From: a virus
Lineage: Duplodnaviria; Caudoviricetes
Length of the DNA: 64,000 bases
Virus record (IMG/VR): IMGVR_UViG_3300042397_003635
Reading direction: 5' to 3' (one strand)
Shown: piece by piece, positions 1-64,000 of the stretch
Layout: each line of letters opens with the position of its first letter
How positions within the stretch are numbered: the stretch's first letter is position 1
Position numbers and translations under genes: made by a program
The notes under the pieces: generated by a model
Databases searched by the model: none
What the model saw: the letters and a program-made list of their open reading frames with translations, nothing else
What the model was told of the DNA's origin: nothing

Positions 1-3000
1 TAGTTCCAGCTGAAGTTTTTGAAACAGGTAAGCCAGTAAATAGCATTTCCCCTATTCCAGCATTAGATGACATAACTATTCCATTTGGTAAGATTTCAGA
101 AATGCCCGAGTAGTTATCTAGCCTATAGATAACTTGATCAATTATTCTAAGTAATCTTTTATTAGTATCTCCGGCATAAGGCAAAATATTAAATGTTGAA
201 TTTGTTTCGGATGCCAATAGCTGAGCGTTTGGATAAGTATATCCAGTTGCACCAGTTGAAGTATTCTTCAATTCTAAGATATCGATAACGTTTATTAGAG
301 AAGAACTTGCAGAGGCTACTCTATTTTGAGTTGCAATCGCATGTTTAATTTCAGCTTGATAAAAATCTGCTGATGCAGCCGCTGCCTTTTGGAAAAATTT
401 AATACCTACTGGAGAAGATGTTACTGTTGCATTAGCGGAAAGAGTTATCTTTGGCCTGGTTTGGCCGTTTGTATCAAGAACAGTATTATCAACTGCAACG
501 ATGTACGCCCCAGCTGGAATACCTGTACCTGTTACATAAACCTTATTAGATGCGTTGTAGTTTTGACCAGATGGATCTCCGTATGAGGTCACATCTAAAT
601 TTATTCCGTCTAATAAGTAAATATCTGGGCTACCTGAAGTTAATTCAGCAACCTGATTTTGTTTAGCAATATTGGATAAAATTGGTTTACTTATTGTTAA
701 GGTAGTTCCACTAATTGCAGTAACGGTTGTACCAAATTGAGTCCATCCGGTAATTCCAACCTCTGCTCCAATTAAAATTGGAGTTGCTGGAGTTGCGCTT
801 AGTATAATGGTAGAAGAACCTGCTTCAACACTTGCTGTAAGAGGAGTTGGTGTAACGGCGCTTCCGGTTATAGCGATTTGATTAACAAACGAATACTTAA
901 TACTATTAGACGTAACTAAACGATCTTTAATAAATGGATATAAACTTAAACCTGATGCCAAGTAGGAATTATTCTCAGTTGTGGTAATACCTTGGCTAGT
1001 TCCGCCTGGGAGAGTAACTATATTAATTGCTTGACCCTGTCCGTTTGATCCTAATCCATTTGCGTCAATAGGGAATTCAATTGTATAATAATCAAATGCG
1101 GCTGTACCAAACACTTTAGTTGAAGTATTATCTTTAAATGATAACATACTGTTTTCATTAACTCGACTAATTTCATCTACGATTTGAATGTCTGTGCCCT
1201 TATCGATTGAAAATATAAATGGAAGACCTCTATCTCCATAATTAGTAGGTAATGATAGGTCAAAACTATTTACTAGATTTATACTACTAAAGCTGGCTGG
1301 TAAAGTATTATACTTTTTGTTTTTAGCATAATACATAAATGCAAGGGTAATATCAGAAATTGGTTTATTTCCAGCTGGAGTAGGTGCTGAATTTATATTA
1401 ATTTTGTAATCAGCAAAAGAGTTGTTTATATTATTAAATACATGGTCTTCGGTTGGAGCAAGTCCGCCCGTTTTAGTTACAATTAGGCTTTTAGGAGAAT
1501 CGACTAAGCTAGAAACTTTTTTGTTTAATCTTAATTCAATTACCAATGTAATAAATTTAAAATCTCTAGATTCAATAAATTTAAATTGAATTGGGTTTTC
1601 TCCAGAATATGGAGTATCTTCAATTACCTTTAATATTGAAGTAAATCTATAGTCATTAAATCTATTTGATTCCCGAACATATTTAAGTGCTCCAGACAAT
1701 TCTTTTTCTGTAGTATTTGGAACAACTTCTTTAAAAACAAATTTAATTCCTTTAAAAATAGTTTTAGCAAGTCCAGTCAATTTATCCTTTTTAACTTGAG
1801 AAAAACGATATTGTGTTCTGGCACAAGGAGTTAATACTGAATTATTTAAATAACTTGGAGTAAAAATAAAATAATCTTCAAAATATCCTTCTTGTGTTAC
1901 TGCTAATGTTGGATCAAATGGCGTATCAAAATATAATTTATTTTGAGAGGCGGCTGTTATGTCATGAACATAGTCATATAGCGATTCAATATAAAACCAC
2001 TCATGTGTCATTAAACTTGAATCTGGTTCAGCCTTATTTGGTTCAGGCGAAAAATTATTTACACCAAATACTGTATCAGCATTAAGTCGATATGGATTTG
2101 ATCTAGAATCAAGTGAACCGTCTGCACCCCATTTACAAATGTATTTAACTAGACGGTTTTTTCCAGCGTTTTCCAATAAGAATCTTTCATAGTTGGAATC
2201 GTATTCAGATGAGATTTTTCCACTAGTAAATCTATCTCGATAAATATATGCGTTTGTCTTAGATGGACTCAATTCAGCATAATCGGATGTGATTGTAAAA
2301 AATCCTTTAAAATCTAGAATATCTGGAGTTTCCTCAGCTAACTCTACGTCATATGTTGGAGTTAATGTAGATAAAGCTGGAATAACAAATGGATCTCCAG
2401 TTATTTTTGAAAAACTAACAATGGTTGAGTTAGAGGTTTTTTCAATTAGATCGCCGTCTTCATATACAGTTGATCCAATTTTAATAGTTCCATTTAGAAC
2501 TCTATATGCAGATTTTCCTAGATTAATCATATTTACACCCTCTGGTATAAAGGCAGATTTCCAAACATCACTTAATTGAACTGATGCATATTGACTATCA
2601 ATATGATCAAAGTCAAAGTCTTTAATTGGTATAATTGATAGAGCGCTTACGTTAGGTTTAAACTTCTTTTTAAATTGGACTAGTCCAAACTTTAATAAGG
2701 CTTCTGTGCCAGCTTCAGTTAAAATGTTTATATTATTGTCGTAATAATTAACTGCAAATATTTTATCAACCTCAGTCGTAAATGTATTTTCACTAATATA
2801 GTCGATGCTCTTTACAATATTTTCTATTTCAACCCAACCTGATGGAGATTGAACTAAGATATCTGCTTTGTTTGCATGCAATTTTTCAAAATATTGTCCA
2901 TCTACTGAAATGTGAGAAGATAAAGCTGAACCTGGCTCAAAATTTACAACTGGACAGCCAATAATAATAGTTTGATCTAAATTACCGATACCAAATGTTA

Positions 3001-4831
3001 ATGTTTTAACTCCAGCGTCAGCGATTAAAGAACCTAACATATAATTAGTTTGGTTAACACTTGGCTGAGCTTCACCATAAACAATATAATCGCTTGCGGT
3101 TAGGTCGATTGTTGTACTATTATTTGTTCCTAATAACTCGGCAGCAGTTTTTCTAAATTCTGGAGAATCTGATATTAAAATCTTTGGCTCATCCGTTGAT
3201 GGAATATATTGAGCAGCATATTCTAGAGAAACATTACCTTCAGTATTTACAACAATAAAAACTCTATTGTCTTGTGAGTATGCCTTAAATCCACTGTTTT
3301 GGATAGCATTAATTGCTAAAGTTAAAGATTCTGCAATTTGATGTAAATTAGTTTCTAAATCCTCTTGTGAAACTACGTCAACACTATAGAAAAATTGATC
3401 TGGGCCAAACTCGTTATAGACTGCAAGCGCATCTAAAACTGGAGAACCTCCATAAGAGAATCCTGAAACCGCACTAAGCGTTTCATATCTTTTAGAATTT
3501 TGATTTGTTGATTTTCCATTAGGATAATATATTCTAATTTGATCTAGATGGTTTGGTATATCGTTAATAGTAATTTCAATAAATGAACGAATTCCGCCCT
3601 TAGTGTAGTCGGCCGAATCTTCCATAAAAGTCTCAGTCGGTCCATGTAATAGAGATAAGTCAATAGATTTACTTGAAATCTTTAATTTAGAATTTGCAAT
3701 ATCTACTTGTGAAATTTTATGTAAATTTCCAGACTTATCTTCAATTGAAAGAATACCGGCTCCGCCTAATTCAGTTAATGCAGCAGAAACTGATTGTGGA
3801 ATAGAATGAAATTTTAGGTCTAACCCAGCAGAGTTAGTTTGAATAAATTGAAGTTGAGCATATTCATAAGCATTTGGATTAGTTATACCTGGAGTATTTA
3901 ATCCCAATGCCGCATGATCACTTAAATCAAAGTCTAATTCAGCTAAATCGACAGTATTACAATACATTCCAAAATATCTGTTAAATTCAAAGTCATCTGA
4001 AGAATCTTCAAATAAAAACTCTAAATTTAAAATATATGGATAAATTATTGAATTCCTTTCATATCCAAGAGTTACGTATTCTTCAAAATCAGTAAGGGTT
4101 TTTCCTCCAATAATTAATTCTTGTAAATTCTCAAACTTTTCAGTATAACATCCAACTTTATATGCTATACCTGAATAAGAAGACAATAATCCTCGGTTAA
4201 ATGGAAAATTTAAAGTATTTTCTGGAAAAAGCTGATTACTCTGCATTTTTTTAATATACTTTCCTATGTTAGAATCTACTCCAAGATCAAAGGTTTTAAT
4301 AATCTGCGCTGTATTTAATAAACTTGCAAGGTGCGTAGTTTTATTATATGGATAGCTATCTTTTGTTTCGGAGATTGGCAAATTACTTGCACCAGGTATT
4401 TTAAATATTACAAATTTTTCTGGAATTTCTTTATTTAGATAAATTGGTGCAAAGTATTTAAATTTCTCAGAATAATTTTTAGAAATGCAATATCTTGCAC
4501 CAGAAAAATATTCAGAAAAATCGTATTGGTCTGCAAAATTAGCAGATGTTGCATTTAATGAAACATTGGTTTTTACATCAAACACAATAGACTCTGGTGT
4601 ATTACCATTACTAAAAAATCTATATAAGTTCGAATCATGATGAGAAGTTGGGTCAATTGGATAAGCTTTATACTTATCTTTAGCCAATTCCGTATTTGCA
4701 TCAATTGATTCAAAAAATAAATTTTGACCAGAATCTATTACTAACTTAACATTTCCGGTAAGTTTAGGGTTTGTTCTGACCAATCCAAATGATGTGTCAA
4801 AGGGTGTAATCTTTTTATAAGATAATGCCAC
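1..4831 (-). CDS. Giant putative virion structural protein, >1610 aa, truncated at the left window edge (absent from the ORF track)
   Basis: GTG at 4831 after an A-rich leader, 22 nt downstream of the previous stop. N-terminus translates as MALSYKKITPFDTSFGLVRTNPKLTGNVKLVIDS. Spot checks near 4200, 3600, 3000, 2100, 1980, 1200, 840 and 1-30 found no in-frame stop. Last gene of a co-directional structural block. Confidence 0.8.
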   Translation of the reverse strand, partial: MALSYKKITPFDTSFGLVRTNPKLTGNVKLVIDSGQNLFFESIDANTELAKDKYKAYPIDPTSHHDSNLYRFFSNGNTPESIVFDVKTNVSLNATSANFADQYDFSEYFSGARYCISKNYSEKFKYFAPIYLNKEIPEKFVIFKIPGASNLPISETKDSYPYNKTTHLASLLNTAQIIKTFDLGVDSNIGKYIKKMQSNQLFPENTLNFPFNRGLLSSYSGIAYKVGCYTEKFENLQELIIGGKTLTDFEEYVTLGYERNSIIYPYILNLEFLFEDSSDDFEFNRYFGMYCNTVDLAELDFDLSDHAALGLNTPGITNPNAYEYAQLQFIQTNSAGLDLKFHSIPQSVSAALTELGGAGILSIEDKSGNLHKISQVDIANSKLKISSKSIDLSLLHGPTETFMEDSADYTKGGIRSFIEITINDIPNHLDQIRIYYPNGKSTNQNSKRYETLSAVSGFSYGGSPVLDALAVYNEFGPDQFFYSVDVVSQEDLETNLHQIAESLTLAINAIQNSGFKAYSQDNRVFIVVNTEGNVSLEYAAQYIPSTDEPKILISDSPEFRKTAAELLGTNNSTTIDLTASDYIVYGEAQPSVNQTNYMLGSLIADAGVKTLTFGIGNLDQTIIIGCPVVNFEPGSALSSHISVDGQYFEKLHANKADILVQSPSGWVEIENIVKSIDYISENTFTTEVDKIFAVNYYDNNINILTEAGTEALLKFGLVQFKKKFKPNVSALSIIPIKDFDFDHIDSQYASVQLSDVWKSAFIPEGVNMINLGKSAYRVLNGTIKIGSTVYEDGDLIEKTSNSTIVSFSKITGDPFVIPALSTLTPTYDVELAEETPDILDFKGFFTITSDYAELSPSKTNAYIYRDRFTSGKISSEYDSNYERFLLENAGKNRLVKYICKWGADGSLDSRSNPYRLNADTVFGVNNFSPEPNKAEPDSSLMTHEWFYIESLYDYVHDITAASQNKLYFDTPFDPTLAVTQEGYFEDYFIFTPSYLNNSVLTPCARTQYRFSQVKKDKLTGLAKTIFKGIKFVFKEVVPNTTEKELSGALKYVRESNRFNDYRFTSILKVIEDTPYSGENPIQFKFIESRDFKFITLVIELRLNKKVSSLVDSPKSLIVTKTGGLAPTEDHVFNNINNSFADYKININSAPTPAGNKPISDITLAFMYYAKNKKYNTLPASFSSINLVNSFDLSLPTNYGDRGLPFIFSIDKGTDIQIVDEISRVNENSMLSFKDNTSTKVFGTAAFDYYTIEFPIDANGLGSNGQGQAINIVTLPGGTSQGITTTENNSYLASGLSLYPFIKDRLVTSNSIKYSFVNQIAITGSAVTPTPLTASVEAGSSTIILSATPATPILIGAEVGITGWTQFGTTVTAISGTTLTISKPILSNIAKQNQVAELTSGSPDIYLLDGINLDVTSYGDPSGQNYNASNKVYVTGTGIPAGAYIVAVDNTVLDTNGQTRPKITLSANATVTSSPVGIKFFQKAAAASADFYQAEIKHAIATQNRVASASSSLINVIDILELKNTSTGATGYTYPNAQLLASETNSTFNILPYAGDTNKRLLRIIDQVIYRLDNYSGISEILPNGIVMSSNAGIGEMLFTGLPVSKTSAGT

Positions 4832-4853
4832 GTGATTCTACTTAATTTTTATA

Positions 4854-7800
4854 TTACATAAAATTAGTGATAGAAGAATTCATGGATAAATCAAATGCTG
4901 AGTTTTTAAGAATATCAGTTAAATCTGATATGTAAACTCCGCCACCGCCTCCGCCACCAGATGAAACTGGCGTAAATATAGTTGGCGATGTAATAATTGT
5001 ATCACGCTGATGCTTACCACTAACTTGAATATCAAATTCAAACAATCCACTTTTTGTGTAAATGTCCAATCCGATAATTTTTGTATATGTAATGTTGGTT
5101 AATTTTTGACCGGTTGACCAGCCTCCAATTTCACCGATTTTATCAGTTGTTCTAAATTGAAAAACTACTGGCACTGTTATTGAAGCAGCCGATCCAGCCA
5201 TAACTGTACGTTTAGATGATCTAGCGTTTGAACCATCTACTGAAATTGATGCATAAGATTGTGGCATCATAAACAAATATGCACCACAGGTCTTTTTACC
5301 AATTAAGTAATCATCGCCAGTACCAAATCCCAACTTAATTGGAAAAGTATTTAGGGCAGTATATAGCGCTCCGCCATATGCAGATGGCGAAACTGGTGTA
5401 ACTCTTTCCGCTTGAGCATAATATGGTACGCCAAATTCGTTTGTTCCAGCTTCGACGCTTGTATTAAAGTGAATAGCTTGAGAAAACGGTAAATACTTTT
5501 GAGCAGTACTTGTTATAGTATTATTAGAAAATTCGTAAATAGAATTTGTAGTTAATCCTAAGAAAATATTGTTAATTGTTGCAGTAGACGGAGATGCAAC
5601 TGTACCTAATACAGAAAAATACGGGTGGTCTTTATGAATACAAAACTCAGTATAGGTTCCATTTCCTTGACCTACACCATTTGTTACGGAACCGTTCCAA
5701 ACTTCAATTGCAGATCCTCCAGATGGAATTGATGGTAAGTAGTGTCCTCCCATATAATTAGGCTTTCCAGAAACTGCGTTTGCTGATTGACTAAACGCAT
5801 AGTTTTGGTTTGTAAAATATGAAGAAGGATTGGTGTTAGATCCAAATGCTGATGTATCTAATAGGTCACCATAATATAATCTCTTTCCATTATCTGAGTT
5901 ATAATATCTAGCATAGACGTATTGGCTTTTTACTTGAGCAGATTGATATCCTGTTCTTTGAGTAAATGCCGCAAAGCCTGCGCTAGCAACTCCATTTAAG
6001 TTTAATGGAATCTTATCATATCTTAGATATGCATTGTATTGAGTATCTGTGTTTGCTCCTGGGAAAGAAGTTGGTGCAGCAACTCCAATACCTCCACCTA
6101 GAGTTGAAACTAGTTCAAGCGGAGTTTGTGAAGCATTTCTAATCTTTACTTGATATTCCTTTGATACAATTTTTCCCTTATCTAATGCGCCATCTGCTAA
6201 TTTAGCAGAGTCTACATAATATCCGGCGAATAGATCAACCATTTGACCATTTGTAACCTGAACTTCACTTCCTTCTGGTGTAACAATACTAACAATAAGT
6301 TCAGCAGTTGCAGTTGAAAGAGATGATTGAATTGCAGAAAGAGAATCAGCAATTTCCTTTAATTTATCATATAAAGAAATTGCAGTACCGTCTGCTAAGA
6401 AAAATCCAGATGCAATTGCATCAGTTGTATGTGAATAGTATTTGTCTTTACTACTAAACGCGGTTGATAGGTGAAGGTCTAACCCTCTAGCATTAAGTTC
6501 TTCTTGTAAAGCAATTCGACTTTCATCTGCCATTGCCTGTTGAGCAATCAAAGTATTTTCTTCAGACGATTGAATATTTGCTGGAAAATCTATAGTAATA
6601 GATTCTGACCAATCCGATTCAACTGGATTATCAGGAAAACCTGCTTCAGATAAAGATTTAATTTTAATTTCTACAGATTCCCCTTTTCTAATTGCAATTT
6701 CTAATTGGTTAATGTTAACCGAATTTGGATCAGCTACATTTTCCTCTGTCCATTCATATAGGCCAGTTGTTGAATTATAAACCTTTTGTTTAGATTTAGT
6801 TAAAACTTCTGTCCATGGAGAAAAATATCCAGTACGTTGAGTTCCAGTAGAATCAGTAAATGTAATAGGATCAGCTGCGGATGCATCTTTATTTGAACTT
6901 AAATATCGGTAAGCAATCTTAAACTGCACAGTTTTCTGTAAGCCATATGGCGAATTAATATCTGCTGGAATTTCCCAAAAACCTCTAACTCTATATTTAG
7001 GTGAAATGCTAAACTCAGGAGAAGTTTTTACATTTAATGAAAGTTCTTTAACTACAGTTGATAGCTGAGAAAAGGCTTGTGCTCTAGCTGAAGTTTTATT
7101 GTTTAAATCAGACTGAGCTTTTAAACGAATTGCATCGTTTTGGTTACCCGAAGAATTAATAGTTTTCTTAAGAGTATCAATCGATTTATCAAGCTCTCTT
7201 AGATTAGAGTTAATTGACTCTTTTTGCGAAACTAGATTTTTAACAGTTGATGCAGAATCAGTATTTGTTACATGAGAATCAATTTGTAAAACTTTAAAAT
7301 TTGCAGCATTTAATGCTGGGGCATTCGGTTGAAATCCTAATGAGTTAGGAAGTTTCTTTTCTTTAGCAAATGATAAAAATAGTAAACCAAAATCTGCTAC
7401 AAAGTTATTATAGTATTCGTTTAGGGTTAAGTTTTGACCAGTTTGTAGAGTAATTTGAAGTTCATTTGTATAAATTCCAAAACCACTAGAAATAAAATCT
7501 ACAGTTAAGTCCATTTTTGAACTAATTGGTTTGATGAAAATTACTTCTCTTTCATTATAACCAATATTTACTGCAAGAATAGGTGAACGGTATATTTCCG
7601 GTTTAATTCTTAGGTTTTCAAATAAAACAATACCATCTGAACCAAATACGCGTTTTAAAATAACTGACTTGTCTTTAGTATCAACTGATTCAACTAAATA
7701 TTCTGAATTTTCTTCAGTAATTAATCTTGAGCCAACTGATAATTCTCGGCGCTGTGCCGCTGGAGTAGATCCAGTAACATCAGTATAGTCTAATCTATCT

Positions 7801-8549
7801 AAAACATACTTTATTTTGCTATAGCTTAGGATTTCTCCGTTAATCGTTTCAGGAACGGTGATTTCCGATATAGTTTGGACTTTAAACGTTCCTCTATATC
7901 TGTTAATTGCACCAGGTAAATCAACGATATTTGTATCTTCGAAATAAGAGATTCCATTGTTTACTAAATCATTTAGTAAAGTAGTATAGTTGATTGTATT
8001 TTTTCCATTATAATTATTATTAAAATACGTAATTAAGTCAGTATCTTCTCCAACATTAACAATTACTCGACGAACTTCAAACTTAGAAATATCATCAGCC
8101 ATATAATTGGTTACATCGATCGGAACATATAATAGTGGGCTAAGGAAACTTTCAAAAAACCAGTTGTTTTTGGTTTTAAATCTAGTCGGTAGGCTAAGCG
8201 ACGCATCCCCAATTTTCTCTAAATCAGAGATAGTTTGAGTAATATCATTAAGCTCGAATCTTTTAACATTTCCCTGATCGTCTTTAATTCCAATGGTATT
8301 TCCATTTGCATTTATTAAAGTCTTAAATTTAGCATCAATTTCCTCAATGCGACCATTCATATAACCAATCGAAGGAATTGGAATAGTCGTACTTGTAGTA
8401 GGATCGTCTGTGTTAATTTGAGTAACTTCAACTTGGCTAGAATTTGTAGTCAGAGCTTGATTCATTTTTGAAATAAGCTCTTGTGCGTTTGCTGACTGTA
8501 CGCCAAGTGAACCTAGGATCTCTGATAAAGAGTTTGTTTCTTCAGCCAT
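4854..8549 (-). CDS. Large putative virion structural protein (1231 aa) with central coiled coil and beta-rich regions
   Basis: Long ORF overlapping the upstream stop (TAATG). Coiled-coil segment (KESINSNLRELDKSIDTLKK), S/T/G/N-rich beta-type sequence, structural operon context. No family recognised. Confidence 0.6.
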   Translation of the reverse strand: MAEETNSLSEILGSLGVQSANAQELISKMNQALTTNSSQVEVTQINTDDPTTSTTIPIPSIGYMNGRIEEIDAKFKTLINANGNTIGIKDDQGNVKRFELNDITQTISDLEKIGDASLSLPTRFKTKNNWFFESFLSPLLYVPIDVTNYMADDISKFEVRRVIVNVGEDTDLITYFNNNYNGKNTINYTTLLNDLVNNGISYFEDTNIVDLPGAINRYRGTFKVQTISEITVPETINGEILSYSKIKYVLDRLDYTDVTGSTPAAQRRELSVGSRLITEENSEYLVESVDTKDKSVILKRVFGSDGIVLFENLRIKPEIYRSPILAVNIGYNEREVIFIKPISSKMDLTVDFISSGFGIYTNELQITLQTGQNLTLNEYYNNFVADFGLLFLSFAKEKKLPNSLGFQPNAPALNAANFKVLQIDSHVTNTDSASTVKNLVSQKESINSNLRELDKSIDTLKKTINSSGNQNDAIRLKAQSDLNNKTSARAQAFSQLSTVVKELSLNVKTSPEFSISPKYRVRGFWEIPADINSPYGLQKTVQFKIAYRYLSSNKDASAADPITFTDSTGTQRTGYFSPWTEVLTKSKQKVYNSTTGLYEWTEENVADPNSVNINQLEIAIRKGESVEIKIKSLSEAGFPDNPVESDWSESITIDFPANIQSSEENTLIAQQAMADESRIALQEELNARGLDLHLSTAFSSKDKYYSHTTDAIASGFFLADGTAISLYDKLKEIADSLSAIQSSLSTATAELIVSIVTPEGSEVQVTNGQMVDLFAGYYVDSAKLADGALDKGKIVSKEYQVKIRNASQTPLELVSTLGGGIGVAAPTSFPGANTDTQYNAYLRYDKIPLNLNGVASAGFAAFTQRTGYQSAQVKSQYVYARYYNSDNGKRLYYGDLLDTSAFGSNTNPSSYFTNQNYAFSQSANAVSGKPNYMGGHYLPSIPSGGSAIEVWNGSVTNGVGQGNGTYTEFCIHKDHPYFSVLGTVASPSTATINNIFLGLTTNSIYEFSNNTITSTAQKYLPFSQAIHFNTSVEAGTNEFGVPYYAQAERVTPVSPSAYGGALYTALNTFPIKLGFGTGDDYLIGKKTCGAYLFMMPQSYASISVDGSNARSSKRTVMAGSAASITVPVVFQFRTTDKIGEIGGWSTGQKLTNITYTKIIGLDIYTKSGLFEFDIQVSGKHQRDTIITSPTIFTPVSSGGGGGGGVYISDLTDILKNSAFDLSMNSSITNFM

Positions 8550-10678
8550 TATCGTATTCTATCTATTTTAAAGTCCAAGTTTAAAGAATCTGTACAGATT
8601 ATTTCAAAAATAGGGCGATTATCGCTGGACCAGCCGTAATCTGTTAAAACTCCTATTCTTGTATTATATGCTTGAGTAACATTAGAAAAATCTAAATTTG
8701 TTGATCTTGCAAGAGCATCTGTTGAAAGTGTGATAGTATAACCATTTAGGATAACTGGATCGGCAAACACTAAACGTAGAACTTGACCCTTTTTCCATTG
8801 AGTTAGGGTATCGTTAACTTTAAGTGTAATGTTTCCGGTAAGAGTGTGCGAATTTCCAGATTTTTCGTGTCTATAGTAATTAGTAAACGGTACTAACGCA
8901 ATTGACTGCGCAAGCGAAATATCAAATATTGGAGTAATTTCAAAGTTATAATCTGGGGTTTCATTATTAATACTTACCTGATTATTAACTGAGCGACTAA
9001 CTCCGATTCCGGTTCCACTCTTTACTACATCCGTATTATATGCAACCTCTAATGAAGTTTTACCTTGTACAAAATTAGAAAGTTGACCTTCTACATTTGT
9101 AATTTTTTCAATAACGTTTTTAGTATTTAAGAATAGGGCGCTATTTGCTAGAAGAGCCTTTTCTAAGCTAGATAATCTAGCCTCAATATCAGAAGTTTTG
9201 CTAGTAGTCAATAGACTGGCTTTGGCTTTTTCCCAATCTGTTTGTAGGGCTGCATATTTTGCAAGCCTATCCTCTTGATTAATCGCAATTGTTTGAAATC
9301 TATTCATTAAGTCAACAAATAAATCTAAGCTAAATCCAGCGTTTGCATTAATGTTTTTAACTGGCTCAATTGCAACATCTTCAATTGAAGTATCAAATTT
9401 AACATTTAATTTAAACGCATATGAGTTTCCATTAATTTTGCTTAATGGATCTGGTTTGTATTTAGTTAATCTTGGAATTTCAAATTCAAGACCATTTGAT
9501 TGAATCTTATTTAGGAACAAGACTCCATATAGATTTTTTGCTTTTAATACTTTTGTTACTGGATCAATCACGTCATAATAAACTAAAACTGTGTTAAAGT
9601 CAAAGTTTTTATTTTGTACGTTAATATCATTTAGCGCAGAAAATGATGTTACTGCATTTTGAGTTGCAACTAAATAGTCAGAAAGTTTAAAATCAATACA
9701 AACTCCATCTAGTGTAGATCTAGTGTAACTTATTGTAGTCGATACTCCACTAGTAACCTTGGTCTTTTTAATCTTTTTATTTACAGCAGTATTATATTTC
9801 CAAGCAGCAAGCTGTGTATTATAAGTACCATCTGTATAGTATGAATTATTAAGGGTTCCTTGAAACCAGTTTTGCGTAGTATATGTGCTACCGCCATATG
9901 CGGCTTGTTCTAATGTGACTGTCGAATCATCTAAATCATAGAATGCATTTAGACTTAATCCTTGCGGGTGAACATCTGTATAGTGACGACCAACAATTGT
10001 TTCTCTATCTTCTGGTAACTCTGGTGTATGTGTAATCGCCATATTTGGTCTATAATTAGCATCCTCAACAGAGTTAAACAATATGTATGGAGTCGATCCG
10101 GCATTGTTTGGAACATGCAAATATAATTCGCTATATGAGTTTTCTTTACCTTTATATGAATTTACAATATCGATTTCTCCAATATATTGGACAACTTTGG
10201 AATATGAAGAACCTACTGTCATATTTTCTTCTGCAAATATTCCAGTTTGAGATGTTTCTAGTGTATTTGCATCTCTCCAGCGAATTGCACCAGATTCCTT
10301 TAACCATTTCCAAAAAACTCTCTCTGATACATTGAGAGGAAGGTCTCTACTATATGAAGTTTGAGAAATTAAAAGAGCTTCTAAATTTAACGCGTAGTTT
10401 TGAAAGCTTTGTGCTAAATTGTAATTTTGGTTGCTTTGATTATAAAGACCTGGGTCGGTCATTAAAGTTTCACCTTGAGCTTTAAAAAATAGCTTGTTAT
10501 CTGAAGGAGTTCCGTCTGGAGTTCCAACATTAGGTAAATTTAAAAGCACAAAGTTAGAAAACTTAAATTGATTACCACTATTGTTAAATGATAGAGTTAA
10601 GTCTTCTAACGAACTTTGAAAGGTATAAAATATACCCTTTCTAGTTGTAATAGGTTTTATAATAGGAGCAACTGCCAT
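8549..10678 (-). CDS. Putative virion structural protein (709 aa) with coiled-coil segment
   Basis: Long ORF in the structural operon; heptad-like region (DIEARLSSLEKALLAN...IEKITNVEGQLSNF). No family recognised. Confidence 0.6.
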   Translation of the reverse strand: MAVAPIIKPITTRKGIFYTFQSSLEDLTLSFNNSGNQFKFSNFVLLNLPNVGTPDGTPSDNKLFFKAQGETLMTDPGLYNQSNQNYNLAQSFQNYALNLEALLISQTSYSRDLPLNVSERVFWKWLKESGAIRWRDANTLETSQTGIFAEENMTVGSSYSKVVQYIGEIDIVNSYKGKENSYSELYLHVPNNAGSTPYILFNSVEDANYRPNMAITHTPELPEDRETIVGRHYTDVHPQGLSLNAFYDLDDSTVTLEQAAYGGSTYTTQNWFQGTLNNSYYTDGTYNTQLAAWKYNTAVNKKIKKTKVTSGVSTTISYTRSTLDGVCIDFKLSDYLVATQNAVTSFSALNDINVQNKNFDFNTVLVYYDVIDPVTKVLKAKNLYGVLFLNKIQSNGLEFEIPRLTKYKPDPLSKINGNSYAFKLNVKFDTSIEDVAIEPVKNINANAGFSLDLFVDLMNRFQTIAINQEDRLAKYAALQTDWEKAKASLLTTSKTSDIEARLSSLEKALLANSALFLNTKNVIEKITNVEGQLSNFVQGKTSLEVAYNTDVVKSGTGIGVSRSVNNQVSINNETPDYNFEITPIFDISLAQSIALVPFTNYYRHEKSGNSHTLTGNITLKVNDTLTQWKKGQVLRLVFADPVILNGYTITLSTDALARSTNLDFSNVTQAYNTRIGVLTDYGWSSDNRPIFEIICTDSLNLDFKIDRIR

Positions 10679-10699
10679 TTTGCGCTCTGGGTTTTATTT

Positions 10700-11722
10700 T
10701 TAGATGTTATAAACTGCGTTTGAATCTCCAGTTACAACAAGTCTTGCTTGGTTATTTCCCCAAGTTGAAGGTAAGTTTGCACTGTTTTTAACAGTACCTA
10801 CATTCATTAGAGTAACAGATGAATTAAATAGATTTGTGCTTAATCCAACTGCCCATTGTGAAGCAAGTGTAGTATGAGTCGAATCTAGTCCTACTGCATC
10901 TTGATCCATTATTGCAAAATCTTGTCCTATAATTCTAATTTTATGCGTAGCTGAGTTTGCCGCAGCAAAAGTTTCATACGTTCCACTTACGTGAGTTGTG
11001 GTACCACCAGTAGTATAGGTAATTGCTCGTACCATAATTTTAAATTCTTGACCTGGTCTTATTGGAGAGTTTGTATCGTTTATTAGAACAATATCAATAC
11101 CATCTGTAATGGTGCTTTGGAAAGCACTTCCACTATAAAATGAGCTAGCGTCTAGAGTTAATATAATTAAGGATTTGCTTGTTGCAGTTAGAGTAACTTC
11201 GGCTTTTGCACGGTTTGCACCAGATACCGCGACTAGATTTTTTGTAACGTCTTCCTTACTATTAGAGAAGCTTCCAGTAATATTAACTGAACCTGCTAAG
11301 TTAGATTGACCGTTTGCTGTAATTGCTCCGGTGAAAGTTGATGTACCAGAGATAGCAAGGCCAGCTGAAGTAATTGAAGAATTAGCGACTAAGGTTCCAG
11401 TTGTAATTTTACCTACAAGAGCACTGTTAACCGTTTCAGTTTCAAATTTAATTAAATCTGCAGTACCGTTTACATTTTTAAAATATAACTGTCCGTTTTG
11501 AATAGTTAATACCCTTGTTTTTAACTCAGTTAGTGGAGTTAGGGTAGAATCTGGGTCAACTCCGATCTTTTTATCAGAAAGATCAATTTTTAAGTTGTTA
11601 ATTAGATCTTCTAGTTTACTCTTAAGCAATCCGACATTGCTATTTGAGATAATACGCATATCTGAAACATACGTGGTTTCTAGAATTTCTTGTGTTGATA
11701 GTGATAGTGCAACAAAAGCCAT
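10700..11722 (-). CDS. Putative tail fibre-like structural protein (340 aa)
   Basis: Late-promoter motif upstream; T/S/G/A-rich fibre-like stretch (GTSTFTGAITANGQSNLAGSVNITGSF). Confidence 0.5.
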   Translation of the reverse strand: MAFVALSLSTQEILETTYVSDMRIISNSNVGLLKSKLEDLINNLKIDLSDKKIGVDPDSTLTPLTELKTRVLTIQNGQLYFKNVNGTADLIKFETETVNSALVGKITTGTLVANSSITSAGLAISGTSTFTGAITANGQSNLAGSVNITGSFSNSKEDVTKNLVAVSGANRAKAEVTLTATSKSLIILTLDASSFYSGSAFQSTITDGIDIVLINDTNSPIRPGQEFKIMVRAITYTTGGTTTHVSGTYETFAAANSATHKIRIIGQDFAIMDQDAVGLDSTHTTLASQWAVGLSTNLFNSSVTLMNVGTVKNSANLPSTWGNNQARLVVTGDSNAVYNI

Positions 11723-11728
11723 TTGTTT

Positions 11729-11810
11729 TTTCTATTTTTTGTTATTTATTAGTAGAGTGTCGCCTCACAAATAATGGACGACTAGCCTTCTTGTACTCAA
11801 AAAATAGAAA
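11729..11810 (-). promoter_or_regulatory. Late promoter AATAAATAAC (11741-11750) inside a perfect 13-bp inverted repeat covering the translation initiation region
   Basis: TTTCTATTTTTTG at 11729-11741 and CAAAAAATAGAAA at 11798-11810; ATG at 11722. Confidence 0.7.
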
Positions 11811-11815
11811 CTGGC

Positions 11816-12640
11816 TTACGGATTACTTAAATTTATTGTAGAGCCGTCATTTCGATTAATTATCGTACCATCTGATAGGATTTCATAATCGTCGAAGTTA
11901 ATATCTATCATCTGAGAATCGGCATTTAGTGTATTTTTTGCTAAACTTGAAGTAATTTCTCTTGAATTTAAACTGTTTTCGATATAATCTATGTAGGCTT
12001 CTTTAGATAGAACCTTTACGAATTGACTAGATGGCAGTGGGTGTTCATTGCCCCAAAGGTCAATTACTGTACCAGATATTTCATATTCGCCAATTTTATC
12101 GAATCTCCAAATAAAGGTCCAGCCTGCTTCAACCTCAATTATGGTTTTTGGAGCAGATCCTGCAGTTATATCAGTTAATTTCCAAAAAACTTTAGATTTT
12201 CCCATAACCTCCCTGGCTGAGATAAACACAGGAAGATGCGTTGGAACAGTCAATCGATCAGTCGCAATTTTTAATTCGGATACGTCTAGGGAATTTTTGG
12301 TAAAAAATGCTGGAATAAATCCAACCTGTTTTCCATCTTTATATGAAATAAAACCTCGGTTTTTCCAGTATTCTGGCTCAGAAACTTTTCTAGTTACCTC
12401 GACTCCATTTTCAATAAATTTTCTTCCATATATTTGATCGTTAAGTGGTGCATATACCATAAGATTCTCAACATCAAACTCTGGAATAACTCCATATAAT
12501 TTTAGTTGTTCAAGGTTTCCCATTTGTTCCTTTGAATAAGTATCAACTGGTTCATAATAAGAGTACTTATTTGCAGAAGTAAATGTAACATTTGCACTAG
12601 GTAATCCAATTGTCGATATATTAATATAAGTTATTGGCAT
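11816..12640 (-). CDS. Putative structural protein with PKD/Ig-like domain (274 aa)
   Basis: VFWKL...FIWRFDKIGEYEISGTVIDLWGN resembles a PKD-like beta sandwich; coupled to the upstream gene by TAATG. Confidence 0.5.
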   Translation of the reverse strand: MPITYINISTIGLPSANVTFTSANKYSYYEPVDTYSKEQMGNLEQLKLYGVIPEFDVENLMVYAPLNDQIYGRKFIENGVEVTRKVSEPEYWKNRGFISYKDGKQVGFIPAFFTKNSLDVSELKIATDRLTVPTHLPVFISAREVMGKSKVFWKLTDITAGSAPKTIIEVEAGWTFIWRFDKIGEYEISGTVIDLWGNEHPLPSSQFVKVLSKEAYIDYIENSLNSREITSSLAKNTLNADSQMIDINFDDYEILSDGTIINRNDGSTINLSNP

Positions 12641-15405
12641 TAATTGTGATCAATTTTTAATTTAGCAGATCTTACTCCAATACTAGATGGTTGAACTCTA
12701 ATCTTAACATCGTAAGTATTTCCAGGAGTAATTGTAATATTATTAATAATTGCAACAACGTTTTCAGTTTGACCTGATCCAAGAACTAATTTAAATTCAT
12801 CTCCATCCTGATCTATTGATATTGAAGCAATTTCAAGATTTGTGCCAGTTGAGGTATTTGTAATTGGAACAGTTAAATCTCTATCAGCACCAACCTCTGT
12901 TGAATTAAATACAATTGTTTCGTTTGCGGTTCCAACATTAAAACTTGGGGCACTAACTAGTGTTGAGACATTAATCGTATTAGATACTACGGCATTTGGG
13001 CCTTTTACTCTAATTGCGAAAAGATCAGTTCCTGTATAATTTGAAGTTGGAATATATCTAATTCCGTAATTTAGGATAGACAAAGTTCCTTGACTAGGCT
13101 GTGTAACTATTTCAAACCCATTAAATGAGGATCCATTTAGATTAACATACGGTAAGGTATTAATATCAACATAAGTATTTCTTGATACTATTTGTTGTGG
13201 AATTTGTGCTAATATTGGAGAAGGCGGTTGAACGGTTAGGGTAGCTGTAACTGTTGAGGTTTGTGCAGTTGGCATATTATCATTAACCGCAGTCGCTGTA
13301 ATCGTATAGGTACCAGTCGGTACAGTTGTATATGTGACTGGGCTATCTGGCGAGCCTATTCCTAATGAAGAACTAATTGTATAGGTTTTAGCATATTGAG
13401 TAGATACGTTGATTGTTACATTACTACCGCTTATTACTGGTGATGAAAATATTCCAGGATTGCTAAAGGATATTGTTGGAAATGGTGCAAGCACCTCTAC
13501 TTGAAATTGTTTAGAAAAACTATTTGATAGCGATGTGTTTTTAAATGGTGACGTATAATTAATAGTTAGAGTGGGAGTAATACTCTCATATGCTGGATTT
13601 ACTCCCCAAAGAGCAGTAAACGATCTAGTTGAGTTATTTACGTTAATTAATGGAATGACAGTCGATCCAGTTTGAGTTACCGTAATACCATATAGAGAAT
13701 CTTCAGAAAATTCTGGAATCCACTCTGGATAAGTTGAGGTGGCTCCAACTTGAATTGTTCCAGAAATACCTTGTCTTAATAGTTGATTTGCAATATATGT
13801 ATCGCTGATTGGCTCTCCTACTACAACTTCTTCGTATACTTGAAATCCAACTGAATCTTCAAATGCACCCTTAAGACCAAACCTATAATAACCAGGTACT
13901 CTTGGTCTAAAAGATACTGAGATTAATCCCTGTCCATATTGATAATATGAAAATCCTGGAATTTCTGGTAAAGAATTTAAGTCAGTATTTGGAGTTACCT
14001 GTGCAATATTTTGCCAATCAGTTTCACCTGGGCTGGTTTTTTGTTGAATTGTCCAAAGAAGAGTTGCAGAGTTTACTTGTTGTAAATTTGCAGAAATCTT
14101 ATAGACTCCTGGAATAGGATCATCTGGCGACTGTTCAATAATAGAAACGTAAGTTCTATCTTGGTTTGCAGCGGATGCGGTAATATATGAATAAGATTGA
14201 GATGTTCCAACACTACCGGAGATGGCCTCGGCTGCAATACTAAGAGACGCTAGGTTTTGGCCCTGTGGAACACTACTGGTTGTAAAAGTTACAAAGCTTG
14301 AATATAAGTAAGAGCCATCTGATCCCTGAAGATATGCTTTTAAATAGTACGGACGGTTTGCAGTTAACCCTGAAAGTTGGGTAACTAAATTAGATGGACT
14401 AATTTCTGAATTAAATGGACCAGATTCAAATCTAACTACGCCCGGCTGTCCTATTTCTAAGTTTGTAGAATTATCTAGTTTGTAAATAACACCATATCTA
14501 ACGTAAACATCGCCTCCGCTATTAGTAAAGGTTGAAGTACTGGTTGCACTGGTTTGCGTAATATCACTTATTGTTGGGGTAGTAATTGTACTTGCACCAA
14601 CTGTACTAAAACTTCCAGTAGGTGATGTCCCTACTCCGGTTGAGTTTGTTGCAGCTGCAGTTAATGTATACGCAGATCCAGCAATCAATCCATTAAATTG
14701 AACAGATATTCCAAGAGAAAAATCAGTAAGGGTTTGGGTTCCAACTTGCGTACCATTTTTAAACAATTTAAATTGAACACTAGTTACAGTACTACCGCCG
14801 TTATTTGAAATTGTGGTTGTTGCAATTACTGAGGTTGCTGTAATTGAACTAAAGGTCGGTGTTGTTAGCGTGGCAACCGTACCGGTTTGAGGTGGAGTAC
14901 ACGCTCGATATCGAATGGTTTCGCCTATACACTCTCCTCCGTTTGACGCTGGTGTAACAACATATCTGGTTTGTTGTTCTTGATATGATCCATTAATTAA
15001 TTGACATGGACCCCAAGCTCCAACTACAAATGACTCTTGGGTTGCACCATAACCCCAATCGCTTAATACGCAATTGACTGGGCTTCCTCCAACTACACAT
15101 TCGTTATGATCAAAACATGAAGTAAATCCTCCAGAAACTGTTATGTCATATTGACCTGGATCAAACACATAGTCGCCGTATACCCTAATTAAAGGTTGTG
15201 AGGTTGAACATACTGCTAAAGTTACAATTGACCCAGTTTGACTTTGAAACCAGTTTGAAGCTTGTACAATATTCGACTGGTTACTAGAAAAATCAGTATA
15301 TTGAAACTCGACTGCATTAATTGGCGTTTGGTTAGTATCAATGTCAATTTGATAGCAAAATGGACTTCCTTCTATGTTTTCCGGTTGATCTATGAATGAT
15401 GGCAT
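12640..15405 (-). CDS. Multidomain adhesin-like virion protein: TSP1-like module, two FN3 domains, Ig/cadherin-like repeats, C-terminal ASH (choice-of-anchor D)-like domain (921 aa)
   Basis: NCVLSDW...WGPC...QTRYVVTPASNGGEC...RAC (TSP1); FNGLIAGSAYTLTAAATN and LSGLTANRPYYLKAY (FN3); VTQPSQGTL...YIPTSNYTGTDLF (Big_9/cadherin-like); FNSTEVG...TVPITNT...ITPGNTYDVKIRVQPSSIGVRSAKLKI (ASH-like). Confidence 0.65.
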   Translation of the reverse strand: MPSFIDQPENIEGSPFCYQIDIDTNQTPINAVEFQYTDFSSNQSNIVQASNWFQSQTGSIVTLAVCSTSQPLIRVYGDYVFDPGQYDITVSGGFTSCFDHNECVVGGSPVNCVLSDWGYGATQESFVVGAWGPCQLINGSYQEQQTRYVVTPASNGGECIGETIRYRACTPPQTGTVATLTTPTFSSITATSVIATTTISNNGGSTVTSVQFKLFKNGTQVGTQTLTDFSLGISVQFNGLIAGSAYTLTAAATNSTGVGTSPTGSFSTVGASTITTPTISDITQTSATSTSTFTNSGGDVYVRYGVIYKLDNSTNLEIGQPGVVRFESGPFNSEISPSNLVTQLSGLTANRPYYLKAYLQGSDGSYLYSSFVTFTTSSVPQGQNLASLSIAAEAISGSVGTSQSYSYITASAANQDRTYVSIIEQSPDDPIPGVYKISANLQQVNSATLLWTIQQKTSPGETDWQNIAQVTPNTDLNSLPEIPGFSYYQYGQGLISVSFRPRVPGYYRFGLKGAFEDSVGFQVYEEVVVGEPISDTYIANQLLRQGISGTIQVGATSTYPEWIPEFSEDSLYGITVTQTGSTVIPLINVNNSTRSFTALWGVNPAYESITPTLTINYTSPFKNTSLSNSFSKQFQVEVLAPFPTISFSNPGIFSSPVISGSNVTINVSTQYAKTYTISSSLGIGSPDSPVTYTTVPTGTYTITATAVNDNMPTAQTSTVTATLTVQPPSPILAQIPQQIVSRNTYVDINTLPYVNLNGSSFNGFEIVTQPSQGTLSILNYGIRYIPTSNYTGTDLFAIRVKGPNAVVSNTINVSTLVSAPSFNVGTANETIVFNSTEVGADRDLTVPITNTSTGTNLEIASISIDQDGDEFKLVLGSGQTENVVAIINNITITPGNTYDVKIRVQPSSIGVRSAKLKIDHN

Positions 15406-15406
15406 A

Positions 15407-17971
15407 TTAGTTTGGAGTTACTTTTACTGTAAAATTATTTGTATTTGAACTTTCCTTAGCTGTTGCATATACTTTATTATTTACAACTTTATATCTAAAT
15501 TTAGAAATAGCACTGTGTGTTGACGCATTTAATTGAGTAATTAAATTATCAATCGTTGAATAGTTTGGAACTGTATATGGATCGTGCAAACCTAATCTGA
15601 TTTTATGACCGATTGTTGGTGCATCAATTGAAAATCCTTGTAAGAAATCTGATTGATATGATAATTGATAGAATTTAGTATGGAAAAGATCTCCAATTTT
15701 TGCATTAGAAATATCGCTCATTCTAGGCTTAACTGAATTGTCTCCAAGTCCCCAAGCGTATGCATAATCTGAAACTAGGGTTGGATCACTAACTGCTTTA
15801 AATTCACCAGTTAGCTTGTCTTTTATTTTTGCTTGAGTCGGTGCTGTATTATTACTAAAGTTATTTGCATAATAAGACCAATCAAACAATTCTTTTTCTA
15901 AATCGATTGATCCAATTTTTTGAGTAAATGAAGGAATCGTTACATTTGGGTTAAACATGTAACTTCCTCCCATATCTCCAACTGTAACATTAGTTAAATC
16001 TTTAAACTGATATGAAAACTTATCTGATGTTCTGGTAAAACCAACTGTAGTTGAAATAGTTGGATTTACTTTAAATTTAATAAAATCTACAGATATTCCA
16101 GCAAATTGATCGTATACTCTTGCTTCAATTAAATATTCTCCAATATATGGTAAAACATGTGCAATCTTATTGAAATCATAAATGTTTCCTCTATAACTCC
16201 ACTTATATGCGTTTGGTGAGTTTGGTTCCGGATTCTTTGTAATTATCCATTCAATATCAACTAAATTTAGATATACTGCAATATCTCTTAGTCTTACTCC
16301 TTCAGTTTCTAAATCGCTAAATGTTATTCCATCATAGTCTAACATTTGATACAGTGGAAGATTTGCTTTTAAAATAATAGGGCAGCCTATTTGTGATTGT
16401 TCATTAACTTCGCCATTCGACCAATAGTAAGATCTTCCGTGCTTTCTCCATTCTTCAATTGAAACCTGTTCATAAAATGTGGTTATTGCTAATATTAGAG
16501 CTTTTTGTTGAGCTGCTGAATAGGTTTGACCTCCGTCATATGGATTTACAATTGCAGAAAAGACTGGGGTCATATCAATCTGCGGTTGAAGTAGCCCTGG
16601 TAAAATATTAGGTACACCCTTTCCGGTATTAAATGAATATTTAGGAAACCCTTCTAAAATTTTAGTTGGATTACCTATTTCAGCCTTGTCTGAATAGAAT
16701 AATGGTCTAATATCTCTAATGTATGGAACGGCAATTTCAGATGAAGGTGAATGGACGCTTGCCTTGATTTTAGTGTTAATATTAACACTTTTAATCTCTG
16801 TGTCATCTGTCCAATATCTAAGATTAAATTTTTCAAAAAATATAAATTCACCAATAATATCTCTAACTACAACGTTTATAGGTAGAATTTCGCGCTTTAA
16901 CTTTTTAGCAAGACCGTCTAACTTATAAAAAATCTCGGCTGGAGTAAAATCCGTAGTTTCCACTACTTCAGGTAAACCGTCATCGTCGTAATTATCAGTT
17001 GCTTTGGTAAATTGATAGCACAGTGCTAAAAATGAAGTTTTCTTAAATTGAGCAGAATCTGTTAAGGCTCCACCAGTAGAAACACTAACCATATTATCAA
17101 TTTTGCCATCATCTAACATATCTGTAATGTTAACTAGTGCAAATGTATTTAAATATTGAGAGGTTGAGTTTGAGTTTTTCCAAAATTCTTTAGCTTCAAG
17201 AACATCTTTATATCCAAACAGATTGATAAAATTAACTAAACCTTTATAGGTACCGACATATGGAAAAACCTGATCGCGATTTACTAAAATTTCTTTTCTT
17301 GCCTGGTTAATCTGTTCCCAATCTGGTAAACCTTCTTTAATGTTATAATCTTTTAATAGTTGAGCATCTTCAATGTGAAACGATATTCCAAAATTTTCCA
17401 TCCAATTACGATATCTAGAATCCTCGTCTACGCCTTCTCCATAATAGTCTATTTCAAGTATTTTGGTTGAAGTAATATTTCCATTTGATACAATTTCGTG
17501 ATATGCAAGTAGCTTTCTGGTATAAATTTTTTCTTCAGTTGGAGAAAAGGCAATATTTACCTGCATTGGATATTTAATATAAAGTTGCGAAGAAGACCCG
17601 TTTGAAAAATCTGAATGATTTAACGTAATTGATTCGGCTTTTTCAATAAAGGGTAAGTCTGTATCACTATTACCACTTATATCCTGTTTTATATTATAGA
17701 AAAAGAAGCTATTTGTAGGGTCAGATGTTTCCCATTTAAAAACAATTCTCTCGTTTTGGTTAAGTGTTGGAAAAAGATACTCTGGGTTAGAGTATTCCAA
17801 GATAAAGATTTGTCGACTATCAAATAAGCCTAATGATACTGGTTTAATATACTCTCGACCATACTGCCAGGCAATAGAGTCACTTTTACCAGTTTCAGCA
17901 TTATACTTAGTAAACTGGAAGTTATAGTTTTCACCAAACTTATCAAAAAATATGAGGTTAGACAGTTGCAT
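15407..17971 (-). CDS. Putative virion/baseplate structural protein (about 854 aa)
   Basis: First gene of the structural operon, after a late promoter. ATG at 17971 preferred over TTG at 17974. PKD-like segment (DIEWII...LPYIGEYLIEARVYD). Confidence 0.55.
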   Translation of the reverse strand: MQLSNLIFFDKFGENYNFQFTKYNAETGKSDSIAWQYGREYIKPVSLGLFDSRQIFILEYSNPEYLFPTLNQNERIVFKWETSDPTNSFFFYNIKQDISGNSDTDLPFIEKAESITLNHSDFSNGSSSQLYIKYPMQVNIAFSPTEEKIYTRKLLAYHEIVSNGNITSTKILEIDYYGEGVDEDSRYRNWMENFGISFHIEDAQLLKDYNIKEGLPDWEQINQARKEILVNRDQVFPYVGTYKGLVNFINLFGYKDVLEAKEFWKNSNSTSQYLNTFALVNITDMLDDGKIDNMVSVSTGGALTDSAQFKKTSFLALCYQFTKATDNYDDDGLPEVVETTDFTPAEIFYKLDGLAKKLKREILPINVVVRDIIGEFIFFEKFNLRYWTDDTEIKSVNINTKIKASVHSPSSEIAVPYIRDIRPLFYSDKAEIGNPTKILEGFPKYSFNTGKGVPNILPGLLQPQIDMTPVFSAIVNPYDGGQTYSAAQQKALILAITTFYEQVSIEEWRKHGRSYYWSNGEVNEQSQIGCPIILKANLPLYQMLDYDGITFSDLETEGVRLRDIAVYLNLVDIEWIITKNPEPNSPNAYKWSYRGNIYDFNKIAHVLPYIGEYLIEARVYDQFAGISVDFIKFKVNPTISTTVGFTRTSDKFSYQFKDLTNVTVGDMGGSYMFNPNVTIPSFTQKIGSIDLEKELFDWSYYANNFSNNTAPTQAKIKDKLTGEFKAVSDPTLVSDYAYAWGLGDNSVKPRMSDISNAKIGDLFHTKFYQLSYQSDFLQGFSIDAPTIGHKIRLGLHDPYTVPNYSTIDNLITQLNASTHSAISKFRYKVVNNKVYATAKESSNTNNFTVKVTPN

Positions 17972-17985
17972 CAACTTGGCTTTTT

Positions 17986-17995
17986 GTTATTTATT
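17986..17995 (-). promoter_or_regulatory. T4-like late promoter AATAAATAAC, flanked by TGGCT/AGCCA inverted arms
   Basis: 14 nt upstream of the ATG; matches the core of the T4 late consensus TATAAATA. Confidence 0.7.
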
Positions 17996-18012
17996 AGCCA
18001 GGAATTGGCAAG

Positions 18013-18432
18013 TTAGATAGTGTAGATTTCGCTCTCGCCAGAATGACTTAGTGAGATAGTTACGATCTTTTCACCCTTTCCTATATGTTTATAGATCTTC
18101 TTGTATTCCTTGGCATATCCATTTTTTGCAATTTGGGTAAAATACGCAAATGCATTATTAGATTTTTCTTCATTAAAGTTCCTCCAATATCGTAAAAGAT
18201 CTAAAAGAGCTGATTGAATACAGTCTTCCCTGTCTAGTGGATTTTGGAATTTTAATTTTTGAATAGCACGATTTGCTAAAAGGATAAAATAGTCGATTGC
18301 TTTTGGGGAAAGTTCGCCTTTTGTATGCTGATAACCAGTTTCTTCATTTAAGAGACCGTGTTTACAACGGATAATTTCATTTGTGAAGTCTCTATTATTA
18401 ATATAGTACTTCGGGTCTTTAATTCTTGCCAT
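18013..18432 (-). CDS. gp55: T4 gp55-like late-transcription sigma factor
   Basis: YINNRDF...DCIQSALLDLLRYWRNFNEEKSNNAFAYFTQIAKN is the characteristic gp55-family signature. Confidence 0.85.
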   Translation of the reverse strand: MARIKDPKYYINNRDFTNEIIRCKHGLLNEETGYQHTKGELSPKAIDYFILLANRAIQKLKFQNPLDREDCIQSALLDLLRYWRNFNEEKSNNAFAYFTQIAKNGYAKEYKKIYKHIGKGEKIVTISLSHSGESEIYTI

Positions 18433-19094
18433 TAGTTTAGGGCCTGGTAAATTTTTAATACACTTAAATAAGAATCGACTAGGTCTGGAAATGGTGATTT
18501 AATTTCAGAAGCTGTGACTAGTTCTGTACTATATTTATTTAAGCATTGAGCTAGGGCAGAGTTTCGTGCTGCCTCTATTTTAGGGTCTTCTATAAATTGA
18601 TTAAAGACATCAAACTTATTAGCGTTACCCTTTGCTCCTATTGCATTTTTTAATTCTGATGGAGAAAATATGAATAATCCAGCTAAGTTATTATCAAGTA
18701 ATCTATCAGTAATAGTCTTTTTAAGAATTCCTGTAGTTTGAACAATATCAACAAGTGAATTACCCTTTGCTCCATAAGCAAATCCTTCAATTCCAACAAT
18801 AATAGGCTTTTGTGGAACTTTAGTTAGGACCGTATCAATTAAGGTATTAACTAAAAGTAATTGATTTTGCAGTTTCTTTCTTTCAGTATCTGAATAACTT
18901 AGTCCTTTATTGTTCTTTTCGCCTAAGTTAACAATATGAATATCTGGAAACTCTAAATTGATTCCTTCTAAGAAGTGAAGGTAAGACTTACTTAATTTAG
19001 TATTGGTGACAGCAACCCATTTAAAGGTCTTGAAATCATGACTGATACAAGCCGCTGGGAAGTTAATAGAGAAGTCAAATCCTATAATAGTCAC
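18432..19094 (-). CDS. RuvC-like Holliday junction resolvase
   Basis: IIGFDFS (first catalytic Asp), GIEGFAYG, SPSELKNAIGAKGNANK, DLVDSY; RNase H-fold RuvC motif order. Confidence 0.7.
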   Translation of the reverse strand: MTIIGFDFSINFPAACISHDFKTFKWVAVTNTKLSKSYLHFLEGINLEFPDIHIVNLGEKNNKGLSYSDTERKKLQNQLLLVNTLIDTVLTKVPQKPIIVGIEGFAYGAKGNSLVDIVQTTGILKKTITDRLLDNNLAGLFIFSPSELKNAIGAKGNANKFDVFNQFIEDPKIEAARNSALAQCLNKYSTELVTASEIKSPFPDLVDSYLSVLKIYQALN

Positions 19095-19196
19095 GCATAA
19101 TTAAGTAATTTGTAATACTTTACTAAAAAATTTATAAAAGGTTTCTAAAACCTTCTTCAAAATCACTATAGAATAAGGGAAAGGTTTGGGAGGGTG

Positions 19197-19276
19197 TCAG
19201 ACTGATAATCAGACTGATACTTATCGACTCTATTCTCTTTATTTTTTAAAAATAAAGAATTAGAGACTCAGTCTGA
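19197..19276. promoter_or_regulatory. Three palindromic TCAG-W-CTGA sites flanking an AT-rich hairpin in the divergent intergenic region
   Basis: TCAGACTGA at 19197-19205 and 19209-19217, TCAGTCTGA at 19268-19276; TCTTTATTTTT-T-AAAAATAAAGA palindrome at 19236-19258. Confidence 0.6.
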
Positions 19277-19322
19277 CCAAAACTTAAGACTCTTTAGTAT
19301 ATTGTTTCTAAATTATTAGGCA

Positions 19323-20072
19323 ATGTTTACACCACAACAAATTTCTAAGATGGTCTTTTTTGATATTGAGACCTCTACTACTACACAGGATGCTGGTTCC
19401 TTGAGCCCCGCACTACAGAATCAATGGCACAAACGTGCTGAATACCTTCGTGATACTCTTTCACAAAAATATCCAGATAATAAGACCCTAAGTGATGAAG
19501 ACCTTTTTACCCAAAAAGCTGCACTTCAAGCAGAGTTCGGCAGAATAGTCTGTATTAGTTTTGGTCGTATTGTTTATAAAGACGGCGAACCTACATTTAC
19601 CGTTGCTGCTATTTCAGGAGAAAACGAAGAAGAACTCTTAACTAAAGCCCAAAAATCTATTTCTAAAATATTTGCAACTGGAGGAACCTTAGTTGGTCAT
19701 AATATTAAAAGATTTGATATTCCTTATCTATGTAAGAGATTATTAATTAATGGTTTGGCTATTCCAGACGAACTCCATTTTCATAACAAGAAACCTTGGG
19801 AAATTCCAATGCAAGATACAATGGACGTTTGGTCATTTGGAGCTTGGCAAGAAGGTTTTGCTTCGCTAGATCTTATTTGTGGAGTTCTTAATATTCCATC
19901 ACCTAAAGGAGCAATGCGAGGTGAAGAAGTTCCAGCTGCGTTTTGGGAAGGTCGTCTTCAAGAAATTGCTCAATATAATATGGAAGATGTCATTGCACTC
20001 GGGCGTATTATATTAAAGGTCTCAGGACTAAACTTGTTTGAAGAAGAGAGTATAACAAGAAATACGCTATAA
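19323..20072 (+). CDS. PolB-related stand-alone 3'-5' exonuclease (DnaQ-like/DEDD)
   Basis: ExoI FFDIET, ExoII GHNIKRFDIPYL, ExoIII YNMEDV. Confidence 0.85.
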   Translation: MFTPQQISKMVFFDIETSTTTQDAGSLSPALQNQWHKRAEYLRDTLSQKYPDNKTLSDEDLFTQKAALQAEFGRIVCISFGRIVYKDGEPTFTVAAISGENEEELLTKAQKSISKIFATGGTLVGHNIKRFDIPYLCKRLLINGLAIPDELHFHNKKPWEIPMQDTMDVWSFGAWQEGFASLDLICGVLNIPSPKGAMRGEEVPAAFWEGRLQEIAQYNMEDVIALGRIILKVSGLNLFEEESITRNTL

Positions 20073-20090
20073 AAATATTTAAAAAGATAA

Positions 20091-30791: not shown

Positions 30792-31226
30792 ATGCTTAAG
30801 AACTTTACTTCCTGGTTAACTGAACAAGCCGATCCAATGGCACCAGATGCAGCAATGCCTGTTCCGGGTGAAGCCGGAGCCCCAGCTGCAGCACCGGGTG
30901 AAAAGTCTCAAATTAGAGCAATTTTAATATCTAATCCAATTGGATCAGTCGATAAACCTGGCGACATGACAACTAAACAATATAATGAATATGTTTTAGA
31001 CATGGACCGAGTTAAAGAATGGATTGAAAAGAATGCAAAAGATTCTTCTCAAGATATATTAGACTATTTAAACGGAAAGGACGTTGATATTAAAGATTCA
31101 CATAAGAAATTTACAGCAGCGGTTCAAGCAAATGAGTTTGGAAAACCTCAAACTGTAATTGATGTAGATTTTACAAAAGATGGAGAACCAACAACAAAAG
31201 ATATTAATTTAATATTTTTAGCATAA
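30792..31226 (+). CDS. Hypothetical protein, possibly an internal head protein (N-terminal MLKNFTSWLTEQ)
   Basis: Late-type promoter AATAAATAGA at 30766-30775; L-x-E cleavage-like motif near the N-terminus. Confidence 0.55.
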   Translation: MLKNFTSWLTEQADPMAPDAAMPVPGEAGAPAAAPGEKSQIRAILISNPIGSVDKPGDMTTKQYNEYVLDMDRVKEWIEKNAKDSSQDILDYLNGKDVDIKDSHKKFTAAVQANEFGKPQTVIDVDFTKDGEPTTKDINLIFLA

Positions 31227-31888
31227 TGGAGCTTAGTGAAATTTCTCAAAATGTAACGGACGATATCCTTCGATTAATTCAGAAAAATTCTGGAAAGATC
31301 GGAAGATATCGTTCTTTTACTTTAGAATATACTAAGCCTCTTTATTTTGAGTTAACTGTAAATATTAAAGTTACCGAAACTCTATTTGGATCAAGAGATT
31401 TATATTTTAAGAATATTCCATCTGAGGTTTTAAAATTTGAAAGATTTGGCCATGCAATAGACGGGGACTCCTTTGGTGGAGACTCAGAAGATGGGGCCGA
31501 AATTGAAATTTCAGTTGCAGTTGATCCAACTCAAATAACTTCACAAAAATTAAAGTCTAGACTACTTGATGTAGTTAGACATGAAATTGAACATATTGTT
31601 CAGCGAGGCCCAAATTTTTCAGCTGACCATAAAGTTAAAATACCTAGACCAATTACTAGAGAATCTGCAAAGTCAGATTATCGCTATTTTATCTTAAGCG
31701 ATGAAATACCTGCACAAGTTAGAGGACTTGCTGAAGAAGCTCAGCACTCTGGCCAAACAGTTAAAGAATGTGCAATTGAATACTTAACCCCATTCCTAGA
31801 ACTAGGATTTATTACCCAGGAGCAAATCAATATTGTTCTCACCACCTGGAAAAACTGGGCAATCCAACATAATATTAAATTCGAGTAA
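31226..31888 (+). CDS. Putative zincin metallopeptidase (HExxH)
   Basis: RHEIEHIVQ followed by a downstream Glu (DEIPAQVRG); coupled by TAATG to the upstream late gene. Confidence 0.55.
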   Translation: MELSEISQNVTDDILRLIQKNSGKIGRYRSFTLEYTKPLYFELTVNIKVTETLFGSRDLYFKNIPSEVLKFERFGHAIDGDSFGGDSEDGAEIEISVAVDPTQITSQKLKSRLLDVVRHEIEHIVQRGPNFSADHKVKIPRPITRESAKSDYRYFILSDEIPAQVRGLAEEAQHSGQTVKECAIEYLTPFLELGFITQEQINIVLTTWKNWAIQHNIKFE

Positions 31889-31946
31889 AACTTTGGCAGT
31901 TTATTGGGTAAAATATCTATAATAAACTTAAAAAACCAAAGTAACA

Positions 31947-32972
31947 ATGGATTTATTCAATTTAAACACCGACGACTTTACCGCGCCAAAAGCAGGCACC
32001 GCACGCAAAGTAGATGAAAACCTCTACAATCCTGGACCAGATCAAGCTCAAAATGGAGTTTATCGTTCAGTAATCAGATTTATTCCTTGGATCGGGGATC
32101 CAGCTAAGAGTAAGTACAAAAAGTACTATGCTCGAATGACAAACCCTTTGACTGGTGAAAGATTTACAATCGATTGCCCTTCTTCATTAGGAAAATCTTC
32201 AATCTTATGGACTCTTGATCTAGAGCTTCGTAAATTAGCAAACGAAGAACCAGAAATTGTAAAAGAGATTCAAAAGAATTTCATGAGAGCTTACAATTAT
32301 TACTCTCTTGTTTACATTAAGAAAGACCCTCAGTTTCCACAGCTTGAAGGAAAAATTAAAGTGTATAGCTTTGGCTACAACATTGATAATTTGATCCAGC
32401 AAGAATTGAGTCCAGAAGCAGAATTGATGAACATCAAGAAAATCAATCCTTACTCAATGTTGGAAGGAAAGGACATGGTACTTGTAGTAAAACGTAAAAC
32501 TAAGAGCTGGAGAGATTATTCTTCTTCTAAATTTATGTCAGAAACAAGTCCACTAATCCTAAAATTAGATGACGGTCGTGAACTTCCAGTAAATGGAGAA
32601 GAAAAAGTTCAAACCTATGTAAAAGGATTCTTGGAGAAAAATTCTCCAGATCTAGGTCAATACTTCTACAAAGAATGGTCTGACTCAGATTATGAAAAGG
32701 TTGCAGAATTTATTAAAGCAATTATTCCTCACAAATCTATTCTTGATGCAGTATTAGCAAACACAAGAGATGAGAAAATCAAACCTTACTTCTCTGCAAT
32801 TAAGTCTGCTCAACCAGTAAACCGAGTAGTAGCAGACGATTTAGATTTTGCTACACCATCTAAACCAATTTCAACTAATGCATTTGATGATTTCGATTCA
32901 GCTCCAGCACCAGCTGCTCCAGCTAAGTCTACACCATCTAATGATTTTGATGACTTATTGGCAGATCTTTAA
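31947..32972 (+). CDS. gp32: T4 gp32-like single-stranded DNA-binding protein
   Basis: VIRFIPW, IDCP, YYSLVYIKKDPQFPQLEGKIKVYSFG, DYSSSKF, acidic tail DDFDDLLADL. Confidence 0.85.
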   Translation: MDLFNLNTDDFTAPKAGTARKVDENLYNPGPDQAQNGVYRSVIRFIPWIGDPAKSKYKKYYARMTNPLTGERFTIDCPSSLGKSSILWTLDLELRKLANEEPEIVKEIQKNFMRAYNYYSLVYIKKDPQFPQLEGKIKVYSFGYNIDNLIQQELSPEAELMNIKKINPYSMLEGKDMVLVVKRKTKSWRDYSSSKFMSETSPLILKLDDGRELPVNGEEKVQTYVKGFLEKNSPDLGQYFYKEWSDSDYEKVAEFIKAIIPHKSILDAVLANTRDEKIKPYFSAIKSAQPVNRVVADDLDFATPSKPISTNAFDDFDSAPAPAAPAKSTPSNDFDDLLADL

Positions 32973-32993
32973 TCTTTAAAATAATTTAAATAC

Positions 32994-33308
32994 ATGTCAC
33001 AAGAACAAGTAAATGCTGAGGCAACTCCTCAACCAGAATTACAGAAGACATATTTGTTATCTACCATTTCTTACACAGATAAGGCAGACTACGATAAGTT
33101 TTTAGAAAATTTGTCTCCTGAACATGCACTAATAGTGTTAATTTCAGCAGCAAATCATGGACAACTTAAAGGAGCATATAATTTGGATGAAGCTGAACTT
33201 ATTGCAAAAGCAATTCGTAAAATTACTCCATCTGCTGCTCAAGAAGAACAACCCGCAGAAGAGGAAGCTCCTAAGAAAGCAAAAACTACTGCTAAAAAAG
33301 CTAAATAA
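32994..33308 (+). CDS. Hypothetical protein (104 aa)
   Basis: Co-directional ORF with A-rich leader, coupled to rnh; Lys/Ala-rich C-terminal tail. Confidence 0.65.
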   Translation: MSQEQVNAEATPQPELQKTYLLSTISYTDKADYDKFLENLSPEHALIVLISAANHGQLKGAYNLDEAELIAKAIRKITPSAAQEEQPAEEEAPKKAKTTAKKAK

Positions 33309-34420
33309 TGAATATAGTAATTGATGGAAATGCTTTTCTTAACGTATCCGCTTCTATTGTCAAAAATATGTTACATAATGACAAAAGAATTGGCGAAAAG
33401 TACTTTGTCAATGATCTATTGGATGACAGCAAGTTTATGCTTAAACAGCAAGCTGCTGTAACATTTAGAAATTTTGTTATCAACTACTTCAGCTCCATTG
33501 TTTCTCCATTTAAGGGAAGCGCTGGAGCTGTTTTTTTCGTTTTTGACTCAAAAAGCTGGAGAAAAGAATATATTAAACAATTCTTTGCAACAGAAGAAGA
33601 CAGAAAAGACGACCAATTTGAATATAAAGGCAATCGAAAATACGATGATAAAATATATCTTTTCTTTGAATTATTTCAAAATGAGATATTATCAGACTTA
33701 AAGGAAATGGGAGCAGTATCTTCCAGAATACTTGGAGCTGAGGGCGACGACTTAATCGCGCATATCGTTGATAATTTTGAAGGAGATATTTGTATTTGGT
33801 CAGTAGATAAGGATTTAATTCAATTGTTAGAAAGTGGCAAACGCTCAGTTATATTAGTTACACCAAAAATGATGACTAAAAATAAAAGAGTATTTGTTGC
33901 ACATAAAAAACAAGAAGAAGCCTCAATTGATATTTTTAATTTTGAATCAGCTGTTGATAATTCTAATATTGATGAACTTCTTAGAGAATTTACTCAAAGA
34001 GATTTTGTTAAATATGAAGTAGACCCAGCCGAAGAGCTTATGTTAAAGATATTAGGTGGAGATCCATCTGATGCAATTCCTAGAGTCCATCCAAAGATGA
34101 CAAAGTCTAAGATTGAAGCAGTAATTTCTAAACTTAAAGAAAATGAAGGAGACTGGTCAATCCTTGTACATAAACTAAGAACCAATGATCCTTATGTAAA
34201 GGATATGATTGTTGAAGCTAGTACAAAAGAGCTTAAATTAACTACCCAAGAGCTACAGGATCAATTCAGAAAGACCTTGGACTTTAATATTAAGATTATA
34301 TGTCTTTCAATAGATCATGTCCCTGCGAAGCTCTCTGGCTCAATACGAGAGTCGTTTGACTTTACCTCTATAAAGAGATTTGACATTAACTCATTTAAAA
34401 AATATCATTCTACAAAATGA
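33308..34420 (+). CDS. rnh: T4 RNase H-like 5'-3' exonuclease (FEN/PIN fold)
   Basis: IVIDGN, FVFDSKSWRK, YKGNR, EGDDLIA, SVDKDLIQL, GDPSDAIP. Confidence 0.9.
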   Translation: MNIVIDGNAFLNVSASIVKNMLHNDKRIGEKYFVNDLLDDSKFMLKQQAAVTFRNFVINYFSSIVSPFKGSAGAVFFVFDSKSWRKEYIKQFFATEEDRKDDQFEYKGNRKYDDKIYLFFELFQNEILSDLKEMGAVSSRILGAEGDDLIAHIVDNFEGDICIWSVDKDLIQLLESGKRSVILVTPKMMTKNKRVFVAHKKQEEASIDIFNFESAVDNSNIDELLREFTQRDFVKYEVDPAEELMLKILGGDPSDAIPRVHPKMTKSKIEAVISKLKENEGDWSILVHKLRTNDPYVKDMIVEASTKELKLTTQELQDQFRKTLDFNIKIICLSIDHVPAKLSGSIRESFDFTSIKRFDINSFKKYHSTK

Positions 34421-34731
34421 ATTCACCAATAATCCCAATTTACGATCGAGTGGTTCTTCAACCAGACGAGCAAAATAAAAAAACTGAAACAGGTATTATT
34501 CTTCCACCTGACACCAGAAAGCGCTCAAATAGCGGAACTGTTATTGCAGTCGGTAATGGTTTAGAGCGACCTATTCCATTGGAACCAGGAGATAGAGTAA
34601 TCTATCAGCGCCATGCAGGTTTAGATATGCAATGGAATGGCGAAAACTATCTAGTAGTTCTTGCCCATGAAATTGTTGCTAAAATTGTAGCAGACTCTGT
34701 TCCAACCTTTGTTGAACCAGGCGAAAGATAA
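34417..34731 (+). CDS. groES: Co-chaperonin GroES (Cpn10)
   Basis: PIYDRVVL, mobile loop KTETGIILP, GTVIAVGNG, PGDRVIY. Confidence 0.92.
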   Translation: MNSPIIPIYDRVVLQPDEQNKKTETGIILPPDTRKRSNSGTVIAVGNGLERPIPLEPGDRVIYQRHAGLDMQWNGENYLVVLAHEIVAKIVADSVPTFVEPGER

Positions 34732-34750
34732 TCTGATTTAACTTCATAAA

Positions 34751-34773
34751 AAAAGCCGCATTAAGCGGCTTTT
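34751..34773. terminator. Bidirectional intrinsic terminator between convergent groES and tail sheath genes
   Basis: AAAAGCCGC-ATTAA-GCGGCTTTT with A and T tracts on both sides. Confidence 0.85.
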
Positions 34774-34796
34774 CTTGTTTATTGAGAGTCTTCTTA

Positions 34797-37700
34797 TTAG
34801 AAAGAAGGAATAAATCCAGTAGCTTGAGAAGAAAGACCTCCACCAACTTTTGTAATTGTAATACGGTTGATGAATTTGTGAATACCTCTTGGGAAATCTA
34901 AGAATACGTCAATTATTGCTGTATTTGCAGATAATACCTCTGGGCCATTATTTGTTGTATCAAATACCACAGTGTATGTTGCAATACCTTGTGCATTCTT
35001 CGCTCTCTCCAAATATCCTTCAACTAGAGTTTTAATTCTTAGGCGAGTAATCTCATCATTAAAATCAAATAGGAAGTTGAATAGGATTCTTTCGATATCT
35101 TTTTCAATTGTTGCAAGAGCTTCTCTAACGTGAATGTTGTTAAGAGCTGAATTAATTTTTTGATATGCAGTATTGTTTGTGAATACCATAATACCAAAAC
35201 CTCTTCTTCTAACAATCATATTAAAACCAGCTGGTTCTAGATAGTCTCTGTCTTCTTGTGATAATTCATATTCAACATTAACTACATCAGAATCTCCGAT
35301 TATACCGTGTTTACCTGCTACAATTGAGAAAGGTCTGCCGGATTCATACTTATTCATAAATGCATTTGCAACATACGCTGCAGGTGGAACTGATTTATTT
35401 CTTCCATTGTCATTTACAATTAAGTTAGGCATAAAGTATGCAGCATAAGATCCCATTGGAACTCCATTAACTTCTTCATCTACAAATCTAAATGTTGTAG
35501 TTGGATTAAGATCCAAATTACCACCATCTGCGATATGTTTAGCAGAAACTAATTTTGTAGTTACATCAGCAAATGAAGGTTCAGTTGATAATTCAAGTTG
35601 TCTAATTGATGGAGAGTTTAGGATAGCTAAACACTGTCCGTTATCTGCTGCAATTTTTGCTAAATAATATTTAGAAGAACCTGAAATATCTCCTTCAAAT
35701 GTATCAATAATGTATCTAAAATCTACGATTTCGCCTTCAGCTAACGTCTTAGCGATATTTGTATTTTCATACAACCATCCTAAAATATCAGATTGACGGG
35801 CAGATGTTCCATTAGGAAGTTGAGCATCTCTCATTGTAAATCCTCCTAGTTTTACACCTTTTGCTGCAGTAATATAATTTCTAATACCTTTATGGAAAAT
35901 TATATTTGAATCAATATCAATACCAATAATTGTTGAATCACTAGGTACTAACGTTGTAACTACAAAGTTCTTATAGGTTTTTACAGTAGTTGTTGTGTAA
36001 CCAGGAACTAAAGCTTTTGTAAACGTGTAAGTTCCACCGCTAACTCCGGTAGTTGGAGTAGATAGAGTTAATACTAAACCTACTTTATTTGTTACCGTAG
36101 TATTTGGTGCAATACCTGTACCAGATACAGCACATCCAATTACAATATTTGCATTTGCTGCGCTTAGCGTAATGTCAGTTGCTGCTGCGATAAATGCATC
36201 TACTGCGATTCCACTTTCATTAACTGCAGGCACGGCTGGCGTAGGTACTGAACTGTTTGAAATAATATCAGTTCCAGCAACTGAAACAATTTTTAAGAAT
36301 CTTGAACGACCTGCTCCATTTGCTTTAGCTTTAACATAATAGTTAGGCTTTACAAATTCTGTAACTTCTGCTAAATAAGAAGCATTGCTTGCTGTTACTA
36401 CAGGAGAAGCATTTCCTACCGTTACTGAAGTTGAACTAAGAACTTTCATCTCAATTTTATTAAGAGAAAGCTTAGTTGTTGTAATTTCAGCAACGTTATT
36501 ATTTGCAGCAAGTTCAGCAGCAAAATCAAATACTTTCGTAGTTGAGTTTGTTCCGTGAATGTCTAACGAAAGTTTAACAAAAGTATCAACTACTGTAATT
36601 ACTGGAATAGTTGCGCTCTGGTTAGTTAAAGTAATGTTATCGAAACACTTAATTTTAATATAGTTTTTGGTAACTAAGTTAACTACTTCAGTAAATCCTG
36701 ATTCAACTTTAACATATTTAGATGCAGTCGTTCCATTTTGAGTAGTAATAAAACCATTACCTGTTACAATAAATCCGTCATACCATGCTTTATAAAGTTG
36801 AGTACCTTCACGAGCAATAATAATTTGATTACCATTCTCAGTTACAACTCTACATGAATCAGAAATTCCAGTTGTAACTTCAAATACTGCAGTATTTTTA
36901 ACAGGAGCTTTATAACCAAGTACATCTAATTTAGCATTAGCATCGGTGTAATCTCCAGTGAAACCGTTATCGATAAAGTAATCTTGGAAATCTGCTGCAA
37001 TAAGGTCCATGTAACCATGTCCAGCTAAATCGATTCTGTGAGAATCCATAGAAGCATTTGCAAATGCAGTTTCAAGATCGATTAATTCGATTTTATTTTC
37101 ATCTAATGCGCAAAATAATTCGGTTTGAGAGAATAGTCTATTGAATACTCTATCAATTGAAATATCTGCACCAGATGCGTCTTTAAATTGAGGAATTAGT
37201 GAACCGTTTACTCTTGCGATATTCTTAACTTCTCTTAAGTTTAAGAATCCGTTAATCTTAGACATAATAATACCTCTTTCATTGAAGTATGATTTGTAAA
37301 CAGGGTCGTTTGCAAGTCTTGCATTATCTGTCCAATCACCTTCTACGGCGATTAATTCGATGATATAGTCAGCAACAATATCATCTGGGTGAAGATATGT
37401 CGGAATAGTTACTTTATCACCACCGGTAACTTTGTAATATTCCTTAATTGTTACATCGTATCCAGCAACATCAGCTAGTTTTGCCCAAACAGTAACTGGG
37501 CGCTTTCCTAGGTTAACAATAGAAAAAATCTTATTGTCATCTTCTGAGCTCAACGCGTTATTTTTAGTTCTGTTGAACTGGTCTTCGTCAGCATACCATA
37601 ATTTCTGTGTGTTAAAGAAACTAGAAAGTGGTTGCTCGAATGCAGATGCAGTAAAGTCTGAATTAAATGATCCAGATTCAGTGTTGAATGTTGCAAATGT

Positions 37701-38009
37701 TACTTTGTCTAATGTATCGTCAGTTGGCAATACGTTCAAAGCATAAACTGGGCCTTTTCTTAGCGCTACTTCTAGTGTTCTATGGAAATAACTGCCCTTG
37801 CTTTCAAGTTTAGTGTCTCTTTCACCATAAACTGCTAGCGCACTGTTTAAGTCGCTTAAAGCCACAACTGTATTGATTGGTCCTCTTTTGCTAGATCCGA
37901 TAACTAATCGGCCAGTTCCTAGAGGTAATGCAATGTTTTGGCTCTCATCGATTTCGACTGTGTAGACGCCACTTGATTTAAAGCGATTGAGATTTAATTT
38001 TTGTGCCAT
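34797..38009 (-). CDS. gp18: Contractile tail sheath protein (T4 gp18-like, 1070 aa)
   Basis: SSGVYTVEIDES N-terminus; VPPAAYVA, ALNNIHVREAL, FLFDFNDEITR, VFDTTNNGPEV C-terminal sheath motifs. Confidence 0.9.
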   Translation of the reverse strand: MAQKLNLNRFKSSGVYTVEIDESQNIALPLGTGRLVIGSSKRGPINTVVALSDLNSALAVYGERDTKLESKGSYFHRTLEVALRKGPVYALNVLPTDDTLDKVTFATFNTESGSFNSDFTASAFEQPLSSFFNTQKLWYADEDQFNRTKNNALSSEDDNKIFSIVNLGKRPVTVWAKLADVAGYDVTIKEYYKVTGGDKVTIPTYLHPDDIVADYIIELIAVEGDWTDNARLANDPVYKSYFNERGIIMSKINGFLNLREVKNIARVNGSLIPQFKDASGADISIDRVFNRLFSQTELFCALDENKIELIDLETAFANASMDSHRIDLAGHGYMDLIAADFQDYFIDNGFTGDYTDANAKLDVLGYKAPVKNTAVFEVTTGISDSCRVVTENGNQIIIAREGTQLYKAWYDGFIVTGNGFITTQNGTTASKYVKVESGFTEVVNLVTKNYIKIKCFDNITLTNQSATIPVITVVDTFVKLSLDIHGTNSTTKVFDFAAELAANNNVAEITTTKLSLNKIEMKVLSSTSVTVGNASPVVTASNASYLAEVTEFVKPNYYVKAKANGAGRSRFLKIVSVAGTDIISNSSVPTPAVPAVNESGIAVDAFIAAATDITLSAANANIVIGCAVSGTGIAPNTTVTNKVGLVLTLSTPTTGVSGGTYTFTKALVPGYTTTTVKTYKNFVVTTLVPSDSTIIGIDIDSNIIFHKGIRNYITAAKGVKLGGFTMRDAQLPNGTSARQSDILGWLYENTNIAKTLAEGEIVDFRYIIDTFEGDISGSSKYYLAKIAADNGQCLAILNSPSIRQLELSTEPSFADVTTKLVSAKHIADGGNLDLNPTTTFRFVDEEVNGVPMGSYAAYFMPNLIVNDNGRNKSVPPAAYVANAFMNKYESGRPFSIVAGKHGIIGDSDVVNVEYELSQEDRDYLEPAGFNMIVRRRGFGIMVFTNNTAYQKINSALNNIHVREALATIEKDIERILFNFLFDFNDEITRLRIKTLVEGYLERAKNAQGIATYTVVFDTTNNGPEVLSANTAIIDVFLDFPRGIHKFINRITITKVGGGLSSQATGFIPSF

Positions 38010-38013
38010 TTCG

Positions 38014-38093
38014 GTCCTACTATTTTTAAGTTATTTATTTAACTTAGGACTCATGATTTTGGTCTAGATTGTCCTTTGCTATCATTATTTATC
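38014..38093 (-). promoter_or_regulatory. Tandem late promoters (38030-38039 and 38084-38093); the proximal one lies in a hairpin reaching the sheath translation start
   Basis: Minus strand reads GTCCT-AAGTTA-AATAAA-TAACTT-AAAAATAGT-AGGAC-CGAA-ATG; GATAAATAAT further upstream. Confidence 0.65.
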
Positions 38094-38157
38094 ATCGTAA
38101 AGATCTTAGTATATCTAAGACAGTATAAGAAATTACTAAAAACCCAATTACTCACAA

Positions 38158-38646
38158 ATGAATGCAATGAAAAGAACTCCAAAACCTCTATCTAGAGGAG
38201 AATTAATTAGATTTATTAAGATTGGTGACGTAAAAACTCCCGAATATGGAACTCCAGGGTCGGCTGGTATCGACTTTTTTGTTCCAAATGATTTTAAATC
38301 AGTTTTTCTTGAGCCAGGCGAATCAGTTTTAATCCCAAGCGGTATTCGTGCAAGGCTTCCTCTACATACAGCCCTAATCGCATTTAATAAAAGCGGAGTT
38401 GCTACAAAAAAGAGACTCCAAGTTGGCGCCCAAGTAGTAGATTGTGATTACCAAGGAGAGATCCACCTCCATCACTATAATTGTGGAACAACCGATCAAT
38501 TAATTTCGCCAGGCGATAAGATAGTTCAGTTTATTTTAACCCCAATTATTAAAGCCAAATTAATTGAATGTCACAGTGAAGAAGAGGTATTTCCAACTCA
38601 GTCAGAAAGAGGTTCTGGCGGATTTGGTTCCACTGGAACAAATTAA
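38158..38646 (+). CDS. dut: Trimeric dUTPase
   Basis: GSAGIDF, IPSGI, FNKSG, VVDCDYQGEI, GDKIVQF, ERGSGGFGSTG (motifs 1-5). Confidence 0.93.
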   Translation: MNAMKRTPKPLSRGELIRFIKIGDVKTPEYGTPGSAGIDFFVPNDFKSVFLEPGESVLIPSGIRARLPLHTALIAFNKSGVATKKRLQVGAQVVDCDYQGEIHLHHYNCGTTDQLISPGDKIVQFILTPIIKAKLIECHSEEEVFPTQSERGSGGFGSTGTN

Positions 38647-38675
38647 TTGGTATATTAACCCAAAGTAAGATAAAA

Positions 38676-40055
38676 ATGATAATAAGCTCAGAATTTAAGC
38701 AAGACGATTCTAAACTAGTAGTTTCATATTATGATGATGCAGGTAATGTTGCATATGCGGTAAAGCATATCCACGATGCGGATCAATTCAATTGGAAATT
38801 GACAGGTCGCCCTTCAGAATATCGAAATTGGGATAATAAATTTGTTGACAAAAGTAAAAGTAAATGGCTTAGCCGATTCAGAATCGAAGAGCTTATTCAA
38901 ACCCGTTTTTCTGAAGAAGAACTTGCTCAAATCTATTCTGACCATAATCCAAAGAAATACTTTCTCGATATTGAGATTCAGTTAACTTCAAACGAGTTCC
39001 CTGATCCAGCTAAAGCTGCCATGCCAGTTAACCTAATTTCATTTTGTGGTCCAGATAATGTGACGTATATTCTATCAACCATGAAAAAACTTGATAATGA
39101 AGCCATTTCTAAAATGGAATCAGAAATCAATGAATATTTAAGTGCTCAAGGCCAGGTCTTTACTATTAAATATATGTTCTTTGAGAAAGAAGAAGACTTA
39201 ATGTCAACCTTCTTTCATAGAATTCTTCCTAAACTTCCATTTATTACTGGTTGGAATGTAATTGAGTTTGACTGGAAATATCTAATCAATCGCTGTAAGC
39301 GCCTTAATATTAAACCAATGGAATCTATGGTTTGTGATAAGCTTATTGGTAAAGGTCAATCTCCAGTTCACTTAGGCCTTCTCGATTATCTTGAAGTATT
39401 TATGAACCTTAAACCAATTAAGGTTGTTGAAAACTATAAATTAGATTATATTTCACAATTGGTGCTTGGTGTAAGTAAATTACATCACGATTATGGATCA
39501 ATGATGGAAGCTCAGCAAGATGTTGAAAACTTCGTAAAGTATAACGCGATTGACGTTATGCTAGTTAAACTAATTGAAGACAAATTAAGTCTTCTTGATG
39601 TAGCATTTGCTATTTCTAAAACTGCACAAGTCGATGTATCAAAAGTCTTTAGTGCAGTGTTTATTACAGAATCCCTAATGTGTCGCCACTTTTTACGAGA
39701 TGGCAAGAAAATGGCTTCAGATAAACGCGATCTAGCTGAACAAGTAACGTATGAAGGTGCTTATGTAAGTAAACCTGTTCCAGGTCACCACAAATACGTT
39801 TCATGTTTTGACTTCTCATCAATGTACCCTAACGTACAAATTCAATTTAATATTTCACCAGATACCTATTTAGGTAAAATGAAACCTGGTCATACTCTTA
39901 AAGAGGATGAAATCTATACAAAAAATGGTACTCTTTTTACTAAGAAAAAAGACTCTGCTGCAAGAGTTATTTTAAAGTCGATGTACGATCGACGTATGAG
40001 TATTAAAGGCCACATCACAGAATTAAAACAAGCAGCTAAAAAAGCAGCAAACTAA
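38676..40055 (+). CDS. polB: Family B DNA polymerase, N-terminal part only (exonuclease plus motif A); split gp43A-like
   Basis: FLDIE, ITGWNVIEFDWKYL, YNAIDV, YEGAYV, FDFSSMYPN, NISPDT. Stops before motif B (KxxxNSxYG) and motif C (YGDTDS). Confidence 0.88.
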   Translation: MIISSEFKQDDSKLVVSYYDDAGNVAYAVKHIHDADQFNWKLTGRPSEYRNWDNKFVDKSKSKWLSRFRIEELIQTRFSEEELAQIYSDHNPKKYFLDIEIQLTSNEFPDPAKAAMPVNLISFCGPDNVTYILSTMKKLDNEAISKMESEINEYLSAQGQVFTIKYMFFEKEEDLMSTFFHRILPKLPFITGWNVIEFDWKYLINRCKRLNIKPMESMVCDKLIGKGQSPVHLGLLDYLEVFMNLKPIKVVENYKLDYISQLVLGVSKLHHDYGSMMEAQQDVENFVKYNAIDVMLVKLIEDKLSLLDVAFAISKTAQVDVSKVFSAVFITESLMCRHFLRDGKKMASDKRDLAEQVTYEGAYVSKPVPGHHKYVSCFDFSSMYPNVQIQFNISPDTYLGKMKPGHTLKEDEIYTKNGTLFTKKKDSAARVILKSMYDRRMSIKGHITELKQAAKKAAN

Positions 40056-40648
40056 TGCTAAAATGGATAAAAAACAAAATAAACAAATATATGTACGATA
40101 TTGATGCACTTGCCCAAACAAGAGATTTTATTATGGGCAAAGATTACCAATGGGTAAACACACCAGACGATACTAAAATTGCAACTGTAACTAGAGTAAT
40201 TGATGTATTTAGTCGAGGCGGTCTAATTGCTGCCAAGTTAGAGGATGGCTCAGTTGTTAGTTTAGATGAATTAAACTCTAGGCTTATGGCAATTATGGAT
40301 GGACAAGAACCTTTAACTAGAGGCGAATGTATGTCTATTAGAGGACCAATTATTGATCCAAATAAGCCTAAAGCTGAACCTGTACAAGAATCAGCGACGC
40401 CTCAAGTCAAGGCAGTGATCCAACCAAATCCAAAGTCAGCTGGCATTTTTGAAATGTTTGCAACCGAGGAGTCTCTTCTAAACTTAAATCTAAGAGTGAA
40501 CTTACCGTCTATTAATCTATTAAAGATGATGTATAAAAGCTCACAGAATAAATCTGAATTTTTAACTGAATTAGCAAACCATATAAATAATCAAATAACA
40601 GCAGACCACATTAAAGATGCTCTGTTGAAAAAACTTGATTCTAAATAG
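40055..40648 (+). CDS. Hypothetical protein (197 aa)
   Basis: Coupled by TAATG to polB-N; no family recognised. Confidence 0.65.
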   Translation: MLKWIKNKINKYMYDIDALAQTRDFIMGKDYQWVNTPDDTKIATVTRVIDVFSRGGLIAAKLEDGSVVSLDELNSRLMAIMDGQEPLTRGECMSIRGPIIDPNKPKAEPVQESATPQVKAVIQPNPKSAGIFEMFATEESLLNLNLRVNLPSINLLKMMYKSSQNKSEFLTELANHINNQITADHIKDALLKKLDSK

Positions 40649-40998
40649 TGGAGCTAATTATTTTACCGATTGAGGTTTCTGACTCAGAAAAATTAAGAGC
40701 AATTTATTGCACGCCAGAAGGCGAACCAATAACAATACAAGTCGATCATGCAAAGGACGCATCAAGCTTTTCCGCAATTAAACGCATGTATCAAGAGCTT
40801 GGGGTAGAAGACTTAGACCAATCTAGAATATTTAAATTAGGAAAAATAGACAAGGATATTTGCTTTGCAGTTAACATTAGTGGATTAAAACCAGAATCAG
40901 AGTTAACCAGAGTTCCTTTTTATAAAATAATGCAGGGTGATTATTCAAACTCAAAATTACTTTCTGCAAGCTTCCTAACTATATCATACTTTGCCTAA
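40648..40998 (+). CDS. Hypothetical protein, possible degenerate Nudix fold
   Basis: SAIKRMYQELGV resembles a decayed Nudix box (AxRELxEExG). Confidence 0.4.
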   Translation: MELIILPIEVSDSEKLRAIYCTPEGEPITIQVDHAKDASSFSAIKRMYQELGVEDLDQSRIFKLGKIDKDICFAVNISGLKPESELTRVPFYKIMQGDYSNSKLLSASFLTISYFA

Positions 40999-41052
40999 GA
41001 TCCTTTATCCCCTGCTGTGTAAAAGAGGGTATAACAAAAGGATTAAATATTT

Positions 41053-42246
41053 ATGGCAAAATCTACATTAGATGCATTCGCAAAGTTTAATGATTTACTT
41101 GAAAAGAAAGTAAAATCTAAAATTGAAATTCGTGGCTTCTCCGATATTGAGGAGTATATTCCAACCGGAAATTATCTACTAAATGCCCAAATGTCGGGCT
41201 CTCTATTTGGTGGATATCCAAACACAAGAAGTATTGGAATCGCTGGAGATTCAGGTGCAGGTAAAACATTCCTATGTTTAAATGCAGTTCGTGAATTACA
41301 GAAAAAAGACTACATGGTATTTTATATTGATACTGAAGGTGCAATCGACTCTTCGGACTATGTAAAATTTGGAGTTGACTTAACTAAACTTAAGTATCTT
41401 CGTATGGGTCTTATTAGCGAAGTAAAATTCTTCGTTAATGACTTAATTGATACAATCAAAGAAAATCCAGGTCTTAAAATTGCTCTATTCGTTGACTCTG
41501 TTGGAATGTTAGATACTGATAAAAGTAAAACTGACATGGACAAGGGTAAAAATGCAGCGGATATGGGTCTTCGTGCAAAGGAGATGCGTTCTCTATTTAA
41601 GTCCCTAACCCTAGACCTTTCTAATCACAAAGTTCCATTTATTTTTACAAACCACACCTATGCCTCAATGGATCAATATACTCCAAAGGGAATGTCAGGC
41701 GGAGGTGGACCAGAGTTTTCTGCTTCAATTATTTTAATGTTGAGCAAAGGAACGCTTCGCGATGAAAACAAAACGACAACTGGTATTATTGTTCGTAGTA
41801 AAACCAAAAAGAATCGTTTGGCTCGTCCTCTTGATATTGAATTCCATATTTCATTCCATAAGGGTATGAATCCATTCGTTGGATTGGAACAATATGTAAG
41901 TTGGGAAACATGTGGAGTAGGTCGTGGAGTTATTGTAACACAAAAGGAATTTGAAAAAATGAAAGCTGACGAGCAGGAAATACTGTCACCATTTGAATTA
42001 AATGGAGAGCAGGTTTATTTCTATCCTAAAAAGCTCGGAAAATCTTATATCGTTCGTCATAACGGTGATGCTGTTCCAGTCAAGGAATTTTTCTCATCAA
42101 GACTATTTACCGATGAGGTCCTAAAACAACTTGATGAAAAAATTATTAAACCAACCTTTAAGTTCCCTGAAACTCAGGATGGAATTGATGATATGGAAAC
42201 AGACGAATTAAACGAAATGACAGAATTTGATGGATCAGAAGATTAA
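41053..42246 (+). CDS. uvsX: RecA/UvsX recombinase
   Basis: IPTGNYLLN, Walker A GDSGAGKT, FYIDTEGA, LFVDSVGML, FIFTNHTY, MSGGGG. Confidence 0.93.
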   Translation: MAKSTLDAFAKFNDLLEKKVKSKIEIRGFSDIEEYIPTGNYLLNAQMSGSLFGGYPNTRSIGIAGDSGAGKTFLCLNAVRELQKKDYMVFYIDTEGAIDSSDYVKFGVDLTKLKYLRMGLISEVKFFVNDLIDTIKENPGLKIALFVDSVGMLDTDKSKTDMDKGKNAADMGLRAKEMRSLFKSLTLDLSNHKVPFIFTNHTYASMDQYTPKGMSGGGGPEFSASIILMLSKGTLRDENKTTTGIIVRSKTKKNRLARPLDIEFHISFHKGMNPFVGLEQYVSWETCGVGRGVIVTQKEFEKMKADEQEILSPFELNGEQVYFYPKKLGKSYIVRHNGDAVPVKEFFSSRLFTDEVLKQLDEKIIKPTFKFPETQDGIDDMETDELNEMTEFDGSED

Positions 42247-42574
42247 TTATAAGCTTAAGCCAGAGTTACCGATTAAATACGAATTAAATTTGCATAGGGT
42301 TCTTCCGAGCTACCCAACTGAAACTGATTTTGTAGTTGATATTATTCAGTACATAATTAAGGTTTGCGAAATAAAGAATAAAGAATTTAATCCTTCCGAC
42401 TTAAAATTTTCAGCAAAAACTCTTAAATATGTGTTTAATGAAAATGAGGTAACTCCTGGTTTTAAGGATAAACTAAGAATTGTAATAAAAAATTTAATGG
42501 ATGCAGAAACTCTTGTTAAAAAGGGAGAATTTTTGTATATTAATAAAGCAGTATTTAACGAACTGTATAACTAA
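42227..42574 (+). CDS. Hypothetical protein between uvsX and helicase (position of T4 gp40)
   Basis: ORF present; equivalence to gp40 rests on position only. Confidence 0.55.
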   Translation: MMDQKINYKLKPELPIKYELNLHRVLPSYPTETDFVVDIIQYIIKVCEIKNKEFNPSDLKFSAKTLKYVFNENEVTPGFKDKLRIVIKNLMDAETLVKKGEFLYINKAVFNELYN

Positions 42575-42579
42575 AAAAT

Positions 42580-44067
42580 ATGATAGACTTTAAAGAAAAC
42601 ATCGAGTTGCTAGAAAAGGTTATTCTTAACTTTATTCTAATGGATGACAATAATGAGACCCTAATTAGGCCAAAGAACGTAGAGGCCCTTGATATTAGGG
42701 AAGTTATTCCAAAAATGAAAACTCAGTATTTCAATAACGATGATCTTGGAAATATCTTTAAAGTTGTAAAAAACTATTATAAAGAATATCATAAGATTCC
42801 ATCGAAAACTGAAATTCGAGAAATGCTTAACTTAACAAGTTATGAAATTTCAGATGACACTTTTAATACTCTACTTGGTGTAAATCTTGGAGAATACAAT
42901 TATGAGTTCTTAACCAAGTATACAAAATCATTTATCTTAATTAAGAACCTTAACTCATCAATTGTTGATATTTTATCTTTCTTAAAGACAAGTGAAATAA
43001 GTCCAGAAAATGTTAATATTATTACAGATCAGGTTAGAACTAAGCTTAATACAAACTTAAATGTTTCCTTTAGTAATGCTGAGTCTGGCTTAAATTTCTT
43101 TAATGCAGTCGATCACGTTCAGGTTTCTAAAACTGGAACTCCAACTGGGTTTCCATTTTTTGACAAGACATTAGGCGGAGGTTGGAACCCTAAAACTCTA
43201 GTTGTTTTCCAAGGTCGACCTAAGGTTGGTAAATCAATGGTTCTTTCAAATATTGCAGCTCGTGCATTTATGTCAGGCTGTCAAACTGGTGTTGCAACAC
43301 TGGAATTGGCTGATACTAAATATATGAAACGTTTAGGATCAAATATCTTAAATATTCCATATAATCAATATAATGAGATTACGTCAAAAGATCGTACTCA
43401 ATTAATTGAAGCTAAAATCGAACAATTTAAACAAAGCGGCTCTCAGCCTGGAGAATTATGGGTTAAAGAATTTGCAACAGGTAGTGCAACTGCAGTTGAT
43501 ATTGAAAATTACTTTTTAAAAGTTCAAGAAAGCACAGGAAAGCGTCTTCAAGTTGTAGTCGTAGATTATATTAACTTGATGAGACCTATGCGCGAGCAAG
43601 GAAATACTTATGAGAAAATCAAAGTAATTTCTGAGGAATTGCGTGCAGTAGCTCAACGTAATGAATGGACTATTATTACTGCGACTCAAATTAAACGTGA
43701 TGCAGTAGATGACCAAGATATTGGAATGTCAGATATTGCTGAATCCTTTGGTCTTGTGCACACAGTGGATTCTCTATATGGTCTAATGAGAGGGCCTATG
43801 GAAAAAAGAATTAAAATCAAGGTTATTGCTAACCGTGATGAAGGCTACACAGAAAGCTTTAAAATGTATCGAATGTTCTATGATTTCTCTAGACTTGTAG
43901 AAGAAACTGATCCAGCAAGCGAATACTACTCTGATGACGATGATATTTCTTCAATTGAAGACGATTTGCGTCAACAATATGCAAACGTCCAAGTTAAACC
44001 ACAATTGACAGTTGCTCCTAGTATCAAGCAGTTTGGTGAACATGAAGATATTTTAGGAGATTTATAA
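42580..44067 (+). CDS. gp41: Replicative DnaB-like helicase (T4 gp41)
   Basis: PTGFPFFDKTLGGG, Walker A GRPKVGKS, VVVVDYINLM, ITATQIKR, IAESFGLVHTVD. Confidence 0.92.
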   Translation: MIDFKENIELLEKVILNFILMDDNNETLIRPKNVEALDIREVIPKMKTQYFNNDDLGNIFKVVKNYYKEYHKIPSKTEIREMLNLTSYEISDDTFNTLLGVNLGEYNYEFLTKYTKSFILIKNLNSSIVDILSFLKTSEISPENVNIITDQVRTKLNTNLNVSFSNAESGLNFFNAVDHVQVSKTGTPTGFPFFDKTLGGGWNPKTLVVFQGRPKVGKSMVLSNIAARAFMSGCQTGVATLELADTKYMKRLGSNILNIPYNQYNEITSKDRTQLIEAKIEQFKQSGSQPGELWVKEFATGSATAVDIENYFLKVQESTGKRLQVVVVDYINLMRPMREQGNTYEKIKVISEELRAVAQRNEWTIITATQIKRDAVDDQDIGMSDIAESFGLVHTVDSLYGLMRGPMEKRIKIKVIANRDEGYTESFKMYRMFYDFSRLVEETDPASEYYSDDDDISSIEDDLRQQYANVQVKPQLTVAPSIKQFGEHEDILGDL

Positions 44068-44082
44068 AAAAACTACAATATT

Positions 44083-44751
44083 ATGTGGAAGAAAAAAACT
44101 AAAGAAGAGGACCTATTCATTAATGAAGGTGACGATTGGTCAGCTTTAGATGGAGAAGATTTTGAAGGACTTGATCAGCTTGAAGGAGATGAAGACGATG
44201 AAATTGGACAAGTTGATCACGAATCAATTGATGATGAAGATGAAGCCAGATACCAACAACATCTAAAATTAAAAAGAGAAGATAAGATCTTTAATAATTC
44301 TTGGAATAGTGGTGAAGGAGTTAGTGACGAAATGTATCATAATACTGGAATTAGATTAGATCCAGGTCATACAGATAGTCATCTTTTAGATGGTGCATCA
44401 TATGACAAATACATGGATAAAGTTATCATTGAAAGAGATCTAAACAATATCGCGATTAATGATGAGATTTTAGTTAAATTGATGGACATTACCATGGTTG
44501 AAGGTAGAAAATTTACAAAACCTGAAATCAATCTTGCCTTTTCTAGACTTTGCGATTTAGTTAGAGAAAATAATAAAACTACATTCATTGGTCCAATCGA
44601 TGTTTTAGATTTTGTTTCAATGATTTCTCAAATGGATTTTAAAAGATTGTTTGAGTCTCTTGAATATGAATACAAAGAAGTTCTCTTATTAGAACTTAAT
44701 AATAAATTTGGAATACTAGACGGTAAAGTTAGATTTAAAAAACTATTTTAA
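44083..44751 (+). CDS. Hypothetical protein with highly acidic N-terminal region (222 aa)
   Basis: D/E-rich stretch (DGEDFEGLDQLEGDEDDEIGQVDHESIDDEDE); coupled to gp47. Confidence 0.65.
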   Translation: MWKKKTKEEDLFINEGDDWSALDGEDFEGLDQLEGDEDDEIGQVDHESIDDEDEARYQQHLKLKREDKIFNNSWNSGEGVSDEMYHNTGIRLDPGHTDSHLLDGASYDKYMDKVIIERDLNNIAINDEILVKLMDITMVEGRKFTKPEINLAFSRLCDLVRENNKTTFIGPIDVLDFVSMISQMDFKRLFESLEYEYKEVLLLELNNKFGILDGKVRFKKLF

Positions 44752-45872
44752 TGAAGTTAAACAATATAAACAAAATATTCTTAGTAGGAGACTTACACCT
44801 AGGGATTAGAAATAATTCAGTGGAGTGGGCAGATATTCAAAAAGATTTTCTTTTAGAAGTTTTGCCAAAGACTGCTCAAGAAAATGGTTTTAATCCAGAT
44901 ACAGATATTCTTATTTTAGAAGGCGATATCTTTCATTCTAGAGAATCAATTAATGTTAGAATTCAAAATGATTCAATGGAAATTTTTGAAAAACTTTCTA
45001 AAGTATTTAAGCGAGGAGTCTTTATTATTTTAGGAAACCATGATGTTTATTATAAAGACTCTAATCAAGTTAATTCAGTTAGACACCTTAAACACTTAGC
45101 CGAAAATATTCATGTATTTGAAAGTCCAGAAATCTTAACGATTAATGATACTGAAAATTGGTTAATGTTACCTTGGGTTGAAGATACTAAGACTTTAGGT
45201 AATTATGTTGCAGATTATGCAAATATGTGTAAGCGAATTGTATGTCATGCCGATATCAAAGGACTAAAGTTTAATCGATGGACTAAAGTTGAACATGGAT
45301 TAGAAATTACAGCGCTATCCCAGTATGACAGGGTTTACTCTGGTCACATCCATCACAGACAAGAACAAGATAATATATTGTATACTGGAACTCCTTACCA
45401 GATGGACAGGGGTGATCGTGGGAACACTAAGGGCTACTATATAATAGATGCTAAAGATAATTATAAAGAAACCTTTATTGAAAACCAGGCATCACCAAAT
45501 TATGTCAAATATGATATTTGCGAATTATTAGATATGAACTTAGATCAACTAAAGAGTCTATTAACTAATAATTTTGTTGACGTTATGATTGAAATTAACT
45601 TATCAAATAAAATTCCAATTAGTCAATTCTTAATGGTCTTAGAACAGGTCAAATATAGAAAAATTGAATTTTTTACATATACGAGTGATTCAACTGAATC
45701 TCCAACTGCAGATATTTCATTAGATCTTTCTAGTTCAGATAAATTTGATGCGTTTGAGATTTTTAAAACATATTTAAATTCAAAACAATATTCTCAAAGT
45801 ATGAAAAAGGATTTGGTTACCAAGTTTTTTGAAATACAAGAGAGAGCAAAACAAGAAAAAGATTATGCTTAA
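44751..45872 (+). CDS. gp47: Mre11/SbcD-like recombination nuclease (T4 gp47)
   Basis: GDLHLG, GDIFH, GNHDVY, SGHIH, YTGTPYQ metallophosphoesterase motifs. Confidence 0.92.
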   Translation: MKLNNINKIFLVGDLHLGIRNNSVEWADIQKDFLLEVLPKTAQENGFNPDTDILILEGDIFHSRESINVRIQNDSMEIFEKLSKVFKRGVFIILGNHDVYYKDSNQVNSVRHLKHLAENIHVFESPEILTINDTENWLMLPWVEDTKTLGNYVADYANMCKRIVCHADIKGLKFNRWTKVEHGLEITALSQYDRVYSGHIHHRQEQDNILYTGTPYQMDRGDRGNTKGYYIIDAKDNYKETFIENQASPNYVKYDICELLDMNLDQLKSLLTNNFVDVMIEINLSNKIPISQFLMVLEQVKYRKIEFFTYTSDSTESPTADISLDLSSSDKFDAFEIFKTYLNSKQYSQSMKKDLVTKFFEIQERAKQEKDYA

Positions 45873-46365
45873 ATTAGGATTATCTGACAAGGCTCAAGTA
45901 CTATTTGATCATAAAGATGGGATTCCATCTGTAATTTCTACTGAGCGTATTATCATTGGCGAAATTATTGAAATACTATGTGCCCAGCACATTTCAATTA
46001 GCGACGGTTTTGAAATATACGAAAGACTTCCGTCATTTGCAAATTGTGTTCAGCCTAATGAAATTAAATTGCGAGAGTTAAATCAAAAAACTGAAGAGTT
46101 ACATCAGCAGTTACTTGCAGAGCTTATGACAAATGGAGAACCGTCTGCTGAAGAAATTGAAAAATTAAAGGAACACCCAGAACTGCTTTCATTTTTTAAT
46201 TCATATAAGTGGCTAGACATGTTAATTGGAAATATTCCATATTATCATATGGCAGAGCAGCCAAATGCTAGAATTGTTTGGAATACTGAAACCAATGTTT
46301 GGAACGTTGTTGCATTTACTGAAATTTTACCTGGGAAAACTATAACTTTACCTATTAAGAAATAA
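45865..46365 (+). CDS. Degenerate SET-domain-like protein (about 166 aa)
   Basis: VISTERIIIGEIIE and GNIPYYHMAEQPNARIVW...VVAFTEILPGKTITL align by eye with SET N- and C-terminal motifs. ATG at 45865 preferred over the track's 45829. Confidence 0.5.
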   Translation: MLKLGLSDKAQVLFDHKDGIPSVISTERIIIGEIIEILCAQHISISDGFEIYERLPSFANCVQPNEIKLRELNQKTEELHQQLLAELMTNGEPSAEEIEKLKEHPELLSFFNSYKWLDMLIGNIPYYHMAEQPNARIVWNTETNVWNVVAFTEILPGKTITLPIKK

Positions 46366-46367
46366 TT

Positions 46368-48032
46368 ATGAAGATAAAAGAATTTGCTTTTAAAAATATA
46401 TGTTCATATGGAAATAAGGTTCAAACCTTTAAGTTTTCAGATGATCCAAATTTAATCCTTGTTCAAGGAACAAATGGCTCAGGCAAATCTAGTATATCTG
46501 ATGCATTAACTGTATCGATTTATGGAAAATCTGGTATCAGAAAGATTAAGGAAATTCCAAATCGTATTAATAAAAACGCCTATACTTCAGTTAAATTTGT
46601 TGCAAATAATGGAGATGAAGTTGAAATAGAAAGAGGACTAGAACCAAATTTTTCAAAGATCTTAATAAATGGAAATGACTATAACTTACCAGATAAAAGA
46701 CGAGTTGATGAATTTATTGAAGAAGAATTAGTTAAAATTCCATTTAACGTTTTCTCAAATACAATCTCTCTTTCTGTAAATGACTTTAAAAGTTTTGTTA
46801 AATTAAGCCCAGCCGATAAACGCAAGATTATCGATAAGATCTTTGGATTGGACTTAGTTAATGATATGAATCAATTGGTTAAAGAAGATGCAAAGACAGT
46901 AAAAGGAAAACAGTCTTCCAGTCAAACTGCTCTTTTAAAAAACCAGCACTTATTAGAGCAATCAGTTCAACAATTATCTGCTCTACAAGAAGATTTAACT
47001 CAAGAAAAGGAAAATCGAATTGCTCAACTAACTGATATTTTAACTAGAGCTAAAACAAAACAAGATGAAGTTAAATCTTCCTATGCTGAACTTAAAACAC
47101 AATTAGACTCTGCCAAAAATGATTTAAAGGCGGCTAGAGAATCTAAATCAGCATGTACGTTTAATATTGCAGAAATTGATAAAAAATTGGCAATTTACGC
47201 CAAAAATAAATGTCCTCATTGCTTAAGTGACTTAACTGATACTGTACATATTGGAATTAAACAACAGCTTGAAGATAACAAAAGTAAATTCTTAGAAGAG
47301 CTTACACCAATTGCGGCTAAAATATCTAATATAGAGGGTAGTTCTAGAGAATTAGAAAGTTCACAGGAAAAATTTAGAAATGATCATGCTAAATTGTCAT
47401 CTGCTTTAGATTCTGCAAAAAGAGAATTAGATTCTTTAACCCAGTCTCAAGATTCAGAAAAACAAACACAATACCTTCAAAAGATTATCGATCAATTAAA
47501 TGAAGATATTGAATCTACTAAATTAGAAATAGGCGAATTAGAAAAAGAACTTTCTGTTAACCAGGAGCTTGAAGTAATTCTTTCAGATAATGGAATGAAG
47601 AGAATCTTAATGAACCAAATTATTCCACTTCTAAATAAGAATATTCTAAGAACTTCTAAACTACTTGAATTTAAATTTGCATTTGAGTTTGATTTAGAAT
47701 TTAATCCAATTATTACCCACCTTGGAATGCAGATTTCGCCAGAGTCTCTATCCGCTGGCGAACAAAAGAAAATGAATCTAATTGTTCTTTTATGCATATT
47801 AGAATTAATTAAGATGAAGAACAATAAAATTAATCTACTTTTCTTAGATGAGATCTTTTCTTCTCTAGATTCTGTAAGCATTTACAAAGTAGTTGATTTA
47901 TTAAAAACATTTGCTAAAAAGCATAATATGACAGTATTTGTGATCTCCCATGATCCACTGCCAGAAGAGTTTTTCGATATTAAGTTATTTGTCGAAAACA
48001 AAGACCATTTTTCTGATATAAGAGTAAATTAA
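46368..48032 (+). CDS. gp46: Rad50/SbcC-like recombination ATPase (T4 gp46)
   Basis: Walker A GTNGSGKSS, coiled coil with CPHC hook, signature LSAGEQKK, Walker B LFLDE, ISH. Confidence 0.93.
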   Translation: MKIKEFAFKNICSYGNKVQTFKFSDDPNLILVQGTNGSGKSSISDALTVSIYGKSGIRKIKEIPNRINKNAYTSVKFVANNGDEVEIERGLEPNFSKILINGNDYNLPDKRRVDEFIEEELVKIPFNVFSNTISLSVNDFKSFVKLSPADKRKIIDKIFGLDLVNDMNQLVKEDAKTVKGKQSSSQTALLKNQHLLEQSVQQLSALQEDLTQEKENRIAQLTDILTRAKTKQDEVKSSYAELKTQLDSAKNDLKAARESKSACTFNIAEIDKKLAIYAKNKCPHCLSDLTDTVHIGIKQQLEDNKSKFLEELTPIAAKISNIEGSSRELESSQEKFRNDHAKLSSALDSAKRELDSLTQSQDSEKQTQYLQKIIDQLNEDIESTKLEIGELEKELSVNQELEVILSDNGMKRILMNQIIPLLNKNILRTSKLLEFKFAFEFDLEFNPIITHLGMQISPESLSAGEQKKMNLIVLLCILELIKMKNNKINLLFLDEIFSSLDSVSIYKVVDLLKTFAKKHNMTVFVISHDPLPEEFFDIKLFVENKDHFSDIRVN

Positions 48033-48041
48033 TATAGAACT

Positions 48042-48926
48042 ATGCATACTTACAAAGGAACATCATTTGCGGAAGCTTACCAAAAGTCATTAATCGATTT
48101 AATGGACAATGGTGACTTATGCGAAACGCGAGGAACTACAAGCAGAGAATTATTAAATGTTTCTCTAGAAATCACTGATCCAAGTCAGTGTATGTATACC
48201 AATATGACTAGGTCTACCCAGACTAAATATATTGCAGCTGAATTTTTATGGTATTATGCTGGTCGTAATGATGTAGCATTTATTTCAAAATATGCAAAAT
48301 TTTGGGAGCAGATTCAAAATCCAAATGGTACCGCTAACTCTGCTTATGGTAACCTAATATTTAAACCAAAATCTCTTGGTGGAATTACTCAATACGAATG
48401 GGCAATTGCATCATTAGCAAAGGATAAAGATAGTAGACAAGCAATTCTTCACTTTAATACGCCAGAACATCAATATAATGGTAATAAAGATTTTGTTTGC
48501 ACAATGTATGGAATTTTTCATATTAGACACAATAAACTAAACTTTAGTGTCTATATGAGATCTAATGATGCTATTTGGGGTACACCAACTGATGTTGCAT
48601 TTTTCTGTTCTCTACAAATGCAGGCTCTTGCTCATCTTAAGGAATTTTATCCAGAATTAGAGTTAGGAACCTATACTCACCATGCAAACTCATATCATAT
48701 TTATGATAGACACTATGATCTAGTTAGTCGTATGTTAGTTGGAGAGTTCGTTCCATCTAGACTGCCTTCAATTAAAACTAATCTTGTTTCAATGTCAGGT
48801 CACCCTACACAAGAGTTTAATGACATTTTTGAATTTATTGAACATGATCAAGATGATATTTTAATACTACAAGAAAAAGAAGATCTATTAACTTGGATCG
48901 TAAATCAATTTGGCGATGATAACTAG
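48042..48926 (+). CDS. Thymidylate synthase-family enzyme, T4 gp42 (dCMP hydroxymethylase)-like
   Basis: EFLWY, ANSAYG, DKDSRQAI, catalytic DFVCT, MRSNDAIWGTPTD, SYHIY. Asp at the E. coli ThyA Asn177-equivalent position. Confidence 0.8.
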   Translation: MHTYKGTSFAEAYQKSLIDLMDNGDLCETRGTTSRELLNVSLEITDPSQCMYTNMTRSTQTKYIAAEFLWYYAGRNDVAFISKYAKFWEQIQNPNGTANSAYGNLIFKPKSLGGITQYEWAIASLAKDKDSRQAILHFNTPEHQYNGNKDFVCTMYGIFHIRHNKLNFSVYMRSNDAIWGTPTDVAFFCSLQMQALAHLKEFYPELELGTYTHHANSYHIYDRHYDLVSRMLVGEFVPSRLPSIKTNLVSMSGHPTQEFNDIFEFIEHDQDDILILQEKEDLLTWIVNQFGDDN

Positions 48927-49362
48927 ATACGATATTGTATACATGAAAATGGCCTCAGAATGGGGACAATTATCGAATGCTCGTCGTAAAAAAGTTGGAG
49001 CGCTCCTAGTTAAGAATAACACTATTATAGCTGATGGTTATAATGGAACTCCATCTGGTTTTGAAAATGAATGCGAAAATCCTTTATTTGATGCAGATGG
49101 TAATTTTTTAGACTATGAAACAAAATGGTATGTTTTGCACGCCGAATCTAATGCTTTAGCTAAAGTTGCAAAATCTACTCAATCTTCTGAGGGTTCTACT
49201 CTTTATGTTACAATGTCTCCGTGTAGAGAGTGTAGCAAATTAATTCTTCAAGCAGGAATTAAAAGAGTAGTCTATTCGGAATCATACAGAGATTCTGCCG
49301 GTCTCGACCTCTTAAAAAAGGCAGGGGTTGATGTAGTTCAGATTCTACCCGAATCAGAATAA
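48916..49362 (+). CDS. cd: dCMP deaminase
   Basis: KVGALLV, GYNGTPSG, HAESNAL, LYVTMSPCRECSK zinc motifs. Confidence 0.93.
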   Translation: MITRYDIVYMKMASEWGQLSNARRKKVGALLVKNNTIIADGYNGTPSGFENECENPLFDADGNFLDYETKWYVLHAESNALAKVAKSTQSSEGSTLYVTMSPCRECSKLILQAGIKRVVYSESYRDSAGLDLLKKAGVDVVQILPESE

Positions 49363-49379
49363 AAAATTCCATTCGTATT

Positions 49380-49781
49380 TTGACAGAAGATATTGCAACC
49401 AGAGAATTAACAATTGTTTTCGTAAGAGATTATAAAACATTCGTTGAACACTTTTCTAAAAAATGTAAAAGTGATTACGTTCTTAACATTAATAAGATCG
49501 TAAAAGAGAAATTTCAAACTGAAATCTTTATTCCAAATAAAGTTCAGGCTTTTTTATTAAATTATGAAATTTCCAAACTTATTGATAAGGTAATTAAAAT
49601 AAAGAATCAAAAGTATTCCAGACTAATCTACTTGAATACAGAGCTTTCTCCCACTGGAATTTTAAATTCAATTAACTTTTTAAAGACCACATATACATGG
49701 GTCGAATTTGATTTTACTGTTATTGATCCAGATAAGGAATTCCATGCCGTACTAAAGGACATAAAAAAAGGAGAGCTATAA
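49380..49781 (+). CDS. Hypothetical protein (133 aa)
   Basis: TTG start; last gene of the plus-strand operon; alternating alpha/beta pattern, no motif recognised. Confidence 0.55.
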   Translation: MTEDIATRELTIVFVRDYKTFVEHFSKKCKSDYVLNINKIVKEKFQTEIFIPNKVQAFLLNYEISKLIDKVIKIKNQKYSRLIYLNTELSPTGILNSINFLKTTYTWVEFDFTVIDPDKEFHAVLKDIKKGEL

Positions 49782-49794
49782 AGTTCTCCTTTTT
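49765..49794. terminator. Bidirectional intrinsic terminator between convergent operons
   Basis: AAAAAGGAGAGCT-ATAA-AGTTCTCCTTTTT. Confidence 0.8.
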
Positions 49795-49813
49795 AATTTA
49801 AATTAATTTCTAA

Positions 49814-50620
49814 TTATTCTTCACTAGCTTTCTTTAATCTTAGAATACCAGCTTGGGCTTCTTTGTAATCACTTACAAATTTTACAGCTCTTTTATCAGA
49901 ATCTTTATCTTTCCAATCACTTAAACTTTCCTTTGTATCTTTTCCATTATGGTGTGGATACGCAAATACAGTCATGTGTCCATCTTTTCTAAAATCGTAA
50001 GTTGCATAAGTTTCTTCACCTTCTGCTGATTCAGTAATAGTATCAAAGTCTTCATCTAATTCTTCATCAGATTCGTCCTCTTCTGGCATTTCTGAAACTT
50101 TTTGAATTGCAGCTTTAAATATTTCAACGCATTCTTCTTTTTCAATTTCCATCTTTTCGCAAGCGATTTCTAAAATTTCTTTTAGTTCATCACTAAACTC
50201 TTCCATAAACATTTCAAGAGCTTCTTCGTCGATTTCTGGAGTTTCTTCTAGATCTGTGTCTTTAATTTCATCAGCTTCTTCTTCGAACATATAGTTTTCA
50301 AATTGAGGAACATGACTTTCTTTTACAATCTTAACTCCCATTGTAGGAATTGCAGTTAAAGGTTCTTCTGTTTTAATTTTAGCAGTACGACTAGGTACAT
50401 CGCTATTAAATGCTTTCCAATAACCATCATAATTGTGGTTTTTTCCGCCATTTTCAAAGTTAGCATCTCTTTGTGCAACATTTGTCCAATCTTTTAAAGA
50501 CTTTCGTTTAGATTTATCAAATGACTCAGTTTCACTAGGTCCACCAAATGATGGAGCTTTCATGTCCATGAATCTCTTAAAGTCTTTAACATCGTTACTT
50601 TTTAGGTTAAAAATATCCAT
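49814..50620 (-). CDS. Acidic hypothetical protein, candidate prohead core/internal head protein (268 aa)
   Basis: Very Glu/Asp-rich centre; VPQFENYMFEE and ITES motifs; immediately downstream of the tail tube gene. Confidence 0.55.
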   Translation of the reverse strand: MDIFNLKSNDVKDFKRFMDMKAPSFGGPSETESFDKSKRKSLKDWTNVAQRDANFENGGKNHNYDGYWKAFNSDVPSRTAKIKTEEPLTAIPTMGVKIVKESHVPQFENYMFEEEADEIKDTDLEETPEIDEEALEMFMEEFSDELKEILEIACEKMEIEKEECVEIFKAAIQKVSEMPEEDESDEELDEDFDTITESAEGEETYATYDFRKDGHMTVFAYPHHNGKDTKESLSDWKDKDSDKRAVKFVSDYKEAQAGILRLKKASEE

Positions 50621-50641
50621 TTTAAAGTGGTTTTTAAATTT

Positions 50642-51232
50642 TTAGAATTGTCCATTTCTTACTTCAGTATAACTATCAGCAATAAAGCTAAAAGTCGCAT
50701 TATAAATTGAATCTGAAGTATAATCCAATTTCATATCTTCAACCAAATTAGTATCTCCATAAACAAATACTGGAGAGAAATTAAATTCTCTATAAACGTC
50801 ACCTGCACGGTTGTGTACTCCAACATAAACTCCGGCTCCGTTTGGCGCATAGTCTTTCTTAAGACCTTGTCTACCAGTCAATGGATCGTATACTAGGTTT
50901 GCCCAAGCTCTAAATAAGTTGTAAACATACATCTCATTAGCATTGTTTAAGTTGACTTCAAAATCAATTGTAAACTTAGCGCCAGTTTCTTTAGGTTTTG
51001 CACCTGCAAAATATCTCTTAGAGAATCTGTAGCTTTGGTCAACTGTTCCACCAGTACCAGCTTGTTCTGGAAGTCCAGTAATCTTTTTTACGTGTTCAAC
51101 TAATAAATCATTAATAGCTGTATTATTGATACTAGAAGGCGGCGTAATAATTACCGTAAACTGGTTAAGGTATAACGGTTCAAATAATTGCTGGCCTACT
51201 TTTGAATTTTTAAAATGTGGTAACCCTGCCAT
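50642..51232 (-). CDS. gp19: Tail tube protein (T4 gp19-like)
   Basis: EPLYLNQFTVIITPP, FEVNLN, WANLVYDPLTGRQGLKKDY; 196 aa; late promoter AATAAATAAA at 51251-51260. Confidence 0.8.
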   Translation of the reverse strand: MAGLPHFKNSKVGQQLFEPLYLNQFTVIITPPSSINNTAINDLLVEHVKKITGLPEQAGTGGTVDQSYRFSKRYFAGAKPKETGAKFTIDFEVNLNNANEMYVYNLFRAWANLVYDPLTGRQGLKKDYAPNGAGVYVGVHNRAGDVYREFNFSPVFVYGDTNLVEDMKLDYTSDSIYNATFSFIADSYTEVRNGQF

Positions 51233-51267
51233 TTATGTTGGACTTTTTTGTTTATTTATTCGCTAGA

Positions 51268-52446
51268 TTATGATATATCTCTACGCTCTGTTTCCTCCCA
51301 TTTAGAAATGAGTTCCTTAAAGCGTTTTTCCTTTTCTTCTGGAGTTAGAGCTGCATTTCTTTCATCAAATTCAAATGCATTAATTTGAGCCTTAAGTTGT
51401 TTTGCACTAATTTCACTATATGCCTTAGGCTCCTCCTTTTCAGGCATAGTTTCATTTCCAATAAGCGTCAATTCCAAGGTAGGAACGACCGCAACAATTA
51501 GGTTTCCAGGATAAGATGGATTATCACTATTAAAATCTTCAAGCTTCATATCGTAACTTGCACCAAAAATCTTAGTTAATCCATTTGATGCAGGCGTAAT
51601 TGTAATAGTAAACTTATCAGAATTTGATATTTTATCATCTCCTAAATCTTTAAGCATGTTATTTGACATTAAGTATCTAAAGCTAAATGTCTTAGTTCCT
51701 TTACCCTCTTCAATCATTCGAAGTTTAGACGTTTTAATTGTAACGTAATAATTACAGCAGTCTTCTTCAGATGATTCTTCGATAGTGCACTCTTTTTCAA
51801 CTTCTTCCAGTGTTTTAAACGGTCCAGCTACAAGTTTAACCTTTCCCTTATCTTCAAGGTCAGTTCCAACTAGCGACTGTACAGGTTCAGCTTCTTTTCC
51901 TATTTCAACTTCAATTGAGTGTACAACCTTTTTTTCATCTTCCATTGTTAAACAATAAAAAAACGTTGCCATTCCTGGAGGTAGAAGTTTCTTTTCTTCT
52001 GGTTCGCCTAATAGTTTTTGGGGTTCAGGTCCAGTCAATAACTTTTGACCAGGCTCCTCTTGTTTTGCGTACTGTGCAGCATTATATGGAACCGGCAAAC
52101 CTGGTTTTTGTGTAGTTGCAAGTTCACGACTTCCTTGAACAGCCGGTAAGTTTGATCCACCTGCCGGAAGCTCCAATGCTTCATTTTTGGTAGAAGTTTC
52201 TGCCTTTTTAGCATTAACTTTTTCGCAAACATGTTTATGAATTTCTAATAGTAATTCACGAATCTTTTCTGCACTTGTATACTTAACATAGGTTGAAGTA
52301 CCTTCAGCTTTAACATAATCCAAATCTGGATATAAAGTCATGCTATGCAGAACGGTCTTTTGATCATTCTGATTCCATTTTGGCTCACAGTCTTTGATTT
52401 GCCACTTAAGTTCATGACTTTGGAAAATTTCGCAAATTACGCTCAT
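51268..52446 (-). CDS. Hypothetical protein (392 aa) with Pro-rich low-complexity linker
   Basis: KLLTGPEPQKLLGEPEEKKLLPPG short repeats; lies in the late head/tail cluster. Confidence 0.6.
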   Translation of the reverse strand: MSVICEIFQSHELKWQIKDCEPKWNQNDQKTVLHSMTLYPDLDYVKAEGTSTYVKYTSAEKIRELLLEIHKHVCEKVNAKKAETSTKNEALELPAGGSNLPAVQGSRELATTQKPGLPVPYNAAQYAKQEEPGQKLLTGPEPQKLLGEPEEKKLLPPGMATFFYCLTMEDEKKVVHSIEVEIGKEAEPVQSLVGTDLEDKGKVKLVAGPFKTLEEVEKECTIEESSEEDCCNYYVTIKTSKLRMIEEGKGTKTFSFRYLMSNNMLKDLGDDKISNSDKFTITITPASNGLTKIFGASYDMKLEDFNSDNPSYPGNLIVAVVPTLELTLIGNETMPEKEEPKAYSEISAKQLKAQINAFEFDERNAALTPEEKEKRFKELISKWEETERRDIS

Positions 52447-52450
52447 TTAA

Positions 52451-52930
52451 TTATGCTTGTGGTTTTTCTCCTCTAAAGGCCTTACCTTTATTAGAATCTT
52501 TTCTTTCTGGATCAACTGGCTTGTAGTTTGCCCAGATTTCATTGTATATTCTGCAGCTTGCGCCCATGAAATTGATAATTCCAACAAATTTCTTACGATC
52601 ATCGCCAGTCATTCTAGAAACTTTCTTTCCAATACGACGAGCATCATCAAGATCTAATTCTTCTTCATCATCTTTTCCAACTAATTCTTTAAGAGAATTT
52701 CTGGATTTTTCATTGATTGCAATAAAAGACTCGAATGTCATTGATTCAGTTGGAGTATCAGACTCATGGTCTGAAACATACGAATCAAAACGATCAACTT
52801 CATCACCAGTCATTAAACCAGTTGCATACGTTACAAATCTTTCATAAAGATCTGCACGGTCTTGCATTGGAATTCCGGCTTTGTCCATATACTGGACTAT
52901 GCTGCGAGGTACGCTTAATGTAATCCTCAT
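52451..52930 (-). CDS. Hypothetical protein, candidate internal head protein (159 aa)
   Basis: Internal MTFESFIAINEK motif; located in the capsid cluster. Confidence 0.55.
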   Translation of the reverse strand: MRITLSVPRSIVQYMDKAGIPMQDRADLYERFVTYATGLMTGDEVDRFDSYVSDHESDTPTESMTFESFIAINEKSRNSLKELVGKDDEEELDLDDARRIGKKVSRMTGDDRKKFVGIINFMGASCRIYNEIWANYKPVDPERKDSNKGKAFRGEKPQA

Positions 52931-52941
52931 CGAGTTTTTAA

Positions 52942-53295
52942 TTATTTTTGTTTGTTAGCCATCTTAGGGTCAACTGACTTAGTGATAGCTTTTCCTTTGA
53001 TAACTAAATTACCGAAACTAGGATCTACTGACTTAGTGATAGCCTTTCCTTTAGGGTTTGCTTCAGCTAAGTTAGAATTAACTGACTTAGAGATTTTAGA
53101 ACCTTTAGCAGCTTTAAGATCAGTCATTTTAGCGTCAACTGACTTTTTAACGCTAGAACCCTTAGGCATATCTAATTTAGCCATTTTAGGATCTACGCTT
53201 TTTCCTAATTTAGAACCTGTTGCAGGTAATACTGCCAAGTTTTGGTTAACTTTTTCAGTTAGGAACTCTGTGTAAGACAATACTGGGTTTGCCAT
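52942..53295 (-). CDS. Basic repeat protein with five ~18-aa KGxxIxKSVDPxM repeats; candidate DNA-binding internal head protein
   Basis: Lys-rich tandem repeats after an N-terminal VLSYTEFLTEK; 26-bp near-identical DNA copies at 52973-52998 and 53027-53052. Confidence 0.65.
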   Translation of the reverse strand: MANPVLSYTEFLTEKVNQNLAVLPATGSKLGKSVDPKMAKLDMPKGSSVKKSVDAKMTDLKAAKGSKISKSVNSNLAEANPKGKAITKSVDPSFGNLVIKGKAITKSVDPKMANKQK

Positions 53296-53296
53296 T

Positions 53297-53374
53297 TTAT
53301 TGTTTTCTTTTTTTAATTACTCGATCTTCTCTGGGCACTCCTGGTCTCTCCAATCTTTCAATATGAGTATTCAT
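53297..53374 (-). CDS. Possible 25-aa ORF (MNTHIERLERPGVPREDRVIKKRKQ)
   Basis: Downstream of late promoter GATAAATAAC (53451-53460); stop 1 nt before the next ATG. Confidence 0.3.
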   Translation of the reverse strand: MNTHIERLERPGVPREDRVIKKRKQ

Positions 53375-53477
53375 ATTAAAATAATATTAAGGCCGTCAGA
53401 GGTCTCAGATTAATTTCTTTTTATAATTACCTAATTAGACAATTATTTTAGTTATTTATCTGACCTCTTAAAATAAG

Positions 53478-53499
53478 AAAGCCCTCCGAAGAGGGCTTT
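53478..53499 (-). terminator. Intrinsic terminator with a cUUCGg tetraloop after the major capsid gene
   Basis: Minus strand AAAGCCCTC-TTCG-GAGGGCTTT-CTTATTTT; UUCG hairpin terminators are typical of T4-like phages. Confidence 0.9.
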
Positions 53500-53523
53500 A
53501 CTTTAATATAACCTGGGTTAAGA

Positions 53524-55041
53524 TTATGCTAATTTAGCAAGAGAACCAGATGCCAATGAGAATTGAACATACTGAGTTCCAGGATGCCATCCAGCTTCAA
53601 CCAATGCATATCTTGACTTCATACCGATTTTCGGAGAGAAAGTACCCTCAGAAATAGTTTGAAGAGATTCTGCCATGATGTAAGGCATGAATTTAAGACC
53701 TGGCTCTTCGTCAGCACCTTTACGACCAATTAATACAGTCGCATCGTCAAACTTCAAGTTAGGATCAACGTATACGTTAAGACCGTAAACTTTACCAGCA
53801 GGGTACAATGTACCAGCAGCAGAACCTAAATCGTTGTTGAAAGGAGCAATTGAGTAACCAGCAGCATCAGCCATAGCAGATGCAACTTTAGCACCAACTA
53901 CTGCGAAAGTACCAGCACCAAAACGTGCTCTGTGGTAGATCAAGTTAGCAGATTCTAACATCTTGCTAGCAAGTCTTCTTTGAGCAGTTGTTACGTTTTC
54001 GAAACCACCAGTATAAGTAGCAGCAGATAAGTCTAATGTAGCAGAATAACCTTCAGCTGTTGCAGCTGCAGCAGCGTGAGTTGTTGCTAAATTCTTAACT
54101 TTAGAAACGATTTCTTTGTTGATTGTTTGAGCAAGCTCGTTAACAGCAACATTCTCTAACATAGAGATTGCGTCGAAATTCCAAACTCTGTTAAGATCTT
54201 GGATTTGCTCAACTGTTGCAGAGATAGAAACTTGAGAAGTTTTAGCCTCAACAAACTTAGTGAACATTTTAAGACCCATTTGACGGAATTTAGAAGTTTC
54301 ACCAGCACCTCTATTCATAGATTGAGTGTACTCTTGACCATCTAAGAAAGGACCATACCAAGCAGAAGCTTCAGCTGTACCTGCAGGAGCTGCAGTTGAA
54401 GTGAAACCAGAGATATGATTTTCTAAAGCAGATACTAATTCTACTTCAGCTTCTGAAACAGCAATACCTGCAGCAACCGCTTGAGCAGCAACTGAAGTAG
54501 AAGCGTCTGTACCAGAAATAACTTTGTAGATGTATTTTGCATCTAGACGAGATACACCAACATAAGCAAACTCTCTGTCACCAGTGTTATCTGGAGTTGT
54601 ATCAAGAGTTGCAGTTTTGATCAAATATGGTTCAAACTCACCAGTTACGTTACCACCTTGGTAAACATAATCTAAGTAAGGAAGGAAACCAACTGGAGAG
54701 TCCATAGGAACTACACCAACTAGGTCAAAACCAATAGTTTTTGCTGCTACTTGAATAGCAACTGGCAATAAACTTGGGAATTTATCACCTGAACCATTTG
54801 CACCAGTTGTTGGAGCTAATGGGTTACCGATTCCACTGATAGAACCTGGTTGTTGATAGAATAAACCTGGAGCAACAGCTGATTCGTTGATTGCACCTGC
54901 GTTTTCGAACATTGCGTGATAGTGGCAATAATCTACTAACCAAGGACGTGAATCTGCGTTTACACCATAGCTTTCTAAAACTGGAGCCCAAGTTGACTTA
55001 ACAGAGGCATCGTTTAGTCTTTTAAATACTTTTGTAGACAT
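53524..55041 (-). CDS. gp23: Major capsid protein (T4 gp23-like)
   Basis: IGFDLVGVVPMDSPVGF, ELAQTINKEIV, GKVYGLNVYVDP, FMPYI, PKIGMKSRYAL; probable cleavage site INE/S. Confidence 0.93.
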   Translation of the reverse strand: MSTKVFKRLNDASVKSTWAPVLESYGVNADSRPWLVDYCHYHAMFENAGAINESAVAPGLFYQQPGSISGIGNPLAPTTGANGSGDKFPSLLPVAIQVAAKTIGFDLVGVVPMDSPVGFLPYLDYVYQGGNVTGEFEPYLIKTATLDTTPDNTGDREFAYVGVSRLDAKYIYKVISGTDASTSVAAQAVAAGIAVSEAEVELVSALENHISGFTSTAAPAGTAEASAWYGPFLDGQEYTQSMNRGAGETSKFRQMGLKMFTKFVEAKTSQVSISATVEQIQDLNRVWNFDAISMLENVAVNELAQTINKEIVSKVKNLATTHAAAAATAEGYSATLDLSAATYTGGFENVTTAQRRLASKMLESANLIYHRARFGAGTFAVVGAKVASAMADAAGYSIAPFNNDLGSAAGTLYPAGKVYGLNVYVDPNLKFDDATVLIGRKGADEEPGLKFMPYIMAESLQTISEGTFSPKIGMKSRYALVEAGWHPGTQYVQFSLASGSLAKLA

Positions 55042-55058
55042 TTTGTTTTAAAAATTTT

Positions 55059-57092
55059 TTAGTTGTTTGCTCTTCTTTTTAGAGCGTCGAGGTATGCATT
55101 ACCATAACCTCTTTGATGTTCCGCAACTTTCTCAATCGAGATAAAACCTTCTCTACCTTGGCTTTCGTTGATGTGTTGCGCTGTTTTATTTTGTTTTTCG
55201 AAATAAATTCTTTCATTAACTCCTCTTAAATCTCTGCTCTCCCAGAAGTTTTTAACTTGGTAAGGAGTGTTAAGAACAGTTAAAGAAGCTTGAGCTTCTA
55301 AACGGCTCTTTTCTGCAGGAGTCATGCTTTCAAAAACTTCTTTGAATTTAGCAGGCATGAACTTAATTAAGTTTGGAGTATTTTCTTGTTGTTTGTTAAG
55401 AACTGATTCAATGATTTGGATAACGTCTTCTTCTTTGAAGTAAACTGCACCTGAAAGAGCTTCAATAATAGCAGTTTTTTGAGTTTGATCTAAATTAAAG
55501 AATCTTGATTTATTATCTTCGTTAAGAAGTTTTAAGAATGGATATCTGCTTTCTAATACAGATTTAGCAGAGTTATCTTTGATATGCTTAACAATTGAGT
55601 TAACTGAACTTACAATATCAGAAACATTAGAACCTTCAGAAACTTGATAGTTTACAGACTCATCTAATTTTTCGATTTGGCTAAATGCAGAGGCAGTTTT
55701 AGTAGAAAGACCTACTTTACCTTCATTTAATTCAGTTGCAATATACTCAGAATATTTAATTCCTCTTTCAAGGTTTTCAGCAAGATAGTTAGCGTAACCA
55801 ATAGAGTGCTTTAAGTTTTCAGCAACGTATTCAGTGTATCTGATACCTTGTTCTGATTTTTCAGCAACATACTCAGAATATTGAATTCCTTTATCAAGGT
55901 TTTCTGCTAAGTATTCTGTGTATTTAATATTTTTGTTTACGTTTTCAGCAATATGCTCAGAGTAATCAATTGCATTATTTAGGTTTTCTCCAACGTATTC
56001 AGCATAACCGATACCTTGTTCAACTTTTTCTGCAAGATAATCAGAATAATCAATTACTTTATTAACTTTCTCAGCAACGTGCTCAGAATAATTAATTGAT
56101 TTGTTCATCATTCCAGAAAGGTAATTGTTATATTCAATTACTTTGCTAAGCTCGCTTGAAAGATAGTTAACATACTCAACTAATTGTTCATTAGTTGCAG
56201 GTGTTTGTTCTTCATCTTGTTCAGCATTTGGATCTTCAACCACTGGAGCATCAGCAGGTTGGTCGTCTTCGGTAACTGCGAAGTTATCAACCATTTTATC
56301 TACACTTTCTTTAAGTGCGTCAAACTTGCCTTTAACAAGTTCAGAGTATTGGTTGAACGCTTCTTTCGTTACAAACTCATTAGTCATGTGTTTGTTATTA
56401 TTTTCCATAGTTTGTACTATCTCTTCATTATTTATCTTATAAACTTTGATTGATTCCTCGAGGTTTAAGCTTTCAGAAATATCAACCAATTTATTTACAA
56501 TTGACGTAGATTTAATATTTTCCAAAGATTCGAAAAGCATAGAGTAATTGCTTTGGAAGCTCTCGTTAACAGATCTTCTAAGAACAGCTTCACTGAAACC
56601 AGGTTCAGCTACTAGATCGTATGTGAATATTCTTTGGATTTTTACTTTACCTTCATTCATTACCTGACCAGCGGCTCTTGAAGAAGTTGAAATTGTACAG
56701 CCTGACTCAACTAGAGTTTTTGCAATCTGGCCAGCGGGAGTGTTAAGCAGACGTACTTTAATTTTTACGTTATTAGAATTTTGATCGTACCATAATTTCT
56801 CAACTACGTGAGAAACGTTTTTAAGTGAAACGTCAAAATTTTGAGGGTGGTCTAGCTCACCAAATAATTGACCTCTTTCGATTTTCTCGTTTAGGTATTC
56901 TAGGTGAGGAAGATACTCTGCTTTTTCGTAGATACGGTTGTTGTTATTCTTTGTGTCAAATACTGCACAAACACCTTCCATAACGATATCACCATTATCT
57001 AGTTTTGCTGAGTTTAAACCTTCATTTACTCTTTCTATAATGAAGAGCATATCTGAGGTTTTTGTAATTTCGTTTACGCCTGTAAGGACCAC
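55059..57092 (-). CDS. gp21: Prohead protease (gp21-like, U9/S80) fused to a coiled-coil scaffold region
   Basis: NNNNRIYEK, LFGELDHP, SHVVEKLW, LLNTPAGQIAK, SSRAAG, YDLVAEPGF; followed by 14-aa repeats. Confidence 0.88.
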   Translation of the reverse strand: MVLTGVNEITKTSDMLFIIERVNEGLNSAKLDNGDIVMEGVCAVFDTKNNNNRIYEKAEYLPHLEYLNEKIERGQLFGELDHPQNFDVSLKNVSHVVEKLWYDQNSNNVKIKVRLLNTPAGQIAKTLVESGCTISTSSRAAGQVMNEGKVKIQRIFTYDLVAEPGFSEAVLRRSVNESFQSNYSMLFESLENIKSTSIVNKLVDISESLNLEESIKVYKINNEEIVQTMENNNKHMTNEFVTKEAFNQYSELVKGKFDALKESVDKMVDNFAVTEDDQPADAPVVEDPNAEQDEEQTPATNEQLVEYVNYLSSELSKVIEYNNYLSGMMNKSINYSEHVAEKVNKVIDYSDYLAEKVEQGIGYAEYVGENLNNAIDYSEHIAENVNKNIKYTEYLAENLDKGIQYSEYVAEKSEQGIRYTEYVAENLKHSIGYANYLAENLERGIKYSEYIATELNEGKVGLSTKTASAFSQIEKLDESVNYQVSEGSNVSDIVSSVNSIVKHIKDNSAKSVLESRYPFLKLLNEDNKSRFFNLDQTQKTAIIEALSGAVYFKEEDVIQIIESVLNKQQENTPNLIKFMPAKFKEVFESMTPAEKSRLEAQASLTVLNTPYQVKNFWESRDLRGVNERIYFEKQNKTAQHINESQGREGFISIEKVAEHQRGYGNAYLDALKRRANN
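55720..56190 (-). repeat. About 11 tandem 14-aa coding repeats (I-x-Y-S/T/A-E-Y/H-V/L/I-A-E-N/K-L/V) in the protease-scaffold protein
   Basis: IDYSDYLAEKVEQG IGYAEYVGENLNNA IDYSEHIAENVNKN IKYTEYLAENLDKG IQYSEYVAEKSEQG and further copies. Confidence 0.9.
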
Positions 57093-57181
57093 GTTGCCTG
57101 ATTTTTTTTATTATTTATATCATATCGATAGAAATAATTCGCAACAAGTGACAAGTTGACACCTATTTAGTCTTATTTATT
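57090..57181 (-). promoter_or_regulatory. Late promoter TATAAATAAT (57110-57119) in an extended inverted repeat that pairs with the GTG start; second AATAAATAAG at 57172-57181
   Basis: Minus strand CAC-TT-GTTGC-GA-ATTATTT-C-TATC-GATAT-GATA-T-AAATAAT-...-GCAAC-GTG. Confidence 0.65.
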
Positions 57182-58026
57182 AGGCTTATTAGATCCAGCT
57201 TCTCAGAATCAGTTAGTTTATCGAAATTAGGAACCTTGGTGTGAATTTTAAAGATATAAGAACCTTTATTTTGTGTGCCAGTTGACATTCCTCTACCAGG
57301 AATAGTTATTCTAATGTCATTAAATGACTTAGCTTTGATTGACTTTATTTTAAAATTGGTTCCAGAAACTGAAGTAAAAATAAAATTTTCAATATTAATT
57401 AGTTCATCGAGACTTACTTCTCGATTATCAATAATATTACCTGATACATCAAGAGAAACTCCAGCGGGTAATACAATATCCAATAAAACATACAAATTGC
57501 CAATAAATGCACGGTTAAACATGCTTCCACCTCCAAGTTTTCCATGATTTCCCATATTTTGAAAGGTTAATCTGGAAAAGGCCTTATTGCCATCGAATAT
57601 TAATTGGTGTTTAGTTGTATCTGGGTTAAGATCAACACTAAATCTAATTGGAGAAGATTCTCCCTTTTTTGTGTAAGTAACCTCAATAGTTTTTCCAATT
57701 AACAAATCTTTAAGATCGATTTTTTGGTTAACAACAATGTCTAGATTAAGACCCCAGTTTTGAGTAAAAATATCTTCAGCAGCAAAGCCGCCAAACATGT
57801 CTCTAAGATCTTCAAAGGTTGATCCAGCTGATCCACCTCGATCGTAGTTTTTACGTTTTTCCGAATCTCCTAATACACCATAAGCCTCAGCGATTTCCTT
57901 AAATTTGGATTCGCCGTCTGGATTTTTATCAGGGTGATATTTTACAACAAGCTTTCGGTAAGCCTTTTTAATATCTTCCTGACTGCATCCACGCTCTACT
58001 TCTAGTATATTATAATAGTCTTTCAC
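57163..58026 (-). CDS. dnaJ: DnaJ-family co-chaperone (J domain plus C-terminal domain, no zinc finger)
   Basis: [17 protein letters not shown]...[22 protein letters not shown]; C-terminal ITIPGRGM...GSYIFKI. Confidence 0.9.
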
Positions 58027-58045
58027 TATAATTAATATACCTAAA

Positions 58046-58846
58046 TTAGTAGCCTACTGTAACGGTTTTTGATAAAATGTTAGGTTCCAGTGCAGCAAGT
58101 ACACCGGCATTTAGTCCTGGTGTTGCTGGAAGTTTTCCATCCACTGCGCTGGCTAGACTTTTTAGGGCAGTCATTACCGCATTACCCATAACTGCAGGTT
58201 CAGTTGATGAGCTGTGACCAAGTCGAGTAAAATCACCATTTAGCCATACTTGGCTTGATGTGACTCTAACTTCTGATGTTGCATTAATATCAACAGTTGA
58301 ATTTGCTATAATATTAATAGTTGGACCCTCTAATTCAATAATAGATTGGGTTTCTTTATGTTCAATTGTTATCTTGGAATCTTGTGCAATATTAATTCTA
58401 GATGACTTATTTTCAAAAGTAAGGCCCTTTCCAACGGTAAACCATAATTTAAGCGCTTCGTCTCCATCCCATAAAATAAAATGGGATCCTAAATATTCGC
58501 CGTCCTTTTTAAGTTCTTCTTGAAGGTCTTTTGCAAGTTCTTGTAATTGTTCGTATTCTGGGCTATAGATATCTCCTTGGTCAAATCTCACTACAACGAG
58601 TGCACCATTTTTTGGTATTGAAATACTAGCCGCGCCCTCTTTTCCAAAGAATGTAGATTTTGTTCCTGGATTAGCCCATGGAATATCTTCAATCGCAAGG
58701 GAATCGAATAGTCCATGTACCCTAACTCGACAGCGTCCTTCTTTCAATGGATCATTTACGTCAACAACAGTTCCCATATATCTCTTAATAAGATACTCAA
58801 TTGAACTATCATCAGATCTATTAATATCGGTGTTACGGTTTAACAT
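58046..58846 (-). CDS. gp5: Baseplate hub/central spike protein (T4 gp5/VgrG-like OB fold plus beta helix)
   Basis: [47 protein letters not shown]; no lysozyme domain. Confidence 0.8.
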
Positions 58847-60558
58847 TATGACTTATATGGGTTTTGGCTAGTTATTTTACCTCCTTGTTTTCTTTGGTTT
58901 ACAATTGATGAAACTGTAGAATCGCCTGGAAAAACATCAAACCTAATAGATCCAGTAGATTTAGTTGTATTATTTACAAAAACATCGGTCTTAATTGGCG
59001 ATGCATATTGAGAAGACTTTCCAGGAAAAATATCATTCTTAATTGGCGGAGCCTTTCTATTATCAGCGCCAGTAAATTCATCTCTTGTAATTTTTGGAGC
59101 CTTACGGTTATCTGTTCCAGTAAACATGTCCACGTTTATTGGTAAGGCTGTCCTAATATCGGTTCCTTCAAAAACATCGCTATTCAGTGGAGTTACTCGA
59201 CGTCCATTAACCACGTCTTCAACTGATATGCTTGGCCCATATGGATTTATTTTAAGACCATTTTCTCCTAGGAAATTATTAACACCACTTTCAAAATTCT
59301 GCTGTACTCCTTGTAGAGCATCATTTAACAATCTCTGTGGAGTACCTAAAACATTAGCAAGCTTATTTTTTGCTGCGGTTAATACTCTAGTAACTCCTCC
59401 AGTAAATGGCCCAAGGTTAAGTGCTCCATTAAGGGCGCTAGTAATAGACGTAGTTACAAATGAATTTGGTTCTCCTAGTGATGCAAAACCAAATGACTGA
59501 TCACCAAAATGGGTCGCAGGTAAAACTCGTTTAATTTTAATCTTAAATTGTGGTTGAAAACTTGAATCGCTTACGCTAGATTTTACTCCAGATGAATAGC
59601 TGTCAAGAAATCCAGAAAAATCAAAGGTGCAACCTACACATCTAAATCCAATTCCACCGAAATTAATTTGTGCACTAAATGTGTCATCATAAAAAGCATT
59701 TGGTCCAAATCCTAATCCAATATTAATTCCGCTAGTATCTACTCCACTTTTTAGAAATCTTAAATCCATTAAGTATAAATCCATTGAAAATTGTTCAAGG
59801 TTATGCGGTAAAATCTTTCTATTATTAAATGAATCCCAAGAAAGCATTTTATAGTAGTGAGCAAGTTTAGTTATTCTTAAGTCAACACTTTCTTCACACT
59901 TTATTGTAATTACCGACTCTGCTACGCTATGCTTATATGACGCATCCCATAAAGAGTTAAGACCATCTATTTCTTTAAATGTCCATGGAGATTGTGTTAA
60001 AATTAGATTTAGTAAATTTTTAAATTCTGCTAAATAATAACCTCTATTAATATCAGTGACATCTGGTTTAATTCCATCAATTGTTGAGTTTGCTCGGTTC
60101 TTTAGTGGAACGCTGTTTGACCATTTTTCTTCATAATCATCATCTAGCGTTTCATTTCCAAAGTGGTTTAGATATTGAATTGCACTAGCTTCGCTTGGAT
60201 CACTTGCTAATTTTGTAAAGTTTTTTCCATCGTTTCTAATGGCCATCGATCCGGTTTCAACGTTAAGTGAACCTTCTTCTGGGAAATAGAAAAGAGGGTT
60301 TGCTCGCAATCCAGTAAAAGGATTTTCAATATCTTTTGCTTCGGAATTAGTTGAATGTATATCAATATAGAAACCAAAGTAAGTTGGATCTTCATTTCCA
60401 ACACTTTCTGTTCTACCGTTTCTAAATGCATAAATTATATTAGGTAGCTCATTGGTTCTTTTGTCAAATATTGAGGAGATTGCTGCCCCATACTTATTAC
60501 TATTAGAGCTATTTCCGCTTAGCGCATTCTGGATTCCTGATAAAGCATCACTTGGCAT
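58846..60558 (-). CDS. Putative baseplate/tail-tube junction protein (570 aa) with C-terminal 16-aa repeats
   Basis: Sits between the hub-like gene and the gp5-like gene; EDPTYFGFYI and ITIKCEESVDLRI segments. Confidence 0.5.
   Translation of the reverse strand: MPSDALSGIQNALSGNSSNSNKYGAAISSIFDKRTNELPNIIYAFRNGRTESVGNEDPTYFGFYIDIHSTNSEAKDIENPFTGLRANPLFYFPEEGSLNVETGSMAIRNDGKNFTKLASDPSEASAIQYLNHFGNETLDDDYEEKWSNSVPLKNRANSTIDGIKPDVTDINRGYYLAEFKNLLNLILTQSPWTFKEIDGLNSLWDASYKHSVAESVITIKCEESVDLRITKLAHYYKMLSWDSFNNRKILPHNLEQFSMDLYLMDLRFLKSGVDTSGINIGLGFGPNAFYDDTFSAQINFGGIGFRCVGCTFDFSGFLDSYSSGVKSSVSDSSFQPQFKIKIKRVLPATHFGDQSFGFASLGEPNSFVTTSITSALNGALNLGPFTGGVTRVLTAAKNKLANVLGTPQRLLNDALQGVQQNFESGVNNFLGENGLKINPYGPSISVEDVVNGRRVTPLNSDVFEGTDIRTALPINVDMFTGTDNRKAPKITRDEFTGADNRKAPPIKNDIFPGKSSQYASPIKTDVFVNNTTKSTGSIRFDVFPGDSTVSSIVNQRKQGGKITSQNPYKS
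58915..59195 (-). repeat. Six ~16-aa coding repeats (P-I-x-x-D-x-F-x-G-x-D-x-R)
   Basis: PLNSDVFEGTDIRTAL PINVDMFTGTDNRKAP KITRDEFTGADNRKAP PIKNDIFPGKSSQYAS PIKTDVFVNNTTKSTG SIRFDVFPG. Confidence 0.85.
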
Positions 60559-60560
60559 AA

Positions 60561-62117
60561 TTATGCATTAATATTTTTTAATCTTTCAGTTTCTAAATAA
60601 GAATCTGGTTTTACGTCTAGCCACTCTCTTTTTGCTAATACTAAAGTAGTTGACATTTTTGTATTGTCTAATTCCGAAAGTGCATCGTATTCATATATTA
60701 CGTCCTTTACATAATACAACCCTGACAAATAATAGTCATACGACTCTTGTGTAGTTGCTTCTGCTCCAGGGACCTCTTTAATATTATCATCAGTCTGCAT
60801 ATTTCTAGGATCGTCTGCACTCTTTAAATTTTTTATAACTACTCTAACCTTAACTCCACGAATAACATTTTGGTTCATACTAGGAATTTTTACAACCAAG
60901 TAATTTTTAGTTAATTCTGTTAAGTTGTGTAAATTTAGTAATTTAGCAAATTTATAGTTAGTATGACCATTGTTATAATCTATTCCCAGCCATCTTGCAG
61001 ATTGTTCGCCTTCTGTAAAGTTGTTGAGCATAGGCTTTTGGTATAAAACTTGATTATTAACAACCTCTCTTTTACTTAATGGCTCGTGGTAAAAAGACAA
61101 ATACTTACCAGTATTTAAGTATTCAGCTCGATCATGCCAGTTAATTTGTTTTTTATAGGCTTGAGTGGATAAAACTTCTCCGTGATTTGAATACATTGAA
61201 TATTCAACTATATTTAGAGCCGAACCTGATCTTTTTCTAGAACTATTTAGCTCAACATCAAAAAATTCATATTTTTTTTCCTTATTATCAGTTGTTGTTG
61301 TTGCGTCTAGGTTTGATAAGTTTGTTTGAGATGTTACATCTCCCGCAACAGCGTATTGGAATACTTTAGTTTCTGCACCCAATACCTTTTCAACATTAAT
61401 AAAATTTAAAATATAGTTTACATCAATAAATGAAGTAAAAAAACTAGTTTCATTTTTATATGCACGATCAGTTATATTTTTAATAAAATTTGCAACAGTT
61501 GAATTTGGATTTATCCAAGTCATTTCATCATTAGTTGACTCTTCGTTGGTTGCAAATCCAAGTTTTAAATCAGTTGCAATCTTTTTAAGAGCATCAATTG
61601 ACTTAAGTTTAGGTAAAGCTTTTATATTATCTCCATATAAACCTGGAATAAACAATGACCCAGTTATAGTGTAAATATTTTCTTGATTACTTCCAGTATA
61701 AGTATTATTCGTTGGACTTCCAACAATAGATTCAACTAAATAATCTCCCCTAATCATTTTTGTTTCAGGGTTATTTGATTTAACATATAACTTTAACAGT
61801 GGATTTCTTCTAGGAAAGTATCTTCCGCTAAATGCACCACTTTTATCAATAAAACTTAGAGTAATTTCAGGCAAAAATCCATTTTGGTATATGTTTAATG
61901 AGATAAAATCTCTCATCATTATACGATAATTATCAATTTCTGCATATGGAACAAGTGCACCAGCAACGTTTGCCACGTCTTGGCCAGCTTTTGATGAATC
62001 ATTAGACTGTCCACCCGATTGATTATTAAATCCCTTTATATCAGGTATTGCAATTGTATTAATCACCAGGGTAGGCTGAAATACGGTCGATAATGCGTTT
62101 GGATCAGTTGTTGCCAT
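60561..62117 (-). CDS. Putative baseplate hub protein (gp27/late-control-D-like, 518 aa)
   Basis: FLPEITLSFIDKSG, LKKIATDLKLGFATN, SFIDVNYILNFINV, YLSGLYYVKDVIY...TTLVLAKREW. Position between LysM/gp53-like and gp5-like genes. Confidence 0.55.
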   Translation of the reverse strand: MATTDPNALSTVFQPTLVINTIAIPDIKGFNNQSGGQSNDSSKAGQDVANVAGALVPYAEIDNYRIMMRDFISLNIYQNGFLPEITLSFIDKSGAFSGRYFPRRNPLLKLYVKSNNPETKMIRGDYLVESIVGSPTNNTYTGSNQENIYTITGSLFIPGLYGDNIKALPKLKSIDALKKIATDLKLGFATNEESTNDEMTWINPNSTVANFIKNITDRAYKNETSFFTSFIDVNYILNFINVEKVLGAETKVFQYAVAGDVTSQTNLSNLDATTTTDNKEKKYEFFDVELNSSRKRSGSALNIVEYSMYSNHGEVLSTQAYKKQINWHDRAEYLNTGKYLSFYHEPLSKREVVNNQVLYQKPMLNNFTEGEQSARWLGIDYNNGHTNYKFAKLLNLHNLTELTKNYLVVKIPSMNQNVIRGVKVRVVIKNLKSADDPRNMQTDDNIKEVPGAEATTQESYDYYLSGLYYVKDVIYEYDALSELDNTKMSTTLVLAKREWLDVKPDSYLETERLKNINA

Positions 62118-62686
62118 TATTGATTAAAGATTTTAGCTTCAATTAAAGTTTTTAATACCTTTGACCTTGAGATTGGAGTTGGGCAGTCTGCTTTATTAAC
62201 ATTAGTAACATCTGCTCCGAATATAATATTTCCATCTTTTATTCTTATATTCTGATCTTTAGGTAAGGTTACATTTGGTGCAACTTTAGATGATGCTTTT
62301 TGCGTTAAATAATTAAGTCTAGATTTATCTGCAGTTGAAGCTGGAACAATATTTGGAATTGCTTTGATTGAGCCTTTGTCAATGATACTAAGCGCATTTT
62401 TAAAAAAATTTGCAGGATTTTTTGGTACAATCAATATTTGCCCTGCATAAATTGAAAATGGATTAGATATGCCATTATATTTACATAAAACATCCAAATA
62501 GTTTGGATTATTATAATAATAATCTGAAATAATATCAGGTCTCATTTGTTCCTCTTCTGAAACAACGTGTTTCCATGAACTTAGGGTATCTACTGTAAAA
62601 AATGAAAATATATTTGCGCCCAATATTCTTTCTGTGAAACTACCAGTTTTAAGAGGTTTACCAATAAGAAGTCTTAAATTAATCAT
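62117..62686 (-). CDS. Baseplate wedge protein, gp53/LysM-like
   Basis: EEEQMRPDIISDYYY...LCKYNGISNPFSIYAGQILIVP. Confidence 0.75.
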   Translation of the reverse strand: MINLRLLIGKPLKTGSFTERILGANIFSFFTVDTLSSWKHVVSEEEQMRPDIISDYYYNNPNYLDVLCKYNGISNPFSIYAGQILIVPKNPANFFKNALSIIDKGSIKAIPNIVPASTADKSRLNYLTQKASSKVAPNVTLPKDQNIRIKDGNIIFGADVTNVNKADCPTPISRSKVLKTLIEAKIFNQ

Positions 62687-62703
62687 ATAACAATTTTAAT
62701 ATT

Positions 62704-64000
62704 TTATGAACCTTGTGTTGTTGTAATTTGAGTTCCGTTATCTTGCGACCCAGTTGGCAGGTCCTTTGCTGCACTAGGAATGTAGAAATATACATCATTA
62801 ACTAGTGACTGGGTATCTGGTGTCCACATAGCTTCGCCCCATCTATTTTTAATCCAGGACTCTGCTCTAACCATATTTACATTGGTATTTGTTCCAGCCC
62901 CTTCCGTTGACCCGGCTGCTCTTCCTGTTTGATCGGTTGCTTGCGTGCCATATGTATTTAGTTGATCTTGGGTTGCACCAACTCGACTATCAACATAATC
63001 CGTTCTACCAAGATCAAATGCTCTTCTAATATCTGCGCTATCTCTAGGTTTAGTTCTTTTAAGTGTAACTACAAATTTCATTTCAGTTGGAAAATCATTT
63101 GGTCCAAGTTCATCTCCAAACGTACATGATCCACCGGTTACAACAATATCTCCCATTTGCATAATAGGATTCATTGGATTTCCTATTGTTATATGCCAGT
63201 TTCCGGTTGGCTGATTACCAACGGCTGATCTTCTTTGAACAAATGCTGGAAATGTTTCTCCAAGCGCTCTAGTAACAGCAATATTCATCGCTGTTTTGAG
63301 TGCTCCCGTATCTTTAACATTTTTAATATCGTTAAGACCTATTAGAGATCCTAATAAGTTTCCTCCAGCATCAATTGCTTCTCCACCTGCTTGTAGAGTA
63401 AAATCCAGTGCCGCATTAACTCTTGCCTTTGTAATTTGTGCAAGTGCATTAAATAATGCGTCTGGGTTAAATGCAGAGCCTTGCATAGAATTAGAAATTA
63501 GGGCCTGTTCAGTTTTAGTTAAAGCTAATCCAACTTTTTTATAATAAACATTTAATACTTCTAACCAATCTCCATCTGAATATGTTAATTCGAGCATATT
63601 CGCTAAAATATCTAGGGCAACTCTTCGCTGATCTAATCCAAAGTATGAATCTGTTCTAAATTCAAATGTTAATGACATTTCATCATCAAAATCTGGGGTC
63701 AATCCTCGACTTCTCATTAAAAATTGATTTTTAACGTTAACTGGTCCAAGTATTTGATTAAAGTATGCACCATTATCTGAATATAAGCCTTTGATAAAAT
63801 CCTGTCTCTTTTGTTCAATCGATGATTTACCGGTTGACGTGGCAACCCTTTCAAAGTTATCCTTTAATTGTTTTTGATATCCACTTTGACTTGGATTTAG
63901 ATCCATATCTGATGCAGTTAGCGCAATGTCTAATACCGAATTAAATAGAGGGTTAACTTTATCTGCACCCGCATCAGTAAATACCTTTTTTAGAGATTGT
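62704..64000 (-). CDS. Putative baseplate/tail protein, 5'-truncated at the right window edge
   Basis: The frame is open upstream of the track's Met at 63906 (QSLKKVFTDAGADKVNPLFNSVLDIALTASD). WHITIGNPMNPIMQMG...FGDELGPNDFPTEMKFVVTLK motif; baseplate cluster. Confidence 0.6.
   Translation of the reverse strand, partial: QSLKKVFTDAGADKVNPLFNSVLDIALTASDMDLNPSQSGYQKQLKDNFERVATSTGKSSIEQKRQDFIKGLYSDNGAYFNQILGPVNVKNQFLMRSRGLTPDFDDEMSLTFEFRTDSYFGLDQRRVALDILANMLELTYSDGDWLEVLNVYYKKVGLALTKTEQALISNSMQGSAFNPDALFNALAQITKARVNAALDFTLQAGGEAIDAGGNLLGSLIGLNDIKNVKDTGALKTAMNIAVTRALGETFPAFVQRRSAVGNQPTGNWHITIGNPMNPIMQMGDIVVTGGSCTFGDELGPNDFPTEMKFVVTLKRTKPRDSADIRRAFDLGRTDYVDSRVGATQDQLNTYGTQATDQTGRAAGSTEGAGTNTNVNMVRAESWIKNRWGEAMWTPDTQSLVNDVYFYIPSAAKDLPTGSQDNGTQITTTQGS

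Follow-up and report, generated by a model that had tools for sequence, protein, structure and literature searches.

Leaders and Late Promoters of the Phage

Several late promoters of this phage lie inside inverted repeats, which raises the question of whether the repeats serve to mask the translation starts downstream of them. The window, that is, the whole 64,000-nt stretch of DNA analysed here (33% G+C), comes from a large T4-like lake phage with a Bacteroidota (Flavobacterium-type) host. A first-pass annotation had singled out five loci, a to e, and had proposed that read-through RNA folds over the start at each of them, while RNA initiated at the enclosed promoter leaves it free. Counts of the extended promoter box were made on two IMG/VR contigs of the same phage (256 kb), and the promoter set comprised 24 promoters in the genome of the window's phage and 35 non-redundant loci across the family. 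At gathering thresholds, Rfam gave no family anywhere in the window, and blastn returned no match when the sheath region was compared with the phage collection. The features discussed below are collected in Table 1.

The ATAAATA boxes are genuine T4-type late promoters, in agreement with the annotation. The extended box ATAAATAAYWAAAA (ATAAATAA-Y-W-AAAA) occurs in 17 copies in the 256 kb, 16 of them on one strand, versus 1 copy of the reversed control. The window holds 11 copies of ATAAATAA, of which seven are intergenic, though intergenic DNA makes up 2.7% of the sequence, and all seven intergenic copies are oriented to the downstream gene. The distance from box to start codon is 11–35 nt, mostly 14–22 nt. 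The late-promoter consensus reads ATAAATAA-C/T-A/T-AAAA, frequently with AAAAATAG after the box, and the -10-like T4 box TATAAATA is depleted (2 observed vs. 11 expected). The box before the sheath gene is retained in relatives down to 39–43% protein identity. The phage encodes a gp55-like sigma, with which the ATAAATAA boxes are presumably read.

In Bacteroidota hosts, mRNAs without a Shine-Dalgarno sequence are expected. A Shine-Dalgarno-like 4-mer precedes only 2 of 49 genes, and the fraction of A at positions -20 to -1 is 0.54, compared with 0.33 in the whole window, which bears out the earlier description of the leaders as A-rich and devoid of Shine-Dalgarno sites. The late promoters would yield very short, unstructured leaders of this kind. 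Metatranscriptome contigs from four runs were mapped to positions 37500–57400; contigs cannot show starts or levels, and uncovered parts are uninformative. Within these limits, RNA contigs span the 51232 junction and bridge locus e.

Table 1. Positions of promoters, repeat arms, hairpins and related features in the window.
Feature	Position	Strand	Remarks
Locus a, late box ATAAATAA	11742–11749	-	followed by CAAAAAATAGAAAAAACAA and ATG 11722
Locus a, 3' arm CAAAAAATAGAAA	11729–11741	-	A-rich promoter-proximal segment common to other late promoters (AAAAATAG)
Locus a, 5' arm TTTCTATTTTTTG	11798–11810	-	T-tract like the tails of the phage's terminators
Locus a, whole long-range structure	11716–11817	-	MFE -26 kcal/mol, z = -4.15; encloses the promoter
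Locus b, hairpin TGGCT / AGCCA	17977–18000	-	box ATAAATAA (17987–17994) in loop; z = -1.61
gp55-like late sigma gene	18013–18432	-	phrog_234 'late sigma transcription factor', E = 4.6e-18; directly upstream of locus b
Locus c, 8-bp hairpin AAGTCTTC / GAAGACTT	21697–21727	+	variant box TTAAATAA (21706–21713) in loop; TTG start 21731
Locus d, arms GTCCT-AAGTTA / TAACTT...AGGAC	38014–38050	-	around box 38031–38038; 4 nt before sheath ATG 38009
Late box before gene 50642–51232	51252–51259	-	no repeat bracketing the box
Capsid-gene terminator AAAGCCCTC / GAGGGCTTT (53478–53499) and tail	53443–53499	-	T-rich tail TTATTTTA pairs perfectly with TAAAATAA over 8 bp
Locus e, helix CAC..GTTGC / GCAAC-GTG (CACTTGTTGC / GCAACGTG) of the first-pass annotation	57092–57149	-	touches GTG 57092
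Locus e, hairpin H2, AAUUAUUU-c-UAUC / GAUA-u-AAAUAAU	57110–57138	-	box TATAAATAAT in 3' arm (57111–57118 = ATAAATAA)
Locus e, hairpin H1	57143–57167	-	begins at DnaJ stop codon; 3' arm overlaps the 5' arm of the annotated helix

Inverted Repeats Compared with Chance

All five inverted repeats are present where the annotation had placed them, with ATAAATA in the loop or the 3' arm at every locus. Since the box is preceded by the 5' arm, that arm would be missing from promoter-initiated RNA, a statement of geometry only. Their stability relative to shuffled sequence is uneven. Local-fold z-scores are -4.15 at locus a (0/200 shuffles), -2.61 at c (4/200), -2.49 at d (3/200), -1.61 at b (17/200) and -1.28 at e (20/200). 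As a mismatched control, the upstream flank of one promoter was paired with the leader of another, giving 552 non-cognate pairs. A perfect complement of at least 6 bp was found in 68% of these pairs, of at least 7 bp in 25% and of at least 8 bp in 8.5%, with a maximum of 11. Because non-cognate pairs match as well, the arms at b–e represent the ordinary outcome of any flank and leader in this genome; the expectation that the repeats would exceed chance thus held for locus a alone.

No enrichment of pairing with the promoter's own flank was detected. For the 24 promoters, the pairing energy was not stronger with the own flank (-8.9 vs. -9.5 kcal/mol for cross pairs; permutation p = 0.82), and the longest perfect complement was 6.2 for own and 6.0 for cross pairs (permutation p 0.19–0.47). 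Complementarity to the own versus other flanks likewise did not differ in the family (Wilcoxon p ~0.45–0.49, 35 loci); with 24–35 loci these tests have limited power, and RNAduplex is noisy. A recurrent CTGGCT before four late boxes, together with downstream CCAG-type complements, was considered as a signal and discarded, as it falls within the non-cognate background. A perfect repeat of at least 13 bp arose somewhere in 7 of 60 block-shuffled windows.

An internal control for incidental bracketing is provided by the capsid-gene terminator, whose tail contributes to an 8-bp repeat around the late box 53452–53459. There is no start codon within ~150 nt of this box, and the repeat therefore has nothing to mask. 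Other late promoters have no bracketing repeat, including 51252–59 and those of L186, L192 and L193.

Predicted start accessibility in read-through RNA was 0.58 at the motif loci and 0.54 in other genes, and the fraction of the leader paired with upstream sequence was 0.28 and 0.29, respectively. Dropping the upstream RNA raised the predicted accessibility by 0.14 at the motif loci versus 0.10 in other genes (p = 0.18).

Substitutions in the arms of relatives are one-sided and weaken the pairing, with none compensated, so the arm covariation on which the annotation had proposed to judge the idea was not found. The arms are not conserved either, being absent from relatives at 31–64% identity that keep the promoter box. 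Covariation is impossible where promoter or leader function fixes the 3' arm, and its absence is accordingly weak evidence.

The genes upstream of the repeats are of early type only at b (the gp55-like sigma and a RuvC-like gene) and c (GroEL). At a and e, the preceding genes belong to co-oriented blocks of structural appearance, and upstream of d no gene runs in the same direction. Silencing of early read-through RNA, the T4 rationale, therefore fits two loci at most.

Locus a

The perfect 13-bp arms of locus a, ending 6 nt before ATG 11722, form the longest perfect inverted repeat of the window (loop of at most 60 nt) and are longer than the complements in all 552 non-cognate pairs. An outer helix, AAGCCA (11812–11817) with UGGCUU (11716–11721), prolongs the 13-bp helix, which itself ends at -7, and pairs the UG of the AUG as well as the second codon. 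On removal of the upstream RNA, the predicted accessibility of the start rises from 0.38 to 0.66, a gain that ranks about sixth among 48 genes.

Box, leader and start differ at 0–2 of 39 columns in relatives at 83–93% identity. Each of the six distinct relatives has the long-range helix in its MFE structure; their z ranges from -0.65 to -4.25 and is only -0.65 to -1.2 in three of them. Across four lineages, 8 of the 56 sites of the 5' arm changed (0.14), compared with ~0.37 per site at 4-fold sites, and in a fifth lineage the arm was replaced; none of its changes is compensated. Such a slow rate would be expected under purifying selection for pairing with a fixed partner. The repeat unites a terminator-like T-tract with the shared promoter-proximal AAAAAATAG, and its arms are built from sequences that are conventional in this phage. 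The terminator tail of another locus, L186, matches the locus a leader over 11 nt, and the locus a 5' arm matches the leaders of two other promoters over 10 nt. The 5' arm was also considered as a terminator tail proper, a reading that was rejected because no adequate stem precedes the arm in any relative. Locus a is a reasonable candidate for masking, and the single one.

Loci b and c

At locus b, the arms TGGCT (17996–18000) and AGCCA (17977–17981) are accompanied by a second short helix, which is weakened in L108, L110 and L111. The true start is probably ATG 17971, and in L111 TTA replaces TTG with the ATG kept; the start sits in an internal loop. Shuffled upstream sequence pairs with the leader equally well (p = 0.55). 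At the junction between gp55 and the structural gene, relatives at 31–38% identity have the box with no complementary flank.

For locus c, relatives were gathered via the upstream GroEL gene, as a search with the 1413-aa gene returned the same phage only. The perfect arms (21697–21704 and 21720–21727) stop 3 nt short of TTG 21731, the helix ending at -4. Of the eight pairs, seven are constant among the relatives, and three relatives lack the outer one. The hairpin spans the GroEL stop codon; in distant relatives, canonical terminators occupy the site behind GroEL. The 5' arms of both b and c show almost no variation in relatives with diverged neighbouring sequence.

Loci d and e

At locus d, GTCCT has become GTCCG without compensation in five relatives, and z weakens there to -1.0 from about -2.5. 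When 115 nt are folded, the outer arm GUCCU pairs preferentially with a competing upstream AGGAC, and in read-through RNA the start is largely free of pairing (0.67, 115–130-nt contexts). One metatranscriptome contig ends at 38027, 4 nt past the box, which is a weak hint, since the end of a contig does not prove a transcription start. A second copy of ATAAATAA lies upstream of locus d (38085–38092) and another upstream of locus e (57173–57180), both conserved in near relatives.

The annotation had described arms at locus e that pair with the GTG itself. The sequence is there and the helix can form in the window's strain. In L083, L084, L087 and L089 it is degraded without compensation, its covariation does not exceed the shuffle control (91/500), and the start is mostly unpaired in read-through RNA (0.64, 115–130-nt contexts). 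The arms also compete with a conserved hairpin. An outer helix, GCCU/AGGC, was dismissed as a leader mask, since it has 4 bp only and its L089 version is a register shift, not clean covariation.

Hairpin H2 is distinct from the annotated helix and ends ~17 nt before GTG 57092, leaving the start codon uncovered. Each of the six folded relatives can form it, L083/L084 only through a 10-bp alternative that was found by eye and is not in their MFE. Its apical pairs are changed on both sides in L089, and G-U replacements also occur. In H1, a G-C pair is replaced by A-U on both sides in L083/L084, along with wobble changes. The covariation score of H1 and H2 together exceeds that of all 500 shuffles. 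The palindrome at e was also considered as a DNA-level operator or a divergent promoter pair. This is the less likely reading, as the sense-strand G-U replacements speak for RNA and the opposite strand carries no gene.

Origin and Possible Roles of the Repeats

The most probable reading, to which we assign a probability of roughly 0.65, is that most of the repeats around these T4-type late promoters are incidental and do not constitute a dedicated, systematic translational mask. Most of them would be by-products of two sequence conventions, T-rich tracts upstream, often terminator tails of the form TTTCTATTTT, and a shared A-rich promoter-proximal segment downstream. In DNA of 33% G+C, any such flank and leader would give a perfect complement of 5–8 bp, and we infer that selection has given the repeats no role in masking. 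Translation of read-through RNA might nevertheless be reduced at locus a and, to a lesser degree, at b and c, either as a side effect or through adaptation of the individual locus. The second of these, in which a promoter-enclosing hairpin at a, and possibly at b and c, hides the leader or start on longer upstream RNA and confines translation to RNA from the own late promoter, appears unlikely. It draws on the stability of locus a, the extension of its helix to the AUG with the accompanying shift in accessibility, the presence of the helix in the MFE of all relatives and the slower-than-neutral change of the 5' arm in four lineages, as well as on the T4 precedent and on the position of b and c at real junctions of early-type genes and late boxes, with arms almost invariant in near relatives. 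However, the genes before a look like the same late operon, which leaves no early read-through to silence, and its arms are convention sequences with a z that decays in three relatives and no compensation. At b, the fold is weak (z = -1.6), the leader pairs equally with shuffled upstream sequence, and the distant junctions retain the box without the flank. A general device, with all structural-operon heads masked by promoter-internal hairpins and two-level tuning at d and e, was the proposal of the annotation and is very improbable. The geometry holds at five loci and the second ATAAATAA copies are kept in near relatives, but pairing is not enriched over non-cognate pairs, several late promoters have no bracketing repeat, accessibility is ordinary, and the arms are absent from distant relatives. 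At d and e, moreover, the starts are mostly unpaired and the arms mutate uncompensated, those of e in competition with a conserved hairpin.

The structures may instead affect the fate of the RNA and not its translation, which we regard as improbable. This would concern H1, H2, the hairpin at the GroEL stop of c and the long helix at a, acting in 3'-end protection or weak termination, as 5'-end stabilisers of transcripts from the upstream boxes, or as T7-like processing sites at which a double-strand RNase would divide polycistronic RNA. The placement of H1 at the DnaJ stop and of the c hairpin across the GroEL stop is consistent with such a role, as are the canonical terminators after GroEL in distant relatives, and the both-sided changes and G-U replacements in H1 and H2 fit a sense-strand RNA. 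The helix at a, ~19 bp with an internal loop, has a plausible length for a double-strand RNase substrate. Against this, the hairpins have no U-tract such as is seen after the clear terminators of the phage, and the RNA contigs that bridge e imply that termination there is incomplete. A narrower conjecture, unlikely as a whole, is that in phages of Bacteroidota, where mRNAs lack Shine-Dalgarno sequences, translation of some late genes (that of locus a and perhaps those of b and c) depends on promoter origin through a leader-hiding hairpin. Separately, H2, whose 3' arm carries the head-operon box, may represent a kind of RNA control element that has not been described.

Promoter-dependent masking, if true, would provide a first instance of the T4 e/soc logic where initiation does not use a Shine-Dalgarno sequence. 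Should locus a prove functional, a classic translational control of T4 would be found to reach hosts with Shine-Dalgarno-independent initiation, a modest advance with no new principle. The late-promoter consensus and leader architecture are defined here for widespread, large freshwater phages of the Flavobacterium type, which aids annotation and predictions of timing; cultured Flavobacterium jumbophages have been described elsewhere (PMC13573597). In AT-rich phage DNA, repeats that bracket promoters call for a non-cognate-pair control before they are given a regulatory reading.

Comparison with Known Systems

The T4 precedent had been correctly stated by the annotation: at e, soc, 49 and I-TevI, a hairpin sequesters the translation initiation region and one or more late promoters lie within it (Uzan and Miller 2010, PMC3014915). 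The loci described here resemble these genes in having a late promoter inside a potential hairpin, with the 3' arm in or beside the leader, and in that the promoter's own transcripts would be free of the 5' arm. They differ in that there is no Shine-Dalgarno sequence to occlude, that only locus a is more stable than chance, with no compensatory changes, and that early genes lie upstream only at b and c.

Like the late promoters of T4, which are served by gp55, gp33 and the gp45 clamp, those of this phage consist of an AT-rich box at a fixed short distance before late structural genes, and a gp55-like sigma is encoded beside one of the boxes. Unlike in T4, the T that opens the octamer is not conserved, Shine-Dalgarno sequences are missing from the leaders, and the box carries a conserved A-rich extension (C/T-A/T-AAAA, often AAAAATAG). 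Phage terminator–promoter cassettes offer a further parallel. Loci a–d differ from them in having no canonical terminator stem before the T-rich tract or 5' arm, whereas a GC-rich stem and T-tract do stand directly before late boxes at 53478–53499 (box 53452–53459) and in L186, L192 and L193. With a terminator T-tract on one side and an A-rich leader on the other, the repeat arises automatically.

Late Promoters and Gene Content

Genes for a T4-like head and tail are present in the window, together with a T4-style set for replication and nucleotide metabolism (Table). Its G+C content is 33%, its capsid protein is closest, among named relatives, to that of the Lak megaphages of Prevotella (~36% identity), and many IMG/VR and lake-metagenome contigs match it at 85–100% identity. 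A Shine-Dalgarno-like 4-mer was found in only 2 of 49 genes, and A makes up 54% of the 20 nt preceding start codons; both features fit a Bacteroidota host, in whose mRNAs an absence of Shine-Dalgarno sequences and A-rich leaders are expected. Chaperone genes encode GroEL, GroES and a DnaJ-like co-chaperone (20091–21683, 34417–34731 and 57163–58026), the last lying within the structural block directly upstream of the prohead protease. A 1413-aa gene has an apparent TTG start at 21731 (+), from which coding is backed by the codon-position substitution pattern in relatives; no canonical in-frame start lies upstream of it after the stop at 21707.

Coordinates of the loci, genes and sequence elements discussed
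Feature	Coordinates	Strand	Remark
Locus a	11729–11810		inverted repeat
Locus b	17975–18016		inverted repeat
Locus c	21697–21727		inverted repeat
Locus d	38014–38050		inverted repeat
Locus e	57090–57150		inverted repeat
gp55-like late sigma gene	18013–18432		
Tail sheath gene	34797–38009		
Gp23-type major capsid protein gene	53524–55041	minus	
S77-type prohead protease gene	55059–57092		
Canonical GC-stem terminators	34751–34773, 49765–49794, 53478–53499		
H1	57143–57167	minus	starts at DnaJ stop codon; 3' arm overlaps 5' arm of locus e repeat
H2	57110–57138	minus	3' arm holds box TATAAATAAT
Invariant block AGTACAAGAAGGCTA	11783–11797	minus	locus a spacer
Invariant block ATTATTTG	11768–11775	minus	in loop of a short stem; stem sequence varies between relatives

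The window has 11 copies of the motif ATAAATAA, seven of them in intergenic regions (2.7% of the sequence), and all seven point at a downstream gene. The extended form ATAAATAA-Y-W-AAAA is present in 17 copies across two contigs of the same phage (256 kb), 16 of them on one strand, versus a single copy of the reversed control. Boxes are positioned 11–35 nt, mostly 14–22 nt, from the start codon, and precede genes in minus-strand blocks that contain the sheath, capsid, protease and baseplate genes; the plus-strand replication genes are not preceded by boxes. Upstream of the sheath gene, the box and its A-rich tail (gATAAATAATTAAAAATA) are kept in relatives down to 39–43% protein identity. Intergenic placement, the reversed control and this conservation support the assignment of ATAAATA-type boxes as late promoters made in the first-pass annotation. 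One metatranscriptome contig ends at 38027, 4 nt past the box at 38031–38038, which does no more than hint at a start site. The depth of freshwater metatranscriptome contigs (37500–57400), itself a poor measure, is far greater over the sheath, capsid and protease genes than over the adjacent dUTPase gene, which fits active infections in lakes.

A further late box (56428–56435, minus strand) is internal to the prohead protease gene and precedes an in-frame ATG at 56408 (codon 229) by 20 nt. Both are kept in relative L089 (77% identity), and the arrangement points to a nested product made of the C-terminal ~449 aa, possibly a scaffold, with a late promoter of its own. The sequence CTGG(C/T)(T/G) stands just 5' of four late boxes of the phage (17996–18001, minus strand, in the window, and L183, L191 and L192); it is either a candidate upstream element of the promoter or a chance occurrence.

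Inverted Repeats and Chance Pairing

Five inverted repeats around late boxes (loci a–e) had been proposed to mask the downstream start, with box-initiated RNA lacking the 5' arm. All five are present. No perfect inverted repeat of the window with a loop of 60 nt or less is longer than the 13-bp one of locus a, which is lengthened by an extra AAGCCA/UGGCUU helix that takes in the UG of the AUG. Its fold has an MFE of −26 kcal/mol and z = −4.15; loci c and d have z ~ −2.5 to −2.6, and loci b and e fall within the shuffled-sequence range. When 115 nt are folded, the outer 5' arm of locus d prefers an upstream AGGAC as its partner.

The upstream flank of each promoter was paired with its own leader, and then with the leaders of other promoters. 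Among 24 promoters of the genome, own pairs have a mean pairing energy of −8.9 kcal/mol versus −9.5 kcal/mol for non-cognate pairs (permutation p = 0.82), and the mean longest perfect complement is 6.2 versus 6.0 nt. Non-cognate perfect complements of at least 6, 7 and 8 nt occur in 68%, 25% and 8.5% of cases, with a maximum of 11. For 35 non-redundant promoters from the window and relatives, own flanks were no better than other or shuffled flanks (p ~0.45–0.49). The observation of the repeats is partly confirmed, locus a being the sole one above all non-cognate pairs. Despite this, the arms of locus a are convention sequences: a terminator tail from another locus (TTTTTCTATTT) complements its leader over 11 nt, and its 5' arm has 10-nt matches to two other promoters' leaders, which stem from the frequent presence of AAAAATAG after the box. 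A natural control is found downstream of the capsid gene. There, a perfect 8-bp repeat around the box at 53452–53459 pairs the T-rich terminator tail TTATTTTA with the promoter-proximal TAAAATAA, and no start codon that could be masked lies within ~150 nt.

The ~150 nt between this box and the next start at 53295 (−) contain no ORF of more than 25 codons (53296–53450) and include a 9-bp inverted repeat (53377–53385/53442–53450); the stretch could serve as a long leader or give rise to a small RNA. Three canonical GC-stem terminators show that the phage uses standard intrinsic terminators: one follows the capsid gene, and the other two separate convergent genes and are flanked by A/T runs on either side.

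Start Accessibility and Conservation of the Arms

Read-through RNA had been proposed to fold and hide the start. The predicted unpaired probability at positions −15 to +3 is 0.58 for the motif loci versus 0.54 for other genes, the leader share paired to upstream sequence is 0.28 versus 0.29, and none of the five loci beats upstream-sequence shuffles (p = 0.17–0.70). Removal of the upstream RNA yields a predicted accessibility gain of +0.14 at the five loci versus +0.10 across the remaining 43 genes (p = 0.18), with a clear gain only at locus a (0.38 to 0.66).

Compensatory arm changes were not found among the relatives. At locus a, the 3' arm is invariant. The 5' arm differs at 1–3 positions in each of four lineages, and a fifth lineage has another sequence in its place; one of the changes creates a G-U pair and the others break pairs, none is compensated, and z-scores drop to −0.65 to −1.2 in three relatives. 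This 5' arm evolves more slowly than 4-fold sites in the four lineages (0.14 versus 0.37), which leaves room for possible weak selection. The arms of locus b do not vary in near relatives, with a second helix weaker in three; at the same junction in relatives at 31–38% identity, the box directly follows the stop codon with no complementary flank. Seven pairs of locus c are invariant, and the outer pair is missing in three relatives. At locus d, GTCCT is changed to GTCCG in five relatives without compensation, and the arms are absent from distant relatives. The helix proposed for locus e is degraded in 4 of the 10 sequences that are distinct, and it does not exceed the shuffle control (91/500).

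Locus e holds two other hairpins, H1 and H2, in the stretch from the DnaJ stop codon to the late promoter of the head operon. For four of the six relatives that were folded, both belong to the MFE structure; that of L083/L084 includes H1 but engages the 5' arm of H2 elsewhere, H2 being only possible as a 10-bp alternative. Both-sided changes and G-U replacements give a covariation score above all 500 shuffles; since one or two lineages account for the changes, the comparison provides moderate evidence for H1 and H2 as conserved hairpins. H2 stops ~17 nt upstream of the GTG, leaving the start uncovered.

Elsewhere, the GroEL stop codon at locus c lies within a small hairpin (21676–21696, +) that shows one both-sided change (G-C to A-U) between relatives; canonical terminators take its place in distant relatives. 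The spacer of locus a (11768–11797, −) contains two invariant blocks, and the TAAGCC found at the stop codon upstream does not vary either.

Comparison with Start Masking in T4

Masking in T4 silences early read-through (PMC3014915), whereas early-type genes lie upstream here only at locus b (gp55-like sigma and a RuvC-like gene) and locus c (GroEL). The genes upstream of loci a and e belong to structural-looking, co-oriented blocks, and locus d has no co-directional upstream gene. With this gene order, and with non-cognate flanks pairing equally well, a systematic start-masking device at structural operon heads is not supported. Locus a is a testable single candidate for masking, with about one chance in five. 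The evidence in this phage is short of the standard of T4-type masking, an idea that is sound in general.

What the first reader, a model, noticed from the sequence alone, without database searches (positions are those of the whole stretch)
48042..49781. TS-family enzyme with the cytosine-specifying Asp: probable dCMP hydroxymethylase/methylase and hence modified DNA
Seen: MRSNDAIWGTPTD (48555-48593) has Asp exactly where E. coli ThyA has Asn177 (RSCDVFLGLPFN) and T4 gp42 has Asp179 (MRSNDVVFGFRND). Other blocks also follow gp42 as I recall it: YIAAEFLWY vs YIQRELEWY, ANSAYG vs INSNYG, DKDSRQAI vs NPDSRRGI, DFVCT vs DFMCT. Established: this Asn/Asp position governs dUMP versus dCMP preference in the thymidylate synthase superfamily. 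Inference: the phage may make 5-hydroxymethyl- or 5-methyl-dCMP as anti-restriction and anti-CRISPR armour. It overlaps a dCMP deaminase gene, and an orphan 133-aa ORF follows that could be pathway-related. Caveats: no glycosyltransferase, dCTPase or dNMP kinase is recognisable here, and the adjacent deaminase fits equally well with a plain dUMP-to-dTMP role.
Basis: partly seen in the sequence, partly recalled or inferred. Interest (0 to 1): 0.75.

Follow-up and report, generated by a model that had tools for sequence, protein, structure and literature searches.

The report
Phage dCMP hydroxymethylase, T4 gp42 type
A ~254-kb uncultured lake phage of Bacteroidota carries an ordinary thymidylate synthase and also a second enzyme of the same fold whose active site matches phage T4's dCMP hydroxymethylase residue for residue, so it very probably builds 5-hydroxymethylcytosine into its DNA, a well-known anti-restriction trick seen here in a new phage group.

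Summary
ORF 48042-48926 (294 aa) is a thymidylate-synthase-fold protein, and its Asp184 sits where E. coli ThyA has Asn177 and T4 gp42 has Asp179.

At 12 active-site positions it is identical to T4 gp42. It differs from reference dUMP hydroxymethylases, from the Xp12/PaMx74 dCMP methylases and from the RB69 5-hydroxy-dCMP synthase. It also has the published hydroxymethylation signature: Asp three residues before the catalytic Cys, plus Ser-x-Tyr. It carries the Ser and Arg that favour dCMP over CMP.

The closest solved structure is MilA, a CMP hydroxymethylase (Z 31.4).

A near-identical strain carries a separate canonical ThyA about 45 kb downstream. This enzyme is therefore not needed for dTMP, and the adjacent dCMP deaminase fits the T4 'cd' role.

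The order Rad50, hydroxymethylase, deaminase, ORF133 holds in 79 of 79 related contigs. ORF133 models as a kinase fold without a P-loop; its function is unknown.

I found no gp1-type kinase and no T4-type beta-glucosyltransferase. Candidates elsewhere in the genome are a guanylate-kinase-like protein, a MazG-like protein and a virus-specific GT2.

This is a new member of a known kind. The scan reached the same conclusion earlier on a related phage. DNA modification itself remains inferred.

The parts
48042..48926 (+). 294-aa thymidylate-synthase-fold enzyme, predicted dCMP 5-hydroxymethylase (5hmdCMP synthase).
   Evidence: Pfam PF00303 at 3.2e-24. PDB sequence matches: MilA 1.4e-23 and T4 dCH 3.6e-18. 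The AlphaFold model has pLDDT 96.5 and matches MilA at Z 31.4 over 275 residues, rmsd 2.3. The 12-position active-site signature is identical to T4 gp42.
48555..48593 (+). MRSNDAIWGTPTD block. Arg173 and Ser174 bind phosphate and ribose. Asp176 corresponds to ThyA Asp169. Asp184 corresponds to ThyA Asn177 and T4 Asp179 and selects cytosine.
   Evidence: Residue-by-residue alignments to T4 dCH and MilA and to E. coli ThyA. Ser174, Asp176 and Asp184 are invariant in 50 diverse homologues.
48489..48503 (+). D150-F-V-C153-T154. Cys153 is the catalytic nucleophile. Asp150 lies three residues before it and corresponds to T4 Asp145, the water-activating residue.
   Evidence: Asp150 is invariant, and Cys153 and Thr154 are nearly invariant. 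The rule comes from PMC6400193.
48339..48347 (+). Ser100-Ala-Tyr102, the Ser-x-Tyr half of the hydroxymethylation signature (T4 Ser94 and Tyr96).
   Evidence: Query ANSAYG aligns with T4 INSNYG. Tyr102 is invariant and Ser100 nearly invariant.
48910..49362 (+). dCMP deaminase, 150 aa from TTG 48910 or 148 aa from ATG 48916. It overlaps the end of the hydroxymethylase gene.
   Evidence: Pfam PF00383 at 5e-24. PHROG 174, dCMP deaminase, at 2.8e-52. Best PDB match is cyanophage S-TIM5 dCMP deaminase 4p9c at 2.3e-36; T4 cd 1vq2 scores 3.1e-22. The HAE and PCxxC zinc motifs are present.
49380..49781 (+). ORF133, a conserved lineage-specific protein of unknown function. The model shows a P-loop-kinase-like fold that lacks the Walker A loop.
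   Evidence: It follows the deaminase in 79 of 79 related IMG/VR loci that have downstream DNA. Forty-two columns are invariant in 20 sequences. Model pLDDT is 79. It matches the T4 polynucleotide kinase domain at Z 9.3 over 114 residues, rmsd 3.7. It has no Pfam or PHROG match.
49765..49794 (.). A 13-bp hairpin with an A-run on one side and a T-run on the other, spanning the ORF133 stop codon. It is probably a two-way terminator between the + strand replication and nucleotide operon and the convergent - strand late genes.
   Evidence: Found by the terminator scan and visible in the sequence. It is a consensus match only and is not tested.
38158..38646 (+). Canonical trimeric dUTPase at the head of the same + strand gene block.
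   Evidence: Pfam PF00692 at 5.2e-19. PHROG 135 at 1.8e-36. PDB dUTPases score up to 1.6e-19, and the C-terminal GGFGSTG motif is present.

Best explanation
The gene encodes a folate-dependent dCMP 5-hydroxymethylase that works like T4 gp42.

Inferred mechanism, by homology:
- Cys153 attacks C6 of dCMP.
- Asp184 recognises and protonates the cytosine ring.
- Glu67 activates methylene-tetrahydrofolate.
- Asp150, with Ser100 and Tyr102, positions a water molecule. That water attacks the exocyclic methylene intermediate, instead of hydride transfer, and gives 5-hydroxymethyl-dCMP.

The product is then phosphorylated and used by the phage polymerase, so 5hmC replaces C in phage DNA as protection against host nucleases.

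The adjacent dCMP deaminase plays the T4 'cd' role. It supplies dUMP to the phage's separate canonical thymidylate synthase.

Shown here: the fold, the residues, the second ThyA and the conserved gene order.
Inferred: the enzyme activity, the kinase step, any further decoration of 5hmC, and the presence of 5hmC in virions.
For: (1) Sequence. Pfam PF00303. The best solved relatives are the cytosine hydroxymethylases MilA and T4 dCH.

(2) Active-site signature at E. coli positions 58, 80, 94, 143, 146, 147, 165, 168, 169, 177, 207 and 209:
- Query: EWYDCTMNDDHY, identical to a T4-type gp42 and to the Enterococcus phage VPE25 homologue.
- dUMP hydroxymethylase references: Asn at 147, 165 and 177.
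- Xp12/PaMx74 dCMP methylases: N143, P147, L165, S168.
- RB69 5-hydroxy-dCMP synthase: E143 and N169.

(3) Conservation. All 120 close homologues keep D143, C146, T/S147, D169 and D177.

(4) Published rules met:
- Asp at C-3 plus Ser-x-Tyr marks a hydroxymethylase; T4 D145N is dead (PMC6400193).
- D169N marks hydroxylases (PMC13326640).
- MilA A176S/K133R switches preference from CMP to dCMP (PMC5175136). The query has Ser174 and Arg132.

(5) Structure. A model at pLDDT 96.5 matches MilA at Z 31.4 over 275 of 294 residues, including the C-terminal extension. ThyA chains score about Z 23-24.

(6) Second synthase. A canonical 396-aa ThyA (L143, C146, H147, D169, N177; Pfam 275 bits) lies on the contig of a 98.7%-identical strain. 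The three more distant relatives checked also have both copies.

(7) Context of more distant homologues:
- VPE25: next to dUTPase and b-gt.
- A 45%-identical homologue: next to a T4-Gluco-transf gene, dUTPase and NTP-transferase.
- A 50%-identical homologue in a 462-kb uncultured phage: near a 418-aa ORF whose N-terminus resembles T4 beta-GT. That resemblance is from memory and was not tested.

(8) Association. A dCMP deaminase in cis with a TS homologue was found on 70% of deaminase-bearing cytosine-modified metavirome contigs against 6% of unmodified ones (bioRxiv 10.1101/2024.12.05.627091).
Against: - No gp1-family dNMP kinase was found; phrog_139 gave only weak P-loop hits.
- No PF09198 beta-glucosyltransferase was found in the strain contigs or in two near-complete relatives.
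- The tree does not place the protein as a specific sister of T4 gp42. It sits in a large, poorly resolved radiation of homologues with D143, T147 and D177.
- The nearest structure, MilA, prefers CMP.
- There is no chemical or sequencing-signal evidence for modified DNA. All public runs that hold the phage are kept as assembled contigs.
Confidence: 0.77

Rival explanations
1. The enzyme uses dCMP but makes a different C5 product. It would be 5-methyl-dCMP (Xp12 type), with the adjacent deaminase turning part of it into dTMP, or 5-hydroxy-dCMP (RB69 type).
For: Asp at N177 only says 'cytosine'. In-cis deaminases of five metavirome TS homologues accompany 5mdCMP synthases. The HY126 dCMP hydroxylase is a good structural match at Z 24.6.
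Against: The Xp12/PaMx74 methylases have N143, P147, L165 and S168, and group with canonical ThyA at 99% support. The query has D143, T147, M165 and N168. The hydroxylase marker D169N is absent, because the query keeps Asp176. A separate canonical ThyA removes the need for a 5mdCMP-to-dTMP bypass.
Confidence: 0.08
2. The pair works in series. The hydroxymethylase makes 5hmdCMP and the adjacent deaminase converts it to 5hmdUMP. The modified base in DNA is then 5hmU, or a derivative, in place of T, alone or together with 5hmC.
For: The two genes overlap and are always adjacent. Seven metavirome deaminases found in cis with TS homologues deaminated 5hmdC in vivo.
Against: The genome keeps a canonical ThyA and a dUTPase, which argues for normal dTMP supply. 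The deaminase is closest to ordinary viral dCMP deaminases, S-TIM5 4p9c and T4 cd. None of the 5hmU hypermodification markers was noticed, but I made no targeted search for them.
Confidence: 0.07
3. It is just a divergent thymidylate synthase acting on dUMP.
For: Databases annotate it as 'thymidylate synthase'.
Against: It has Asp, not Asn, at 177. It has Asp, not Leu, at 143 and Thr, not His, at 147. The genome already has a fully canonical ThyA.
Confidence: 0.03
4. It is a MilA-like CMP (ribonucleotide) hydroxymethylase that feeds a nucleoside or RNA-related product rather than DNA.
For: MilA is the best sequence and structure match, including the extra C-terminal region.
Against: MilA's ribose-preference residues Ala176 and Lys133 are Ser174 and Arg132 here. 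That is the state which reverses MilA to dCMP preference. The gene lies in a DNA replication and repair operon next to a dCMP deaminase.
Confidence: 0.03

Closest known systems
Phage T4 gp42, deoxycytidylate 5-hydroxymethyltransferase (PDB 1B5D/1B5E/6A9A)
   Same: It has the same fold. All 12 compared active-site residues are identical, including Cys, Asp(C-3), Thr(C+1), Ser-x-Tyr, Asp169 and Asp177. The genomic logic is also the same: a second canonical TS plus a dCMP deaminase.
   Different: Identity is only about 27%. The query is 48 residues longer, with a MilA-like C-terminal region. It is not a specific sister of gp42 in the tree. No gp1, gp56, alpha-GT or beta-GT homologues were detected by the searches made.
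MilA, CMP 5-hydroxymethylase of Streptomyces rimofaciens (PDB 5JNH/5B6D)
   Same: It is the best solved match by sequence (1.4e-23) and by structure (Z 31.4, 275 residues aligned, 29% identity), including the C-terminal extension. It has the same Asp residues at the positions of ThyA 143 and 177.
   Different: MilA has Ala176 and Lys133 and prefers CMP. The query has Ser174 and Arg132, the dCMP-type residues. MilA belongs to an antibiotic pathway, not to a phage replication module.
TS-homologue plus dCMP-deaminase pairs of cytosine-modified metavirome contigs (MetaGPA; Yang et al. 2021 eLife, PMC8670742; Yang et al. 2024 bioRxiv 10.1101/2024.12.05.627091)
   Same: The gene pair is the same and sits in cis. 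The diagnostic residues are the same: N177D, and a change at H147.
   Different: The characterised examples were mostly 5mdCMP synthases paired with 5mC-selective deaminases that bypass a TS. This genome has a hydroxymethylase-type signature and keeps a canonical ThyA.
Enterococcus phage VPE25 TS homologue (closest cultured-phage homologue, 37% identity)
   Same: It has an identical 12-residue signature and is followed by dUTPase and a beta-glucosyltransferase gene.
   Different: It comes from a siphovirus of Firmicutes. The present genome has no detectable beta-GT.

Membership tests
dCMP hydroxymethylase (T4 gp42 type) | Thymidylate synthase fold with the catalytic Cys (T4 Cys148) and Glu (T4 Glu60). 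| tested here: met
   PF00303. Cys153 and Glu67 align. The model matches TS-fold chains at Z 23-31.
dCMP hydroxymethylase (T4 gp42 type) | Asp at the position of E. coli ThyA Asn177 (T4 Asp179), which gives cytosine specificity. | tested here: met
   Asp184. It is invariant in 50 homologues.
dCMP hydroxymethylase (T4 gp42 type) | Asp or Glu three residues before the catalytic Cys (T4 Asp145), plus Ser-x-Tyr (T4 Ser94 and Tyr96). This is the hydroxymethylation signature of PMC6400193. | tested here: met
   Asp150, Ser100 and Tyr102.
dCMP hydroxymethylase (T4 gp42 type) | Ser and Arg in the ribose and phosphate pocket, which give 2'-deoxy preference, in contrast to MilA Ala176 and Lys133. | tested here: met
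   Ser174 and Arg132.
dCMP hydroxymethylase (T4 gp42 type) | Catalytic conversion of dCMP plus CH2-THF to 5hmdCMP. | not testable with these tools
   This needs an enzyme assay or in vivo expression followed by LC-MS.
5-hydroxy-dCMP synthase (RB69 gp48 / DLP3 gp80 / HY126 AfhB type) | Asn at the position of ThyA Asp169 (D169N), as defined in PMC13326640. | tested here: not met
   The query keeps Asp176. RB69 gp48 has Asn there.
dCMP methylase (Xp12 / PaMx74 type) | Active-site pattern N143, P147, L165, S168 with D177, and grouping with the Xp12/PaMx74 clade. | tested here: not met
   The query has D143, T147, M165 and N168. Xp12 and PaMx74 cluster with canonical ThyA at 99% support, apart from the query.
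dUMP hydroxymethylase (SPO1 gp29 / ViI / M6 type) | Asn at 177 (uracil specificity) together with D143 and N147. | tested here: not met
   The query has Asp184 and Thr154. The dUMP hydroxymethylase references form a separate clade with 100% support.
Canonical thymidylate synthase ThyA | Leu143, His147 and Asn177. | tested here: not met
   The query has Asp150, Thr154 and Asp184. The genome's other TS gene has all three canonical residues.

The most novel reading that the evidence does not exclude
The invariant trio of hydroxymethylase, deaminase and ORF133 would be a self-contained pyrimidine-modification module with chemistry beyond T4's.

In one version, the deaminase also takes 5hmdCMP, so both C and T positions carry hydroxymethyl-derived bases. 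In another, the P-loop-less kinase-fold ORF133 is a new accessory or regulatory subunit.

In addition, 5hmC would be further decorated by the virus-specific TarP-like GT2 rather than by a T4-type glucosyltransferase, giving a DNA base not yet described for Bacteroidota phages.
Probability: 0.12. Interest if true: 0.6.

Novelty: new member of a known kind. Interest (0 to 1): 0.3.

Why it matters
This predicts that a widespread group of about 250-290-kb T4-like phages carries 5-hydroxymethylcytosine DNA. The group infects freshwater Bacteroidota and was found in lake metagenomes from 20 studies.

That would affect how well these phages are recovered by modification-sensitive library methods. It would also affect how host restriction and CRISPR systems see them.

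The group offers a MilA-like, full-length variant of the enzyme for comparison with T4 gp42.

The principle, the diagnostic residues and the pairing with a deaminase are already published. The gain is therefore in annotation and ecology, not in concept.

Tried and rejected
- **Complex prediction.** I folded the hydroxymethylase dimer with ORF133. The result was 'no answer', score 0.00. It is not evidence either way.

- **Nucleotide search of cultured phage genomes.** No match for the region. The closest capsid relatives are uncultured huge phages and the Lak phages. I identified no close cultured relative on which to propose a test.

- **ThyX.** Absent from the strain contigs and from three relatives.

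- **T4 beta-GT (PF09198).** No hit. The family also rang in none of the control genomes, so the negative is weak.

- **gp1 dNMP kinase (phrog_139).** Only weak P-loop hits. phmmer with RB69 gp1, gp45 and VPE25 b-gt against all 308 ORFs gave nothing convincing.

- **ORF133 relatives.** A profile search of ORF133 listed only the same phage group among its 120 best hits, and the protein atlas gave no usable hit.

- **Palindrome statistics on the 253.7-kb composite genome.** There is no marked avoidance of C/G-containing 4-mers: GATC observed/expected 1.00, CCGG 0.95, GGCC 0.98. This is compatible with protected DNA, but many unmodified phages look the same, so I do not count it.

- **Sequencing runs.** All 24 runs listed are stored as contigs, so no read-level signal of modification could be sought.

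- **Phylogeny.** The deep branches are unresolved. The tree cannot say which characterised enzyme is the nearest relative.
Full report
**What is there**

The window is part of an uncultured T4-like jumbo phage with about 33-35% G+C.

On the + strand, a replication, recombination and nucleotide block runs as follows:
- a trimeric dUTPase (38158)
- a split family-B polymerase
- UvsX
- a DnaB-type helicase
- Mre11-like and Rad50-like proteins
- ORF 48042-48926
- a dCMP deaminase (48910-49362)
- ORF133 (49380-49781)

Convergent late genes on the - strand then begin. They include a Gp23-type capsid protein and the prohead protease.

A 13-bp hairpin flanked by an A-run and a T-run spans the ORF133 stop codon. 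It looks like a two-way terminator.

**Checking the observation**

The ORF is a PF00303 protein at E 3.2e-24. Its best matches among all solved chains are MilA, a CMP hydroxymethylase, at 1.4e-23, and T4 dCMP hydroxymethylase at 3.6e-18. Most ThyA chains follow at 1e-10 to 1e-12; one, Elizabethkingia 6auj, reaches 6.5e-17.

The printed alignment puts MRSNDAIWGTPTD on T4 MRSNDVVFGFRND, so Asp184 equals T4 Asp179.

A MAFFT alignment with E. coli ThyA taken from MG1655 places Asp184 on Asn177. The overlap with the deaminase gene is 11 or 17 nt, depending on the start codon.

**Which member of the superfamily**

I fetched reference enzymes from annotated phage records:
- a T4-type gp42
- the RB69 gp48 5-hydroxy-dCMP synthase
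- the Xp12 and PaMx74 dCMP methylases
- SPO1-like, ViI-like and M6-like dUMP hydroxymethylases
- E. coli ThyA

I compared them at E. coli positions 58, 80, 94, 143, 146, 147, 165, 168, 169, 177, 207 and 209:
- The query reads EWYDCTMNDDHY. This is identical to gp42 and to the Enterococcus phage VPE25 homologue.
- The dUMP hydroxymethylases have Asn at 147, 165 and 177.
- The methylases have N143, P147, L165 and S168.
- RB69 gp48 has E143 and N169.

All 120 close homologues keep D143, C146, T/S147, D169 and D177.

Published rules agree with this reading:
- N177D gives dCMP preference (cited in PMC13326640 and PMC8670742).
- Asp three residues before the Cys, together with Ser-x-Tyr, is the hydroxymethylation signature. 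T4 D145N is inactive (PMC6400193).
- D169N marks the flavin-dependent 5-hydroxy-dCMP synthases (PMC13326640).
- MilA Ala176 and Lys133 give CMP preference, and A176S/K133R reverses it (PMC5175136).

The query has Asp150, Ser100-x-Tyr102, Asp176, Ser174 and Arg132. Every rule therefore points to a dCMP hydroxymethylase.

**Structure and tree**

An AlphaFold model built from 50 homologues has pLDDT 96.5. It matches MilA best, at Z 31.4, rmsd 2.3, over 275 of 294 residues, including the C-terminal extension. The HY126 dCMP hydroxylase follows at Z 24.6, and ThyA chains at Z 23-24. By Foldseek, T4 dCH has TM 0.65 and 26-27% identity.

A maximum-likelihood tree used 61 sequences with the quick method, so it deserves less trust. 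It separates two clades with high support: canonical ThyA together with Xp12/PaMx74 (99), and the dUMP hydroxymethylases (100). The query's clade falls inside a large unresolved radiation of homologues with D143, T147 and D177. That radiation also contains gp42 and VPE25.

The tree therefore excludes the methylase, dUMP hydroxymethylase and ThyA clades. It does not name a nearest characterised relative.

**Genome context**

The window's own assembly is not held. Two IMG/VR contigs of a 98.7%-identical strain cover it and extend it to about 254 kb.

About 45 kb downstream of the query gene, that strain has a 396-aa canonical ThyA with L143, C146, H147, D169 and N177 (Pfam 275 bits). No ThyX was found. 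The three more distant relatives checked also carry both TS-fold genes; one of them is complete, with terminal repeats.

The phage does not need the Asp-type enzyme for dTMP. The deaminase fits the T4 'cd' role of feeding dUMP to the true synthase. Its best solved relatives are ordinary viral dCMP deaminases: cyanophage S-TIM5 at 2.3e-36 and T4 cd at 3.1e-22.

The order Rad50, TS homologue, deaminase, ORF133 is kept in 79 of 79 related loci with downstream sequence, at 58-100% TS identity.

More distant homologues of the enzyme sit in clear DNA-glycosylation neighbourhoods:
- VPE25: dUTPase and b-gt.
- A 45%-identical homologue: T4-Gluco-transf, dUTPase and NTP-transferase.

This supports 5hmC as the product of this protein clade.

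**Rest of the pathway (partly open)**

Found in the strain contigs:
- a MazG-like pyrophosphatase of 101 aa, a candidate dCTPase
- a guanylate-kinase-like protein of 158 aa with a GKD P-loop, the best candidate for the dNMP kinase (PF00625 at 9e-18, phrog_1815 at 7e-34)
- a 5'-deoxyribonucleotidase and a NUDIX hydrolase
- a 234-aa GT2

The GT2's best solved match is TarP, and it carries DAD and EDY motifs. Its nearest atlas clusters are 100% viral. GT2 ORFs of similar size occur in two relatives. Phage GT-A enzymes resembling TarP and JGT are known to glycosylate 5hmC (bioRxiv 10.1101/2023.12.21.572611). This GT2 is therefore a lead, not a finding.

Not found:
- a gp1-family kinase
- a PF09198 beta-GT

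**ORF133**

ORF133 is a real, strongly conserved protein, with 42 invariant columns in 20 sequences. Every relative I saw, including the 120 best profile hits, belongs to this phage group.

Its model has pLDDT 79. It has the P-loop kinase fold and matches the T4 polynucleotide kinase domain at Z 9.3 over 114 residues. The Walker A loop is missing: the sequence reads VRDYKT where GxxxxGK[ST] would be. Its role is unknown.

**Comparison with what is known, and verdict**

This is a gp42-type dCMP hydroxymethylase with a MilA-like overall architecture. It sits in the T4 arrangement of a second TS plus a dCMP deaminase.

The diagnostic residues and the TS-deaminase pairing in cytosine-modified viromes are already published (PMC8670742; bioRxiv 10.1101/2024.12.05.627091). 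This scan reached the same conclusion earlier on a related 254-kb freshwater phage (e1-5256808).

It is therefore a new member of a known kind, and interest is modest. What remains inferred is the enzyme activity, the kinase step, any decoration of 5hmC, and the presence of 5hmC in virions. No read-level data were available to test the last point.

Noticed in passing
L088:7950-9140 (-) = IMG/VR strain contig G002:47950-49140, about 45 kb beyond the query gene (outside the window): A canonical ThyA of 396 aa, about 130 residues longer than E. coli ThyA because of insertions. All catalytic residues are intact.
   Followed up: partly
L090:14899-15600 (-), strain contig G002 (outside the window): A 234-aa GT2 whose best PDB match is TarP. 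It has DAD and EDY motifs, and its nearest atlas clusters are 100% viral. GT2 ORFs of 236-241 aa also occur in two relatives. It is a candidate GT-A-type DNA glycosyltransferase for 5hmC, but this is untested.
   Followed up: partly
L093:9922-10395 (-), strain contig G001 (upstream of the window): A 158-aa guanylate-kinase-like protein with a GKD P-loop, as in T4 gp1. It sits next to DNA ligase, a DUF3127 protein and a NUDIX hydrolase. It is the best candidate for the missing dNMP kinase.
   Followed up: partly
L090:7928-8230 (-) and neighbours L090:6958-8013 and L090:8233-8955: A MazG-like pyrophosphatase lies next to a PRPP synthetase and a protein with a Tad6 (Thoeris inhibitor) domain.
   Followed up: no
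window 34736-34746 against G001:129327-131242: The 98.7%-identical strain contig has about 1.9 kb that the window lacks at this point. This is an insertion or deletion difference between strains.
   Followed up: no
window 38676-40055: The family-B DNA polymerase ORF (459 aa) holds the exonuclease domain and only the start of the polymerase domain. The same short ORF (468 aa) occurs in relatives, so the polymerase appears to be split.
   Followed up: no
L088:13078-13458 (-): A phage-encoded S-adenosylmethionine decarboxylase-like protein (PF02675 at 1.2e-11).
   Followed up: no
L115:7298-8554 (+) in LR756500.1 (462-kb uncultured phage): About 1.4 kb downstream of its 50%-identical TS homologue lies a 418-aa ORF whose N-terminus resembles T4 beta-glucosyltransferase, with a nucleotidyltransferase-like ORF upstream. 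Both resemblances were judged by eye and from memory only.
   Followed up: no
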